Positions 1 to 64,000 of a stretch of DNA of 64,000 nt are shown here, piece by piece. The position numbers and the translations under genes were made by a program. This DNA is from Amoebophrya sp. A120. Taxonomy: Eukaryota; Protista; Dinoflagellata. A model generated the notes under the pieces. It made no database searches. It was not told where the DNA came from and saw only the letters and a program-made list of their open reading frames with translations. Location: positions 6,720,842 through 6,784,841 of the forward strand of contig CAJINV010000004.1 of NCBI GenBank assembly GCA_905178155.1, written 5' to 3'. Within the stretch, counting starts at the first letter, position 1, and every line of letters starts with the position of its first letter.

Positions 1-83
1 TAAGACTCAGGCACGAGGAGATCGAGAGCGCCCGTACTTGTTGCCCCTACGCTTTTATCTCGTCCAGACACTCTACTCCGTGT

Positions 84-2870
84 ATGCAGTTCTGTCGTTA
101 CGCCGTTTTTGTCGGGGTGTGTTTTTGCGCTTCGGTCTGGCTTTCCGTCTCTGACTCACGGCACCGCATGGTAGAACGGATTCCTGCGGTCCTGCAGCGT
201 CGTATAGGTAGTAGTACCATACCGAGCTCAGAAGATCTAGCTTTCAGGAGGGGATCCTCAGGCACTGCGGCCGCGGGTGCAGAAGCGAAAAATGAACAAG
301 CAGCATCAGGTGACGGAAGCACAGCTCGTCTCGGCTTCTCTTTATCATCAAGTGCAAGAAACAGCACGACGCAAGATCATGGCGACACAATGAAGATGCG
401 CGGCCGGCAGCAAGCAAACTACATTCCTCCCCGGGATGGCCCAAGATACGAGAAACTGTGGCGCAAACTGTGCCCGAACTACGAGACGCTGAAAGCAGAT
501 ACTGAAGTGCGGCGATTGCCGTCGCAAAACGTGTTTCTGACGGGTCGCTTTTTCCCCGACTTGATGGACGGCCCAGTGCGGAAGGCATTGTTTCCGGACG
601 CGAAATTTCTTGCTTTTTTTGATAACCTGGCAACGGACGAAAGCATCCGGCTGATATCAGCCTTTTTGGAGGAGCAGAAGATCTTCCATCCGCCAGAAGC
701 TCAGGGGCAGCAGCAGTACACTGGTTTGAAGAAAGATCCACAGCAATCAAACAACAACCCCACCAGCGACGCTGAGCATGCCGCGCAGCAAAGCAGGCCG
801 TGGACGCTGCTGCGCGCCTACCGCGAGGTAAACGCGTGGTCGTTTCGTGCGGATATTTGGCGGATCGCTATTATCTACGCTTGCGGCGGCCTTTACCTAG
901 ACGCCAAGGCAACCTGGCCCGAAAGCAGGCACTACACCGCGGATATGAGACAGGCGAAAAGTGCTTCATCCGGATCCGGTCCAGACGAGGCTCGCGGCCC
1001 GGGCGCGCCGACACAGCGGCGAAACCTGGCACAGCAAAAGTCTTTCGGTGATCACTGGAATCATACGGCGGGGCTTCACGATGACAAGTTCGGCTCGTCG
1101 TCCCCTGGCGTAGTTGACGCGCAGTCGAAGGAGACAACAAGAACTTTGTGGGCAACATCAAGCATCAGGGATCCCTACGAGGGGACAAATCGTAATCACT
1201 CAGAATCACACCCGCATGATGACTCCCGCAGTGCTTCCGGCAGTATAATTTCGTCTCAGGGTCAGTCCAGCACCAGGACCAGCAGAGGAGAGGGGAGCAA
1301 CAATGCTTCTCGAACTCCATCAGGATCAGCACCGACGAGAAAACTAGGTCTGGCTTCTGAGCAAGATGAACCTGCTGACAGGACGCTACAAGAAGAAGAA
1401 CAGCTTGACGGAGGTGTAGGGCAGGCGGGAACAGAGCCCGGCGAGGCCGAGCAGTTAGCGGTGCTGCGTGCGAAAGCCGAGAAGGCTGAAAAAGAACGAC
1501 AGTCTGCTCTGTCTCCCCGCCATAGGACGAAGGGACGCAAGCGAAAAAAGTTTGTGGACGATGAAGAAGATGAGGACGGAGAGCGTGTGCCGCGGAGCAG
1601 GAGGTCGCGTGGGGGTGCACGGGCGGGCCGTGAAGATGTTGATGCTTCGAAAAATAAAAATGCCGAACACACAGCGAAAAAAGCGCCGTGGGAAAAAGTG
1701 AAACTTTTCTCACCAATAGCGATGCTGCGACGGAGTAAAAGAGAGCGTGAAGCAAGATGGTTCACCTCACACTTGAAATATGAGCGCACCTCCTCGGTTT
1801 TTCAGAAACTCGCGCCCGATGGAAGTATGAGTCCAGGGGAGGTGATGTTCTGCCTCGACACCGATATCCTGGCCCCGGGTAGCTGTGGCCTCACGAACAA
1901 CCTGATTGCGAGCTACCCCCGCAATCCCGCTCTACTCTACATATTGCGCGCACAAATCCAGAATGTCATGGAGCACCGCTACGATTTCGGAGACGACGTG
2001 ACCTCCCGGGGGCACGAGGACCTGTTTCTGACCGGCCCGGGCCTCGTGACGAGCGTGGTACTGCGGGAGCCGTGCTTGCGGCGCACGCTGGTGCCGCGGT
2101 GCGCATATGCCGACGCGGGTCCGCTTTTCCAACACGTTCGACGGGCGCAGCCGGAAGTCGTCAACGCAGTGTGCGGTCGCCCGGGCCACAACGACGCATG
2201 CACGGGAGAGGGGTATCACGTCGCATTCTCACCCGCGTATTGGGCGGAATTTAAAAAAGTCGGCGCAGAAATCAAGAAACGGTCGGCTCCCGACATCTGC
2301 GACGAAAGCCGGATGTTGCGAGGATTGAAAACCATGCCTCTCGCCGGGAAGCGCCCCTTATTGCTGAGAGCAAGAACCTCCACGCCCGAAGATTCGTTCG
2401 AAGACACTGGGCCCCTGGGGGACGAGGAAGATACAACAGGTTCTACAACTCGCACAGGCGTGAACAAAGACGAAAACTTTTACGATGATAGACAGCCGGC
2501 ACTGCTGGAGCTGCTTGTAGATGATTGGCGGGAGAACCCTTGGTCGCCGGAAAAGGTCGACGTGCGCAAGGACCTGATGACCTCCTTTGACAAGGGCGTG
2601 CACCAGGCGATGCACAAGCGGAAGAAACACTCCGATTGCAGTGCATACGGGGACATTTTTAATCACCACAAAGTGTTTTGTCGCGATTTGGAGGGCCCCG
2701 AAGACCATTGCCTGCAGGCGTGCTTCCAGAAAGACTCCTTTTCCACCATTTTTCAGAAACGCATGGCTCCGACAAGATTCCAAAGCCCGACACTCTACCA
2801 GATAAAATCCACGACCAAGAGCAACGCGCCACTTTCCGATAGCGCCGCTCTTGGGGGTGCGGGTCGCTGA
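84..2870 (+). CDS. Glycosyltransferase family 32-like (OCH1/Gly_transf_sug) protein with N-terminal signal anchor, apparently intronless
   Basis: 928-aa ORF; hydrophobic N-terminus; motif FRADIWRIAIIYACGGLYLDAK and downstream NNLIASYPRNP and TGPGLVT motifs typical of GT32; long low-complexity insert between them. Confidence 0.75.
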   Translation: MQFCRYAVFVGVCFCASVWLSVSDSRHRMVERIPAVLQRRIGSSTIPSSEDLAFRRGSSGTAAAGAEAKNEQAASGDGSTARLGFSLSSSARNSTTQDHGDTMKMRGRQQANYIPPRDGPRYEKLWRKLCPNYETLKADTEVRRLPSQNVFLTGRFFPDLMDGPVRKALFPDAKFLAFFDNLATDESIRLISAFLEEQKIFHPPEAQGQQQYTGLKKDPQQSNNNPTSDAEHAAQQSRPWTLLRAYREVNAWSFRADIWRIAIIYACGGLYLDAKATWPESRHYTADMRQAKSASSGSGPDEARGPGAPTQRRNLAQQKSFGDHWNHTAGLHDDKFGSSSPGVVDAQSKETTRTLWATSSIRDPYEGTNRNHSESHPHDDSRSASGSIISSQGQSSTRTSRGEGSNNASRTPSGSAPTRKLGLASEQDEPADRTLQEEEQLDGGVGQAGTEPGEAEQLAVLRAKAEKAEKERQSALSPRHRTKGRKRKKFVDDEEDEDGERVPRSRRSRGGARAGREDVDASKNKNAEHTAKKAPWEKVKLFSPIAMLRRSKREREARWFTSHLKYERTSSVFQKLAPDGSMSPGEVMFCLDTDILAPGSCGLTNNLIASYPRNPALLYILRAQIQNVMEHRYDFGDDVTSRGHEDLFLTGPGLVTSVVLREPCLRRTLVPRCAYADAGPLFQHVRRAQPEVVNAVCGRPGHNDACTGEGYHVAFSPAYWAEFKKVGAEIKKRSAPDICDESRMLRGLKTMPLAGKRPLLLRARTSTPEDSFEDTGPLGDEEDTTGSTTRTGVNKDENFYDDRQPALLELLVDDWRENPWSPEKVDVRKDLMTSFDKGVHQAMHKRKKHSDCSAYGDIFNHHKVFCRDLEGPEDHCLQACFQKDSFSTIFQKRMAPTRFQSPTLYQIKSTTKSNAPLSDSAALGGAGR

Positions 2871-3573
2871 TGTTGTAGAAAAAGTTGTTTCTAGTATAGT
2901 ACCTGCCCGACGACCTGATCAACGCCTGCGTCATAACTGTTACTCAGCTCGGACTCGGTCGAGATAGCAAAAGGAGACCAGCACACTGCGACAGTGATGT
3001 TGCAACAACAACCATCTACATCTACGATTAAGATTCTAGCCCCTGCTGTCATGATCATGATGGTGCTCTTGCTCAGGCATGCATAGAAAAATTGAATGTC
3101 GAATGTGCAGCTCAGGACACAAGAGCATCATCTATGAATACCACGAGATATGAGAAAGAACAAATAGTTGCAGTTGGCAGGACAACAGAAGTTCTGCTCC
3201 TTCGATAATTTTCAATTTTGTCTTTGTTCGTTTTTCCTGGCCCTGGAGCTTTCTTTGTTTTTGCTCGGCTAGACATTCTGTTCTGCTGAGTACTTATGAC
3301 GTGGAGATGTCTGTGTTAGCTTTCTTCGGCCCGCGAATTTTCCTTGCACAAAAATGTACTTACTTAGATAGTCCCGGCCACGGACTGAAGAGAGCAATCC
3401 GTCGAGCGCTTGTTGCAAAGAAGGGGGGTGAGTGCTCGAGGTCCATCGAGGTTCTGTGGTCGACATGCGCGCACGACTCACAGTACTTGTGGAAAATTGA
3501 TGAGAGTTGTCGTGTACACCACCTGAGCGGACAAGGATCGTATAATAATGCGGTCACTTGAGACTGAGAGTCA

Positions 3574-4306
3574 TATGTAGTGAGGTCACCGAACGGTTCT
3601 AACCAGGGAGTTTTCTTGCCATATACCCTGAAAAACGACCGGCAGTTTTGAAGCCTGTAGAGAGTTTTTTTGCATGAAAAAGATCCCAGCGTGCAAGCCT
3701 GTTTGGCTTTGCTGGCACCGAATCGCCAGCGGATTCTATCGATCCACGCTGGGTAAAACGACGCAGGGGAGCCGGCAAAAGGGGCGCCCTTCTGAGGCGC
3801 CCACCGCCTTGGTTTCTGGCGGTTTGGGGTGCCCAAAAGGACGCCCGAAAAAAACGCATCCAAAATCAGATCAGCGAAACAGCATGGAACGGCCGCGATT
3901 TTGGAGCATTTTGGGCGGCCGCGAAAGCGGCCGTATTTTCGCCGGTTTCAGAGCCTGGGGAGCTTTGCAAAAAGCGCCGGCTAGAAAAATAAAAACGCAA
4001 AAAAGCAAAAGCGCGCCAGACCTGCAAAGCCAATCCGCATGCTATGGGCCCGATTTTTCTTCGCTTTTTGGGCGCCCCCCATGGCACCCGGATCGGCCCC
4101 ATAGCATGGGGGCTGGCTTTCGGAAAGGAATATCGGGAATTTGCCAAAATTTGCGACGTTTATCACGCGGCCGCCATACCGCCCGGCCTAACGTTACTCG
4201 CGGCGGTATGGCGAGCCCAGAAAAAGCAAAGCCGCGGCCAAGGCGACGGCCGGCAAGAAAACGCCCACGACCTCACTACCTCCGCCCCGGCGGCTATATT
4301 TGGTAG
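3574..4306. mobile_element. ~730-bp non-autonomous dispersed repeat, copy 1 (Helentron/Helitron2-like termini)
   Basis: Highly similar to 26150-26882; GTAGTGAGGTC at 3577 pairs with GACCTCACTAC at 4269, followed by a CCGCC-cc-GGCGG hairpin; AGTCA at 3569-3573 and 4305-4309. Confidence 0.75.
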
Positions 4307-4577
4307 TCATACGCACACCAAGGAAGTGAGCAGTAAGGCTTGCTTTCGAGAATTCACGCAGAACAATTCTTGCTTTCACTTGCGTGTGGCATGCAAGCTG
4401 CCTTCGAAGAAGTGCGATTGGTAAAGTAAGTACATTCCGGCTGGCTCTGCCGAAGGTAAACGATATGTATGAGCGAAGATCTTTTCAACTGTCGAGGTCG
4501 TCAAAAATATCGAATTGCAGGCTACTTGAGTATTGTCAAAGTTTCAAAACTTTTACGCGTTGTACACGTATTAAACC

Positions 4578-7500
4578 ATGCCGCCGAAAGGTGGCGGCGC
4601 CGCCGAGCTGGAGGCGAATTCCACCTTTGAGGCCCGCGCGCCGGACGAGGTCCCCGCCCCCGAGGAAGTTGCCGCCTTCGAGCCGGCGACCAGGAGCCTG
4701 GCGCCGCGGCTGTACCCGGAATTTGATGCGGAAGCGATCGATCAAGTCAACTGGGGCTTCAATTTTGTCGAGTCGTACTACCCCGACGTGAATGTGGTGG
4801 ACAAAATCAACGTGAAGCAGAGCCCGGGTTCTTTCTTCGATGCCGACTTTCCGGTGTGGTCAAATGGAGTATGAGAGTGCACAAGTCCCCCTCCTCCTCT
4901 TTTGTATGGCATGAACGGCAATACAAGCATCAGCAAGAGTGCCGGTTTTGCATGACAAATTTGCGCTGGAGTGTAGTGCTATTTGGGCTGCCCGAACTTG
5001 TCATGCAAACAGTGCCAAGAGCCAAGGCGCAAATTAGGCATTTTGCATGACAAATGAGGGGGAGGGGGGGTTGTGCACTGTCAAATGGTGGCGCGGAGAA
5101 AATCGACAAGGGGGTAGCCGTATCCTGTGCAAAAGTATCGTACTCGTCTTGCAATCATGCATTACAAATCTTTCTCTTAAGGTAAATCAGCATTACAAAT
5201 TTTATCTCTCATGCTGAGGAAATTTGTAATGCATTTATACGATTACCTTTTGCAATGCATAAGCCGAGCGAACCACGGCCTGGCGCCGGGTCACGCACGT
5301 GAAGACTGCGGGACATACCTTGGAGCCACCTGGTATGGCGTTCTCAAACGTTACATTCTCAACTGTTACATGAATTTGTCATGCAAAAGAACCTTGTTAA
5401 GCCGGCAGATCCAGATGATCGAGCTGCTTCGCATGACAAATTTCGGGAGGGCTAGACAGCATCTAAATCTGCGCCAAACTTGTAATGCAAAAGGCGCAAT
5501 CTTCTTCCTTCCAATTTTGCCAGTCTTGCATTACAAATTCATGTTGTAAGAGTTGACGTTGAGAATGTAACATTTGAGAATGCCATACCTGGAGGTGCTG
5601 GAGGCGAGGAGGAAGGTGCGGGCGGAGATGCAGCCCCGGCCCCGCTGGTGCGATCTAGTTATTCATACATCTTCGTGATTTTCATTTTTATTGTCATGCA
5701 AGGTTCTAGTTCATTTTCATATTCTTTCATCCTCATACATAGTCATGTTCAAGAACGCGCACCAGCAATAGCAAAGAAAAGGACGCAGGAACAGGAAGTG
5801 GTCCTCACTACTACTCATTGCGTTCAATAAGATTCATGTGCTCCTTATTTGGATGAAATAAAAATGCAGGCCAGCGAGGGGAAAAGCACGCAAGATCAGT
5901 ATGACGAGTGGCTGGCCCCGCGAGGCGAGTCTTACTCGAAGTCCTGCATGGTTGCGTTTCTGGAGAACTGCAAACAGTCCGATATGTACAAGGAGCTGGG
6001 CGTCCCTGTGCCAAAGCCGCCGGCAGACGGTATTCATTGTACTCCGTTTATTGCGGTTTCGTGCTCTGTTCGCTGGAGAAAGAGTTGTAGAAAATGCAGT
6101 TGTACGGAGAAGTCGTCCGTTGCGACGTGCTGAATTTCAATTTTTTTCTGATGCAATTATTCGCTCCGAAACCAAAATCTCGCGACGCAAAATAAACAAT
6201 CGCTCCGTCAAAAAATATCCAGGCGACGAAGCGGAGCCGCAGCCAAAATACCTGCGCATGCCCGCCTGCATGTACGTGCAGCCCACGCAAGACGTGGGTT
6301 GCGCCCAGGCTATGGCGTCCGCTTTCGGGGTAATAGAGGAGAACTGCGCGGATAAGCTGCCGAACGGATCCTACCTCTGGGAACTGATCTACCCCCAGGC
6401 CGAGGTCAGTTTCAAGACGTTAGACCCACCAGCGCCACCCGCTGGGGAGGAGGAAGCGGCGGAGGTATGATTGAATCTTTAATCTTTTGTTTTGGTGCTG
6501 ATTGATGTGGTCCTCACGACCTAGTACCAGTACGCATCTGATTTCGGGTTGTTCGCTATTTGCATGCAGCAGCTGCACAAACGAAGAGGAAGATGATGCG
6601 GTAGTTAATACATCGAATTATGGTGTTGAAGTCCACAAGCACAACTGAGTTCATCTTCAACTTACTATCCAAATCAATTCTAAATTTCCGTCTCTCGAGG
6701 TTCCTCCCCCGCCGCCCCCTGGGAAATTGAAGCTCCCCATCATCAACCCCAGCGGGAAATACGTGGTGAAGCTCTTCATCATGGGTAAATGGCGGGCCGT
6801 CGTGGTGGACGACACCGTGCCCTGCGAGAGCCTCGACGACGGACAGACCTTCACTTCGCTGCTGCCAAACGCGTGCACGAACTCCATCCTGGCGCGCATC
6901 CAGCAGAACATGAGCAAAAAGCGCCGGCCGGCGAAGGTGGACCCCACTAAGGACTTGGACAAAAACGCCAGTCTTTGGTGCCAGATTCTGGGGAAGGCGA
7001 TCTTGAAGGTAAGTACGAATTCAGCTGTTCACGAATGAGGTTGAGGATTAGCTTCTGATGTGCAACTACAAGAAGAAAGCTCGTCAGCAGTTGCTTGTGA
7101 TTAACAGTGTTGATAGTTGTTCGCTGAATTCTTGCAAAAGGAGCATTGAATGCCAAGTGCAGGAGGGAGCATTCGGTAAACAAAGGACCTTGCTCTGCAA
7201 GGAGCGTACTCTCGCACGGCACGAGCTTCCTTTCACCACAGGTTTCCCGAGACTTCGACTTCGTACCCTTGCTCCACCTTTTAACCGGGTACATTCCGGT
7301 CGTGGAGCCCCTTACCTGGGCCTATGGATTGCAAAAGTGTCTGGGTCTGGAAGAATGCAACTTGTGATGCTGCATTTGGATTCCAAAAAAATCTGTATTG
7401 CATGAGCAGCAAAAGGAGTATAATTTCTGCTTCTACAAGGATAGGGCATTCGCATTTGTCATGCGGAATAGGCATCAAGATGCCTTCAAAAAATCTGTGA

Positions 7501-10500
7501 TGCTAGGGCGTGCATCACAGACATCATGGCTCATGCAAAACGTGCTTCACAACTCTCATAGTCTTCCAGACCCAGACATATTTGCAGTGCATAGGGCCCG
7601 GCTTTCCACGAAGATCGAGGACAAGAGCGAAATGCTGCACTTCATGCTGAAGCCGGAAAATAGTGAGCCCATGCAGCCAAGGAGCAGCTTCGTGGGCACA
7701 GGAGCAAATAATGCCGCGCAAACAGATAATTGTGAAGAGCCGAAGGAGAAGATTATTCCGCATTTGTTCGGCACGATTTGCGAAATCAACGAGAACAAGG
7801 ACGAGAAGGGGACATTGCTGCACAGGCAAGTGCGCGTGAAAATCGCGGGTGGGCTGAAGCTATGCATTGCAAAAGTACAACCGTATAACTAGCAGGCATC
7901 GCTCAACAATTATTTTCAAGAAGAAGAGAGTGTGACGTGTATTGCTTTTTGGGTTTGGCAACGATGTTTGTCAGGCCCAGGCGACGTGATGTGCAATTTA
8001 TACGAGCACTTTTGCAGGGGATAGAAGCCGGACTGGGCCATGGAGAGCAAAATGTTAAGGCACGTGAAATATCAAATGCAAATGTGTCTTGGTCTGGAAA
8101 GTTGTGATGCTAATGTCCGAATACTTATACGCAACCTGTGTTAGCAGGGGGGCGCGCATGAGAAGTTTCTGAGCGGCTTTAATGTCTAGCGTGCGCCGGC
8201 GCATGACAAAGAAATCGCCTTCTTGGATGACCACAAACAAGTGGCGCTGTAGCGCAACAAGCATGACAGACTTTTCTGTCTGGTTGGCCATCAAGGAGCA
8301 TGACAAACTTGCAACATTCTTCCAGGCCCGGAGATGATATTTGCAATGCATATGAAAATGGAGATGCCAGAATCGAGCGACAGTGAGGAGGACGCGGACG
8401 ATGACGATGGGAAAGATTCCGCGAGGCTGTCAGCGTCCGACCCGGGTGGCTTAACCGTAACGGCGGAGGAAATCGCGGAAAGAGAAAAGAAGAGGGAAGC
8501 GTATTATAATAGTTTTGGTGGTGGTGGGTTTTGTACTTAAATAACGTTATTAAGCAATACTCAATTTCTATTTCGTATTCGTCTTTGTCTTGCATGGAGT
8601 ACAACTCGTCGACTTCGATTTAGCATGACATGATCTCTGTGAAAGAATCTACGCGTCTTCCAACTACAGAGCGCGCAAGGCCCGCGAGGAGGCACGCATC
8701 GAACTTCGGCGCAAGTTGGAAGAGGGTGACAGTTTGACGCGGAATATCCTGAGTGAAAACGTCCCCACACCATAGTCAAGATGGGGAATCGGCTAGACAA
8801 ATCCACAAGCTTTGGCTCTTTTGCATGACAAATTTGGATTCGTAGTGTAGTGCTGTTTGAGCTAGCTCAGCAGCATCACAGATCTAGCATACCATGCTGA
8901 TTGGAGCATGACAAATTGCAAAGCACGATTATAAAATGCTTCTCATGGGGCTCCGCATGAGAAACATTTTCAGCATGCAGATTTGCATTACAACTATGGG
9001 GTGAGGACGTTTTTAAATAGGATACGGAATATCGACGGCGGCTACTGGATATGAAGTGCAAATATGTCTGGGTCTCCTTGAAGTAGAGTTTGGGCTTGTC
9101 ATGCACATTTTGCATGACCCGTCAGGTTTGTGATTCTGGTGCTAGCGTCACAGATTCTTTCAGAACGTCTTGATGCTAATTACGCATGACAAATGCCCTC
9201 TCCGCGACGTGCCAAGAGCTGACTCCTCTTGCTGCTCATACAGCACAGATATTTTTAGACTCCGCAGACAGCATTACAAGTCTCACACATTTGCAGTTGA
9301 TACTGGATCAACTGGACGGACGTGGTGGACCTGGCCACCCACTTCTCCTTTTACGAGTCCGCGGACAAATTCACCTGTGTGGAGCACTATGGATTGCAAG
9401 AGTGATCGTACTTGTACTAAAGATTGCAGTCATGCATTACAAATGTTCGCATTAAGGGAAATCCGCATTACAAATTCGATTTATCATGCAGAAGAAATTG
9501 AAATTTGTCATGCGCTAGCGATTTCTACTAGTTTAAGTTATTTTACTAGTACGAGTCTCTTGCAATGCATAAGCACGACTCGGTCCCGGTGGAAGACGCG
9601 GAGAGTTCGAAAGTCATGCTGTATCAAAAGGAAAAGACCCCCCTTCCCATATCAGAACGAAATTTCTGATGCTGGATTTGCGTACATAAATCAGCCTCGT
9701 CTTGCAGTAGAAGAGGACTGCAGGCCCATATCGAGCCTGACTGGAGAGGTTTTGTGACATAGGCGCCCAGCATGACAAAAGTCCATGCTGTAGGCCTAAC
9801 AGCATCACAAACCGCTGGCACAATGCGGGGGGCCTTCTCGGATTGCCTTCTTGCAAGACAGAAACGATTTGTGAGTACAAATCAGCATCACAAAAGATAT
9901 CTTTTCAGTAAGGGGAGGTGGGATTATTTTTCCTCGCGATATGCTGCCCACAAAGCCCATGCTCCTCACCGTCCGCGTCCGGCCGAGCAAAGGTGGACCA
10001 GGACAAACAGCGAGTGCAACAACTTCGCCCACTATCATTTGTAAAAACGTCCCCACCCCAGAGTCAAGATGGGGATTTTGCAACACATTTCTCGAGGTTT
10101 TGGGAGCCACGCATGACAAGTTGCAGGCTGTAGTGTATTGCAGTTTAGTAAGGGAAGCCGCATAACAAATCCATCTCCTCATCCTGTTTACAGCATTACA
10201 AGTTCCAAAATACAATGGGAAATGCCTCTTGTGAGGATGCGCATTACAAATGCTCTTGTGCTTGCAGATCTGCATGATAACTCTGGGGTGGGGATGCCTT
10301 TACACAGGAGACCCACCGATACTTCCTCATCCTCGGAAAAAATCACCGACTCCACGCTGCTGCTCTGGTCTGCCACGCAGCCCGACGGCACGCCTGAGGA
10401 GGGGGAAGAAGGACTACCCGACGAAGGAGCTAGTCCGGCGGACCCCGCGGAAACGGCGGCGCCAACCAAGGCGTCGTCGAAATCGTCGGGAAAAAAAGAA

Positions 10501-13500
10501 AAAGACGCAGCCGCGGGGTCTGGTACAACAACTTCCCAACAGGAACAACAGGGCGGGTCGACAAGTAGCACGGCCATTCCGACCTGCCAAGTCGTGCTCG
10601 CGGTGGAGCCGATGGACCCATCAGTACATGCGGGGAGCTACTTTTTCCGCGCGAACAACTGGAAGTTCAACAGCTACCCGAACACTACGAGCACAGGGTC
10701 CTCGGGTGGAAAAATATCAAACCCGTTCACGACCGGTTTCCAGAAGCTCGCAAATCACCTTTGTTACGCGAAGAAGGCCGCGGCTGGGAGTGCTGGTGCA
10801 GCAGAGAGCGATCCGGACGCGCCGGACCCGTTCTGCTACTTCGACTACAACCCGCTGGCGCTGTCTGCCACCTGCACACACGTGACGGGTCCGAACGCGC
10901 CAAGGGTGCAGGGGTGTTTCGACGTGCCGGTGGTCGCAAACGGGTCGGAGCTATGCTTCGCAAATATGTCTGGGTCTGCAAGAATGCAGGTTTCGTTTGT
11001 CATGCTTGTCTGGCATGACTCTTAGATCTGTGATGCATGAGCAGGACAAGGCCCTCTTGCCTGTCATGCAAAAACGCAGTTTGCCATGCAGTAAACGAAA
11101 CACATAAAAAACCGCTCAAAAAATTGTCATGCTTGGCGGCATATCGCAGTGCGCCCACCATTCACAGATTTGCATCACAACTTTCCGGACCCAGAACGAC
11201 TTGCATTTGATATGAGCACTGCTTCTTGCTGATCGAGGATCCGACAAAATCGGGAGCGAAACACCAGGTGTTGCTGAAAAAGTGCAGCGTGCCTAGTTCT
11301 GTATCAGGAGCCGAAACTACGACGCTGATGAACTACGAAGCCAGGGCGACATTCGTCGAGCCCGCGGACTACCTGGAGCAACGAGCACACATCCCGGTTC
11401 TGAAGATCGGAAGAGCACCGGACTGCGAAGACCCCCCGGTCACCTACCCAGCCGGGTACAGCCTGTGGGCGAAGTGCGAATTTAAATCCCGCCTCCCCGA
11501 CACGTATCCTGTGCAAAAGTATCGTACTCGTATAAATGCAGGTCGTTCATGACAGATCTGCTTTTTTAGCTTGTTCTGCATGACAAATTTCATTTTTCCT
11601 CTAGAAAAAATTTGTCATGCGTTTTGTACTAGTGCGATGCTTTTGTGATGCATAACACGGCGAAACGCACCGTGACCGCCTACACGCACTTCGCCGGCGA
11701 CCCGGAGTGCCGCCAGCACCTCCGGCTGCGGCTGTTGGTGCGGCGAAGAGCAGTTTCCGGAGAGCAACTTGTTTTCCCGGTTTGGTCAGAAATCGTGTTT
11801 GAAACGCCGTTCCTGCCCTTGTTTCAGTTCGACTTACCGGAGGGGGAGGACACGTTTTTGCTTTTGTTGGAGGGAAACATGTCGAAACCCGTTATCGAAC
11901 CGGTGTACTACGTGCACTTGTTTGAGCAACTCACCGAACCAACACCCGCGATCGCGCTGGAACCCTTCAGCGAGAGTTACGACGCGAAAAAAATCGGGTT
12001 TTCCAACAGAAAGTTGTACGAAGTGGCTTTGTCGGACCTGAAAACCTTCGATCCGTTGATTCTCCGGGAACGAATCACGGTGGCAGCCGAGCCGGTTTCG
12101 GAAGAGGAGCCAGCGGTGGTCTCCGCGTCCATGCGGGTAACCTGCAACTTTCCCGACGTTTTTTTTATCGCGAAATTGGTGTTGCAGCACCCGCCAAAGG
12201 AGGAGTTTCGGCCGGCGATGAAGGACAGATGGCAGTCGGGGGAGGAAGTTACGGAGGAAGAGGAATTGCCGGCGCTGGAATCGAATGTTAACGTAGATCC
12301 GGAGGAATTCGGCGGGAGGAAAAATTGGCTGTCCAGTCTGGAAACCATGTGCACGATGGAGGGCAAGGACGCGGTTTCTTTTATCCTGATTGAAAACGTC
12401 CCCACACCAGAGTCAAGACGGGAAATCTGCTAGACAAATCACACAGCTTTGGTTGTTTGGCATGATAAGTTTGTCCTCGTAGTGTGGTCCTGTTTAGCTC
12501 GCTCAGAATCATCACAGATCTAGCATAGCATGCCGATCCTCGCATCACAAATCCCAAAACACGCAAAACGAAATGCTTCTCATAGGGCTCCGCATGAGAA
12601 ACTTTTTTGGCATGCAGAATTGCACGACAACTCTGGGGTGGGAACGTTTTTACTCAGGATATCCTTCCCGCACCTGGAGCTCCAGGGCAACGCGACCTAC
12701 ATCCTGCAGATCGAACTAGACAGCAGCCGGTGCGTGGAGAGAACGGAGGTGCCGGTGAACAATGCGGAAATAGTCGCCTCTGAGGCGAATGGAGAGGAGC
12801 CAGCGGAAGAGGAGGAAGGAGCAGCTGAGAAGCCAGAGCCGTACAAATGGCGGTTAGAAATATTCGCCGACGGAGATCTGCAGGTCGGAAACGACACCAC
12901 TGAGTTTGACTTGGAAGCGATTGTCATGAAGAAATGGGCGAAACTGGCGGGCGTCCCCGCGGCGGAAAGGGAAGAAAAGGCGGAGGTAGCGAGGAAAGAA
13001 TGGCTCGAAGGAGGGGATCAAGGGTATATTATGAAAACCGTATAACGTTTCTTGTAGGTGTGGCTCCTGAATTATCATCGGTTGTAACAGACGGCAAGCA
13101 TCTTCCTGTATCGTGATGGTGCTTTTTGCAAAGTCTAAATCAAGATCAACTTTTTGAGTTGGCCGGGTCCACCTGAAGCTCATGCTCAATGTGTGAAACA
13201 AAAAGATGTGAAAATAGAGTAGGCGTGAGCCTGCGGGCCTAAATTCCGGTGGGTTGGTCGGTTGGTTGGTTGGTTTTGGACAGACGACATTTGAGCGAAT
13301 TTCCGATGTATGGAAACACGGCTTCGGGGTTCGGGCGCAGGATGGGCCTGCAGCTGCAGGCAGTTGTCCGTAACTTCCTCCGGTGGGTTGGTCGGTTATG
13401 TACAACGCAGAACCAAGTTAATCTCCGCTGCGCGCAGCACAAATCTGTGCTGCGCACAAATCTGTGCTGCGTGTTGCGCGCAAATCTGTGTTGCGCGCAG

Positions 13501-16500
13501 CTCGCCGGAGACACAAATCTGTGCTGCGTGGACGCAAATCTGTGTTGCGCGCAGCGCAAATCAGTGTTGCGCGCAGCTCGCCGCAGACACAAATCTGTGC
13601 TGCGTCGACGCAATCGGAGCTCCGGGGGGCCTCGTGAGGATTTGCGCGAGATAGAAAGAGGTCGGGGCTCCAGTGCTGCACTTTTCTCCAGCCAAGACCT
13701 GCGCTTCCTCAACCCAAGCAAAACACACTTGGGAAATAGAGACAAACTCGCGCAAAATTTGGATCAGCCCCCGCTTGGTCATGCCGGGCGGGCGGGGGCT
13801 TTTTGCGCAACCCCTTGGCTGCGCGAGCCCCTTGCTTGCAAACCCCTCGATAATAAATTGGGCCCCTGAGCATGCAGCTGCTCTCCCGCCCGGCTTCTCT
13901 TGAAGGCAGCCAAAGAATGAAAGTTCCACTTCTTGCCTGCCTTCAACATGTTTTCCCGAATCGGTTGTATGATTTCGGGGCTCCAGGCAGAAATCCGGGC
14001 CGCTGGCTAACAAATATTGGGTCGGGCGATTAATCTGCGCTGAATGATCAAGAAACCCAAACAAAGCCCACACACCTGCAAAGCCTAATCAGGAAGCCAG
14101 CCTCGCGCCGGTTGGGGCTTTTTAGAAGGGTCAAAAATATCTATCGCCCCACCCGCCCACCAGGCTGGTGGGTGGGTAGGTCGGTAGGCGTGGCCAAGGG
14201 GCAGCGCACGCTCGTGCCACCCACCCACCAGCGAGGTGGGTGGGTAGGTCGGTGGGCGTGGCCAATAGGCAGCGCGCGCTCCCTCGCCGCACCCACCCAC
14301 CAGGCTGGTGGGTGGGTAGGTCGGTAAGCGTGGCCAAGAGGCAGCGCGCGCTCCCTCGCCCCACCCGCCCACCAGGCTGGTGGGTGGAAAGGTCGGTAGG
14401 CGTGGCCAATAGGCGGCGCGCGCTCGTCTCAGACCCCCACCTGCCTGGTGGGTGGGCCGGTCGCTCGGCAGGCGTGGCCAATAGGCAGCGGAGGCTTGCT
14501 CCACCCACCCACCAGGCAGGTGGGCGGGTAGGTCGGTAGGCGTGGCCAAGAGGCAACGCACGCTCACCCCACCCACCCACCAGCGAGGTGGGTGGGTAGG
14601 TCGGTAGGCGTGGTCAATAGGCAGCGCACGCTCGCCCCACCCGCCCACTAGGCCCGTGGGTGGGTAGGTCGGTAGGCGTGGCCAAGGGACAGCGCACGCT
14701 CGCCCCGCCCACCCACCAGCGAGGTGGGTGGGTAGGTCGGTGGGCGTGGCCAATAGGCAGCGCACGCTCGCCGCACCCACCCACCAGGCTGGTGGGTGGG
14801 TAGGTCGGTGGGCGTGGCCAATAGGCAGCGCGCGCTCCCTCGCCCCACCCATCCACCAGGCTGGTGGGCCGGTAGGTCGGTAGGCGTGGCCAATAAGCAG
14901 CGCGCGCTCCCTCGCCCCACCTACCCACCAGGTGGGTGGGTAGGTCGGTAGGCGTGACCAGTAGGCAGCCGGCTCTGGGTGGAAAGGCACGCATAGGTAG
15001 GTAGGTGGGCCGGTGCGATCATGGTATTGCAATGAATCGAAAAGACGCCTGGTAGGTGGGTAGGTAGGCAGCTGCGGCAGTAATAGTGGATGAATCTCAG
15101 AAAAACACAAAACACAATGTAGCGGGTTCGGTGGGTCAAATGTCGTCTGTCCAAAACCAACCAACCAACCGACCAACCCACCGGAATTTAGGCCCGCAGG
15201 CCCACGCCTATTGTGAAAATATGACAAACAGGGAATACGAAGCCGTGTTTATGTGCAACATCGACACGGCCGAATCTACGGAAGCAGAAGATCCGCCAAA
15301 AACCAACGCGCAGAAAATCGAGGAAAAATACACACACTCCCTATCCAAGGATGGGCACATGAACCCGCACATGTTGATATCAAATGTAAAAATGTCTGGG
15401 TCTGGAAGGTTGGAGCTTGTGATGCTAATTCTGGATGATGCAAAAATCTGTGTTGCATGAATGCCAAAAGTTGCCCACTAAGTTGAGAGGAAGTTTCTCA
15501 TGCAGGATAGGCATGATAGCGATAGGGATCCCGCAGAATCTGTCATGCTAGGTCCTGCACTCCAGATGACATGGATCATGGAAAATCTGCATGACAAGTG
15601 TCAGAATCTTCCAGACCCAGATATTTTTACAATCCATAGCTGAAATTTCTCTACGACACGCTAGAGAAAGAGCCCCTGATATCCTGAGTAAAAACGTACC
15701 CACACCATAGTCAAGATGGGAAATCGGCTAGACAAATCCACAAGTTTTGGCTGTTTTGCATGACAAATTTGGATTCGTAGTGTAGTGCTGTTTGAGCTAG
15801 CTTAGCAGCATCACAGATCTAGCATACCATGCTGATTGGAGCATGACAAATTGCAAAACACGACTAGAAAATGCTTCTCATGGGGCTCCGCATGAGAAAC
15901 ATTTTCAGCATGCAGATTTGCATTACAACTCTGGTGTGGGTACGTTTTTACTCAGGATACCTGATCGAGGTGGACACGGGCATGGGGCCGAAATTTGTGG
16001 ATTTATCCAAGGAGGAAGTGGGCACGTCCGAGGCAACCACCCAGAAATGGGAAGGCTATAAGGAGGAGTGTTCGAAGTCCATTGAAATGAACAAGGAAAA
16101 CTTTACGAAGGTCGTGGAATGGTATAAAGTTTTTGAAGATGTTCATGTGGATGCTTCATCGATTTGGGCTTGGTTGGCGCAGCAGTACCCGTAGCGGATG
16201 CAGAATCAGTTGAATATTATCAGTTGTTACTTTCGCATATGAGAATGAGGGTGCTAAATGTTGTTTCACGAAAACAGAACGGCTGCTCGTCTTTTGCAGC
16301 GCAATGGCAATTATAAAGAACCAAGTATTATAAAGAACCAAGTAAAAGAAAAAGAAAATAAATGCCTCCTGTGTCTAGGTATGCCGCGTTACCATACGGC
16401 GAGACGGCACTGACAGAGACGCGCGAAGCGCTAGTCGCCTACACGAACACGCGATGGGAGAAGCGGGATGCGTTGAGTGAAACTTTATTGAAGGAGGAGT

Positions 16501-17215
16501 TCGACCTCGAAGCACTGAAAACCGCAGTCAGTGAAGCGATTGAGGCGGATGTCAAGGTAGTACAATATCGTGTGTACTAGTACGAGGACCCTGGGGAAGA
16601 CGAAGAGTTTAGTACTTGGGTTTGTCATGCGAGCTGAACATCCATGCATGTTGCAAAAATGCATACCAAAACGCTTGATACTAATCCAAAAAAACACAGA
16701 TCATCAGCCCGGACCTGGTATCCTCGGCCGAGGCCCGTGTGGACCTTGATGCGAGGATGGCGACTCTGGAAGAAAAAGTGACCGCGTACGAGGAACTAAA
16801 GACTGCCCTTGAGGAGCCAGTGGAGGAAGTAACGGAAGAGAGAACGAAGCAGGAAGAGCAGGCGGTGACATTGGTATTGATAAAGATTTTTTTGTCATGC
16901 ATAACCTGCAGCAGGAGTTCAGATTCCAGTATTATCAATGCATAGTCGTGCTGGCCACAACTAACTGCTGGCCTATTTTTACTCTTAAGTACGCTCCTTG
17001 TTACGTTGGTCCCTTCGAAAGAAAGAGCCAGCAAAACAAGAACCTACTTTACTTAGGTCGACGAGCTTCGCGTCGAGCTGGAGGCGGCGCAGGCCACAGT
17101 CACCAAAATCCTCCCGGTGGGGGAGACCGCGGTGCCGCTGGGCGAGCGCTGGGCAGGCCTGTCCGAGAAGGTCGGTGCGATCACTGCACCACCAGAGGCG
17201 GGAGAGGACGAGTAG
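4578..17215 (+). CDS. Androglobin-like / calpain-like large multi-exon protein (16 introners plus several GT-AG introns)
   Basis: Exons encode LYPEFDAEAIDQVNWG, WRRV, LWELIYPQ, INPSGKYVVKLFIMGKWRAVVVDDTVP, LWCQILGKAILK and GGYWINWTDVV, resembling the androglobin calpain-like domain; frame rejoins across the elements checked; final exon ends GEDE-TAG at 17215; single-gene extent inferred. Confidence 0.7.
4870..5085. mobile_element. Introner family B (~220 bp)
   Basis: TATGAGAGTGCACAA...TTGTGCACTGTCAAA; TSD TGGAG/TGGTG; removal restores SNGGAEKIDKG. Confidence 0.85.
5121..5261. mobile_element. Introner family A (~150 bp)
   Basis: TATCCTGTGCAAAA...TTTTGCAATGCATA; TSD AGCCG. Confidence 0.9.
5334..5587. 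mobile_element. Introner, single-copy type (254 bp)
   Basis: 30-bp TIR TATGGCGTTCTCAAACGTTACATTCTCAAC, 28/30 match; TSD CCTGG. Confidence 0.9.
7323..7593. mobile_element. Introner family D (~270 bp)
   Basis: TATGGATTGCAAAAGTGTCTGGGTCTGGAAG...CTTCCAGACCCAGACATATTTGCAGTGCATA; TSD GGGCC. Confidence 0.9.
7861..8023. mobile_element. Introner family A (diverged)
   Basis: TATGCATTGCAAAAGT...ACTTTTGCAGGGGATA; TSD GAAGC. Confidence 0.85.
8070..8352. mobile_element. Introner family D
   Basis: TATCAAATGCAAAT...ATTTGCAATGCATA; TSD TGAAA. Confidence 0.85.
8745..9024. mobile_element. Introner family C (~280 bp)
   Basis: TATCCTGAGTGAAAACGTCCCCACACC...GGACGTTTTTAAATAGGATA; TSD CGGAA. Confidence 0.9.
9050..9302. 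mobile_element. Introner family D
   Basis: TATGAAGTGCAAAT...ATTTGCAGTTGATA; TSD CTGGA; removal restores GGYWINW. Confidence 0.85.
9388..9571. mobile_element. Introner family A
   Basis: TATGGATTGCAAGAG...CTCTTGCAATGCATA; TSD AGCAC. Confidence 0.9.
9622..9941. mobile_element. Introner family E (~320 bp)
   Basis: TATCAAAAGGAAAA...TTTTCCTCGCGATA; TSD TGCTG. Confidence 0.9.
10033..10311. mobile_element. Introner family C
   Basis: TATCATTTGTAAAAACGTCCCCACCCCAGAGT...ACTCTGGGGTGGGGATGCCTTTACACAGGAGA; TSD CCCAC. Confidence 0.85.
10952..11212. mobile_element. Introner family D
   Basis: TATGCTTCGCAAATATGTCTGGGTC...GACCCAGAACGACTTGCATTTGATA; TSD GGAGC/TGAGC. Confidence 0.85.
11505..11654. mobile_element. 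Introner family A
   Basis: TATCCTGTGCAAAAG...CTTTTGTGATGCATA; TSD ACACG. Confidence 0.9.
12382..12661. mobile_element. Introner family C
   Basis: TATCCTGATTGAAAACGT...ACGTTTTTACTCAGGATA; TSD TCTTT/TCCTT. Confidence 0.9.
13428..13612. repeat. Short irregular tandem repeats of CAAATCTGTG(C/T)TGCG
   Basis: About 7 copies of the motif inside the 2-kb TIR element. Confidence 0.8.
14145..14970. repeat. Tandem array of 12 units of 68/72 bp, each with a CCCACCCACC...GGTGGGTGGG hairpin
   Basis: GCGTG anchor at 14188, 14256, 14328, 14400, 14472, 14540, 14608, 14676, 14744, 14812, 14884, 14952. Confidence 0.9.
15378..15638. mobile_element. Introner family D
   Basis: TATCAAATGTAAAAATGTCTGGGTCTGGAAG...CTTCCAGACCCAGATATTTTTACAATCCATA; TSD GTTGA/GCTGA. 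Confidence 0.9.
15680..15959. mobile_element. Introner family C
   Basis: Perfect 28-bp TIR TATCCTGAGTAAAAACGTACCCACACCA; TSD CCTGA. Confidence 0.95.
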
Positions 17216-18272
17216 GTGGGTATTTATTTGCTTCGATTATGAATAATGTGAGGCACCAGGATCTTCATATAGAAGTACACATCGAGATCGAGGAACAGAT
17301 ACAACAAGAACCCAAGTTAGTAGACTATTGTGTCAAGGTAAAAAACTCAAGCCAGAAAAAAAGAGTAGTACTACCCATTTGTACGAACCTTCTCCGATGA
17401 ACAAGTGTGACACCGTCCTGATTCGACTCATATTATTCACCTGTATCATTTGTATCGATGAAATGTCACCTGTACAAAGGATGATTATCTTGTCGCGGAA
17501 GCACAGTCGATTCGATTTTTGCACCAGGTCACATTAGAGGACAACATCCTTTTTATTCTGAATTAGATTCGATGACACCGACGAAAAAGGACCAAAACCA
17601 GACGATCGGCACGCTGTTGAGAATAGTATCAGAAGCTGAAACAGTAACTGCGAGTAGGTTGAGCATTTCTGGTTCTTGATGAAAGCGAGATTTGTAAATC
17701 TGTGGGTTCTGAAAGAGCTCTTCCGCTGAAGAAGGTGCTGCATAGTAGAAAGCAGTCCTCGTAATTGGAATGGCCCTTATTTCCAGGTTCTGGATCAATG
17801 TATGAGTATGAAAATGAAATGCAGCTAGTCCTCGATCCTTGCTAGAAGTAGCTGCACTCAGATCACCCCGAAAACCAAGATCTCTGAACAAGCGGGATCC
17901 AGCAGGAGCATGATTTGACACTTCCTTCGGAACAGTTCAAGAGAAAATATAAAATTGTGTCGTGGTTCTGGTTGCGAAATCATAATCCACAAGCAAAGGC
18001 TCTTCACGGTCACAGAGACGATGATCCAGTAAAAGGTGAGAAGCAAGCTTGAAAAGAAACTCGCCTTCACCTCTGCACAAGATCTCGGAAGTGTTGTTCA
18101 GGCATTATTTTGTGCAAAGTAAACATCTTTTCAACCAATACATGACCTCGCAGCACGACGCATTCAAGTAGATTTCATTATCGATCGTTTGTTCTACTGC
18201 ACCGCTGTTGAATATAACAAAGTAAGAAAAGAAAAACAACCCTCTAGCTGCAGTCAAATTTTTTCCAAAAAA

Positions 18273-21083
18273 ATGGCGGAGAAGATTTCAAAGCGATCGG
18301 CCGACAGCGCCGCTGGCGCCGAGGGCGTCACGAAGAAAAAGAAGAAGCAGAAGACGGAAGCGAAGGAGGCAGTCGCGGTTGAGGAGCCAAAGGTTGCTGA
18401 AAGTGAACAAACCGCACCTGCCTCTACTACCGAGAAGAAGAAAAAGAAAAAGAAGAATAAAGACAGCAGCCCAGCTGGTACCGAGGAAACTAGCACCACC
18501 GCAACAGCCGCTGGCTCCCCAACTACGGAGGAGGAAGTAGTCGCTGCTGTTGAAGAGCCGGTCGTTGCAGAGAAAAAAAAGAAGAAAAAGAAGAGCAAAG
18601 ACACGACAGGAGATGTTGATGTTGTTGAAACGGCGGAAAATAAGAAAACTGCAACAGCAGAAGTTGTAGTTCCAGCAGCAGCTTCAAAAAGTAGCCAAGC
18701 AGACCACTCTTCCCACCCCTTTTACGCGGAGCACAACATTACCGTGACTGGTTGCCCCGCCCCGAAGCCCGCCGTGAAATTTTGCGAGTCCGGTCTTCCG
18801 AAAGAGGTTGCGAATCTCTGCGAGCAGAAATTCGGGAAGGACGGCAAGCCCAGCCCGATTCAGGCGGTGGCGTGGCCGCTGATCATGGAGAAGAAGGACG
18901 TTTTCGGAATCGCGAAGACCGGTTCGGGAAAGTCCCTCGCGTTTGTGTTGCCGTATCTTGCGAAGCGGCTGCAGGAACACAAACTAGCGGTCCAGAACGG
19001 GGAAGAGAAGAAGAAGCAGAAGAAGCACCACTACCCCTCCATGGTCTGTCTCGCGCCGACCAAGGAATTGGTCCAGCAAATCGCCGAAGTGGCGGAGGAA
19101 TTCACGAAGCAACTGGATTTACAGCTCACCGTCCACTGCATTATCGGTGGCGTGCCGAAATACGAACAGGTGAATAAAATTAAGAAATCCGCGTGCGATT
19201 TGGTCATCGCCACCCCCGGGAGACTCCTCGATTTGGTCGAGAACGACCAGGTTTTGAACCTATCCAAATGCGAATACTTGGTGTTGGACGAGGCCGACCG
19301 CATGTTGGACGTATCCTGAGGAAAAACGTCCCCACACCAGAGTTGTCATACAAATGTGCAATGACAGGAACATTTGTAATGCGCAGCTCCATGAGAGGAA
19401 TTTCCAATCTTGTTTTGCAATTTGTAATGCTTTAAACAGGATGTGAAAATGGCTTTCTCATGCGGCTTCTCTTGCCAATCAGCACTACACGGCAGAGGGA
19501 AATTTGTGATGCACAGCTCCCAAAACCTGGAGACTTGTGTTGCTAGATTCCCAACGCCATCTTGACTATGGGGTGGGGACGTTTTTGCTTAGGATAGGAC
19601 GACGGGTTTATCCTATCCATCCGAAAAATCGCGGACTACTGCACAAACGAAGACAAACAAAAGCACCGGCAAACGGTGCTCTTCTCCGCCACCTGGCCGA
19701 TGGAGGTGAACAAGCTCGCGCGGGGCTTACTCCCCAGCAGCGAGAAGCGCGACGAAGCGGTCACGATCACGATTTTGCGGAAGGGGCAAACGATCGACGA
19801 CCCGGATAACATCAACACGGAGGATAAATTATGCATTGCAAAAGTATCGTACTAGTATGAATCGCATCACAAATTTTGCCAAGAACAAATCTGCAATTTG
19901 TCATGCTCGGCAAGGTAGCAAGTTAGATTTGTAATGCATGACAGCAATTACTACGAGTGCGATACTTTTGCACAGGATACAAATTGCAGCTAAACGACGC
20001 GATCAAGCAAAAGTTCCACATACTACCGGACGGACGGCAGAAATACGGGTTGTTGACGAAGACACTGAAGGAGAACAAGGACAAAAAAATTTTGATCTTT
20101 GGCTTGTACAAGAAGGAAGTCGCGAATTTGGAAAACTGGTTGAGGCAAGAGGGCCACAAAATCGTCGCATTGCAGGGCGACATGCTGCAGGACAAGCGGA
20201 CGAAAGCGATTGAGGATTTCAAAAAGAGTACTAGAATTGGGTTTTCTTGGTGGTTTTTGTCATGTACTGCGGATGTAGGTGGACCTACTTTGTTAAGATC
20301 CAAAGTTTTCGTGATGTACACAACAGCATGAGAAATTCTATTCATTTTTATCTATAAACACAAAAACCGTTATCTATGACAAGACTGTCACATAAATTGT
20401 GCTCGAGTGTACGTCCACTCACAACAGGATGAGATAACGACAGAGACTAATGTCAAGGACAAACACACAGATGATGATGATGATGATGATGATGATGACA
20501 CAAAAACCGAATTATGAAACCAAACAGACGTCTGCCGCCTTCTCGTCGCCACGGACGTCGCGGCGCGCGGCTTGGACATTAAGGACATTGACATGGTAAT
20601 CAACTACACTTTCCCCCTCACCTGCGAAGACTTCGTGCACCGCTGCGGGCGAACCGGACGGGCGGGCAGGACCGGACAGGCAATTACGTTTTTCAACACA
20701 ACGGGGGAGCACAAAGAACGGGAGCACTGTATTGCTATTGATTTTGGCGTTTTTTTTGGCTGAAAAATTTACGAAATCCAAATCGGCTTGCCACAAGCGT
20801 GTTCTGATGCGGCGCAAACATCAATAATGATGAAATGCAATAGGAGGTTAGTAAGTATTCTCATTTTGAATAATTGCAAAACACAGGCTTCGACATCATC
20901 CGCCTGTTGGAAGGCGCGAAGCAGCCGGTGCCGGATGAATTGAAGAAACTGAACGCCAACACTTTCACAGCGACGAAGAAAAAATCGCACGGTATGTACG
21001 GAGATTTTTTCAAATCAGCCGAGGAAATGGAAAAGTTGAGCAAGAAAAAGGTCCAGATGAGCTTTGACTCCGACTCGGACTAG
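18273..21083 (+). CDS. DBP3: ATP-dependent DEAD-box RNA helicase DBP3 (2 introners, 2 GT-AG introns)
   Basis: Lys-rich N-terminus; [44 protein letters not shown] and [10 protein letters not shown] motifs; DBP3-type C-terminus [13 protein letters not shown]. Confidence 0.88.
19312..19596. mobile_element. Introner family C (opposite orientation to 8745)
   Basis: TATCCTGAGGAAAAACGTCCCCAC...GTGGGGACGTTTTTGCTTAGGATA; TSD GGACG; removal restores [11 protein letters not shown]. Confidence 0.95.
19830..19979. mobile_element. Introner family A
   Basis: TATGCATTGCAAAAGTATCG...CGATACTTTTGCACAGGATA; TSD TAAAT/CAAAT. Confidence 0.9.
20471..20497. repeat. (GAT)n microsatellite in a DBP3 intron
   Basis: About 9 GAT units. 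Confidence 0.9.
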
Positions 21084-21677
21084 AATAAAAGCGCAGTTGG
21101 AGGTTCTTCTTAATCCGAAGACGATAAAGCTTCACTACAAGTGGTTCGACATTATTTTGTAATGGAACGATGTATGAAGTAACTGGCACATGAGCAAGTG
21201 ATTCCACCGTGAATTATCGCAGCACATCAAGATGAACCAAGAAGCGAAAGTCACAGGAACGCTAGCGCACGCAGTTTTTCGATCATAGCAGTACGTGCAT
21301 AGAAAATTTACTGAACGGAGAGCGTTCGCGCTCCTGCTTCCAGGAGCTAAGGCTGCATGCACGACACAGAATTTTTGTCGTGTTGCGCCGAACTTTGAAT
21401 AGAAGGCAGTCGTGTTCTGTTCTTGATGCTGAACTGCGATGAAATCGAGGGGCATGAGAACAACGACGAGAACGGCCGGTTTGATGCGTGAGCGCTTCAA
21501 CATCTGAGAGATGATCTTTCCCGTTTTTTTCTTTTCGTATCTTTCTGCGTGATAGATTTTGTGCTTCATTGCTGCAGATAGAGGATCTCTCAAAATGGAT
21601 TCGGATGTGACCTGAACGATGAAGCCGCGGTGAGTTCCTGTTCCAGCGTGGTTGTCCACCGCAGCGAAGGGGCAACC

Positions 21678-24600
21678 ATGCTGCGAGGAGGTTGGCGGGC
21701 GCTGGTCCTGGTGTGGGTCGCGGGCTTCAGTAGAGATATTGGACAAGAAGCCTCAGCGCTTTCATTGCAGAGGAGGCTGCAGCATTTTCGCGATCAGAAA
21801 GTAGAGCTAGGCGTGGTCCAGGGCCGGTCTAGTGTGCGCTTGCAGACGAGTAGAAGAACTTTTCGACGGCGCCAGAACACCCTGCTCACAGACAACGCTA
21901 CCGCAAGTTCGACCGCAGCAAGTTCTACCCCGGATCCGACCGTCTGCGAGAACATCCACGCCCCGGCAAACGCGGCGACCTTTACCTGTGGCTCGACTTT
22001 GAAAGCGGGAACCTCTTGCTCCGACTTCACGTGCGCAGCCGGGTTTGAAAAAGTAAGCGCCTTCACCTGCGGATCATCTGGAGCCAACGGAGAGGCCACG
22101 GGGTTGTCCACACGGGGGCAGTGCAAGAGAAAGTTTTGCCCGGCCGCGGCAATCGTCAGTGCGCTCGGGAAAATCGAGAATGCGAACAGCACGATCGTGG
22201 AAATAAATAAATCTTCTTCCAGCATCAAAGGGTCCTTCTCGTCTTGTGACACGAAAAACCCGCTAGCCGCTGGCCAGACTTGCGACCCGGTGTGCAACAC
22301 GGGCTTCGTCGCGACGGGCAGCTTGACGTGCAATCCCGCTTCTCTGCAACTTGAAGGGCCGGCGGGCTTGAAATGCGTGACTGCGATGAAGCAGGATGTT
22401 GAACAAGGGAGCAAGCAGAACTGCAGCAGTCTCGTTCTCCCCCTGCATATGAGAGTGCACAACTCCCCCTCCCCTCATTTGAAGGGCATAAGCAGCAACA
22501 CAAGTGCTGGCATAAAGCAGCTTTTGCATGAGAAATTTGCGCCCGATTCTAGTGGTGTTTTGGCTTCCATAACCTGTCATGCAAGCAGTGCCAAAGGGAA
22601 AAGGCTCGAACTCGATTTGGTATTTCGCATGACAAATGAGGGAGAGAGGGGGTTGTGCACTCTCATGCTGCATGCGAAGAGCTCGGAGTGTGGGTCGTTG
22701 AAACCCGGGGAGTCCTGCGACAAATTTTCCTGCAACACCGGGTTTACGAAGAGCGGAAAATTCGTTTGCTCAGCGGTCGATGCCAACAACGTGACCAGCC
22801 TGCTGGAAGTCGGCAGATGCGAAAAAACTACCTGCAGAGTATTGTCGGAGGGAGGCGCAGCTGATGAAACCACTGACCTGATCAAATCCTTATCAACCGC
22901 CATCCCGCAAATATCCCTCCCCTTTCTAAACACCTCCTTCTCCAACAACGCCGTCCGCCTCTTTGCCAACGAATCACTCGAGCTGGAATGCAACCCGGGG
23001 TACAAATCCACCGGCAGTCTGAAGTATCCTGTGCAAAAGTATCGCACTGATACGAATTGCAGTTATGCATGACAAATGTTCTTTCCAAGGTAAAACAGCA
23101 TGACAAATTCAATTTTTCAGGCTGAGAAAATTTGTAATGCAATTGATACTAGTACGATACTTCTGCAATGCATATGAAGTGCGGGGCTGATGGGAAAATC
23201 TTTGAAAAGCCAAGTTGCGTTCGGCTCAACTGCAGTTCTTTTACCACTCTTAATGCGACAAAATCCTGCGGTGTTCTCTCCTCAAACCAAACCTGCAGCG
23301 ATTTCACGTGCTCCACCGGCTTCACCCCTTCTGGTCAGTACCAGTGTGCCAGTGATGCGACGCACTTGATCACGCTTGGCTCCTGCAGTCGGAATTTCTG
23401 TCCGATGATCCCGAAGCCGAACAACAGCGTCAGTTGGAACACCACTGGTAAAAAGCTCGCCGCGGGAATGACGAAACGGCTGCAGTGCGCGGTCGGTTAC
23501 AAAGCCAAAGGGAAATTCGTTTGCAACAGTGAGGGCAACAACATCACGGAAATGGCCTCCTGCGAACGGCAGTACTGCCAGGGGATTGTCCCGCCCGCGA
23601 ACGCACTGAATTTCTGGTGTCAGATATTGCAATGAAAAATGCCCCCACCCCCGAACTTGTAAGCATTTGTATTGCAAACCTTTCGAAATGAAACACTCGC
23701 CCTCTTGCATGTATCAGCATCACAGATTTCCAATCGTGAATAGCAAAAATTTGTATTGCAAAAGATCCCAGCAAAAGCGGCGCTTGTCATGCAAGCGCTG
23801 CGACACACGCCTAGACTCTGCATCACAAAGATTCATACTCCTTTTATGCATGACAAAAACCTTTCATTTGGAAACTTTGCATCACAAATTATTGCAATTT
23901 CAGGGGTGGGGGGCACTTTTCACTGTAATATCAGACCATACCCAGCGGGGAGAATTGTACCCTGACCTGTGCGGAGGGATACATGCCATCTAGTACAGGA
24001 GCAAATGTCGCGAATGGAACTACATCTTCGAGCAATCTTTTCGTCTGTAACAAAGACGCGACCAACGTCACTACCGTTCCGACCTGCGTTATCGCAAGAA
24101 AAAAGTGTTACAGGAGTTGCATTGTGTTGCAGGCCAAGCAAGACAGACCAGCTCTTTGATGCCGGATATGCATAGGAGCTTCGTTTCATAGGCGTTTTCC
24201 CTTAGGATTTCTGCATTGCAATTTTTCTCTCTCATGCAGAGAAATTTGTGTTGGTGAATTGACAACAAATGTTTAACTGTAAAACTTTTTTCGTGGGATA
24301 TGCGTGAGGAAGCAATTATCCGCCATCCCGCCAGAAAACGCCGCGCTCCCCTTCCCCTGCGCGTCTGTTTCTTCGAACGCAACGTGTCAACACCAGTGCA
24401 ATCTCGGGTACGCCGTGGTTGGGAAATTCACGGTAAATTCCGACGGGTCGAATTTCACGGAACAGGGGTCCTGCTTGCGGAAAACCTGCGCGAACTTGAC
24501 ATCCCCCGCCAACGCGACGAATTTTAACTGCCAGCAAATCAACAGCGGCGAGGCGTGCAACATCACCTGCATCACAGGTTTCGACGCGATCGGCGAATTT

Positions 24601-26156
24601 CGCTGCAGCGCCAGCGGTATGAACTGCAAAAGCATCGTACTAGTATAAATCGCATGGCAAATTTTCTCAGCATGAGAAAGGAAATTTGTAATGCGGACTC
24701 GCCTTAACATAAAAAAATTGTCTTGCATACATGCGATTAGTACGAGTACGATACTTTTGCACAGGATAAGCGGTGACGAAGTGGTGTCGAAAGCGAGATG
24801 CAATCCGTCGAAGTTATACCTGTCGATCGTCAGACGGGAAAAATCATTGGAGAAAAATTATGGAAGACTAGTCGCAAACGTGGAGACTTTGCAATCCAGG
24901 TTGAATTTGTTTCGGAGAAAAGTGGCAACGCCCCTGGACGTCAGTTCGACCTCTTTTGGTGGATCCTCGGGCTCAGCTATTGGGCAGCAGGCAGCAACGA
25001 TGAAAACAGCTGTTTCGAACAATTTCAACGTTTTGCAGGCTAAGGCGACCGAGACCGAGCAGGAATTGGCGAAGGTGCAGACAAGTGTCGCGTCGAATGC
25101 GAACCTCCTCGCCTCCGCGCTCTTCGCGCGGACGTTTGCGAGTGCGCGGGCGGATCAAAACACGACAGCTACTGCTCCAGGCACAAATAATGCCAGCGTT
25201 GTAGTTGTCGCGACCCCTCTTGATGTTCCCGTTTCTGGTGGCGGCGGAAGCACTGTTAAAAATGCGCCGTTTTGGCAGGAGTTGGACCGCCGCAGCCCGC
25301 GACTCGATCAAATGATCAACCAAACCCAGGGTTTACAGGAGAAAGTGGCGCCGACAAGTACAACTTCTACTTCTAGAGAGAATAATAGCTCTACAACTTC
25401 TACTTCTTCCAATGGAACCGCAACCACAGCATCAGCAGAAACGGGCCAAGCCAATAACACCGCCACCGGGTCGTCGCTCTCTGTGCGGGAGCGGGTGCGC
25501 AAACTCGAGACGGATTGGGAGGAAGCGAAGCCACTGATCGAGAAAAAAATGGTATCCTGAGTAAAAATGTCCCCACCCCAGAGTTGTCATGCAGATTTGC
25601 GATTACATACAGGAAGATTTGTAATGCGCATCTCCTTCAGGGGCGTTTCCAATCGTGTTTTGGAATTTGTAATGCTGTAAACAGGATAAGCAGATGGATT
25701 TGTGATGCGGTTGTCGTTGCTAACTTGCACTACACTACGGACTGCAACTTGTCATGCGTGACTTCCAAAACTTCTGGATTTGTGTTGCTAAGTTCCCACC
25801 TTGACTCTGGTGTGGGGACGTTTTTACATATGATAAATGGCGAAATTCTCGGAAAACGAACACAAGACTTTGAGTAATCCGGTGGAATACTTCGTGAATT
25901 TGACCGCTTCGGATGTTTTATGCTGTGCAAAACTATCGTACTCGTAGTAATTGCAATCATGCATTACAAATTCCTTTTTCAAGGTAAAACCGCATTAGAA
26001 ATATCATTTCTCACACAGGCAGAGGAAATTTGTAATGCATTTATACGAGTACGATACTTCTTGTGCATTGAATATGTTTTGTCGAACGAGATGAAGGCGA
26101 TCATCCTCGGGGTCGCGAAAAACTGGGGAATGGCGGTGAAATTGGGTAGTATGTAG
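21678..26156 (+). CDS. Secreted cysteine-rich repeat (sushi/CCP-like) protein with coiled-coil C-terminal part; 7 introners
   Basis: Signal-like MLRGGWRALVLVWVAG; repeated C..GxxC...CxxGF...GxFxC....C modules; frame continues across elements into the repeat at 26150; true end may lie beyond 26882. Confidence 0.7.
22448..22667. mobile_element. Introner family B (in-frame, stop-free)
   Basis: TATGAGAGTGCACAAC...GTTGTGCACTCTCATG; TSD CTGCA. Confidence 0.9.
23025..23174. mobile_element. Introner family A
   Basis: TATCCTGTGCAAAAGTATCG...CGATACTTCTGCAATGCATA; TSD TGAAG. Confidence 0.9.
23625..23930. mobile_element. Introner, single-copy type (306 bp)
   Basis: TATTGCAATGAAAAATGCCCCCACCCC...GGGGTGGGGGGCACTTTTCACTGTAATA; TSD TCAGA. 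Confidence 0.9.
24090..24300. mobile_element. Introner (~210-bp type)
   Basis: TATCGCAAGAAAAAAGTGTTACAG...CTGTAAAACTTTTTTCGTGGGATA; TSD TGCGT. Confidence 0.85.
24618..24768. mobile_element. Introner family A
   Basis: TATGAACTGCAAAAG...CTTTTGCACAGGATA; TSD AGCGG. Confidence 0.9.
25553..25835. mobile_element. Introner family C
   Basis: TATCCTGAGTAAAAATGTCCCCAC...GTGGGGACGTTTTTACATATGATA; TSD AATGG. Confidence 0.9.
25919..26074. mobile_element. Introner family A
   Basis: TATGCTGTGCAAAACTATCGTACTCGTA...TACGAGTACGATACTTCTTGTGCATTGAATA; TSD TGTTT. Confidence 0.85.
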
Positions 26157-26882
26157 TGAGGTCACCGAACGGTTCTAACCAGGGAGTTTTTTTGACAGCT
26201 ACCCTGAAAAACGACCGGCAGTTTTCAAGCGGCCGGAGGCGTTTTTTGACATAAAAATTTTTTAATTATCAAGCGGACGGGGCTTTGCCGTCAAACAAGC
26301 CCGGTCGAAAACTATCGACTCGCACTTGATAAAACGACGCAGGGGAGCCGGCAAAAGGGGCGCCCTTCTGAGGCGCCCGCCGCCTTGGTTTCTGGCGATT
26401 TGGGGCGCCCAAAAAGGGGCGCGCAAAAAACGCGCCCAAAATCAGAACAGCGAAACAGCACGGCACGGCCGCGATTTCGGAGCATTTTGGGCGGCCGCGA
26501 AAGCGGCTGCCTTTTCGCCGGTTTCAGAGCCTGGGAAGCTTTGCAAAAGGCGCCGGCGTGAAAAATAAAAACGCGAAAAAGAAAAAGCGCCCCAGGCGCG
26601 CAAAGCCAATCCGCATGCTATGGGCCCGATTTTCCTTCGCTTTTTGGGCGCCCCCCGTGGCACCCGGATCGGCCCCATAGCATGGGGGCTGTCCTTCGGA
26701 AAGGAATTTCGGTAATTTGCCAAAATTTGCGATGTTTATCAAGCGGCCGCCATACCGTGCGGCCTAACGTTACTCCCGGCGGTATGGCGAGCCCAGAAAA
26801 AGCAAAGCCGCGGCCAAGGCGATGGCCGGCAAGAAAACGCCCACGACCTCACTACCTCCGCCCCGGCGGCTATATTTGGTAG
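26150..26882. mobile_element. ~730-bp dispersed repeat, copy 2 (Helentron-like), inserted at the 3' end of the Cys-rich gene
   Basis: Same termini and body as 3574-4306; GGTAG at 26145-26149 and 26878-26882. Confidence 0.75.
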
Positions 26883-27153
26883 CTCCTCTGCGGGGGGTGG
26901 CAGTGGTGGTGTTGGGTCAGGATCTGTTTGACGAGTAACAATTTGTCCTCACATCAAGCTGAATATCAATATTCGTATTGTGCTTTTCTTTTCCACAAAA
27001 TGAAAAAAGAGCTTTGGTAGCGCAGCTCCCGATGTACGTTTTCTTTTCTCTTGAGGTTGAAATAACGTTCCGTAAGAGGTGTGGAAGATAGATCGCCTAT
27101 TTTCACCAGCACCGGAGCCCATCGCCCGACCTAGAGTTGCGGAACCCGCGTGC

Positions 27154-29400
27154 ATGTCTGATATGTTCGCCAGTGCTGGGAAGGCGGAGTCGGAGACGAG
27201 GGTAGGGGAAAGTATGCCAGCGTAGAACTGAAGTAAGTTTTTTTATCTTCCGAAGAGGGGGCTGCGCAGCGGCTGCGGCGTTTGTTGAGAGAGAGAGAGA
27301 GAGAGAGCGTGCGCGTGTGTTAGAAAGGAGTGACTCGCGCAGCGTTTCGAGTTAGCCGAGTTTTTTTTTCATGAAGACCAGGACGTCCTATTTTTGCTTT
27401 TATTTTTTAGCAGTGGGCGGCGGTGTTGATGTTGAAGACGCTCAAGCTCCTCCACCGGGACATAAAACCAGGAAGCTTGGTGCTCGCCGAGGACTTCTGC
27501 GGGGCGGGAATCGGTGCCGGATCTCCACACGGCGGCGCGTGCGGGCTTTCCGGTGGAGCGGTTCAGTGTGCAGGACATAATCGAAGAGGGCGCGGCTCGA
27601 TTCCTGTGCGCTAACAAGGACACGCAGAAAACCGGCTTTCGCGTTACCCAGCTGGGCGCGGAACTCTTCCCGGGAGCCCAGTCGGGCGGCGTTCGCCTGG
27701 CACGCAAAAGCCCCGAGCACCTGGAAGCCCCCAGCGCGGCGCCGTTCCGCCGCGCGCCCGCGCCGGGGGGGGCACTTCGCAGGCCCTGCGAACCATCCAA
27801 CGCGATACGCCGGGCCGGTTTTGCCCGCCGCCTCCTGCCGTGTTGCTTGAAATTGCCGCGCACGCGTACGCGGCGCGCCCCAGCCAGTGGCGGCCTGATC
27901 CGCTGGCCCGCTTGCTAATTGCCTGGGGTTGACTGTCTGTCCGCGCTGCTGTGTCGCCGCACTGGCGCTGGATGCATGCGGCGCGGCCAGAACCGCGGGC
28001 GGGCGCTTGAACATCGATCCAGGCCGCCCCGCATTTGGGGGTCGCAGGTTCATCCCCCGCTCACATGACGCACCCGGCCGTATCGAAGTATTTCCCTCTG
28101 CATCTGAGTACACTGCATGTGCTTAAACGTCTCACCAGCTACGGGCGCATCAGTCCCCACGTCTAGTTGTAGGGCCCATGTCTGATATGTTCGCCACTGG
28201 GAAGCCGGAGTCCATCGGAGTCGAGGGCGCAACAACGTATGCCAGCGCAGTATTGAAATACTTAGTTGTTGGAGGAGGTTTGTTTCTTCCGCGCCGGAGG
28301 GGGCTGTTCCGTGGGTGCGGTGTACATTGAGAGGGAGAACGAGTGGTGCGTGATAGTGCAGTGACTGGAGTGTCGTGTGGAGTTGACCGGGATTATTTTC
28401 ATGAAACGCGAAAGCAGAGAGGACCAGGATATTTTTGCATTACTCCGATCACAAATCCAATCTTCCTCGTCTAGGTTGTGGCTTGAAAATCATGGACAAT
28501 CCGCTGCGGGCGCCGGCCGGTGCGGTCAAACCGCTAAAAGGGGGCGTAATGTCTAGCGAGATCGTGACGAGACAGGGGGCGCGGGCGACCATCCAAGGCC
28601 GGCGCCCTCCCGGCTCGGGACGCGGTCGATCCGCAATGGACCGGGCAGCCCCTGCGCGAGACCCGATCGCCCGAAAAGGCCAAGAAACCGCGCTTCGCCG
28701 GCTTCGGGCGCTTTCGGAGACGCGCAGGCGCTCCGCTGGTGAAAGCAAGACGCCCCCCGGAGGCGCCCGGGCCTTTCGTCCGACCACAGGGGATTTTTTC
28801 GGGAGGGGCCCGCAGCCGGACAATTCGACCGCGGCAGCTTCCTCGCGCAGGGACTGATGAAGGCCGGGATGAAATTTCACGGCGCAGGTACCTCCGCCCG
28901 TTCGACGCAGTGCGCGGGGGCAGCGGCAGCCCGCGAGGGAAAAACAGCGGCGGCCATGTGGATTGTCCCGCGGGGCCACCCAGCAGGGCGGCCGAAGCCC
29001 TGCAAACGCGGGCCCGCGACGAGCCGCGCTCGCTGTGTGCGCCGCCTGTTAGTTAAGCAGCTGCTGCCTGGGGTCTGTGGCCATGGGGCGCGCCCACGTG
29101 GTGGCGCGGTTGCCTGTTCCGCTGGGGCTGGCAGGGCGATTCCCTGTTCGCGTTTTTAGTTTTGTTGCATGCCTGCGCCGGCGTTGTCGCGTGGCCAGTG
29201 CATCATCTAGCGGGCGCTTGGACATGCAAGCCGCCCCTTAGCTGCGGGGGGGGAGTCGTGCCCCCCGGTTTCGGCGGCGCGCCGGAAGTGTATGTCCGTC
29301 TGTGCCGCGGGGTTCTGACGGCCAAGCCGCGCGTCGTTTTATCAAAAATTTTAATGTGGTGAGCAGAGAGAGACCGGGACGACCGGCAGGACATGTTCCA
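27154..29400. repeat. Diverged GC-rich tandem duplication (units of ~1.0 and ~1.2 kb)
   Basis: ATGTCTGATATGTTCGCCA at ~27154 and ~28178, each followed by colinear GTATGCCAGCG, GAGGGGGCTG, TTTTCATGAA, TGCCTGGGGT and GCGGGCGCTTG(A/G)ACAT blocks. Confidence 0.55.
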
Positions 29401-30195
29401 GTCGGCTCAGCAGTCAGAGTGCCGGAGGCAGGTGCTGCGTGTTCATGTCGACAAGAAAATCAGCGTCCCAAGGATGCCCCTATTTTAGTCGCGCCTGTTT
29501 TGCAATTGTGACGTGTTGATATTCAATCCACCTGGCTGCAATTATTCGCTCCTTGCCGGTTATTTCTTTTCCACCCTCCCTAAACGAGGGTACAACGAAA
29601 GCTCGGTTGCTTGCCAGTACTACGCTGCGTTCCTTTCGTATCTTTCTAGAGAGCACGAAGTTAATTATCGGTCCTCGGAATTCAGCAGGCTCCCTAACGG
29701 CGTCCTCTTGGTAGTCTTTGATTGTCGTTCGTGATTTTCGTTGTTCGTGCATGTGAGTATTTCTTTATGAAAGGCAAGCGCTGAGTGATGTAGGTGTAGC
29801 TCTCGTCGGTGATGTTGCAGTTGCTTTTCTGTCGTGCGTGACCATCATTATGTGTACGCTCGTACTTCCACTCGTACCGTGACCGTTTCCACAAGGCTTT
29901 TCTTCGTCGGCGCAACTCGTACAATGACAATCTAGGTGGCCTACTGCTCAACTATACCGTACAGCAATTCGTCAATTTGGTTTCGCTTTGTCGTCGCCCT
30001 GATCCCACTGGCCATCTCCTCAAACCAAGGATATTTCTCTTTTCTTGTTCTTCACACACAGGTGGGCGCGAAGTTTGCGGAACCCGTTAAAGAGATAGCG
30101 TCGTAATAAGTAATTGTGTTTCCGTGCAACAAATTTGACTTTATTTTTAGATCGAGTCGCTGCATCTCGCGAGCATATCTTGCTAAAGACCGACA

Positions 30196-32051
30196 TTAGA
30201 CAAGGAAAATCGCAGAAGTTCATCAAAAATCGAACACCTCCCTGCCCGGGGCTCCCGGGGAATATAGTTCATTTGCGCGGGCCCCAACCATTTCGCATTT
30301 CCCCCCTTCGGAGCCCGCCCCGCCATGCGCTGCCGCTGGCATGTGTGTCGTTTTTAGTTCTCACGCCTGCGCATGTACGAGCCGAAGCGATCCCAGCACT
30401 TGCTCTACAGTCTTGCTCCGATTCAAAGGCGCGCGTCCATGAGAAAACAGCTCCAAGGGGTTCGAAGGTGGTGCGCGTTTACAATGAGTCGCATTGTTTC
30501 GAAAACGTTTCCGGCCCCCATTTCTTGTCCTGTCGCAGCGCGGAGCCCTTCCAGTTTGCCACCTGAATCGCTCGCGCAACCCGAATAATGTAGAGCAGCA
30601 CCGCCACATTCACCAGCAGAACCACCCAAAGCGCCAGAAACAAACCAGCAGCCGCCCAGCCCGTTTCCCCGCCCCGGCCCGGCTGTCGGAAGCGCCGGGC
30701 AAAGGCGTCACCGAAAGCGCCGCGGCCCTGTCGGAAATCGCCGGCCGGGGCGGCCGCGATACCAGTGGCGTGGCCCGATGCGGTGCGTTTTGCATGTGCG
30801 GCCACCGTCCGATGGCCGGAGGCCCCCCGAACGTCTCGCCCCAGTTCTGGAAAGCTTCTGGCAGATTCAAAAGCGCGCGGCCCTGAGCCCGCCTTCGCTG
30901 CGACCGGAAGCGTTGCCTGGCGGCCGGGGCGGCGGCCGGTCCGAAGGGAGCAGCCTGGCGCGCCCCGGCGTGGCCCCGGGGCCGCCGGCGTTCTCTTTGG
31001 CCAAAAGCGAAAAGAGCTGCTTCCGCGGCCGCCGGGGGCCCCGGCCGGGCAGCCAAAGGGGCCCCCTTTTTCACAAAAAAAAACACCCCCAAAAAGCACC
31101 CCCCTTGGCAAGCCTTTCCTCCACCTGAAACTGGGGAATTCCGCGCCCAAAAAAGTACCCCCCCAAAGCACCCCCCTGAGGGGCCCCCCGGCTTCGCCTT
31201 CGGACAGGAGTTCCTCCCGGTTTTCCCTTCTCGCCTTTTTTGTTTTGCTGCCCCCATGCCCGCTATATTCCCAGGGCAAGCATGTCCCAAGACACCCACG
31301 GCCGCACGCTTTTGGAAAAAAGAACGGCGGGCCGCCTCGTCTTCGCAGCCAATGCGGGCACAAGGCCGCGCGCTTTTGCATCTCCCAAAAACTTTCCAGA
31401 ACAGGGGCGAGGCGTTCGGGGTGTCTTCGGCTACCGGACGGAGGCCGCATGCGCAAAACGCATCGCGCCGGCCCGCGCCACTGGTATCGCGGCCGGCCTT
31501 GCCGGCGAATTCCGACAGGGGTGCGCGGACTTCGGGAGCGCATGTGGCCCGGCGCTTCCGGCAACCGGGCCGGGGCGGGGACACGGGCTGGGGGGCTGCC
31601 CGTTTGCTCCTGCGGCTCTGGGTGGTTCTGCTGGTGGATGTAATGTCGCTGCTCTACATTCTTCGGGCTGCTCAAAAGATTCAGGTGGCAAAGTGGAAGC
31701 GTTCTGCGCTGCGACAGGACAAAAAATGGGGCCCCGGAACGTTTTCGGAACAATGGCACCGATTTTAAACGCGCGCCACCTTCGAACGCCTTCGGGCTGT
31801 TCTTTCCTAAGCGCCTACTTTTGAACCGGAGCAGGGCTGCAGAGCAAATGTCGGAGGCGCTTCGGCTCGTACATGCGCAGGCGTGAGAACTAAAAACGAC
31901 ACACATGCCAGCGGCAGCGCATGGCGGGGCGGGCTCCGCAGGGGGGAAATGCGAAATGGTTGGGGCCCGCGCAAATCAACTACATTCCCCGGGAGCCCCG
32001 GGCAGGGGGGTGTTCGATTTTTGATGAACTTCTGCGATTTTCCTTGTCTAA
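30196..32051. mobile_element. 1856-bp foldback element with ~700-bp inverted arms
   Basis: TTAGACAAGGAAAATCGCAGAAGTTCATCAAAAATCGAACACC and its reverse complement ending at 32051; arms pair inward to ~30900/31340; TSD CGACA at 30191-30195 and 32052-32056. Confidence 0.9.
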
Positions 32052-32177
32052 CGACAATTCGTTTTCATATTAGTCCTCCCCAGGACACAAGGAAGCTGTC
32101 TCTCTTAATCCTTGCTTTTTTAGTTCATTTCTCCATCCTTTTCCATATCCTTTTAGCAAAAAGCCTGGCAGCTGCAT

Positions 32178-35009
32178 ATGATGATGGCAGGTGTCGCGGA
32201 CGAGCGGGAAGATAATAGTCTCCATGCAAACCAGCAACAGGAGATCACCGAGAAGACGAAGCTACTCCCTTCTCCGACGGGCGAAACCACGCGAAAGCCT
32301 GCGTGGATTGACAAGGAGAAATACGTTACCGCTTCGCAGGGTGTAGTCCTGCAGGCAGCACAGAAGATCGCAACACGGAATCATGTTGCACCTACAACAA
32401 ATTACAACGACGCAGATGGAGATGGAGATTTGGGCGACCACGATACGGCTTTTCAGCAGAAGCTGTACGCACCCTACCTCATCACGTCGAAATTCAAAAT
32501 CTGGTGCGTTTGCGCAGTCTGGATGTATTACGGGATGGTGCTGTCGACTTACGTTGCGTTCACCATTCCACTAGAGGCAATGCGGATGGCACCGGCGTGG
32601 CAGAGCTCCTTTGTTGTGCTGGAGCGGGTGATCTACGGACTGATGCACTTAACCGCGCCGTTTTTCGGAAAGTATTGATTTCGATTTTTTTTTGTTTAAT
32701 ATTCCGATGCGATATTATTTCAATTTCATGCCATGTGCCTCGTCTCTGCAAGACGCGAAACACATCCAATTTGCACAACAACGAACGATCTGTCTCAACA
32801 CCAGGCTTTCAGACGAGACCCGGCACCCGTGGGGCAAGCGCCGACCTCTGCTCGTCGCGGGTGCGTTTCTGCTCCTGGCCTCGCACACGATGCTGTTTTT
32901 TGCCTCCGACAGGTTACAGATGTACACGTATCTCTTCGCCCTCGCCGGCGCCATGGTGGCCAAGAACCTTATCATTGCCTGCACCTCGGGGTATTTGGCC
33001 GATGTGGTGCCGAAGGAGCTGTCTTCCACCGTGTCTGGGATTACCACACTGCAGTGCGCCACGGGGTGTCTGATTGGTATCCTGTGCAAAAGTATCGTAT
33101 TCGTACTACTTGCAAATATGCATGACAAATTTTTTTCCTAAGGAAAACAGCATTACAAATTCCACTTTCCTTCTTGCCAAAATTTGTATATGCAATTTAT
33201 ACTAGTACGACTACGACACTTTTGCAATGCATAATTGGGTTCGGGCTGCAATATCTCCTCGCCTCCACCGCGGTCAAGTTTACATACGTCTACGTAACCG
33301 GGTTCTACATGCTTGGCGCCCTGCTTTTCTTCTTCGTGGCGTCGGAGCCGCCGAGCGACGTGCAGAGCCTGCAGCGGTTGCGACAGGAATTTGAGAAGGA
33401 AAACACCCACACTGGTGCTAGAAGTACGACTACCCAGGAGATCGGGATTCCTGCACCATCAACCCCTATTACTCCCTCGACCACGGCGCAACATTCGGCG
33501 ACCGATACGGAGTCCGTTGCGAGCAGCCACTTAGTACAGAATGAAGCGGCGGACGACTACTACACGAACCGGCAGCCAAGATACAACAGCACCAACCTCC
33601 ACGCCAGTCTGGCGGACCGCTCAACGCGGGCACCGTCTTTATTATCCTCGCGCGGGCCGACGTTGCAGCGCAGCGGGTACAGCAGCGACGGGCAAACCAG
33701 CGGCATGACAGACGATACGGAAGATTCTGATGCTTATATGAACAACCGCGCGGAAGACATCATTGACACACACATGCGGTACACGCACTACAACAGTGTC
33801 GCGGTGGTTGCAAATTCGACGAATGGGGCCAGTGGCGACAACTATGATAACCCTCGCGACCACCCAGCAGTAGACCAACGGAGAGCACAACAGGAACAGA
33901 CCCGTATAGCACGAGAGCATCACTCGGTTGGAGAAGGGCAGCCACTCGATGAACACTATCAGAAGTTGATGACGCAGCACCAGGATCAGCACAACAATTT
34001 GGATTCGAACGTCGACAAAACAAAGGGGGAGCACGGCGAAAATAAAAATGCTTCTTGGTCTTCCAATACCACCACCTGCTGCACCAGTCTCGCCGCTGCT
34101 TCGCAGTATATGTCGTCCTTTTGGAGCACTTTCTGGCACGCGCTTACCATTTCACCGGACTACCAGTATCTGGTGCTGGTTCGGATTTTCTTTTACGCCG
34201 GCTGCAGTTCCATGAGCATGTTTCTGTTCTACCTGCGGGACGCACTCCATGTCCCTACTAAGGCAGAGGGGATTCAAAAACTCTCGTCCCTCGCCATGAT
34301 TAGCCAGTGTGCGATCATTGTTGTCGCGGTGGGTGCCACGCTGTTGACAAGTCGGGTGTACGCACAGAAGATGCTAATTTTCCTCGGACTGGGGGCCATG
34401 ATGCTGACATTTCTGACGTTGTCTTTCTTACCCATGTTGACTCCGGAATACGCGAACTTGCACAACAAGAACGTCTATGTGGAACAGGACAGCAGTCCTA
34501 CATCAAGTTCGCTGCTAACGGAATCCACTTTGTCTATGATCGTACACGTGGGCGGCTTCGGGTACGGCCTGGGCACGGGGTGCATGGCGGTGGGGGACAT
34601 GGGGCTCGCTCTGAAGCTTGTTCCGGCCGGGGTAGGAAACGGAGCGGCCATGAGCATTTTCGGCCCGAGCATCACCTACGGGTTTGTCCTCGGCAGCATA
34701 ATGATCGGGACGGTCTTGCAGTATTTTAAAATACCTGGTGGCGCGGAGGACAAGGAACACTCCGCCGTGGAGCTGGCTACGGCGGCAAGCCGGAAGCAAC
34801 AACCGCTCGACCACATGGCCTCGACCACAGCGCCGCCGACTTCCAAGGCAGATTTCAATGGAGTTTTGTGGGAGCCGGGCTACACCGAGGGCGGGCACCA
34901 AGTGATAGCGATGTGCTCCCTGGTTCTGTGTGGGATTTCCGCCGCGCTGCTGTACACCGTGGACACGCGTCGGGCGCTCGCGAAGACCGCGAATGGGGAG
35001 CAGGAATAG
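32178..35009 (+). CDS. MFS transporter, GPH/SLC45 sucrose-transporter-like, paralog 1
   Basis: LSDETRHPWGKRRPLLVAG loop motif, about 12 hydrophobic segments and a large central loop; GT-AG intron ~32672-32804 and one introner. Confidence 0.85.
33078..33233. mobile_element. Introner family A
   Basis: TATCCTGTGCAAAAGT...ACTTTTGCAATGCATA; TSD ATTGG; removal restores CLIGFGLQY. Confidence 0.92.
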
Positions 35010-36311
35010 AAGATGTGGCGAAGTGCTTTTTTTTTAATACACAGAGAACTCATATGCAAATACGTTTTCTTTGTACAAATACGAACGAGTTTTGCTTTTG
35101 TTTCGTCGAGTCAGGCAACGAAAGTTCGATTCGATTGCCAAGGATCGTTATGGAAGTCTTGAGCGGAGTCGCGCTCGCACAGTTTCAGTTGACTTCCACC
35201 ATATTTTTGCAAAGGCGAATCGGCCCTTTACCGCCGCCCTTATTTTCATTTTTCGGGTCGTTGGTTTACATGATACGCATACTTTAGTACATAGCTCCAC
35301 GCATTCCATAAAACGGTAACGGCTGTGGTTTGCGGGTAATAAAGTCCATTCCGAGTTTTTTTTGTTTTTCGCGTTGTATGCGCCTGCTTGCGCTCTCCCT
35401 TAGTAGTTCCGACGGTAAGTAAGTAAGGAGTTACTTCTTTCGATAATTAGAGAAGAGCATCCTGCTTGCGCTGCATTAACTTTTTGCAGTCAGTTGTAAA
35501 CACGACTACACCCGAAGCCGAACCTCAACGCTGTATGGTAGACGATTGTTATCGTGCTGTTTGTCTTATACTTATTCGCGGATTTGTCACGTACATTACA
35601 ACAAAATCGAATCTCCGCTCCTGCTTGCAGGAGGGCTGTTCTTGATTTACACGAAAGGGAGGAATTCAACTACTACTTTGTTAGGACTCGAAAAGAAAAG
35701 CAAGCAATCATCGGTTCGTTGGTTTTATTCATGCAGCCTACGGCTGGATAGTTAAATCAATCTATTGGCAGCTCTTGAAAAAATTCGGTTGTCTTTGCGG
35801 TTTCGGAAATTTTCGGTTTGATGGCTACATGACTACAGGTATTGGCATTAGGTTCAGATTCGGTACGCGTGCGACCTCTTGTTTAAAAAGATATCGTCTT
35901 GTGGTTTGTCGATGTCGGTTTTTCAGCGCCTTAGTATAGGTAGCGTAGTCATGTCGGTTTGAGGTGCTTGACAAGGATTGAGTCGGTCTGTCCGTCGTGC
36001 CGGAAATGAGACTCTGTCGGAACGTATATATTCGTATTTGATACAACCTGGAAAATGATATTTTCCTGTATCTGTGCATTGCATTTTCAACCCAACCTTT
36101 TCGATCCAAACAGACAGGAGCAGGACACCACATTGTGTTTGTCCTTGTCTTGCATTTTCTCTACCACATTTTGCTTTTGCAACTTTGACGATGAGGGTTA
36201 TGAGCAAGGTAACTTGAATTCTCCGTCTCCCCCCCACGACGCGCTTTTTTAATACACCACTAAGTTTTACGTTCGTTTTCCTTCTAGCCATCTCGCCAGT
36301 AGCTGTACCCT

Positions 36312-39300
36312 ATGATGACAGACGTTGTGGCGGATGACGTTGACGACCGGCAAAACAAAAACATGATGAACAATATGAACCGAGACAACCACGAAGAAGC
36401 CACCGAGAAAACACGGCTCCTCTCTAGTGCAGGAGTTCATCCCGGGGCAGTAGAAGAGACGAGAAAACCGGTTTGGCTTGACAAAGACAAGTACATCACG
36501 AATAACTCCACACCCCGGATGGAAGTAGATTCACATGAACAACTGTTACCAGCGAGTAAACAGCACTTGTCAACAAAGCAAGGCCTGGACCTGGACGGAG
36601 GTGCAGGAGCAGCAGGCGCATTATACGATGATGCCGACGCTTGGGGAGACCACATATGAGAGTGCACAGCTCCCCCTCCCCCTCATTTGTATTGCATCAA
36701 CAGCAATACAAGCGTCAGCAAGAATACAGGTTTTGCATGACAAGTTTGGTGTTGGACAGGATTGTAGTGCTACTTGGGCTGCCAGAACTTGTCATGCTAA
36801 AAGGGCCAAGAGGCAAGGCGTAAATTAGGTATTTTGCATGACAAATGAGGGGGAGGGGGAGTTGTGCACTCTCATACCACAACACTGCCTTTCAGAAGAA
36901 GCTGTTCGCGCCCTACCTTGTCACCTCTAAATGGAAAATATGCAATGCAAAAGCATCGTACTAGTATAAATTGCATGACAAATTAGCCCAGCATTACAAA
37001 TTTAATTTGTAATGCTGATTTACCTTGAAAAAGAGATTTGTAATGCAGAAATGCAATTACTACGAGAGAGTACGATACTTTTGCACAGGATAGAAAATCT
37101 GGTGCCTCAGTTCCTGCTGGGTGTACTACGGGATGGTGTTATCGACCTATGTTGCGTTTACCATCCCGTTAGAAGCGATGCGGATGGCGCCGGGGTGGCA
37201 AAGCTCCTTTGTCGTGCTCGAGCGCATGATCTACGGACTGACGCACTTGACCGCGCCTTTTTTCGGAAAGTACTATTTCGATGCTTTTTTATATCGTTTG
37301 CGTTTCACAACGATCACGATGAGACATAAATGTCAATCTGTTTTCATTGCAGATTTTTGCCAGACCGCTTTTAATATTCGTTTTCGTTACTTACGAACAT
37401 GAGGAGTTTTAGATTTACTCGCAACAGGACTTCATGGCTGGCCAGCATGACTCCAGGTGTAAATTTGTGTTGCATGCTTTACATCATTAAATCAACAGGA
37501 TTTCCGACGAAACCCGGCACCCGTGGGGCAAGCGTCGACCGCTGCTGGCCGGAGGTGTGTTTCTGCTTCTATCCTCCCACACGATGCTATTCTTTGCCTC
37601 CGATCAGCTCGCGATGTACCTCTACCTGATCGCCCTCAGCGGCGCCATGGTGGCGAAAAACCTTGTCATTGCCTGCACGTCCGGGTATTTAGCCGATGTC
37701 GTGCCGAAGGAGCTGTCTTCCACCGTGTCTGGCATTACCACCATCCAGTGCGCCACAGGGTGTCTGATCGGGTTCGGGACGCAATATATGCAATGCAAAA
37801 GTATCTTACTAGTATAAATCGCATGACAAATTCCCTCAGCATGAAAAATTTATTTTGTGATGCGGATTTACTTAGCTTCAGAAAAAAATTTGTAATGCAT
37901 GAGTGCAATTACTACGAATACGATACTTTTGCACAGGATACAATATCTACTCGCCTCCAGCGCGGTGAAGTTCACGTACGTCTATGTGACGGGCGTCTAC
38001 GTTATGACAGTGCACAACTCGACGTCTCCCTCCCCCTCATTTGTGATGCAAAGTCCCCAAATGATTTGTTGCCTTGTGGCACTGTTTGCATGACAAATTT
38101 CGGAAGCCTAAACAGTACCACAGTCGGCCTGTGAACTTGTCATGCACAGGCTCCAAGTGTGTTGGTGTTTGTATTGCTGCTCATGCCATGCAAATGGGGG
38201 GGGGGTTGTGCACTCTCATATACGTGCTCGCGACGCTACTTTTCTTCCTCGTCGCCTCGGAGCCCCCGAGCGACGCGGAGAGTCTGCAGCGGTTTCGACA
38301 AGAGTTCGAGCGGGAGGAGCGAGCACGGGCGGGGAATCAGCAGGGTATGTCGGCTATGCGTTGCAAAAGTACTGCACTTCTACCATAAATTGCATTACAA
38401 ACTAGCTCAGCATGACAAATGCGATTTGTGATGCTGTTTTGGCTTAGGAAGAAGATTTGTCATGCGTACCTGCAAGCAGTACGAGTGCGATCCAACTTTT
38501 GCAATGTATATCGGCCGCTTCACTCACACCCCCGACCACCGCTCAGCAATCATCCGCGACCGATGCCGCGACTGACACGGAGTCCGTCGCGACCAGCCAG
38601 CTGTACTCCGCCCGGGTATCGAAGAAAAATAAAGTGTGTAAGTGTAATTTCGTAGGAAGAACAGCAGCACAAATTGTGCAATGCAGGGAAAACCTGTCAT
38701 GCGCAGCTAGTACGTGGAAACACGTATGAAAGTTGCCGATGACGCAAATCCAGCATGACAAGCGTATACAGTTTTGCATTTCCTGCATCACAGACTTACA
38801 CTTACGCAGTGTTTTTCTTGCATACCGGGACAGCGCGGATTATTACACGCACCGGCAGCCGAGGTATCTGCAGAACGCGAGTCTCGCGGATCGCTCCACG
38901 CGGGCGCCCTCCTCGCGCGGTGGAGGTCGGGGGCCCAGTGGGGCGACGCAGCAGGGGTACAGCAGCGACGGGCAAACCAGTATCGTAAGAAAAAATCCCC
39001 CCTCCCCATGTCGAAAAGGTCCGTCTAAGGAAATTTGTAATGCTCATTTGTGACCACAAATCGTCTCTGTCTTGCAGCAGGAACGAAACTACACGACAGG
39101 CTCCGCCGCATTCTGCAGGCGGTCGGTGATGCTGTTGGCCCTACGGACTAGACGTTTGCCATGCTTAGCGCCTAGCAGAAAACCTCTCTACTCGGGCTTA
39201 GTATAGGCCCGCAGTTCTCTCCAGCAAGACGAATCTGATTTGTGTACACAAATCCAGCATCAGAAACTTCGTTTTGATATGGGGAGAGGGCACTTTTCCT

Positions 39301-41601
39301 TTTGATAACCAGCGTGACCACGGACACGGATTCGGATTTTTACAACAACGCGGAGGACATCATCGACACGCACATGCGGTATACGCATTACAACAGTGTC
39401 GCAGTAGGAACAGCCGGTAGTGGAACGACGTCGACGCCACGGCCAACAACCTCAGGAGCTTCGCCGAACAACTATGTGTCGAACACGATCTCTACTTCCA
39501 ACAACGAGCGCAACCTGGAGCTGCACTCAGCCGAGGTAGAAAATGATGATTCCTCTTTTTTCGCCTCCTGCTCCGCAGGCCTTGCCGCCGCGTCAGGCGC
39601 CATGTCGTCCTTCTTTGGTACTTTCTGGCACGCGCTTACCATCTCACCGGACTACCAGTATTTGGTTTTCGTGCGAATTTTCTTCTATGCCGGATGCAGT
39701 TCCATGAGCATGTTCCTTTTTTACCTCCGAGATGCGCTTCATGTACCTACCAAGGCGGAGGGGATTCAACAACTTTCGTCTCTTGCCATGATCAGCCAGT
39801 GTGCGATCATTGTCGTCGCACTGGGTGCGACGTTGCTGACCAGTAGGGTGTACGCGCAGAAGGTGCTGGTGGGCGTCGGGCTGGGGGCCATGTATCCTGA
39901 GTAAAAACGTACCCACACCAGAGTCAGGATGGGGATTTTGCAACACAAACCTAGGAGTTTTGTGAGTCACGCATGACAAGTTGCACTATTCAGTGTAGTG
40001 CAGGTTGGCAAGTGCAGCCGCGTCACAGATTCATCTGCTCATCCTGTTCACAGCATCACAAATCCCAAAACACGAGTGGAAATGGCTTTCATGGGGATGC
40101 GCATTACAAATGTTCCTGTCATTGCAAATCTGCATGACAACTCTGGTGTGGGGACGTTTTTACTCAGGATACCATGGTCCTCGTGTTTTCGACTCTGTGT
40201 CTTTTGCCCATGCTGACCCCAGAGTACGCGAGCTTCCACTACGGGGAAAACAACCCCGCGAAGAGCTTGATCCTGACGGAGTATCCTAAGCAAAAACGTC
40301 CTCACCCCATAGTCAAGTTGGTAAATCTGCAACACAATATATCTCCAAGTTTTGGGAGATGTGCATGACAAGTCTCCATCTACAGTTTAGTGGGGGTTAG
40401 CAAGGGAAGCCGCATGAAAAGACCATTTGCTCATCCTGTTCACAGCATTACAAATGCCAAAACACGATTGGAAATGCCTCTGATGTAGATGCGCATTACA
40501 AATGTTCCTGTCATTGCGCATTTGCATGACAACGCTGGGGTGGGGACGTTTTTGCACAGGATTCGGAGACCGGCGTGTCCATTCTGGTACACATTGGCGG
40601 ATTCGGTTACGGCCTGGGCGTCGGGTTCATGGGAGTCGGTGACATGGTATGACAGTGCACAACTCCCCCTCCCCCTCATTTGTCCTGCACAATACCCAAC
40701 TCACCCTTTGCCCCTTGGCACTGTTTGCATGACAAGTTCTGGTAGCTCAAAGAGCACCATACTCCCGTGCAAATTTGTCATGCAAAACCGGCACGCTTGT
40801 TGATGCTTGTATTGCGGTTCATGCAATACAAATGAGGGGGAGGGGGAGTTGTGCACTCTCATACATGGGACTCGCTTTCAAGCTGGTTCCGGCCGGGGTG
40901 GGGAACGGTGCCGCCATGAGCATTTTCGGCCCCAGCATCACCTACGGCTTTGTCCTCGGCAGCATCGTCATCGGGACGGCCCTGCAGCACTTCAAGGTGC
41001 CGGGGGGGTCGGAAGACAAGCACTCCGAAGCGGAGATGGCGGAGGCGGCAAGCCGGCAGCAAGCGCTCGACCAGGCGCAGGCGGCGTCAGGAGCTACAGC
41101 GGGGGCCGCGCCCAAGGCGGATTTTAACGGGGTTTTGTGGGAGCCGGGCTACACGGAAGGCGGGCACCAACTGATAGCGCTGTGCTCGGTGATTATGTGT
41201 GGGATTGCCGCCGCGCTCCTGTACAAAGTGGACACGCTATCAAAAGAAAAAATCCCCCTTCCCCATATCAAAACGAGGTTTCTGATGCAGGATTTGCGTA
41301 CACAAATCAGATTTGTCTTGCTGGAGAGGAATGCAGGCCCATACTAAGCCTAAGTAGAGAGGTTTTGGCCTAGGCGTCTAGCATGAGAAACGTCCTTGCT
41401 GCAGGGGCTCACCAGCATCACAAACCGCCTGCAAAACACTGTGGAGCTCGTGGAGTTGCCTTCTTGCAAAACAGACGCGATTTGTGGTCACAAATCAGCA
41501 ACACAAATTTAAACGTACCTTGTCAATATGGGAAGGGGGGTTTTTCCTCGCGATACACGCGCCGGGCGCTGGCCAGGACCGCGAATGGAGAACAGGAGTA
41601 G
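36312..41601 (+). CDS. MFS transporter paralog 2 (11 introners)
   Basis: Exons colinear with paralog 1 (YYGMVLSTYVAFTIPLEAMRMAP, ISPDYQYLVFVRIFFYAGCSSMSMFL, ...RRALARTANGEQE*); shares the GT-AG intron position after FGK. Confidence 0.85.
36655..36876. mobile_element. Introner family B
   Basis: TATGAGAGTGCACAGCTCCCCCTCCCCCTCATTTGT inverted at end; TSD CCACA. Confidence 0.95.
36939..37092. mobile_element. Introner family A
   Basis: TATGCAATGCAAAAG...CTTTTGCACAGGATA; TSD GAAAA. Confidence 0.92.
37787..37940. mobile_element. Introner family A
   Basis: TATGCAATGCAAAAGTATC...GATACTTTTGCACAGGATA; TSD CAATA. Confidence 0.92.
38003..38220. mobile_element. Introner family B
   Basis: TATGACAGTGCACAAC...GTTGTGCACTCTCATA; TSD TACGT. 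Confidence 0.92.
38355..38510. mobile_element. Introner family A
   Basis: TATGCGTTGCAAAAGT...ACTTTTGCAATGTATA; TSD TCGGC. Confidence 0.9.
38617..38824. mobile_element. Introner (~210-bp type)
   Basis: TATCGAAGAAAAA..GTAAGTGTAA / TTACACTTAC..TTTTTCTTGCATA; TSD CCGGG. Confidence 0.88.
38981..39307. mobile_element. Introner family E (opposite orientation to 9622 and 41238)
   Basis: TATCGTAAGAAAAAATCCCC...CTTTTCCTTTTGATA; TSD ACCAG. Confidence 0.9.
39893..40171. mobile_element. Introner family C
   Basis: TATCCTGAGTAAAAACGT...ACGTTTTTACTCAGGATA; TSD CCATG. Confidence 0.95.
40282..40563. mobile_element. Introner family C
   Basis: TATCCTAAGCAAAAACGTCC...GGACGTTTTTGCACAGGATT; TSD CGGAG. Confidence 0.9.
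40648..40863. mobile_element. Introner family B
   Basis: TATGACAGTGCACAACTCCCCCTCCCCCTCATTTGT inverted at end; TSD CATGG; removal restores VGDMGLAFKLVP. Confidence 0.95.
41238..41555. mobile_element. Introner family E
   Basis: TATCAAAAGAAAAAATCCCCCTTCCC...GGGAAGGGGGGTTTTTCCTCGCGATA; TSD CACGC. Confidence 0.92.
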
Positions 41602-43249
41602 TACGCTATGCGATTGCGAACTATGGTTCCAGGAGGGAGGCCGTATTAAATTTTGTTTGCATGGTGGCGCTCATCCTTCTCCCCGAGAGATTGAGCGAAG
41701 TAGTGGCGCTCGCACAGTCCTATCATGATCATGTATGTTTGCGCCATTCTGCTCTAGTAGTAGCTCGCCACCCGAAATACTAAAGGCCGGCGCCGGAGTC
41801 GGAGTGGCAGGTTTTCGCTTTCTCATGCTATTTCTTATTTTTTTTCTTTACAGTTTTGTACATCATTCCCATAATTAAGCGTAACACACTGACGTAGTAC
41901 GCTTGCTTTCTTGTCGTCATCTTTTTTACTTACAGAACACATTCTTGACATACATTCAGTATGAGTATCGTTTTTTAAAGAACTACGGCTCGGCTCCTGC
42001 GGCTATGTCGAAGGACATTTCTGATTTTAATTTGCGCATAAACGTTTCCCTCGCTCTCATCTGTTGCGACGCAATTTTTGAGGCTCAACATCGACCCATT
42101 GAGTACTTCCAGTCTATGAATTTTTCAATTTTGTCATGATCTTGTCGTTTCATCCCTTAAATACTCTCGCTGCAGAACGATTCTGTGCTCGGTAGGATTA
42201 TCCTTATTGGTAGAAGCGCTCTGCACCCCGAGTGTTATGAATGTGGCACCGGATTAGTATGTGGGAGTGGTATGGTGCCAGCTGCTGGACCAGCAAGTAG
42301 GGCATGGGATTGGTACAAAAAAACTTTTCCTTTTGGTGTGACGCAGCTTATTTTCCAAGAACAAGTGGGCCACCAGTACTTCTCCTATCGGACGGCTGCA
42401 CGTTTGAAAAAGTCTCTGCGCAAGGACAACCGCACAGCTCGGTGAAGGTGCGCTTTCTAAATGTGTTTGTGCGAAGTTTCCGCTGCCCTGCACAAGAAAT
42501 ACGTTTACCAGAAGGTGCTGCATGTGACCGCTCCGCGGTATTGTCAATAAAAGGCGGATGAAATAAAAAGTAGATCTGTCTAGTTGATTTGTCGGCCTGT
42601 CACTTTTTCTGGTGAGTATGATTCTCAGCGGCCACCTTTTCACAGTCGGTCTTTCATGTTGAAAGAGCCCACAGCTTCAGTGGAAACTACAAAAGTGATA
42701 TCGGTTTGTTTTTGTCAGCTTGATGTGATCCGGAGATTTTTACTCCTCGAAAGAATTCATTCTTCATCTGTGTGGTCTTCCTCCATCGGTTAGTACTCAG
42801 ATGACGGAAGCGGCTTCTACTTCGGTTTGATGCAGGTGCCGCCGAGCGGATTGAAGATGTGAGTCTGTGCTATGTGAAAAGACACGGAACCTCTGTGCAG
42901 GATGAAATCAATTCGGATTTTTGCACGCATTAGCTTAGCTAGCCCTAGGTCGCGGGCTCACTGAGCATTCTTTTTTTTCCTCCAAAACCAAACAGACGCG
43001 ACTGGCTGTGAAGATTTGGTGCCTATTATATGATTCTTGTTTCGATTCACGCACACGTACTCATACACGCAGTAAATCATTGAGGTTTGCATTTACACGT
43101 GTTTTAAAACATCATTTTGACTCAATTTTCTGTTTGATAGTTGTCCTGAAAAGACAAGCTCAATCTGGCTACACGGTATCTTTATACACGTTATTTTTAT
43201 TTACATCGACCTGTGAGGAAGAGGACCTTCGAGCAAGAACTTCACCAGG

Positions 43250-46200
43250 ATGAGAACTAGTTCGGTTATTCCAGTAGCATGCCTATATTCCCAGGGCCCG
43301 CTCCTCGTCCCGGTGGGGATCTTGTCGTTTTCACAGGAGGTCGGGGGAGTGACTGGGCTCCTGACGCGGCCAGTGACGATAAGTACCACGAGCGAGGAGG
43401 AAGCGGACGGCCCGGATGAATCTTCGAAGTTTCTGGAAAAACGGCGTCTTCAGAAGAAACTGAGTCGGAGTTTGCCTACTTTGCCACCAATTCAGATCTT
43501 CCCGCAGGGTAAAGATGAATCGATCAAGCTCGAAGTCGAAACAAACGGATTAGACTCGTCGAGGAGCGGGAGCCCCGTGCTGCTGGGGCACCACCTGTCC
43601 AGCCCCGCTGCCGGGCAGGGTGCCGGTAAAGTCGGGGACCCGGCTCCTGGTTTTACCACACCAACCGGCCCCAGTGCGAAGTCGAAGTCTTTGTTGAGTC
43701 CAGCACCGGGGCACCAGCCCGCATCGGCGAAAAGTTCGCCGTCGCCCGGCGGCAAAGGGAGCCGCTTTCAGCTTTCCGAAGGCGACGTCGAGGGCATCAT
43801 GCGCGGGGTCAAGAGCCCTGAAATCCGAGATGCCTACGCCGACGCATTGGGTGAGGGTGAGGGCAAGGATGACCCACCGCCTTCTGTGTATAATTAATTG
43901 ATTCTTTCTTGCGCGCATAATAATAATTGGAAAGTTTTTTTAAAACAGACTGTTCTTGGGGCGATTTTTGACCAATTCTAAGTTACTTATATCAGGGGAA
44001 TTTTCAACAGCAAGAAAATCATGAATACGACAGTTCTCCCGCGAAGTGGGACCGGAAGACGATGCAAGACCTGGGCACGGTGAAGTTCGGGAAAGATTTG
44101 CAAAAAAGCCTAGACGGAGAGGCAATCCAGAACGGTTTGACGGACACGCACTGGGCCAAAATTGTAGATGAAGATCTTTCTCGGGATTTTTTTGACACCG
44201 TGGAAGAAGCCATTTACGGTGAGTGGTTTAAAGAAAATTTCGGAACCGAGGGCCCGACCATGCAGCAAACTTTCTTCCTGAAATACCTGCCGCTTCACTA
44301 TCCGATGGCGCAAATATTCAAGGACAACTTTGTGCCTCAATTTATTGCATTCTTCGGGCCCCCGGCTTGGGAAGCGTTAAAGAGAGCCAAGCGACAGGAC
44401 GTCAAGGCTTTTGAATACGGCATGACGCCAAACGCGAACAGTCTCCTCGGTGCGCCGGCACATACGGAACCGCCACACGCGTCGAACATTTACATGACCA
44501 TCAACGCGCAAAGGGCCGCACTGGATTTCTACAAAAGCGTTTACACGACTGTAAACACGGGATACGAAGAACACCTGTCAGGAACCGAAGGTGCAGCTTC
44601 CCGTTACGTGCAATTTGTGCGGTGCGGCTCCTATCCGGACTACAAGACGCCGGTGTGGACAAAAGACTCCGACGGGAACCAGCCGTGGAACCGACAGGTC
44701 ATCGAGTCAAAATCGGCTGTATGAGATGGGAAAACCCAGGAGCCGTGGTGACCGGCAGGGCCGCGACGACGTGCGTCGTGAATCGATAAAAAAAGACATC
44801 AATGCGGTCATGTTGTTCATACAACTACTCTCGCATGCATGCTCTTGTAGATGGATGTCCTTGCCCTATTCAGAGTAGAACTCAAAAAATAGCTGTAAAA
44901 CAAGAACTATCAGGAACAAGAACAAGAACAAGAACATGAACTCCTTTTTGTGTACGGTGATGATGATGATGCACAACAAACAGACATTATAGCGTTAGGA
45001 CCACCTGCCCCAGGTTTCCCTTGCACAGTTCGACCTAGTGCACCAGCAGGACCTCATGGATGGACTGGTCGCAGTGGTTGCCGCTCGCCTTACCGTACTG
45101 AAAACCCGCTCCACCAGCACAGCACCTCAGCGGTAAGTACCCGAAGGAAGTGAGTTTGCAGAGTGCGGCTGCTTGTGTTGGCCAGTTTGTACATGAAAAG
45201 TGTCAACACAAAAAGACAGACGCCGAAGGGATTTGGCGTTAGGTCTCCTGTGTAGAGTCTCCAGTCGGAACCAATCCCACCCCTGCTGCGCCGCGTCTTT
45301 CAGTACTCATTATGAAGTAGAAGACATAAACGTATAGTACGCACATCATCGTATTTCCAGAAGCGCAACTTACTACTAGCTTCCTTCGAGTACAAGTACT
45401 AGACCGGTGGTGTATTTTTGATTTCCATACTTGTCAAAGTCTCCTTCGCTTATTTCATCGAGAACTACGGCCGCGCGGACTTACGCGTGACGGGGAAAAA
45501 CCGAGTCGGCTATAACATGATGTCCCACAAGTGGCGGGCGGCGGAGGAGAGCAACATCCTCCTGCAAGAGCAGCTACAACAGGACGCACAGAACTGGAAA
45601 TACGACAACACCTTTGTCTGTTTGTACTGCAACGACCAGTCGGGCATGTTTTTCGATTTGATGGACCGTTGCGGACTGCAGCCGGCGGCTCTGCAGCTTG
45701 AGTACAAGTCCCAGCCCGCCGACCTATTCTGGATGTTCGACACTTTGAGCCACTTAGCCACGAACTACTACGTCGCGGGCTACTACGATTTCCAAACACC
45801 GTTGTACCAGCAGCAGGATCATGGGAAGAACGTTCTGAAAATGGAAAGCGTGTTTGTGAACGCCTTGTCCAGCCTATCATGGTGCAGAATTGTTCAAGAC
45901 CCCTTGGTTCCTCAGTTATTTCGCATGTGCAGCCACGAATCCAACCTCTCTAGCTGCTGCTGCCTCTCTCTCAGACTCATAAGCAGTGGGGCGGAGAGAA
46001 AAAAAAATAAAAGTGAAACAGAATCGATGCAGCAGCGTCTTTGCGGAATTTGGTATATTTGCTATTGTTCGTTGTAGAAGTTTCCACCATTATTTCCTTG
46101 AATCGGATCGGAAACCCGTCTGGGTCTTAGTTTTGCCACATGATAGAGCACCTGGGTGGTTGGCGAGTTGCGTGCAGGGATTGGGGCGCTGCGCGGAAAG

Positions 46201-46805
46201 GGAGAGGAGCGTGGCACGAAGTTCCAGCACGTTCCGTCCGTCGTTTACGGTTTTGCCAACGCCGCGGGCACGGGGGGCAAGACAGCCGTGATCTACTGGG
46301 AGTTGCATAGAGCGCCGCTGAAGGAGCACCTGAACTCGGATCCGCGGCAGCGACTATTCTTCGCGGAAGCCCAGCCGTTGGTGCTTACCCGGGACCAAGC
46401 GCGGGCCCAGTGGGAAAATACATTTTTTGATTTAACGAAGTGGGCGATGGAGTACGAGCCTGAATTAGCGGCACGGACGGAAATATGCATCGCAAATATG
46501 TATATGTCGGCGTCGGGAAGGATGCAAACTTGTCATGCTGATTTTGGAACACCAACAGCAACGAAGAAATAAAAATCTGTCTTGCAGATGGTCGGCAAGT
46601 AGAGGTTCGCAGTTTTTGTTTCTCGGAAAACGCAGGCTGCGCATGAGGGAACCTCCGGAGGACCTACTATGCTCTTCCTCTTCGGGCATTCCAGACCTTC
46701 TGGCTAATCCGAAAACGGCATGACAGATATTTGCATTCTGCCAGACTAGACAGATTTGCAATGCATACGGAAAAAACCCCACGGGGGGATCAAAATCGGT
46801 CGTGA
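43250..46805 (+). CDS. Hypothetical multi-exon protein
   Basis: Coding-like exons ~43250-43888, ~44034-44718, ~45440-45881 and ~46150-46483 separated by probable GT-AG introns; no recognisable domain; start and end uncertain. Confidence 0.55.
46484..46767. mobile_element. Introner, family D-related, with 6-bp duplication
   Basis: TATGCATCGCAAAT...ATTTGCAATGCATA; CGGAAA on both sides. Confidence 0.85.
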
Positions 46806-47145
46806 ACAGTGTCTACGTTGATCACCTGCGGTACGGGTTGTTGAAAGATTTTGTGCAAAGCATCGACACGGAATGGACCAAACAAGAGTATCCGAGAGCA
46901 AAATTTTCAGTGAATTATTTTGTCTTGTAGTAGTACTTTCACACGAAAAATTACACCTCTGCGTCGAACAGCTCGCCTTTGCAGATATATCAGCTCGCAC
47001 TTCGATTGGTTCTCGATAGAGTGTACAACCACGACGCACGAAGTCTTCCCAGCGCAAGAAAGACAGGTCGCTTTTTGGTTCTCGCAAAGCGTGTAATTAA
47101 GTACTCAAGTACAACCTACCACCATGGAAAATAATAAAATATCAC

Positions 47146-48939
47146 ATGAATTTTGCACGCTATAAAAGGCTGAAGCACAACCACAACCGCGGCAACAAGG
47201 AAGTCGAGGTGCAGCTTATGAAGGACTGGGAAGATATTGCGGAGGGGAAACGCACTGGGAAAACCAAACTTGACGAGAAGAACGCACTTAGTAAGGCGCG
47301 AAATCGAAGTAAAACCCCAACTTCCTCGTCTTCCTCCTCCTCGGGAGCGGGTGTTCAAGGGAGTCGGAACCGCAGCGCGAGTAGAGGGGGAAGTGCTGCT
47401 CGCTCGAGTTCGCGTCCAGCAGCACGCAGTTAAGGCTTACAGAAATTAGTTCCTACCCTTGTTCCCGAAAGCTTAGGTTTGAAAAAAATGGAAACAAACC
47501 GCGAGGGGGGTTTAGCTTGCAAACTCTCGCAGTCGCTTGGAATGGCCGAAGGCCATGAAAAATGTGGCTGGGAAGCAGCCAGCGCGCGAGCTTGGGGGAG
47601 AATGGGCAGCCGTCTTCGGCGGGGCTGCCGCGCTTCTCCTGCCGGGCTGCCAGGAGTGGGCCTTGCGCTCCTGCTCGTTGAAAGCGAGTTGCTTTGAAGT
47701 GCCCTGCTATTGGAAACGAATTACTTGCAATGCCTTGGCATAGTCAGTATTTTGTTTGTTGTGCTAGTATATTGCAAGCAATTCGTGTTCAGCGCCACGT
47801 CGTTAAAAGCAACGCGCCTTCAATATAAGTAAGGGGTCGCCCAGCAGCTGCCACACTCTAGCCTTTCGGAAATGCGTTCCCAAGGTTTGCCGGAAATCCT
47901 GGGAGCACATTTCGGCAAGGCCCCCACGTCGGATTTGTGCTCTGGCCGGCGACAGGTCTGAAGACCTCGCGCAAAATCGTCCGACGTCGGGGAGATAAAG
48001 AAGTGCGCCCCTAGGATTTTCGCCGCGTCGAGACCTGGGATCATAGTTCTGCAAAGCCCCCGCCTAAGATGGTCTTGTGCGGGTTTTTCTGTGTTTCAAG
48101 GTCAGAATACAAACTCGGATAGCACTCTCGTGCTCTGGCCTGCAGAAGTGTGCTCCTAAGATTTGTTGCTATCGAACTCAAATCCGAGAACTCCTCAGAT
48201 GCGAGCTCACGTCCGAGAACTCCTCACATGTGAGCGCACATCCACGAGTTAGCAGGTCAGAAGAACTGCGCAGCATAATCTTACGCGGCAGACTTACAGC
48301 AATGCGCTCCTTGGATTTGTGTGCTGTGCCTCCAATTGCCTCACTTGGAGTCGCGGCCCAAACTTTCACGCGCAGAGCGCGGCGGTTCGCAAGTTTAGCC
48401 GAACCGGCGTAACGATTTTGTTTCTGGTTTTCTGACATTGTGTGCCCATCACAGGATTCCTGTGATAGGCACGCAACACTTTGGGGGGGCCAGAAATAAA
48501 GCTGCCGTGCCACTTCGGCTGTACTTGCGAACTTTGTTTGGTAAGTCGCGTGCGTAGGACGTGTAGTCAGACCGGGACTATCGGTCGAAACGCAGATCCT
48601 ACGCACCTGCTTCAAAATTTTTGAAAGCCGAAGCTTTTAGGAACTGCTCAGGGAACTAATTTCTGAAAGCTCTAACGCAGTCGGTCCAGTTCGCGTCCAG
48701 CAGCACGCAGTCGGTCCAGTTCGCGTCCAGCCGACGTTCCGTCAAGTTCCAGTGTTGAAGCCGCCAAACGGGGCCCGCCACGACTGGTCCCCGCTACGTC
48801 ACTGCGAAAGGCGATGCAAAAAAAATTGCAGCAAATGGAAACGAGTTTGCCAAGCATGCGGGATCCGAAACAAAAACTGAGGTTATCACACAGAACATCA
48901 AATAAACTTAGCTGCATACGATCAAGATCAACATACTAA
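47146..48939 (+). CDS. Ser/Arg-rich coding segment interrupted by a 1246-bp element (possibly the last exon of the preceding gene)
   Basis: Frame ...SSSRPAARS continues RSSSRPAARSRSSSRPADV... to TAA at 48937-48939 once 47430-48680 is removed. Confidence 0.55.
47430..48675. mobile_element. 1246-bp TTA...TAA TIR element inserted in coding sequence
   Basis: TTAAGGCTTACAGAAATTAGTTCC / GGAACTAATTTCTGAAAGCTCTAA, imperfect pairing to ~60 bp; TSD CGCAG at 47425-47429 and 48676-48680. Confidence 0.88.
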
Positions 48940-50276
48940 AAATTCTATTTTTGACCTCCCACGTGCTCCTTGCACTATGTCGTGGTTTCTATTGCATGTC
49001 GTGCCCGATAGTTTGCTTGAAATTGAAACGTCGTTGCAAATAAGATGACGATTCTCTTCAGAGGACTTCGGTTGCAGTCGGTCCGGTAGGTGTTTTTCAC
49101 TTTGGTCGTGGATCATGTGGAGCAGTCGGATGGAAATTGATGATGTCATGTAGTTGATACTGGTTTTCTGTGTGATACGGTAGGCAAAATGGAAGGGAGA
49201 ATGTTGTGGCTTCGCTAACAAGAGAGTTCGGAGGTCCAAACGGAAGTTGAGGATGAAGGGCAGCTACTCGGAAGTTATATTTTGAGTTTTGTGAAAGTGG
49301 AACACGTAGTACAATTTTGAACAGCAGTACCTTTAATACCGGCGCACATGGACGGAGTTCCATCGTAGCGCACCAGCATGTAGTATTGATTGATGATGGA
49401 TATTCTCATTTTTTTCATGTGAATTAGTACAACTACATCGACATTCAATCATTCATTTTGGTATTGTGTTTATCTATCATCTAATGTTTTTCATCCAGTC
49501 GTGATCAAGATTCAGACTATTCATGTAGTTTTTTCTTTGTCTCCGTATAATTTTGCAACCATTTTTATTTTTGGAGTATAGTATTTCATGCGTACGAGAC
49601 TGCTCATGTCATCGAATTCGCCATGGTAAAGGAAGTCACGCACCTACACACGGGTAAGCACGACTACTACTTTGCCTTTGGTCTTGTGTTCATGATCTCC
49701 GTGGACGGCAATGAAGCAATACCAGCTGAGCCTGAGACATGGCATTTGTAGCTAGGTACAACCACCAGTGTTGCTGCTGACGAGAGAACACGCATTCAAT
49801 TGCTGATCGGTCCAAATTACCTCTGAGCGCACAAGAACAACGACGAGCCATCAGGTATCAAGATGAAGTAAATCCTACGCATGTTCGTCCTAACGATCAT
49901 TGAGTACTAAACTATGACCAAACTTACTTACATAAAAAGAACAAAAGTGCGCATCAGCGTCGCACCGTCACATGGAAGATGTACTTCTTGTTTCAATGCG
50001 CCACCTCCACGATAGTAACTTTCCATAGGCCTTTTGACAGGTTGGAGAGCCACGGCTGCTTTCAAGAATTTAGTTTGGAAAAATAACAACAGTAGAACTT
50101 CAGCTCGTCAATTCCATAGATTTTCACATTTACTTTTTTAATTTTCCGATGAAATAATATCCGTCACGCTCACGACCGTCTACAAAGAACTAGAACGCTG
50201 GATTCATCAAACCCGTGTTGTGGTGGCCTTGAGGTGAATTGTCCGCACTAGAAGTGATCTCGAGCAGAATTTGACC

Positions 50277-52945
50277 ATGGACACCGGCACGAAGCAGTTT
50301 TTCCTCGAGAGGAAAGAGGAGGACCCGGAAAACGGAAAATGCTGCGACTGCGGCGCACCGCACCCGCAATGGGCTTCTGTGAACCTCGGCTGCTACTTCT
50401 GCCTCCTGTGCTCAGGTATGAAAACATGTAGAAACAGGAAGTTCGACTTTTTGCTCAGGTGTCGAGGCTATGAGTGATGTACTTGGACCTGCTCTTTCGT
50501 TGTACGAGGATAAATCAATGCAAACGAACCTATCACCAGAACGAAGCACATCAATCTCTATCAAACTTGTTTAAAATCCCGTAAAACAGGGCAGCACCGG
50601 GGCCTTGGTGTGCACATCAGTTTCGTCCGCTCAATAACGATGGACACCTGGAGCGACAAACAGAAAGGTACTTATTTTGAATTTTCATATCGGATTTTCA
50701 CGACTTTTGAGAAAAAAACACGGCTGTTTTCTCATGCTCGACGACTGTGCAGACGCAGAGCGCAACTACAAAATCATCCAATGTCCTCCTCACCCCAGCC
50801 TCCATGCAGAAGGGCGGTAACGCGCGTTTGAAAAAGGCCCTGGAAGACAACGGGGTCTCGGCCAGCGGCAAGATCAACGAGAAATACAACACCAAAGCCG
50901 CGGAGTGGTACCGGCAGACGCTGCGCGCCGAGGTCATGGGCGAGCCGCTACCCCCCCTTTTGGCTCCCGGGACCGGACCGCTGCCGGCCTTCGAAGCGCC
51001 AGCGGCGTCCACTGCAGCGGCGACCGGGTCGATTACGTCGAACGGCGGGGGATCGTCGTCGTCCAGTTCTTATGGATTGCAAATATGTCTGGGTCTGGAA
51101 GGTTGGTGGAACTTGTGATGCTAGCTCTGGACTCTGAAAAAATCTGTATTGCATGACCAGCAAGAGGAGGCTAGTTTGTGCTACGCGGGGAGGGCGTTTG
51201 TCATGCGGAGTAGGCATCGAGAAGCCCTCTAAAAATCTGTGATGCTAGGTCGTGCATTACAGACATCCTGGGTCATGCAAAATATGCATGACAGACAAAC
51301 CCAGCAACATTCCAGACCCAGACACTTTTGCATTTGATAGTTCTTCCGGGGGCATGACCGGCTTCGGCTCCGCGCCACCGCCGCAGCAGGATCGGGGAGG
51401 TATAAATTTTATGTGGTTCAGATAATTATGATCTGATGTCGGGAAGCAGCAACATGGTGCGCGCAATCTTGAAGTTTTTTTGTAAATCGAGAAATGCCGC
51501 AGCCGCCTCGATCCAAAATGAGGCTCCCTGAATAGCTTTAGCTTTCTCAAAACAAAAACCAAATGACCGACCCTCCCTCCAGGCAACAACGGCGACGACC
51601 TGTTCGGCGCTGCAGCGGCGAGCTTGTGGGGCTTCGCGGGCACCGCCGCGGCCTTCGCGTCCAAGGCGAAGGACGCGGCCGTTGAGAAGGCAAAGCAGAT
51701 CGAGATCCCGCAGGACAGCCAGAGCTTCATGCAGAGCGTCGGAACCACGGTATTGGTTTATCTGGAAGATGCGCGTGTAATTTTCCCGATGTTGAAAAAC
51801 TCTTCCGGCAACCACCACCAGCTGCCCGCGCCCCGCACAGATGCCCCGATTGATACGCTTATTGCGCCCGCGAGAAAGCGCTGACACGCTGCTGCTGCTG
51901 CGCCTCTGAGCAAGTACTCGTCCGAGGCATCTTCACATACAACCTAGTGGGCACTCGTTGGTTACGGTTTTCGTGTGGTTTGTGCGACGATTTCCTTTTG
52001 TTGCCAATGTCGTTTCATCCGCCCGCCCTGCAATTTGCGCGCGCCGCCGCCCCGCTTCTACGGTTTTTTGTGTTTTTTGTGTGATGCATTTGAAAGACCA
52101 CCAGTCCCAGCCGAGCGTGGTAAAAAAGCGCTTCTGTGGACGAAGATTCAATATATTGTGTACAATTAGAACTTGAAAATTTTTCAATCATACCCCAACG
52201 ACCACAAGTCCAAAACAACTCCGCACGACAGATGAACGCCGGTCTGAACAAGGCCAAGGAGCTGTCTGCAAAGACCTACGAAACGGTGACCGACGAGCAA
52301 TTTCTGGAAAAGGTAAAAGCAAAAACCGCCGAGACCGTGGAAAAATCGAAGGAATTGGCGGCGCAAAGCTACGAGAAATCGAGGGAGTACGCGGAATACG
52401 CACAGGTCATCGTGAAAGAAAAGCTGGACGAGAATGGCTTCCCAATCTCCGGCACCAACGGCGCAATGAACCACGGCATGGGGAGCAGCGGTTCCAGCTA
52501 CAATCCAGGAAGTGGCGGTGGTTCGTCAAATTTTGCCGGTAGTAGTACAACGACCTACGGCAACATGCCGCCGCCCGCGAGTCAGAACCTCCCGGACCCC
52601 CATTCCGCCGGAAACACCAGCGGGGACGCGTTTGGAAGTTTGGCCGACGACCTGGACTTTTTGAACACAGGGATGGCTGCAAACTCAACATCATCTGCAG
52701 CGCCGATAAATACCACAATACCAGTGACAACGACGAGCGCAGGAACAATGGCCCAACAGCCCCCGCCTCCAGCGCCGGTGCAACTTGGACAGGGCGGTAC
52801 TAGCGTGAACCTGCTCGGAGATGCTGCACCCGGTTCCAACGGTGTAGTAGCGGCGAGTAAACTGGACCCCGCAATCTCGTCCGGTGGGAATGGCGACGCG
52901 AAAAAGCCCGGCGATGACTGGTTAGATGATTTTGCGGATTTTTAG
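50277..52945 (+). CDS. ADP-ribosylation factor GTPase-activating protein (ArfGAP1-like)
   Basis: [46 protein letters not shown] zinc finger; [17 protein letters not shown]; C-terminal [10 protein letters not shown]; several GT-AG introns and one introner. Confidence 0.9.
51071..51339. mobile_element. Introner family D
   Basis: TATGGATTGCAAATATGTCTGGGTCTGGAA...TTCCAGACCCAGACACTTTTGCATTTGATA; TSD GTTCT. Confidence 0.92.
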
Positions 52946-53840
52946 CGACAGAACGTGTCTTTATTTGTATAGCGCCTGAGTATGATGTTGCAACACGTGG
53001 TCATGCCGCTTGAGCCCGTTGCAACACGTGGTCATGCTTTCATTCTACCCAACGACGCGACACCCCCCAGCACTGGAGATGAAGTACCCTTTTCCCAATT
53101 GCGACCAGCATTGGACCACCCTTTCCCCAGTGTAGTACCGGAAGAACAGCAACGACCGAAGATAGAGACAAACAGTTTTTGAAAGAAAAAGATGGCTTCG
53201 CAGCAGTACTCCAAAAATGGCAATGCGGCTGCCGTGGCAAACGAGAACTCTCAGCTATTTACCACCAACTCTCTCGTCCTGCTTGCACTTATTTCGGCAA
53301 ATGGAAATCGGTTTCCCTATGCCTGTGGTACCTCGGTCAAGTAGTCATCTGAAACCAGCACTGTCAGCACATCGGTTGAATCACGTTCACAGTGCTTCGA
53401 AGTAACGCTGAGAAAGAGAAAATCTGTCGTGCAGTGACACTTGAATCCGGACAGCTTTGAAACGTGACCGTGATTTCCAGCACCACCTGATCGGTTCGTT
53501 CACTTTTGCTTCGTCACTTTGTTTCGTTCATCATGATTTCGGTCTTTGTCGTTCATCCATTATGATCCCTGCTTGTAGAAGCAGAGTATGTCAGACGAGC
53601 TGATGCGCCGGACGTACAACTGAACGAAAGGACGAACATTTGAAAAATGCGTGTCATTCTCTTTGGACGATGAACCACAGCTCATTCTGGACCCCAATAC
53701 TTCCCTTTCCCATACATATTTGTGTTGACACCAATTCAACATGCTTTGCTACCCATGATGATCCCTCGTCTTGTAAGTTTGTCCCAGTGAAAATCTGCTA
53801 GATAAATTCAAAGCAACGCTCCACCGCCTGTCATTCCAAA

Positions 53841-56800
53841 ATGGCCGAGGATCTTCACGACGCGGTTGCAGGAGCAGATGAAATACTCTTTTCTCCCGGC
53901 ATTTTTCCGGACGACGAAGGAGACGAAGAGGTCTACAGTTTCTCACCTCAGCAAAAAAGTCCTTCCAGCCCCCCTGCTCTACATCCCAGCACGACCGCCT
54001 ACGAGATCGCGTTGCGGCGCCAGCAGAACCGGGTATTGGCGTTGCAGAATACGAAAAGGGCTTTGCGAATCTCCTCCACGTCGCCGAAACGAAGTAGAGC
54101 AGCGGCCGAAGCGGATGAAGCTTCCGACGAAGTAGACGCGGGGAAAAGATTTTTAGAAAAACAGAGAAAACTGACAGAGCAACTCCTCGCACCGGAAAAC
54201 TTCGCAATTACCGAGGAGGTGGTGCTTGTTGGAGGCCGCTCCTTGGGTAAAATAAATGGTGGCAGCAAAACAAGTTTATCTTTAAGAACCTCGAAGTCCT
54301 CCGGGTCCGCAGCGGAAGTGGAAGTAGAGGGCCTTTTTGAGGCCACTGCATCCGGAGCAGCCCCCGGGCATACTAATTATCTCCATGACGTCGAGACTAA
54401 CCCCGGCTCCTTCTCCACTGGTTGGGTGCAGCAGAGCCTGCAACCGCAAAAAATTCTCGAGCGGGAAGCGTTTATTTTACGGCAAGAAGACCAAGAGGTA
54501 GATGATCTCCTCGTCGACAATTATACCGATGGCACGAGAACGCACCAAAGGCTTGTAAACCGATTCGACCGCGTGAGAGGGGAAGGAGAAAACGCTGGTG
54601 AGCAGGTGGCTGCCTTTCCCATGGATATAGAAACCGGGACGACCACTACTCCGTTCGGTGGACCATTAGCAAGTACAGCTAACTCATCATCACCTGCTCC
54701 TCACGCCCACCACGACGGGTCGTCTAGTGCCTATCTTTTCCGCGAAGGGGAGCACACAAGGAATGATAGCTCACCAGAGAATTATGGAAACTTCCAAAAA
54801 ACTACTAGTCCACCTGGTGGAGAATCCGGTTCTTATGGTGAAGACCAAGAGGAGGCGGACGTGGATCAAACCCAAGTTCGAGCCGGAAATACCAATTCCA
54901 AAAACGTCGAGTGGGACTTTTGGACGATTCCAGAAGGCGAAGCCATTGTACCTGAAGGGGCCGAGAAAGAGTCTTCTGGCACCACGACAGACTACGCTTT
55001 GGACTCGAATCCGCCTCCCGCAGGGGAAGTTGTTATTTTGGTGGAGAACAAAGAGTCAGAACCTGCAGTTAACGAAGATGCTAGGAGTACCCGCCCTGTC
55101 GCCGCGATGCACGATGGTGTCAACATGCAGCCACGACCAGAACAAGCAGTGCCACAGGTGGATTCAGTTGCAGGCGACGCCACAGCTAGTACGAGCAAAT
55201 CCACCCGTGGTCCTCCCGTTGCTGTAACTAAACCAGAGGCCGAACAACGTGGGCCACCAGCTTCAGTGGAAGAGGGCCAGGGGTCATCCACACCGGTTGT
55301 CCTTGACCGAAATCTGCCAAGCGCCGCCCTATTCGCAGCGAACGCGAAGACCTCTAAATCAAGCCAGCCTGATTCTAAAAAAACGATCAACAGCGACACC
55401 AATTTCCTGCCAACTTTCGCACCGCTCGAGCAAGGGCTGACAAAAAGTGTCGACTCCAGCGTAAAATCCCTCCGGCAAAATTTTGTCGCGGAGCTTAGAA
55501 AGGAAACGGCTGCGGTTTTGGAACAACCTGCAAGAGACGAGAGGCAGATACAGCTGCGGGAAAGGACCTCGTTTTCTTTGCTCCAGCAGTCTTTAGTGCA
55601 GGGGCTGCAGGAAAGGCTTTCGACGTCCGCTGCTGGTCGTCGTGGGGAAGATCGTCAATATAGTAATATTCAAATTGCGCAGTCACTGACCAGCCAGTCG
55701 AAATTATCTGGAGAGGATTACGAGGAAGACAATGGCGCGCTGACCTCGGCAAGAACGGAAATTTCGGACGAATTAGCGGCGGTGGTGAGGACCGGGGGGA
55801 GTGTCGTGCAGTATTACGAAGACAAGATGAGCTCCAGTGCGAATAGCGGAGCGGCGGTAGGAGGAGTGGTTCCCAATGCCAATGCCAGTATGGTTGTTCC
55901 GGGTACTACCGGTAATTCTGAAGACAACTACTATGGCTACGATGAGTACGGACAACAGTACACGGCTGAGGATTGGGAGAACTACTACAACGAACAGCAA
56001 TACAACGAATACAACTACGCAGATGGACAGGACAACTACGAGCAGGAGTCGCAACAAGACCCAAGCAACAAACTCCGCTTTACATCCACCCGCCTCCCCT
56101 CTTCCATCTACGATGCCGACGGCGAGATCCCTTTAAGCACCATCCACGACGGGCCGCAGCGGGGGAGCTTTTCTAAGGCACCGGGAAGCAAGTACCGGAC
56201 GACGGGACGAATCAAGCACCCGTCGGAGAAGCCGGAGACTGGTTTCGATTACCACCAGCACTTCGGTCAACACGACGGGAACAATCACACGATGGAGGAT
56301 CCTTTCACCGCTTTCGTGCCTGAGGACGAGCAACTTTCCGCAGAATTGACGCTGTTGGCGCATAAAGGTACTACTTCCAAAAACAAAGTGGAAATCGGGC
56401 AAAGCACGATCCACGAAAATCTTCGCGCCAGTCCGCAAAAAAACCCACACGCGAAACTGCAGGTGCACCACTCAGGCAGGGTTCCGTCGATGAAAATTGT
56501 TTCACCCGGCGAGGGAGAGGGAGAGCAACAGAATCTGTATGTGGACGGAGACGAAGAAAACCAAAATGTACAACTCTCAGGTCAGCAAGAACTCGGCACA
56601 TCGAACCAATTCGAAGAGCAAACTGCCAGGATTAGTACCCACGACCATTTGGTCTTCCACGTGGAGGACGAGAACAATTTTCAGCTAGAAGAAACGCCGA
56701 TCCAGCTGCCCTTCGGAACAAGGCAGAACTTCGCGAAAATCGGGAATAGCACCATTCACGAGCACGTCCGGGCGTCCGGCGCGCGACACCCGGAACCCCG

Positions 56801-59800
56801 GGTGCAAAGAAGTGTTGTCAGAACGGAATCCCACAAACCGGAATTCGAAGACGAACACCACGTGATGCATTTACACGAGCCGAACACGGGGTTATCCGGG
56901 GATCTTGCGATCACGGGGTTCGGCGATTTGGAGGGGCACTTGATCCCGCACGAACCCGTGGCGTACAGGAGTTCTCGTGGATATCAAATGTAAAAATGTC
57001 TGGGTCTGGTAGATTCTGAGATTTGTCATGCATATTTCGGATCACGCAAGTCCAAGTGGCGTCTGATGCAGGCAAAAGCATCACAGGTTTTGAGCACGCC
57101 TCATGATGCCTGTCCCGCATGAGAAACTTCCTACTTGCGTGCCAAGAAATGGACAGCTTTTGGCGCTCATGCAACACAAATTTTTGTGTGTTCCAGAGTT
57201 TGCATCACAACAGTGAACCCTTCCAGACCCAGACATTTTTACATTTGATAGTGGACCAGCATCATCAATGCGGTCGAGCTCCTTAAAGCAGCTCGAGTTG
57301 GAACTTCTCCAAGGTCGTGCTGCTGGCAATGAAGATTTTTCCTCGAACATCAAGTCATACAAGCAAAATAGATACTTGGAAGAAGGGGATGCGGGTCCCG
57401 CAACTACTTCCGATTTAGAGGTCGAGGAGGATTCGCGGTCAGATTCCGAGCGAGCGCAGGAATTGCAGGAGCTTTTGCAAAGTTCAGAGGACGCGGAGGA
57501 ACGAGCATCTTCGTCGAGAAGCGACTTCGCGGCGGCTTCCGGGGGGTTTGTTCAACAGGAGGGCAATGATTTCAACCGTTTTGAAGTAGATGAGGAAGAC
57601 ATCGAAACGGAGCTGACCCCCTTCGCTGGAGTGGTAGAGAAAACCACAGAGCATTCCATCCACAACCCACTTAGCCGCGCAGCGGCTTCGGCGCACCCGG
57701 AACAGAAGAGCAAAACTTTTCCACCAGAGCAAAGGAAGTCCATGAAAGCGGATGAGCACTTACCCCAGTCCGCTGTTTTCTCCACGGCCCACGGAGTCAT
57801 CGACGAAGATTTATCGAACTACGCAAAGCCGCACCCGTTTGCCGATAGAAGCCCAGTTCTTGTTAGTGCCGGTGGATCTTCAAATTTCGCGGTAAAGGAA
57901 CTTGATACAGAAGTAGAAGGTTTGGCGGAAAACGAACCTCGAGTCGAAGAGGATGAGGACTTCTACTTTGACGACGGCACCAACCAAGACTACTACCGTG
58001 CGGGCCAGTCGACGATCTACGATCAGCTGCGCGCGAGCCAGAACCGCCACCCCTCGGCGAAAGTGCAGAAGGGGATGTCCATTCGGGTTTCCAGCAACAA
58101 ACCAGACGATAAAAATTACAGTGATTGGCTCACGATGTACGAACAAGACGGCGTGACGGAGCAAATACATTTTCACACAAAAACACAACTAATCCTCGCG
58201 GAAGACTATGACAAGTTCTCTACCCAGAAGCAGAAGTTTGAAGCCGTGGGGAACAGTACCATTTACGACAATCTGCGCGCGAGCTCCTCTCCCCACCCGG
58301 AACGGAGAACAATGAAAACACGGAGTAGCTCCTCCTCCGCGATGAAGGTCGATAGCATGAAAGGGGTGCCACTAGAAGTACCTGCCGCCCCAGGGTCATC
58401 TTTCGGCGGATCTTCGAGTGCTGACAGAATGACCCGCGCGAGTGCGGCAGAACATCAGAATAACGTCTACTTCCACACGGACGAGCATGTTTTGCTGATG
58501 CCCGAGATCGATGAGGTGTCAGCGCAAAACCTGAATTTACATTTCACGAAACAGCAGAAACTCCTGACGGTCAGCAAGCAGACGAAAGAGGAATTTCTTA
58601 TCGCGAAACGGGAAGAGGAACTGCTAGCGAACATCCGGAAGGAAAAGTACAAAAATCCTTTGTTTCCGCGCTTCGTCACGGGGGACACGTTGACTCCGCG
58701 CACGTTGATGCAACAAGCGACGGCACGGAAGTTGAAACAAAGAACTTTTATCTACGACGTGGAGGAAGAATTAGATCAAGCGGAGAGGAAGGCGGAGGAC
58801 GCAACCAAGGACAAGGTCGGTCTTACACAATCGGAACAACTCGCAAAGCAGGAGCAGGAGAAGAGGGAGTTACTGTGGGGAATGAATGCAAATGGAACTA
58901 CAGCAGGAGATCATATCAACGACGGACAGCTGGCACTGCAGGTGAATCCCGAGGAGGCTGCCAGCAAGTCCAAGCGCGACAAGGGATTGAAAAGTAGGTC
59001 CAGGTCGCCAGGAACTTCTTCTCCAATGGGTATTAAAAAGCCCGCTTCGCTGCTGAATCCTAGGAGGTCTAAATCAAACCCAGCATCTTCGAGAGCAGGA
59101 GCTTTGATCGCTGCGCCAGCAGGTGGCTTCAGGTTTAACTTTCCGGAAGCTGCAACTACGGCTACACAGCTGCCGCCGCCTGAAGCAGGACCAGGGACCG
59201 CACCAGTTGCAGGCGTTGTTCCCTCACCTGTGCTAGCTGGTCCACCCGGGGCGTTCCATTTAGCACTCCTGAACACGACCATACTGCCACCGAAGCATCA
59301 AAGCGCGGCGCTGCAACAAAGTCGAAGCCGGAGCCGCAGTCCGGAGGGTTTCACTAGTAGTGCAGCAGTTCCTAACAACTTCATCCCGCTCATACAAGTA
59401 GACCCGCTGCCCCCCTTGCAGCAATTCGACGAGCGGTTTCTTCTCAACGCAGCGAAGCAACTCCCCGTTTCTCAGCGGTTCGGCGAGGTCAACGGACACG
59501 TGGGGGCGAAGCTGACGGAGTTGCACGGCCACGATGTGGGAACGTACTACAACTATGGTGCAGGAGCTACCAACACAAACTCAAATAGCAACTTCGACGC
59601 GACCACAAGTAAAAATCCAGAGGACAATAATATCATGGGTTTTGACACGCCGAGGACGATTATCAAAAAGGCGTTTACCACGCAACCAGACTTGGCAGCG
59701 ACGATATACAAGCAAACGGTGGAGGAGATTCTCACCGCCTCCGCCAGCTCTATGGGAGATGTTGTACTGGACAGCAACGCATACGCGTTGTACCAAGGGG

Positions 59801-60255
59801 GTGCTGCACAAGTAGGGGATGGGATTTCACCGCGAGGAGAACAATTTGTGCCGGCACAGTTTTATTCCGCTCCTACGTCCTCCTCCCCTTCGGCCGAACT
59901 GATCGCGTCACAAAGGTTTCTGGCGGCGCTATCACCGGCTGGAACTACGTCTGGGGGCCCACCGGCAGGATCACTACAACCACAGCAGCAGGGGACTAGT
60001 AGTGCCGGCACAGGCACTACGGGTACTACGTCTTTTCAAACCAGCGCACCTCCGAAGGGCAATTTGCTGCTCTCCAGGACGGGGCCACAAGCAAATCCGT
60101 TCGCGCACATCTGGGCTCAGTATAATGGAGGTGAAGAATCAGAAATGTCGGAGAGCGAGGTAGAATTACCCCCGGAGGATGATGAAATATTGAAGCCGCT
60201 GACAAGGCCGCCGGTGGAACTTCCGTTGCCCAATTTACTGCGATTCAATTTCTAA
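53841..60255 (+). CDS. ~2046-aa low-complexity hypothetical protein; two long ORFs joined across one introner
   Basis: ORFs 53841-56993 and 57268-60255 join in frame (SSRG-PASSMRSS) after removing 56982-57255; a shared internal repeat occurs on both sides of the join. Confidence 0.8.
56982..57250. mobile_element. Introner family D
   Basis: Perfect 28-bp TIR TATCAAATGTAAAAATGTCTGGGTCTGG; TSD GTGGA. Confidence 0.95.
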
Positions 60256-60896
60256 ACTGAACCACATGATAAACATCAAGAACCTATGACTTTGTACACT
60301 ATCGCTATAATCTTGTTCCCATGTCACTGTCAGTTCGAGCGCATCAGCACTTGGAGTCCTCGCGTATCTATGTCCTCTACGGGAGATGACGAGCCTCCTC
60401 ATCCGACTTTCAGAACATAAAGTCCGTCGTCTGTATTGGCTTTGGGAGGAAAGACAGGTCCGGCGTTCGATCTTGCTCGTGATGTGTTCCTTCGTCTCCC
60501 GTCGCAGTCGTCACTTAAAACCAAATTAGAATCGTGGGCTTTCGCGACATTGTCGTCTGTCGTATTTCAGAAGGTCGTGATGAAGTAGTTTTCTACTAGA
60601 ACATGAACATGAACAGCTCGAAAGCTACAGCTTTAAGACCATTCATCGTAGTATTCGCCACGAGCATCTTCAACATGCTCGGTGTTTCGTCCTTGAGTTA
60701 GTGTTGATCGGGTTTAACCGCAGCTACTTTTGCTTTTTGATTAGTGTATGACGAGACGCATCGGCATCCAACTTTCCGTCCGACCTCTACCTCTAGCGCT
60801 GTTCCTTTCATAGGAATTGAAGTCGAATTAAGAAAAACAAACATATTCAATCAATCTCTGCGTGTGTGTGTGAAAGAAAAAACAAGCCGACATAAA

Positions 60897-63800
60897 ATGG
60901 CGGGACTACAAGCCGACAAGGAAAACTTCAAGATGCTGATGACCGCTGCTTCAGGTTACACTGGTGTCGGCGGGACCAGTTCAGCAGACGAAGGCACCAC
61001 GGCGACTTCAGTACAGCGGAAGACGAGCAAAGAGGCGCAGATGAATGCTCTCTCTGTCTCTGCGCGAGGGAGGACGGCGCAGCAAGGAGGTGAAGCTGCA
61101 CCGGCGCTCAGCACCGGCAATATTTCTAATAGCAGTCGTGCCGAAGTAGACGGAAAAGTGTTAGCCGGAGCATCATCATCAACTGCGAAAGCCCCCGTTG
61201 CCGTGATCGAGGAGGAAGACCCGGAGATGAATCCAGAAGTGACCTCTAGTAGCGACAGTACCGGAAGCAGGAGCAGGACCGCAGGCGCTGCAGTCTCGAA
61301 GATGTCTTCAACAGCGGCGAGGACAGCGACAGCACCACCAGGAGCGATGAACAAAACTGTAGCAAATGTTGACCCGTATGTGGGGTACAGGGTGAAGAGC
61401 AAGCTGACCCTGTTTTTCCTGACTGGCGTGTACGTCTTCTATGGGGTGGTGATGGGAACCTACGTCCCCTTCCTTGTGCCGCTCGAAGCGATGCGTATGG
61501 CTTCCACCTGGCAGAGCGAGTACGTCATTCTGGAAAAAACGTTGTACGGGCTGACCCACGCCATCGCCCCGGTCGTCGGGGCTTTGTCGGACGAAACCTT
61601 CCACAGCTGGGGCAAGCGGCGGCCCTGGTTGGCGGGCGGGTCGCTGTTGGTTGTCTGCGCGTTGACGATCATGTACTTGGCGTCCTCCCAACTGTTTCTC
61701 GGGTTCTACCTGTTCGGCCTGGCGGGCGTCATGGTCGGGAAAAACCTGGTCGTTTCCTGCACGGTCAGCTTCCTCGCGGACGTCGTCCCGTCGAAGCTCA
61801 CCGCGGTGGCCAGCGGCTTCGCGATCTTGCAGTGCGCGGTGGGCTGTTTGATCGGGTTTCTGATCCAGTACTTCCTGGCCGAGAGCGCCGTGCAAAACAC
61901 CTACGTGTTGTTGCTCGCGGTCTTCGTTTTGATCTCCGTGCTTTTCTTCGCGTTCGCCCGAGAGCCACCCAGCGACTTGCACCAAGAACAACGCGGCGGA
62001 GTTTTGGCTGCTTCCGTAGGAGTTGGAGGTGGCAGAAATTTACTTCATCGCAGGGGAGATGAGCAAACGCCGGCGAATTCGAACATGAATTTGCATTCCG
62101 ATCAGAATTACGGCACTATCGACATAAACGACGGGGTAGAAGTAGATGGCGCGGCCACAACCTCCACCGCCGGCGACCCCCAGAGGAACGAGTTGGCAAC
62201 TAAAGATAGATCGGAAGTGGAGAGGCAGAAGCAATCAGAGGCGCTGAAGAAAAACTGGTTCCATGTGCTCTACCACGCGCTGACCGTTTCCTTCGACTAT
62301 CACCTGCTGTTTTGGGTCCGCATTTTCTTCTACTCCTCCTGTGCAATTTTCCCCTTCGCGCTGTTCTACATGCGCGACGCCCTGCTAATTCCCGACAAGG
62401 CGGACGCGATTCGTGTGCTGTCCACGGTGTCGATCCTGGGGCAGGCCTCCCTCGCAGTGTTCGCCGCTTTCGCCGGGCGAATCGTTTCGAAAGCGAAGGA
62501 GCAGTGGTATCTGATGATGACGGGAATCGTCGTTATGGCTGTCATAGGCACTGCAAAAGGATTTTCAATCGGGTTTGTTATCGTACCATATCACAAGTCC
62601 AACCAAGAAGTTTTGCATACTTTTGAAATGATGAAACTGATACGCAAATCTTCATCTTTTTTCATGAAGAAAACAAGCCACATGCACATCATGTGCATAG
62701 CCATAGAAGTCCTGCAAGCATAAAGTTAAGGAAGGTTATGGCCCTCTCCCTCTCGAGGTCGGCGCAAGAGATTTGCTACTCTGACATGCCTGCAACTGTG
62801 TGTTCTACTTTGGCTTTTGTACAAATGCGAGGATCCTTATTTGCACCGCATACGACGTTTACGGCGGGTTGGTGGCGTTGCCCTTTTTCGACAACTACAA
62901 CGTCCCGGGAGGGGGCGCGGTTCATCCCGTAGAAGCGGAGTACTATGCGCACAAGACAAGTACGACAACCACTGCCGCCGATGGAACGACGGAAACCGGT
63001 CCTGGTGCAGGAGCGTCGACGTCGGAAAATAACAGTACTTCTGCTAAACAGCAGCTTCCCTGGGTCGCCATCCATATCTTCTACGTGATTGCCCTGCTGT
63101 ACGGTGCGGCCCAAGCCATGTTTTCCATTGGCGACATGGCGTTGGCGCTCAAGCTGGTGTATGCATCGCAAAGGCATCGTACTAGTATGAATTGCATCAC
63201 AAATTTTGGCAAGAAGAAAAATTGAATTTGTGATGCTGTTTCACCTTAGGAAGGAGATTTGTCATGCATACTTGCAATTAGTACGAGGGAGTGCGATACT
63301 TTTGCACAGGATATGGTGCCGGCAAACGTGGGGAACGGCACGGCCATGGGAATCTTCACCCCGAGTCCGACGTACGGTTTCGTCGTGGGATCGGTCTTCC
63401 TTGGCGTCTTGCTCCGGTTCTTCCAACTGCCGGCGAATGTTTCAGGTGGAGCTAGGTTGTTGAACAAGGATCTACTTCACAGTAGTTCGTCCGGCAGTAC
63501 TTCTACTAGCTCGACTGCATCTTCAACGAGCACCAGTGCGTCAGGTAGTAGTAGTTCTACTTCAGGAACAAGCAATTTGCTGGAGCTCGCGCAGTTCGCC
63601 GGGCAAATGCCGAGTGGGGCAGGAGGAGGTCCTCATGGGGCGGCCGGAGGAATCGCGGATTTTAACGGGGTAAAGTGGACGCCCGAGTTTTCCGTCCTCG
63701 GGCACCAGGCGCTCGCGCTGACCAGCTTCACGTTTGTCGCCTTCGCCTGGATTCTGCTGAGCAAAGTCGACACCGACCGGGCGCTGCTGTTGACGGAAAA

Positions 63801-63978
63801 GGGCATGGAGGAGGAGGAGGAGGATGATCTGGTAACCAAATGCGTGCGCGCGCGCGCGCAGAGCGCGCGCCGGCCCACGAAGCCGGCGCGCGCGCTCTGC
63901 GCGCTTGCGATATTGCTTAGCAAACGCAGCGCGAAGGCAGTTGCCGTTACCATATAGGGCAACCGCCGGGAGGCGTGA
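60897..63978 (+). CDS. MFS transporter paralog 3 (more diverged)
   Basis: LSDETFHSWGKRRPWLAGG, PLEAMRMA, GDMALALKLVPANVGNG and ADFNGVKW motifs shared with paralogs 1 and 2; 3' end inferred through a GT-AG intron at 63832-63957. Confidence 0.8.
63160..63313. mobile_element. Introner family A
   Basis: TATGCATCGCAAAGG...CTTTTGCACAGGATA; TSD TGGTG; removal restores ALKLVPANVGNG. Confidence 0.92.
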
Positions 63979-64000
63979 AGGTCAGGGAAATGGCCAGAAA

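What the first reader, a model, noticed from the sequence alone, without database searches (positions are those of the whole stretch)
4870..63313. 41 TAT...ATA transposon-like introns that cannot be removed precisely by GT-AG splicing
Seen: 41 elements of 141-327 bp in at least 5 TIR families (A 13, B 5, C 8, D 8, E 3, other 4), each flanked by a 5-bp duplication (6 bp in one). They split conserved motifs such as [11 protein letters not shown] in DBP3, and removing the element plus one duplicate restores the frame. Sliding the junction through every position of each duplication gave no GT-AG pair in any of the 41. Known: IR/DR-bounded non-canonical introners were reported in Amoebophrya (Farhat et al. 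2021) and DNA-transposon introners in algae (Huff et al. 2016); to my knowledge the removal mechanism and the mobiliser remain unresolved. Inference: a dedicated removal system recognises TIR plus direct repeat, at the RNA level or possibly the DNA level as for ciliate IESs.
Basis: partly seen in the sequence, partly recalled or inferred. Interest (0 to 1): 0.85.

Follow-up and report, generated by a model that had tools for sequence, protein, structure and literature searches.

The report
Hairpin-measured transposon introns of Amoebophrya
These 41 transposon-like inserts in the genes of a marine parasite are an already published intron class that is cut cleanly out of the RNA without normal splice signals, and where the flanking duplication is imperfect the upstream copy is kept, which suggests the cut is likely measured from the insert's fold-back ends rather than set by the duplication.

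Summary
All 41 elements are real (141-327 bp, five multi-copy families plus four others). They match the published introner elements of Amoebophrya A120 (Farhat 2021), and a window protein is 100% identical to a public A120 model.

RNA contigs from one sample drop exactly element + 5 nt at 21 of the 25 elements laid; two more are consistent and two were not displayed. Removal without GT-AG is therefore confirmed, though 0 of 41 GT-AG pairs is not a depletion (chance 0.21).

Not found in my literature searches:
- The upstream duplicate is kept at 3 of 3 mismatched sites seen in RNA.
- A matching duplicate looks dispensable (46484; 5 of 5 sites in a related strain, by reading frame).
- The first T is never mutated at the 5' end (0 vs 10 of 232).

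The enzyme remains inferred (U1-less spliceosome about 55%). A Ginger-like mobiliser is already proposed. The scan noted similar introns in other genomes, but not this family.

The parts
4870..5085 (+). Element, ~220-bp family; ends AAA; repeat mismatched at position 4
   Evidence: RNA joint skips 221, upstream copy kept
5121..5261 (+). Element, ~150-bp family
   Evidence: RNA joint skips 146
5334..5587 (+). Element, single copy in window
   Evidence: E+5 by contig-length arithmetic
7323..7593 (+). Element, ~265-bp family
   Evidence: RNA joint skips 276
7861..8023 (+). Element, ~150-bp family (divergent)
   Evidence: RNA joint skips 168
8070..8352 (+). Element, ~265-bp family
   Evidence: RNA joint skips 288
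8745..9024 (+). Element, ~280-bp family
   Evidence: One RNA row with 9050: 552 skipped, 9 letters between, net 543 = 285+258
9050..9302 (+). Element, ~265-bp family
   Evidence: Same row
9388..9571 (+). Element, ~150-bp family (divergent)
   Evidence: RNA joint skips 189
9622..9941 (+). Element, ~320-bp family
   Evidence: RNA joint skips 325
10033..10311 (+). Element, ~280-bp family; ends AGA
   Evidence: RNA joint skips 284
10952..11212 (+). Element, ~265-bp family; repeat mismatched at position 1
   Evidence: RNA joint skips 266, upstream copy kept
11505..11654 (+). Element, ~150-bp family
   Evidence: RNA joint skips 155
12382..12661 (+). Element, ~280-bp family; repeat mismatched at position 3
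   Evidence: RNA joint skips 285, upstream copy kept
15378..15638 (+). Element, ~265-bp family; repeat mismatched at position 2
   Evidence: Sequence and frame; laid but row not displayed
15680..15959 (+). Element, ~280-bp family, 22/22 inverted repeat
   Evidence: Sequence and frame; RNA row not displayed
19312..19596 (+). Element, ~280-bp family, just after the DEAD motif of the helicase gene
   Evidence: Contig-length sum with 19830 and two GT-AG introns closes exactly; Pfam DEAD
19830..19979 (+). Element, ~150-bp family; repeat mismatched at position 1
   Evidence: Same sum
22448..22667 (+). Element, ~220-bp family; ends ATG
   Evidence: Sum 380 with 23025
23025..23174 (+). Element, ~150-bp family
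   Evidence: Same sum
23625..23930 (+). Element, single copy in window
   Evidence: Sum 683 with 24090 and 24618
24090..24300 (+). Element, ~210 bp
   Evidence: Same sum
24618..24768 (+). Element, ~150-bp family
   Evidence: Same sum
25553..25835 (+). Element, ~280-bp family
   Evidence: RNA contig piece stops at the repeat; length consistent but not closed
25919..26074 (+). Element, ~150-bp family
   Evidence: Consistent with contig tail only
33078..33233 (+). Element, ~150-bp family, in MFS paralogue 1
36655..36876 (+). Element, ~220-bp family
36939..37092 (+). Element, ~150-bp family
37787..37940 (+). Element, ~150-bp family
38003..38220 (+). Element, ~220-bp family
38355..38510 (+). Element, ~150-bp family
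38617..38824 (+). Element, ~210 bp
38981..39307 (+). Element, ~320-bp family
39893..40171 (+). Element, ~280-bp family
40282..40563 (+). Element, ~280-bp family; ends ATT
40648..40863 (+). Element, ~220-bp family
41238..41555 (+). Element, ~320-bp family
46484..46767 (+). Element with an apparent 6-bp repeat, which is a 5-bp register with 2 mismatches
   Evidence: Public model P0001 removes E+5 and keeps the upstream copy; E+6 stops after 10 codons
51071..51339 (+). Element, ~265-bp family, in ArfGAP gene
56982..57250 (+). Element, ~265-bp family, 22/22 inverted repeat
63160..63313 (+). Element, ~150-bp family, in MFS paralogue 3

Best explanation
The 41 inserts are the published Amoebophrya A120 introner elements: non-coding TAT...ATA inverted-repeat elements, likely spread by a Ginger-like integrase that duplicates 5 bp, and removed from the RNA as element plus 5 nt with the upstream duplicate kept, likely by a U1-less spliceosome that would measure its cuts from the terminal hairpin. 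Shown: exact removal, the kept copy at 3 RNA sites, and the invariant 5' T. Inferred: the 5' cut is likely one base before TAT (the alternative is at TAT), giving a relaxed donor N-T-A-T that resembles the organism's own GTAT donors, with the invariant T as intron position +2. The 3' cut would lie 4 nt past ATA, set by distance rather than by AG or by a matching repeat. Because the signal is the inverted repeat itself, the elements work in either orientation and at almost any coding site. The catalytic machinery is untested.
For: Removal: 12 joint rows covering 13 elements skip exactly E+5 in all four runs of one sample; the same contigs skip GT-AG introns. 8 more close by contig-length sums. 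Kept copy: upstream at repeat positions 1, 3 and 4 in 3 of 3 displayed mismatched sites, and in the public model at 46484. Distance rule: in related-strain loci the frame needs E+5 (mod 3) at 96 of 97 exact, 16 of 16 one-mismatch, and 5 of 5 perfect-ended sites with >=2 mismatches. Polarity: first T mutated 0 of 232 at the 5' end against 10 of 232 at the 3' end, p=0.002. Both orientations occur within families. In predicted folds at least 13 of the first 20 bases pair with the 3' end in 39 of 41. Register: at a position-5 mismatch (L006:306) the A120 orthologue carries the downstream-copy residue. 6 of 10 RNA-supported canonical introns start GTAT. Phase 94:55:42 puts 49% in phase 0 under this register. 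Literature: A120 keeps U2/U4/U5/U6 and 83 of 89 spliceosomal proteins but no U1 was detected (PMC7789003), while a relative with canonical introns has U1 (PMC12005148). Family 38 is labelled Ginger with 5-bp TSD and TA/TA termini (PMC12130899 supplement).
Against: No G preference at the putative +1 (63 vs 60 expected) and no clear AG preference at the putative 3' end (20 vs 15.3). The shared internal 9-nt motif is strand-symmetric (253 vs 239), so no branch signal stands out. The donor would be buried in a helix. The T asymmetry is 1 of 30 positions tested (about 0.05 after correction). The register rests on one orthologue site; a second site was uninformative. Repeat mismatches are synonymous more often than a free intronic copy predicts (15 of 25 loci, 5 of 5 window; expected 0.36-0.47), hinting that both copies are sometimes used. 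RNA evidence is assembled contigs of one sample, which hide minor junctions. No transposase was found in 8 open frames tested, and I could not compare these families with family 38 by sequence.
Confidence: 0.55

Rival explanations
1. Same RNA-level, hairpin-measured cuts, but made by a non-spliceosomal endonuclease plus ligase (or a second, dedicated machine), releasing a full-length circle as reported for euglenid nonconventional introns.
For: No dinucleotide rule at either end. The geometry resembles the Euglena code of fixed spacers, 3 nt at 5' and 5-6 nt at 3' around a paired stem (PMC12501133). Euglenid introns leave as circles, not lariats (review PMC11282704).
Against: The invariant 5' T and the NTAT likeness to local GTAT donors. 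Co-occurrence with U1 loss points to a remodelled spliceosome. The Euglena CDG/CHG motif is absent from these ends.
Confidence: 0.3
2. The elements are excised from DNA in a stage-specific way, like ciliate IESs, so transcripts come from element-free templates.
For: TA-bounded ends and precise loss of element plus one repeat. No DNA from the intracellular stage was tested.
Against: The kept copy and the invariant T follow transcription direction. DNA contigs run from exon into element at 14 edges at depth 33-42, and no exon-exon joint is among the 15 rows shown. This last point is weak: only 4 of 14 edges have 31 or more letters on both sides, 329 rows were not shown, contigs drop rare forms, and that run may be the assembly's own sample.
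Confidence: 0.05
3. The joints arise by copy-choice across the hairpin at the direct repeat: reverse-transcriptase template switching in the library, or RNA polymerase jumping.
For: Hairpin plus short direct repeat is the setting where template-switch artefacts are expected (recalled; listing only). The excess of synonymous mismatches fits some use of both copies.
Against: Retained elements break conserved genes such as the DEAD helicase. At 4870 only 1 matching base lies at the joint although a 9-nt repeat sits just upstream. The frame is kept where the repeat has 2-3 mismatches.
Confidence: 0.06
4. The mobilising integrase itself reverses its strand-transfer step on the folded transcript or on DNA.
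For: The 5-nt stagger equals the target duplication.
Against: By established DDE chemistry (my knowledge) the strand-transfer bond on the sense strand is ATA to repeat position 1, so reversal would keep the downstream copy. The upstream copy is kept.
Confidence: 0.03

Closest known systems
Introner elements / non-canonical introns of Amoebophrya sp. A120 (Farhat et al. 2021, PMC7789003)
   Same: Same organism and class: inverted repeats starting TAT, then 7 variable bases, then >=3 A (32 of 41 here); 3-5-nt direct repeats; mean NCI length 240 nt; RNA-supported; about 29,850 repeated introns.
   Different: [quoted passage not shown] Here mismatched repeats fix the polarity, a matching repeat looks dispensable, and one 5' base is invariant.
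A120 introner families of Gozashti et al. 2025 (PMC12130899), family 38 'Ginger; 5-bp TSD, TA/TA termini'
   Same: 5-bp duplication, TA...TA ends, and TIR families of about 150-320 bp with mostly non-canonical ends.
   Different: Family 38 is about 810 bp with Copia/Gypsy-like open frames, and the main text says it lacks Ginger termini and TSDs. The window's elements are short and non-coding; no sequence link was tested.
Euglena nonconventional introns (code N3CDG...CHGN5-6|R, PMC12501133)
   Same: No GT-AG, ends paired by an inverted repeat, fixed spacing with a longer 3' spacer, frequent direct repeats, coexistence with GT-AG introns.
   Different: Unrelated lineage and motif. No clear purine rule at the exon start after codon control here. 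The circles reported there are untested here.
Fritillaria borealis non-canonical introns (PMC13326754, PMC11282704)
   Same: MITE-derived, TIR/TSD-bearing introns removed by a remodelled major spliceosome.
   Different: Fritillaria has dominant end dinucleotides (AG-AC, AG-AT), keeps U1 and duplicated U2AF. Here no end dinucleotide dominates and U1 was not found.
DNA-transposon introners of Aureococcus and Micromonas (Huff et al. 2016; recalled and as cited in PMC7789003 and PMC9860276)
   Same: TIR plus TSD, with precise restoration of the mRNA.
   Different: Those carry or co-opt canonical GT/GC-AG sites; these do not.
Ciliate internal eliminated sequences (recalled)
   Same: TA-like ends, precise removal from coding DNA.
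   Different: IESs leave the somatic DNA. Here the asymmetries follow transcription and the DNA contigs seen hold the elements.

Membership tests
Amoebophrya A120 introner elements | Inverted repeats starting TAT + 7 nt + run of A | tested here: met
   41 of 41 start TAT; 32 of 41 fit TAT-N7-AAA
Amoebophrya A120 introner elements | 3-5-nt direct repeat at the exon/intron border | tested here: met
   35 exact, 5 with one mismatch, 1 with two
Amoebophrya A120 introner elements | Absent from RNA without GT-AG | tested here: met
   21 of 25 laid elements show exact E+5
Amoebophrya A120 introner elements | Organism is A120 | tested here: met
   Window exon 100% identical over 112 aa to P0001, named Amoebophrya sp. 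A120 by its source
Non-autonomous TIR DNA transposon (MITE) | Repeated families, TIR, constant site-specific duplication, empty sites, no coding capacity | tested here: met
   Families; 275 of 351 related-strain copies have exact 5-bp repeats after end refinement; empty sites in paralogues found for 3 of 13 MFS elements
Ginger / integrase-type DNA transposon | Autonomous partner with integrase and the same ends | tested here: inconclusive
   No Pfam hit in 8 open frames from long repeats; no whole genome held; candidate only from the literature
U2-type spliceosomal intron | GT/GC...AG ends | tested here: not met
   0 of 41 at any register for GT-AG or GC-AG
U2-type spliceosomal intron | Branch point and lariat; snRNP dependence | not testable with these tools
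   No raw RNA reads of this strain mapped
U12-type intron | AT-AC ends and minor snRNAs | tested here: not met
   AT-AC possible in 2 of 41; minor snRNAs reported absent
Euglena nonconventional intron | N3CDG...CHGN5-6|R code | tested here: not met
   End base counts show TAT(C/G)...(C/G)ATA with different spacing
Euglena nonconventional intron | Excised as a full-length circle | not testable with these tools
   Only contigs available
Ciliate-type IES | Element-free somatic DNA | tested here: inconclusive
   One DNA run holds the elements, with weak power; strand asymmetry argues against

The most novel reading that the evidence does not exclude
Amoebophrya splices tens of thousands of introns by a structural code alone: a hairpin, one invariant U at the 5' side and a fixed distance to the 3' cut, with no GU-AG, no U1 and no need for the direct repeat. 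This is done by a U1-independent remodelled spliceosome or by a new enzyme, convergent with but distinct from the Euglena system, and it lets a transposon insert anywhere in coding DNA in either orientation at little cost.
Probability: 0.5. Interest if true: 0.8.

Novelty: already known. Interest (0 to 1): 0.5.

Why it matters
The elements are published, so the finding as a class is not new. How they are removed is an open question since 2021, and the border was declared unknown. The mismatched-duplication approach used here fixes the polarity of the cut, suggests that a matching repeat is unnecessary and singles out one base. That turns the question into specific predictions that existing raw RNA-seq can test genome-wide, and that lariat-versus-circle sequencing can decide. 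A splicing route with no end dinucleotides and no U1 would extend the known limits of pre-mRNA splicing and explain how a transposon family could colonise coding DNA on this scale.

Tried and rejected
No whole genome is held, so no genome-wide search for a transposase or snRNAs was possible.

A family end pattern found 0 matches in viral contigs. No listed sequencing run is on record as RNA; X3-X6 are taken as RNA because they skip GT-AG introns. Raw RNA runs X9 and X10 laid only 4 and 21 partial reads, on element sequence, and gave no junctions. The DNA run swamped the joint table, so the mismatched sites 15378 and 19830 were not displayed.

My first end-pairing mis-set 4 of 41 window ends and was replaced (39 of 41 exact). 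Of 351 related-strain elements, 206 had a confident coding strand, and 191 of these with at most one mismatch entered the counts. 122 had both frames called independently. In that test 1 exact and 2 mis-ended rows did not fit E+5.

Rejected ideas: selection for G before TAT (63 vs 60 expected), AG at the 3' cut, and 4- or 6-bp duplications as a real class (they were end shifts). Apparent long elements: one was three adjacent short ones (L072). The 1.1-kb L021 element and window repeats gave no Pfam hit. Homologue searches for a second position-5 site gave nothing informative. Rfam found nothing in the window. Earlier scan notes held nothing for this genome or family.

Full report
OBSERVATION. 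A de novo scan for direct repeats flanking inverted repeats and a looser scan gave 41 elements of 141-327 bp between 4870 and 63313. 32 satisfy a strict definition, against a mean of 0.08 (maximum 1) in 100 third-order Markov simulations. All 41 lie in coding sequence, which is roughly 55% of the non-element window by my approximate gene models, and blastn found no further copy. All start TAT and 37 end ATA. 35 have an exact 5-bp repeat, five have one mismatch, and 46484 has two in the 5-bp register. Three of 13 elements in the three MFS paralogues gave an empty-site hit in another paralogue, as expected of target-site duplications. No register gives GT-AG or GC-AG; one allows GA-AG and two allow AT-AC. 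This is not a depletion: 3.7% of flanking 5-mers would allow GT-AG, so P(0 of 41) is 0.21.

IDENTITY. A window exon is 100% identical over 112 residues to P0001, which its source names Amoebophrya sp. A120. Farhat et al. 2021 (PMC7789003; I read sections 10, 11 and 16, passages, and supplement passages without figures) describe A120 inverted repeats starting TAT, seven variable bases and at least three A, 3-5-nt direct repeats, 29,850 repeated introns, no detectable U1, and borders that remain unknown. 32 of 41 elements fit that start. The class is therefore already known.

RNA EVIDENCE. No listed run is on record as RNA, but contigs of X3-X6 (one sample) skip GT-AG introns. On 15250-27100, contig lengths close exactly for seven more elements and are consistent for 25553 and 25919, while 15378 and 15680 were not displayed. 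So 21 of 25 laid elements show exact removal, and no displayed row shows retention or an alternative site, although 25 of 41 have a frame-keeping GT...AG within 15 nt. Raw RNA runs X9 and X10 did not cover the genes. DNA contigs of X1 run from exon into element at 14 edges at depth 33-42, but only 4 of these have 31 letters on both sides and 329 joint rows were hidden, so this is weak evidence against DNA excision.

WHERE THE CUT FALLS. Imperfect repeats mark the kept copy. At 10952 (position 1), 12382 (position 3) and 4870 (position 4) the upstream base is kept in all four runs. The 5' cut is therefore at TAT or one base before it, and the 3' cut 5 or 4 nt past the element. At 46484 the public model removes element + 5 and keeps the upstream copy across two mismatches; element + 6 would stop after 10 codons. 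A homopolymer error there is not excluded.

MORE COPIES. A pattern scan returned 160 loci, all from one assembly, with the same families at up to 98% identity. One locus exon is 92% identical to its A120 orthologue, so this is a related strain. I found 351 unique elements: 275 with exact repeats, 47 with one mismatch, 13 with two and 16 with more. With upstream and downstream frames called separately by a codon model trained on the window, element + 5 (mod 3) was needed at 96 of 97 exact, 16 of 16 one-mismatch and 7 of 9 worse sites. That includes 5 of 5 with perfect TAT/ATA ends and 2-3 mismatches. This is frame inference, not RNA, but it says a matching repeat is not required. Oriented by gene, the first T is changed in 0 of 232 5' ends and 10 of 232 3' ends (p=0.002). 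It is the only asymmetric position of 30, and the loci alone give 0 vs 8.

REGISTER. At L006:306 the copies differ at position 5, and the A120 orthologue has the residue encoded by the downstream copy. This modestly favours a cut one base before TAT. A second site was uninformative. Under this register the invariant T is intron position +2, the intron start NTAT resembles the GTAT start of 6 of 10 RNA-supported canonical introns, and 49% of introns are phase 0 (94:55:42). A target preference could also produce that phase bias.

MECHANISM. Shown: exact loss of element + 5 from RNA, upstream copy kept, 5'-specific invariant T, both orientations tolerated, ends predicted to pair. Inferred: a hairpin acts as a ruler, and a remodelled U1-less spliceosome cuts (55%). 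In support, A120 keeps U2/U4/U5/U6 and 83 of 89 proteins, and a relative with canonical introns has U1 (PMC12005148, passages). Against: no G at +1, no AG at the 3' end, and no one-stranded branch motif. The main rival is a non-spliceosomal cut-and-ligate route like the one proposed for Euglena (30%), whose code also uses a paired stem with fixed spacers (PMC12501133, parts 1 and 3 of 6) and whose introns leave as circles (PMC11282704, passages). Fritillaria shows that a major spliceosome can be remodelled for such introns (PMC13326754, abstract and section 30). DNA excision, template switching and integrase reversal are each at or below 6%, for the reasons given under rivals. One result does not fit neatly: mismatches are synonymous in 15 of 25 loci and 5 of 5 window cases, against 36-47% expected if one copy were free (p 0.01-0.15 for loci alone). 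Minor use of the other register is possible.

MOBILISER. Gozashti et al. 2025 (PMC12130899; passages, and 40 of the 58 A120 rows of supplementary file 8; files 13-14 not searched) describe an A120 family of about 810 bp with Copia/Gypsy-like frames, labelled Ginger with 5-bp TSD and TA/TA termini. This fits the ends here, but I could not compare sequences, and 8 open frames from long repeats gave no Pfam hit. Enrichment of introners in genes is general (PMC9860276, passages).

NOVELTY. The polarity, the dispensable repeat and the invariant T were not found in the papers returned by my searches. The library lacks most subscription papers, including Roy et al. 2023 and Huff et al. 2016 (not read), and the figures of the Farhat supplement were not visible, so prior report is not excluded. 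Earlier scan notes describe similar hairpin-bounded introns in other genomes but nothing for this genome or family.

VERDICT. A real and known class, with a new and testable removal rule and an unknown enzyme; interest 0.5.

Noticed in passing
window 3574-4304 and 26150-26880: Two copies (about 92% column identity) of a 731-bp element starting TAT but not ending ATA. The first has a 5-bp duplication; the second sits at the 3' end of the sushi-domain gene with an ambiguous duplication. Its length matches Gozashti family 26 (730 bp). The RNA contig of that gene ends at about 26151.
   Followed up: partly
window 13025-15231: 2.2-kb GT-AG intron, RNA-supported (loose end), holding a 2-kb element with long inverted ends, an apparent 9-10-bp flanking duplication and a 68-72-bp minisatellite; no Pfam hit in one frame tested.
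   Followed up: partly
window 30196-32051: Large intergenic palindrome: 505-nt arms at 87% plus inner 207-nt arms; no Pfam or Rfam hit.
   Followed up: partly
window 32176-35010, 36312-41600, 60897-63840: Three MFS paralogues carry 1, 11 and 1 elements; the 6.4-kb ORF at 53840-60257 carries one and the gene at 168-2870 none. Insertion or retention is strongly clumped by gene.
   Followed up: no
window 5691, 16622, 16892: The 9-nt motif found in 39 of 41 elements (104 copies) occurs only 4 times elsewhere, 3 of them inside GT-AG introns. Some canonical introns may be decayed, canonicalised elements.
   Followed up: partly
window and loci L001-L160: Repeat mismatches are synonymous more often than expected (20 of 30), and insertion phase is biased 94:55:42 without a clear base bias. 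Unexplained.
   Followed up: partly
L072:5329-5608; L006:2123-2341; L037:7386-7713: Elements with an 8-bp duplication, or a 5-bp duplication offset by 3 nt. These lengths keep the frame under a fixed 5-nt rule.
   Followed up: no
L021:505-1608: 1.1-kb TAT...ATA element of another family with an exact 5-bp duplication; three open frames gave no Pfam hit.
   Followed up: partly
window 9030-9049: A 20-nt exon between two elements is correctly joined in RNA.
   Followed up: no

Follow-up and report, generated by a model that had tools for sequence, protein, structure and literature searches.

When an intron is bordered by two copies of a short duplication, which copy stays in the mRNA? The question is raised by a span of the genome of Amoebophrya sp. 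A120 (4865..19984), where introners lie between 5-bp target duplications and every duplication mismatch is synonymous in the host reading frame. The initial annotation suggested that either copy can end up in the mRNA, or that the intronic copy is constrained by the removal machinery. The span belongs to a 64,000-nt stretch of DNA, here called the window.

Introners and host genes of the window

The window contains 41 introners, 18 of them in the span (Table 1). TAT...ATA inverted repeats and 5-bp target duplications make up the anatomy of these 18. Across the window, TAT opens all 41 elements at the left end, ATA closes 37 at the right end, and the full TAT-N7-AAA terminal motif is found in 32. 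The elements are 141-327 nt long (mean 231). Their families occur in both orientations, with kin up to 97% identical in other loci. A long stem joining the ends is predicted for element 19830-19979, the one element folded (z=-3.5). All 41 sit in + strand frames of genes arranged in one-strand clusters, alongside GT-AG introns.

Table 1. Introners and host genes, with upstream and downstream duplication copies and the spliced contigs that cover them
Feature	Position	Strand	Duplication or content	Spliced contigs
Introner	4870-5085 (4865..5090)	+	TGGAG (4865-4869) / TGGTG (5086-5090); position 4, GGA/GGT Gly; right end decayed	X3 piece stops at 4868, upstream A included
Introner	10952-11212 (10947..11217)	+	GGAGC / TGAGC; position 1, TCG/TCT Ser	X3 and X5 pieces stop at 10947, upstream G retained
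Introner	12382-12661 (12377..12666)	+	TCTTT / TCCTT; position 3, TCT/TCC Ser	Joint 12379->12665, upstream T retained (X3 and X5)
Introner	15378-15638 (15373..15643)	+	GTTGA / GCTGA; position 2, TTG/CTG Leu	Joint 15374->15641, upstream T retained (X3 and X5)
Introner	19830-19979 (19825..19984)	+	TAAAT / CAAAT; position 1, GAT/GAC Asp	Joint 19825->19981, upstream T retained
Introner	46484-46767 (46479..46772)	+	GGAAA / CGGAA; two positions differ, one non-synonymous (Glu/Gly)	
13 introners in span (5116..19601)	5121-5261, 5334-5587, 7323-7593, 7861-8023, 8070-8352, 8745-9024, 9050-9302, 9388-9571, 9622-9941, 10033-10311, 11505-11654, 15680-15959, 19312-19596	+	Perfect	Joints removing element plus five bases at 11505, 15680, 19312
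22 more introners	22443..63318 (22448 to 63160)	+	Perfect; in four other gene groups	
Host gene 1, calpain-like (weak)	4578..17215	+	16 introners besides GT-AG introns; both gene ends inferred from frame	GT-AG joints 13022->15231, 16120->16378, 16554->16698, 16872->17056
Host gene 2, DEAD-box RNA helicase	18273..21083	+	2 introners; ends inferred from frame	Cover gene

Host gene 1 matches PF00648 at E=4.4e-4, under the curated cut-off, and host gene 2 matches PF00270 at E=2.4e-36. For seven of nine exon pieces, no Pfam match was found.

Introners of this kind have been described in A120. The accessible parts of that paper (PMC7789003, Farhat et al. 2021) report elements of about 240 nt in many families, with RNA-supported non-GT-AG ends, an inverted repeat that runs from TAT through seven variable bases to As, and, overlapping the exon/intron boundary, a direct repeat whose length is given as 3-5 nt, or as 5 bp in the legend to Fig. 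S19. The window elements share the inverted repeat, direct repeat, size, family structure and non-GT-AG ends. They also have the MITE traits of TIR, target duplication and small size. At least six of the joints listed remove an element plus five bases, in contigs guessed to be RNA that skip GT-AG introns too. A canonical GT, GC or GA donor paired with an AG acceptor is lacking in the elements of the window and of the other loci, and 247 duplications have neither GT nor AG bias (G at position 5 in 66). Judged by these features, the window elements are likely the known A120-type introners, short transposon-like inserts.

Silent mismatches and the comparison set

Five of the 18 span elements have a single mismatch, each indeed synonymous, and the other 13 duplications are perfect. 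Over the window as a whole, 35 of the 41 duplications are perfect (a random match is expected at about 0.001), five have one mismatch and a sixth site, 46484, has two. The frame at 46484 is kept only if the element plus five bases is removed. Its duplication pair looks like a one-base slip.

The initial annotation put the chance of five silent mismatches at about 0.002, from 0.3 each. This is too low, since a null of the form 0.27^5 assumes an unchanging coding copy and leaves out silent drift. Allowing the coding copy to drift silently gives 0.009-0.015, and the rate of other loci gives 0.028-0.031, both before correcting for choice by eye. The proper value is about 0.01-0.03.

The comparison set consists of 155 other loci (JACKZZ01) with the same element families, which may come from another strain. 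Of their 304 elements, four were excluded because of mis-pairing or decay, one had no full codon or flank, and 207 passed a frame margin of 8. Imperfect duplications are more frequent here (27%, against about 15% in the window). Among single mismatches framed with confidence, 21 of 43 are synonymous; the figure is 33 of 66 without the confidence filter, and 8/19 and 7/13 at the strictest margins. Wrong frames were considered as a source of the non-synonymous half and rejected, as raising the margin from 8 to 25 leaves the share stable. About half of the mismatches in the larger set are non-silent, so the five-of-five pattern is likely a small-sample run. The rule of silent mismatches only does not stand. 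Tallied over these loci of a possibly different strain, non-synonymous mismatches come close to the neutral rate, contrary to the excess of synonymous changes that the initial annotation expected.

Of 64 mismatched bases in the 207 framed elements, 27 are synonymous and 37 non-synonymous. The per-site synonymous to non-synonymous ratio is 1.91 (95% 1.16-3.12). If one copy were coding and the other free, this ratio would be 2/(1+dN/dS), or about 1.7-2; the observed 1.9 is the value expected with one coding copy and the other drifting freely. Non-synonymous acceptance, summed over both copies, is 1.04 (0.64-1.72), compared with a dN/dS of 0.2 for one pair of paralogues in the window. Nearest-neighbour identity is alike in elements with and without mismatches (p=0.18). 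When the loci were searched for paralogues, none supplied a usable residue at a non-synonymous site.

Position of the cut

Mismatched duplications had also been proposed as markers of the cut point, and they do serve as such. The junction evidence comes from assembled contigs (X3, X5) of one sample, probably RNA. At all five mismatched sites the spliced contigs contain the upstream copy, with duplication positions 1-4 covered. Raw-read runs X9 and X10 (159 and 129 reads) yield no junction base counts, because their reads fall almost only on element repeats, with 99% running on unlike. Minor alternative junctions could go unseen, as contigs drop rare forms.

Removing the element plus five bases keeps the frame in all 198 elements whose sides can be framed separately, a test that sees length modulo 3 only. 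Codon likelihood does not discriminate between the copies, favouring the upstream one in 30 of 50 cases at positions 1-4 and in 8 of 14 at position 5. For position 5, a mismatch in locus L047 makes the upstream copy a stop and the downstream copy Trp within a long frame. The most likely placement, between positions 4 and 5, leans on this one stop-codon case; two cases with the stop in the downstream copy (L046 1374, L033 2608) were left unused at frame margins of 5.5 and 4.9. Stop-codon reassignment was rejected for L047, read-through past TGA (2/40 loci cases) being like that past TAG (3/27).

The A seven bases before the intron end is near-invariant (246/247). End motifs also favour a cut between positions 4 and 5. 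The first T of TAT is present in all 247 elements at the transcript-5' end, but in 241 of them at the 3' end. Three of four RNA-supported canonical donors start with GTAT. In the accessible part of Table S4 of PMC7789003, nine of nine predominant A120 motifs begin N-T.

Explanations for the silent pattern

A fixed cut that retains the upstream copy, together with a coding copy that drifts silently and a chance run, probably accounts for the silent pattern. The introner would leave the probable RNA together with five bases, and the upstream copy would stay at positions 1-4. Distance from the paired ends, and not a match between the copies, would determine where the cut falls. With a 5' cut between positions 4 and 5, the intron would start with N-TAT, resembling the GTAT donors of this genome except that its first base is free. 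Its 3' end would lie four bases beyond the hairpin and lack an AG. The all-silent pattern would then likely follow from drift and chance.

A more speculative and rather doubtful extension of this model dispenses with any 3' sequence signal. The hairpin would be the whole landmark, with an N-UAU donor at its 5' foot, an acceptor measured off four bases beyond its 3' foot, and the near-invariant A close to the intron end, at a distance of seven bases, as branch point. This spacing is as in group II introns.

The window differs from the other loci in one respect: non-synonymous mismatches number one in 152 sites, against 37 in 749 (7.5 expected, Fisher p=0.013), and the single window case (46484) looks like a slip. 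For single mismatches the comparison is 5/5 synonymous against 21/43 (p=0.054). This shortage, relative to loci of possibly another strain, speaks against the model with one free copy. It would fit a leaky junction, at which the upstream copy dominates, the downstream copy enters a minority of transcripts, and both are under some coding selection. Rare forms would be invisible in contigs. The non-synonymous mismatches of the loci are also conservative, with a mean BLOSUM62 of 0.19 against -0.38 for random changes (p=0.02) or -0.52 (p=0.007), and against -0.21 expected with one free copy (p=0.07). Two coding copies survive the test on the loci tally at dN/dS 0.4 (p=0.32) but are rejected at 0.2 (p=0.0002), a value measured on one window paralogue pair. 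The upstream base at five of five sites, the stop in one copy at L047 and radical differences such as Leu/Pro and Tyr/Cys all make a leaky junction improbable, and the same upstream bases and rejected test speak against the earlier proposal that either copy ends up in the mRNA.

If the removal machinery demanded matching copies, or read the last intron bases, the intronic copy would be held. In its favour, 35 of 41 window duplications are perfect though the nearest sampled relatives are 77-92% alike, and non-synonymous mismatches are rarer at positions 3-4 (10/295 against 27/454 sites, p=0.12). However, the frame is kept in all nine of the 198 elements with 2-3 mismatches, and double mismatches are not scarce (mismatch counts of 220/66/10/3/1 in the loci, close to the binomial 213/75/11/0.8/0). 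Nor would such a rule give a silent-only pattern, because it would penalise silent changes of the coding copy equally. With 37 non-synonymous-looking bases in 207 elements as well, a constrained intronic copy is very unlikely. Marginally less likely still is recombination or gene conversion with insertion-free alleles, by which silent polymorphisms would enter one flank up to the insert edge and raise the silent share in some strains. It might explain the difference between window and loci without an effect on splicing, but the loci are explained without allele exchange.

Related introns and meaning for the genome

Introner-like elements of Polarella and Symbiodinium are likewise transposon-derived, with inverted ends, target duplications and classes in both orientations (bioRxiv 10.1101/2020.10.14.339549, accessible part). 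Some classes have 5-nt duplications, and their donor joins the final base of the duplication to the first base of the element. In contrast to the duplications studied here, which have no such bias, these classes need a G-starting donor and an AG from the duplication or element. In the portions available, euglenid non-conventional introns (PMC11282704) and Fritillaria non-canonical introns (PMC13326754) share an end-joining stem, duplication-like junction repeats and a MITE-like origin, but differ from the window elements in their end motifs. Circular excision products are reported for the former and a divergent U2AF for the latter.

According to the accessible parts of PMC7789003, non-canonical introns make up more than 60% of the total in these genomes and U1 snRNA was not found; its Fig. 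3 legend gives the border position as unknown and the splice sites as variable. In contrast to that open border, the duplication mismatches put the dominant cut downstream of position 4. Our literature search, which most subscription papers lay outside, found no paper that maps a cut by mismatched duplications.

The lasting value lies in the method and its first result: mismatched duplications mark the cut in existing RNA data, and the cut point left open by the describing paper would thereby be placed. A fixed cut, if true, would settle exon boundaries in annotation, and may underlie some of what Table S5 of PMC7789003 gives for intron ends as "possible RNA editing". A fixed, AG-free cut set by distance would explain insertion into any coding 5-mer. 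If splicing depended on the hairpin only, an element could insert without harm at any 5-bp site and in either orientation.

The elements and their hosts

A scan of the window for inverted ends with flanking repeats, followed by a homology check, gave 41 elements of 141-327 bp with 5-bp duplications. The left end is TAT in all 41 and the right end ATA in 37, and BLAST with the elements found no match in the window beyond this list. Taking out each element plus five bases (element+5) leaves long plus-strand frames. A codon model blind to the duplications returned the same frames as frame length in 39 of 39 cases, from the same data and hence not independently; the remaining two elements are unset.

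The elements appear to match a known class, the introners of Amoebophrya strain A120. For those introners PMC7789003 describes the same end motif, size and length of repeat, and they likewise occur mixed with GT-AG introns. Its authors did not find U1 snRNA, and the legend of Fig. 3 calls the border position still unknown. The elements function in both orientations, with one end type 60 times at the 5' side and 50 times at the 3' side. A fold of one element predicts that the ends pair (z=-3.5), and neither GT nor AG is favoured in the duplication (n=247 elements).

Other features of the window
Feature	Position	Remarks
Intergenic repeat of ~730 bp, likely another mobile element	about 3574-4306 and 26151-26883	86% over 300 nt; ends ATGTAGTGAGG...TATTTGGTAG, without TAT/ATA inverted ends
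GT-AG intron, 2.2 kb	13023-15231	contains a 68-72 nt tandem array with its own inverted ends, near 13220-15210
Nested long inverted repeat, foldback-like	30196-32051	505-nt arms, 87% complementary; inner arms of 207 nt
Transporter-like paralogue	32200-35010	1 introner; forms the dN/dS 0.2 pair with the next, introner loads very unlike
Transporter-like paralogue	36312-41580	11 introners
Transporter-like paralogue	60898 onward	at least 1 introner

The copy found in spliced contigs

The region 4865-19984, with a DEAD-box helicase gene and a weakly calpain-like gene as hosts, holds 18 elements. The duplication is perfect in 13 and has a single mismatch in five. The initial annotation had described all five mismatches as synonymous, which the host frames bear out, and had suggested both that they could mark the cut and that the junction might slide between copies.

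Contigs from two runs of one sample, X3 and X5, guessed to be RNA, were aligned to window 4500-20300, where they skip four GT-AG introns. Where the duplication is perfect, the alignment tool sets the joint directly in front of the upstream copy (11499->11655, 19306->19597). With a mismatch present, the joint is shifted beyond it (12379->12665, 15374->15641 and 19825->19981, in both X3 and X5), and contig pieces stop at 10947 (X3 and X5) and at 4868 (X3). The upstream base is therefore the one used at all five sites among the joints listed, rare forms being lost from contigs. Since these bases occupy duplication positions 1, 1, 2, 3 and 4, the dominant cut would lie downstream of position 4. 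The mismatches thus do serve as cut markers, and there is no support for a sliding junction as the principal route.

Raw RNA reads from another sample (runs X9 and X10) are confined to element repeats in the window. They carry element sequence (window 15376-15460, 8774-8809 and 15709-15765) whose flanks are foreign and come from single loci, and are abundant transcripts retaining a related element.

Mismatches in other loci

At least 155 loci (262 kb, contig prefix JACKZZ01) were found by searching for a 22-base element end; they were chosen for an intact end and may differ in strain from the window. Their best 40 matches to the window by length were each the size of an element. Likeness to known ends decided which ends were paired, leaving the duplication unused; the library of ends had been built up from perfect cases. 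The listed loci hold 304 elements, of which 220, 66, 10 and 8 have zero, one, two and three or more mismatches; 4 of the 304 were removed as mis-paired or decayed.

A wider tally had been proposed as a check on the silent pattern. In the listed loci just 21 of 43 single mismatches in confidently framed elements are synonymous (33 of 66 unfiltered). The 207 confidently framed elements contain 27 synonymous and 37 non-synonymous mismatched bases, and 27.6% of duplication sites are synonymous. Per site, the rates are 0.094 and 0.049, a ratio of 1.91 (1.16-3.12). One coding copy and one free copy give an expected ratio of 2/(1+dN/dS) and a predicted synonymous share of 0.39-0.43 at dN/dS 0-0.2; the observed share is 0.42. 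With two coding copies the share would be 0.66 at dN/dS 0.2, which is rejected (p=0.0002), but a dN/dS of 0.4 fits (p=0.32). The transporter paralogue pair in the window has a dN/dS of 0.2 over 544 codons.

The initial annotation's chance figure for five silent mismatches was too low because its null, a frozen coding copy, is also rejected (p=0.012). The probability is 0.009-0.015 with one coding and one free copy; taking the observed rate, it is about 0.03. Chance, added to a real twofold synonymous excess, likely accounts for the silent-only rule.

Two results are compatible with a minor second junction beside the dominant cut. Synonymous mismatches in the window (6 in 53 sites) occur at the same rate as in the JACKZZ01 loci, and non-synonymous ones are too few: the 152 sites show 1 where 7.5 would be expected (Fisher p=0.013). 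This deficit is unexplained, and it is not compelling because the pattern was picked by eye. Non-synonymous mismatches in the loci also have a conservative skew, relative to random changes (p=0.007-0.02) and, somewhat, to the one-free-copy model (p=0.07).

A sixth imperfect duplication, beyond the region of the five, is non-synonymous (46484-46767, GGAAA/CGGAA). CGGAAA stands on either flank, an apparent 6-bp duplication, and the frame is kept solely by element+5. Unless an A-run is mis-assembled, distance and matching can be told apart naturally at this site.

Probable position of the dominant cut

All 198 testable elements (34 in the window and 164 in the loci; sides framed separately, modulo 3 only) stay in frame when element+5 is removed. 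Nine of these have 2-3 mismatches, and no depletion of multiple mismatches was found. Together these two observations suggest that the ends of the element determine the removed length, rather than a match between the two copies.

The dominant cut probably falls between duplication positions 4 and 5 rather than after position 5. This is favoured by one case, a JACKZZ01 locus (L047) where position 5 decides between a stop and Trp. The first T is present at the transcript-5' end in 247 of 247 elements, against 241 of 247 at the 3' end (p=0.03, post hoc), and would correspond to U at position +2 if the donor is N-UAU. Three of four RNA-supported canonical donors start GTAT. In PMC7789003, Table S4, nine of nine predominant A120 motifs start N-T, a count that may depend on the authors' placing of ambiguous borders. 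From just the resemblance of an N-UAU donor to such canonical donors, we infer that the spliceosome may perform the cutting.

At the 3' side the best-kept base is an A that lies seven bases from the presumed end of the intron (246 versus 242 of 247). One may speculate that it is the branch point, an idea modelled on the branch spacing of group II introns. By transcript direction, the ends of the 247 framed elements (window and loci) are asymmetric: 5'/3' deviations number 0/6 for the first T and 5/1 for the third base (p=0.015, post hoc). The third base is kept better at the 3' end, and the first T is invariant at the 5' end.

Cut mapping by duplication mismatches was not found in the accessible parts of the literature searched, including PMC12130899, PMC11282704, 10.1101/2020.10.14.339549 and PMC13326754. 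The mismatch markers would yield a first placement of the cut left open in PMC7789003. In Table S5 of that paper, 'Possible RNA editing' (3% of A120 introns) clusters at the terminal bases of introns, first and last. Some of it may come from duplication mismatches where the border was misplaced.

What the first reader, a model, noticed from the sequence alone, without database searches (positions are those of the whole stretch)
5121..63313. Shared internal motif GCAT(G/T/C)ACA(A/G)AT in introner families with unrelated TIRs
Seen: nearly every copy carries several of GCATGACAAAT, GCATTACAAAT, GCATCACAGAT or their reverse complements (ATTTGTCATGC, TTTGTAATGC, TTTGTGATGC), in both orientations. 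Examples: three or more in 8745-9024, four in singleton 5334-5587, about five in singleton 23625-23930. I did not see the motif in the long TTA elements and only rarely in exons or intergenic DNA. Inference: it is a common binding site for one trans-acting factor (transposase or removal factor), or it builds nested stems that bring the two ends together.
Basis: partly seen in the sequence, partly recalled or inferred. Interest (0 to 1): 0.75.

Follow-up and report, generated by a model that had tools for sequence, protein, structure and literature searches.

The report
Helix-phased protein site in transposon introns
Nearly all the small transposon-like introns here, likely from the marine parasite Amoebophrya, carry several copies of one 11-letter DNA word spaced in step with the DNA helix, and the word also turns up in some ordinary introns; it likely marks where the enzyme that moves these elements binds.

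Summary
The motif is real: 70 strict matches against 0.31 expected, all inside 41 TAT...ATA elements with 5-nt duplications. These match the published Amoebophrya A120 introners. Their TIRs share one end grammar, so 'unrelated' is overstated, but the interiors are not homologous. In 272 elements, motif columns are more conserved than the interior in 8 of 8 families, position 5 does not covary between inverted copies, and both strands are used equally. Direct copies lie whole turns and inverted copies half turns apart, best period 10.5 bp. This points to a double-stranded-DNA protein site, most likely the subterminal array of a shared transposase (0.55); no transposase was found or tested. One element without a site is still removed from likely-RNA contigs. 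Unexplained: intact cores occur 15 times against about 2 expected in 83 predicted GT-AG introns with no TIR trace, so a host factor is the main rival (0.28). This scan noted the motif and its 31-33 spacing before on other windows; I did not find it in print. New variant of a known kind; interest 0.55.

The parts
4870..5085 (.). 220-bp family element, right end decayed, 3 interior sites
5121..5261 (.). 150-bp family element, 4 interior sites
5334..5587 (.). small-family element (5 copies in larger set), 4 sites
7323..7593 (.). 265-bp family element, 5 sites; skipped in likely-RNA contigs
7861..8023 (.). singleton element with no interior site above threshold; skipped exactly (element + 5 nt)
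8070..8352 (.). divergent 265-bp-type element, 5 interior sites; skipped
8745..9024 (.). 280-bp family element, 5 sites all on +; skipped together with 9050-9302
9050..9302 (.). 265-bp family element, 5 sites
9388..9571 (.). 150-bp family element, 4 sites; skipped
9622..9941 (.). 320-bp family element, 5 sites; skipped
10033..10311 (.). 280-bp family element, right end decayed, 5 sites on +; skipped
10952..11212 (.). 265-bp-type element, 6 sites; skipped
11505..11654 (.). 150-bp family element, 3 interior sites; skipped
12382..12661 (.). 280-bp family element, 5 sites on +; skipped
15378..15638 (.). 265-bp family element, 5 sites
15680..15959 (.). 280-bp family element, 5 sites on +
16557..16699 (+). 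GT-AG intron with one intact core on the - strand (centre 16626); also holds a short stretch like the 150-bp family end
16874..17056 (+). GT-AG intron with one intact core on the - strand (centre 16896), no TIR
19830..19979 (.). 150-bp family element, 4 interior sites
22448..22667 (.). 220-bp family element, right end changed, 4 sites
23025..23174 (.). 150-bp family element, 3 sites
23625..23930 (.). small-family element (3 copies in larger set), 7 sites
24090..24300 (.). 210-bp element, 5 sites
24618..24768 (.). 150-bp family element, 4 sites
25553..25835 (.). 280-bp family element in reverse orientation, 6 sites on -
25919..26074 (.). 150-bp family element, 3 sites
33078..33233 (.). 150-bp family element, 2 interior sites
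36655..36876 (.). 220-bp family element, 5 sites
36939..37092 (.). 150-bp family element, 4 sites
37787..37940 (.). 150-bp family element, 4 sites
38003..38220 (.). 220-bp family element, 4 sites
38355..38510 (.). 150-bp family element, 4 sites
38617..38824 (.). 210-bp family element, 4 sites
38981..39307 (.). 320-bp family element, 5 sites
39893..40171 (.). 280-bp family element, 6 sites on +
40282..40563 (.). 280-bp family element, right end changed, 5 sites on +
40648..40863 (.). 220-bp family element, 5 sites
41238..41555 (.). 320-bp family element, 5 sites
46484..46767 (.). divergent 265-bp-type element, duplication offset by one base, 3 interior sites
51071..51339 (.). 265-bp family element, 6 sites
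56982..57250 (.). 265-bp family element, 5 sites
63160..63313 (.). 150-bp family element, 3 interior sites

Best explanation
The motif GCAT(G/T/C)ACA(A/G)(A/G)T is a conserved word repeated in both orientations inside the TAT...ATA introners, and it is likely a double-stranded-DNA binding site for the one transposase (or transposase family) that would move all these families. Shown: conservation above the interior, equal use of both strands, direct copies mostly 31-33 bp apart and inverted copies mostly about 16, 36, 47 or 68 bp apart, and removal of the elements from likely-RNA contigs. Inferred: several DNA-binding domains of an oligomeric transposase sit on one face of the element and help pair its ends, as hAT BED domains do on subterminal repeats; only copies with a good array make new copies, so every family keeps it although interiors have diverged. 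Splicing would then rely mainly on the ends (TIR hairpin), not on the motif. The intact cores in some end-less GT-AG introns would need a later host use of the same site; that step is the weakest.
For: Core columns 0.92-0.99 conserved against 0.77 for the interior, significant in 8 of 8 families; the same pattern when sites are labelled from one copy only. After masking motif and ends, 6 of 210 family pairs align at z>4, one clearly. Sites on the transcribed strand 409 + against 406 - in 186 elements with a confident strand; the six largest families insert about 50:50. In 19 family-level units, a model with direct copies at whole turns and inverted copies at half turns peaks at 10.5 bp in a scan of 8-40 bp (0.47; 0 of 2000 nulls); shuffling orientation labels p=5e-5; 27 of 39 direct against 8 of 31 inverted gaps in phase. 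First sites cluster in 10.5-bp steps from the termini (R 0.74 for 25 sites, 0.49 for 13; no null was run). The TIR resembles the motif: 8 of 58 ends score as sites against 1.1% of random positions, column permutation p=0.022. Core mismatches rise with duplication decay, 0.043 (195 copies), 0.057 (77), 0.085 (26), as other conserved columns do, which fits selection at transposition rather than afterwards. 7861-8023 has no interior site and is skipped exactly. The two long TTA-ended elements have none. Precedent: hAT subterminal repeats bound by BED domains (PMC10368747, passages), Herves (PMC3143072, abstract), Lemi1/Emigrant (PMC1636448, abstract), hAT5 with 5-bp duplications (PMC12730594, passages).
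Against: No transposase was found: 0 of 25 ORFs scanned hit a transposase family, and Farhat et al. report none in A120 (PMC7789003, section 16). Candidates exist only as unchecked notes of this scan. Intact cores are enriched in GT-AG introns without TIR, end signature or family-like flanks: 15 against 2.1 expected in 83 introns; a transposase-only site should have decayed with the ends. A plain 16.4-bp lattice scores higher (0.59) than the helical model (0.47), and the direct-copy support comes from the 30-33 gaps alone (other direct gaps -0.19). The extra loci were picked with a 30-33-bp pair pattern, although the window alone shows the same spacing. The age test is weak if sites are redundant, and TIR columns decay in it too. 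Sites were defined with the profile, so that test is partly circular.
Confidence: 0.55

Rival explanations
1. A host DNA-binding protein (native, or a domesticated transposase domain) reads the motif in chromatin and marks introns for co-transcriptional removal or processing. Introners carry arrays of it because that makes exon insertions tolerable, and old introns keep one strong copy after losing their ends.
For: 83 predicted GT-AG introns without element homology hold 19 sites against 0.67 expected at the strict profile cut, and five control variants are at background. Their ends score like background and TIR relics are not significant (11.1 against 10.8, p=0.086). Flanks score 10.8 against a null of 10.4, where a relic at 20% divergence would give 12.9; one-off/intact excess ratio is 1.36 against 0.82 in young elements; 13 of 15 cores are GCATGACA against 53% (p=0.007). 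Site-bearing introns favour GTAT donors, 17 of 25 against 22 of 58 (p=0.016). Window intergenic DNA has 0 cores against 1.2 expected in 14.3 kb; 205 of 230 elements sit in predicted exons. U1 snRNA was not detected in Amoebophrya (PMC7789003, passages).
Against: 58 of 83 introns have no site. 7861-8023 is removed without one. One site would suffice, yet most families keep 4-6 at fixed places phased to the termini. Cores decay in older copies. The introns come from my own gene model; of those with an exact core only two were checked against contigs, and one of these holds a family-like relic. Long non-coding stretches are enriched too, 25 against 6.6. My family library is small next to the 1954 families in PMC7789003.
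Confidence: 0.28
2. The motif and its reverse complement pair in the pre-mRNA to build nested stems that bring the two ends together.
For: Interiors fold better than shuffles (mean z -1.4 to -4.8), and sites pair in register in the predicted folds of several families: 32 of 47, 26 of 46, 32 of 59. TIR mismatches on the sense strand favour G-U over A-C, 177 to 128, p=0.006.
Against: The 280-bp family (40 copies) has all sites in one direction; 2 of 80 pair in register. 1 of 29 opposite-orientation pairs shows position-5 matching at p<0.05. Folding is equal on sense and antisense strands (p=0.25, 78 elements), and the TIRs alone pair the ends in 76 of 78. The G-U excess has the same direction in unpaired interior columns and is not significant in that control. 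Stems do not need the same letters in unrelated families.
Confidence: 0.08
3. The motif is shared only by descent from one ancestral element or tandem unit and has no present function.
For: All ends share one grammar; the 280-bp and 220-bp families share one 19-nt block (z 4.6).
Against: Excess conservation in 8 of 8 families with a free position 5 that is A in 1 of 443 cores; interiors otherwise non-homologous and empty lattice places carry little motif trace; orientation-dependent phasing.
Confidence: 0.03
4. A single-stranded RNA-binding splicing factor reads the motif as an intronic enhancer.
For: The motif is confined to introns and nearly absent from exons: 7 sites against 5 expected in 152 kb.
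Against: No strand bias (409:406); 11 of 186 elements present only the reverse complement in the transcript, and one such copy, 19312-19596, is removed.
Confidence: 0.02

Closest known systems
Introner elements of Amoebophrya sp. A120 (Farhat et al. 2021, PMC7789003; passages, sections 11 and 16, supplement searched)
   Same: Inverted repeats starting TAT, seven freer bases, then three or more A; 3-5-nt direct repeats; repeated families; non-GT-AG removal.
   Different: The parts read describe no internal motif, no spacing rule and no link to GT-AG introns; the paper argues against transposase mobilisation in A120.
hAT subterminal repeats: Hermes, Ac, Tol2 (PMC10368747, passages), Herves (PMC3143072, abstract); hAT5 (PMC12730594, passages)
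   Same: Short TIRs plus several short repeats in both orientations within about 200 bp of the ends; hAT5 makes 5-bp duplications.
   Different: Those sites are 4-8 bp and specific to one element; here one 11-mer spans many families, is helically phased, and occurs in host GT-AG introns. No cognate enzyme was tested here.
Lemi1/Emigrant MITE pair (PMC1636448, abstract)
   Same: A MITE whose mobilising protein binds TIRs and, cooperatively, subterminal repeated motifs.
   Different: pogo-like element, one MITE family, not an intron.
Euglenid nonconventional introns (PMC11282704, passages)
   Same: TIR-based RNA stem that brings non-canonical ends together.
   Different: Conserved letters there are at the ends; here the internal word does not covary as a stem.

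Membership tests
Amoebophrya A120 introner elements | Terminal inverted repeats starting TAT + 7 freer bases + 3 or more A | tested here: met
   End profiles of 72 window ends and 544 ends in the larger set; TAT itself was a detection condition
Amoebophrya A120 introner elements | 3-5-nt direct repeat at the boundaries | tested here: met
   228 of 272 perfect 5-nt repeats, the rest one mismatch; 0 calls on reversed sequence
Amoebophrya A120 introner elements | Removed from transcripts without GT-AG | tested here: met
   11 of 11 elements in 7000-12700 skipped in 4 of 4 contig sets (RNA is a guess; at most 2 samples, 1 study); lengths match exactly
Amoebophrya A120 introner elements | Host is Amoebophrya A120 | not tested
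   Inferred from the element grammar only; no genome held, no taxonomic search run
Non-autonomous hAT (hAT5-like) with subterminal repeats | 5-bp target duplication and short TIRs | tested here: met
Non-autonomous hAT (hAT5-like) with subterminal repeats | Several short conserved repeats in both orientations near the ends | tested here: met
Non-autonomous hAT (hAT5-like) with subterminal repeats | Cognate hAT transposase in an element with the same ends and repeats | tested here: inconclusive
   0 of 25 ORFs hit a transposase family; no long element in 90 loci; candidates only in unchecked notes
Non-autonomous hAT (hAT5-like) with subterminal repeats | Transposase binds the repeats | not testable with these tools
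   needs a binding assay
Stem-defined nonconventional introns (euglenid type) | Ends paired by TIRs | tested here: met
   predicted in 76 of 78 folds
Stem-defined nonconventional introns (euglenid type) | Internal motif acts as covarying stem | tested here: not met
   1 of 29 pairs at p<0.05; 2 of 80 sites in register in the 280-bp family
Single-stranded intronic splicing enhancer | Fixed strand in the transcript | tested here: not met
   409:406

The most novel reading that the evidence does not exclude
Amoebophrya, in which U1 snRNA was not found, marks introns on the DNA: a protein taken from a transposase binds phased GCATNACAAAT arrays, holds both ends of the element in one complex during transcription and hands them to the spliceosome, and GT-AG introns born from old introners keep one strong site after their ends have vanished.
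Probability: 0.2. Interest if true: 0.9.

Novelty: new variant of a known kind. Interest (0 to 1): 0.55.

Why it matters
How Amoebophrya introners move and how they are spliced are both stated as open in PMC7789003. A defined 11-mer with a phasing rule gives a bait for pull-down, a signature to pick the true master element, and a mutable site to separate mobility from splicing. If the cores in GT-AG introns are kept by selection, they trace ordinary introns back to transposons and point to a transposon signal taken over by the host.

Tried and rejected
Whole-genome counts were not possible: no genome is held and the contigs behind the loci are not held. Four of 40 TAT...ATA candidates were dropped as crossing or chance pairs; five elements with changed ends were added. 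Viral contigs gave 3 loci with no similarity to the elements. Of 134 metagenome loci, 90 matched the elements; the other 44 were left out as unrelated repeats, except L081, which looks like the same system but had no BLAST hit. No RNA holder is listed as such; the one raw-read RNA run laid (X9) matched only short stretches at 90-95% and says nothing here. A 10.5-bp period without regard to orientation gave no signal (0.02); it appears only with the half-turn term. Mutual-information pairs formed no helices. Default consensus folding gave almost no structure, while relaxed settings gave nested stems for the 150-bp family. The G-U/A-C test was inconclusive. No second motif was common to many families. 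The search for long elements or a transposase in the loci found none. Six of 89 filtered introns were dropped before counting: five with element similarity and one picked by the search pattern. L021 and L069 are 99.5% duplicates, so a few elements are counted twice among the 272. The period scan and null for end-to-site distances, and significance tests for the age and exon counts, could not be run. Not in print as far as searched: and the supplement of PMC7789003; 12 of 14 supplementary files of PMC12130899 were searched for the genus name only; Roy et al. 2023 was not read.
Full report
Observation. The strict motif occurs 70 times in the window against 0.31 expected, and all 70 fall inside 41 elements of 141-327 bp. 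The elements run TAT...ATA between 5-nt direct repeats: 36 were called directly (after dropping 4 crossing or chance pairs of 40) and 5 with a changed end were added. A profile built from the matches gives 20 sites per kb inside and 0.62 outside; 40 of 41 elements have two or more interior sites and 7861-8023 has none. The two long TTA...TAA elements have none.

What the elements are. Their ends match the introners described for Amoebophrya A120: TAT, seven freer bases, then three or more A (PMC7789003, section 11). The host name rests on this match only. In contigs of four runs guessed to be RNA (at most two samples, one study), all 11 elements between 7000 and 12700 are skipped, each with five extra bases, two of them in one joint. 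Removing each element plus one repeat copy reproduces the contig lengths exactly, 1388 and 1642 nt, with one open frame.

A larger sample. No genome is held. A pattern scan of metagenome contigs gave 134 loci, of which 90 (367 kb, contigs of one assembly) match the window's elements. A detector that ignores the motif found 272 elements including 36 of the window, in 29 clusters, with no call on reversed sequence. Of 154 elements that do not hold the search pattern, 149 have two or more sites, 2 have one and 3 have none.

Not simple descent. The TIRs are related through the shared end grammar, but with motif and ends masked only 6 of 210 family pairs align at z>4. In 8 of 8 families the core columns are more conserved (0.92-0.99) than the interior (0.77), while position 5 is free (0.74) and is A in 1 of 443 cores. 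Labelling sites from one copy and comparing the others gives the same contrast.

Not mainly an RNA signal. Sites lie 409 to 406 on the two strands of the transcript and families insert both ways. The 280-bp family has all sites in one direction; a reversed copy, 19312-19596, is still removed, and only 2 of its 80 sites pair with another site in predicted folds. Families with inverted copies do fold into nested stems, so stems may form, but 1 of 29 opposite pairs shows position-5 matching at p<0.05 and folding is as good on the antisense strand (p=0.25). The TIRs pair the ends in 76 of 78 folds. A G-U excess in TIRs could not be separated from mutation bias.

Spacing. Neighbouring sites fall on a roughly 16-bp grid in the window alone (0 of 300 nulls) and in 19 family-level units (0 of 1000; 1 of 1000 without the 30-33 direct gaps). 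The grid depends on orientation: direct copies at whole turns and inverted copies at half turns, best period 10.5 bp, 0 of 2000 nulls, label shuffle p=5e-5. First sites also cluster in 10.5-bp steps from the termini (no null run). Against this, the plain 16.4-bp grid scores higher, and direct gaps other than 30-33 do not follow 10.5.

Mechanism. A conserved, strand-neutral, helically phased word tied to the termini is what a DNA-binding oligomer would read. hAT transposases bind several subterminal repeats through BED domains, and Ac and Tol2 need 150-200 bp of each end (PMC10368747, passages); hAT5 makes 5-bp duplications (PMC12730594, passages); Herves and Lemi1 bind subterminal motifs (abstracts). 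The TIR itself resembles the motif (p=0.022), cores decay in older copies like other conserved columns, and a site-less element is removed normally. I therefore take a shared transposase site as most likely (0.55). The enzyme was not found here; earlier notes report 10-26-kb hAT-like elements with the same ends in this genome, which I could not check.

The result that does not fit. In GT-AG introns predicted by my own gene model, strong sites number 46 against about 4.5 expected, while exons have 7 against 5. After filtering to 89 introns and dropping 5 relics and 1 pattern-selected case, 83 introns hold 15 exact cores against about 2, with control variants at background. Their ends show no TIR or end signature, their flanks are near the null, and the cores are almost as intact as in young elements, mostly GCATGACA. 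The window alone shows 2 against 0.26 in 10 introns (p=0.03), both introns fitting a contig length; window intergenic DNA has none. This suggests that the host keeps the site after the ends are gone. Limits: 58 of 83 introns have no site, long non-coding stretches are enriched as well, one of the two checked introns holds a family-like relic, and my family library is small. A host DNA-binding factor is the main rival (0.28).

Novelty. The elements are published. The motif was not found in the parts of PMC7789003 read (passages, sections 11 and 16, supplement search), in passages of PMC12130899 and PMC11282704, or in searches; two supplementary files of PMC12130899 were not searched and Roy et al. 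2023 was not read. This scan noted the motif on other windows. Added here are the conservation and covariation tests, the orientation-dependent phase, the site-less spliced element and the sites in GT-AG introns. Verdict: new variant of a known kind, interest 0.55.

Noticed in passing
window 13217-15213: Long-TIR element with an 8-bp direct repeat inside GT-AG intron 13024-15231; it holds a 68/72-bp tandem array (14072-15020) and palindromic repeats at 13430-13610 that score as 7 motif variants.
   Followed up: partly
window 30196-32051 and 47430-48675: Long TTA...TAA elements that also have 5-bp duplications but no motif; TTA is the start reported for strain A25 introners in PMC7789003.
   Followed up: partly
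window 32170-35010 and 36312-41600: Two paralogous genes, one with 1 element and one with 11, give natural empty-site comparisons.
   Followed up: no
window 3574-4305 and 26143-26881; L072:8512-9250: A 740-bp repeat at about 90% identity, unrelated to the TAT elements.
   Followed up: no
L011:239-1051, L028:632-1465, L058:6184-6998, L019:505-1608: Introners lengthened by other inserts that break the site array; a natural test of whether the array matters for splicing.
   Followed up: no
predicted GT-AG introns of window and loci: CTTCATC is the most enriched 7-mer (15 introns against 1.85 expected), ahead of the motif core.
   Followed up: no
280-bp and 220-bp families, e.g. window 8838-8856: Both share a 19-nt block around GTAGTGTAGT, a sign of partial common descent or a second site.
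   Followed up: partly
L037 (104-nt predicted intron), L058 (127-nt), L078 (137-nt): GT-AG introns without TIRs carry two or three sites at 16 or 32 bp; the L037 case was picked by the search pattern and left out of the counts.
   Followed up: partly
L025, L026, L027, L065, L068, L074, L077, L093: Unrelated loci carry a GGCATTACAAATGCC palindrome in 30-nt repeats with no TAT...ATA elements.
   Followed up: no
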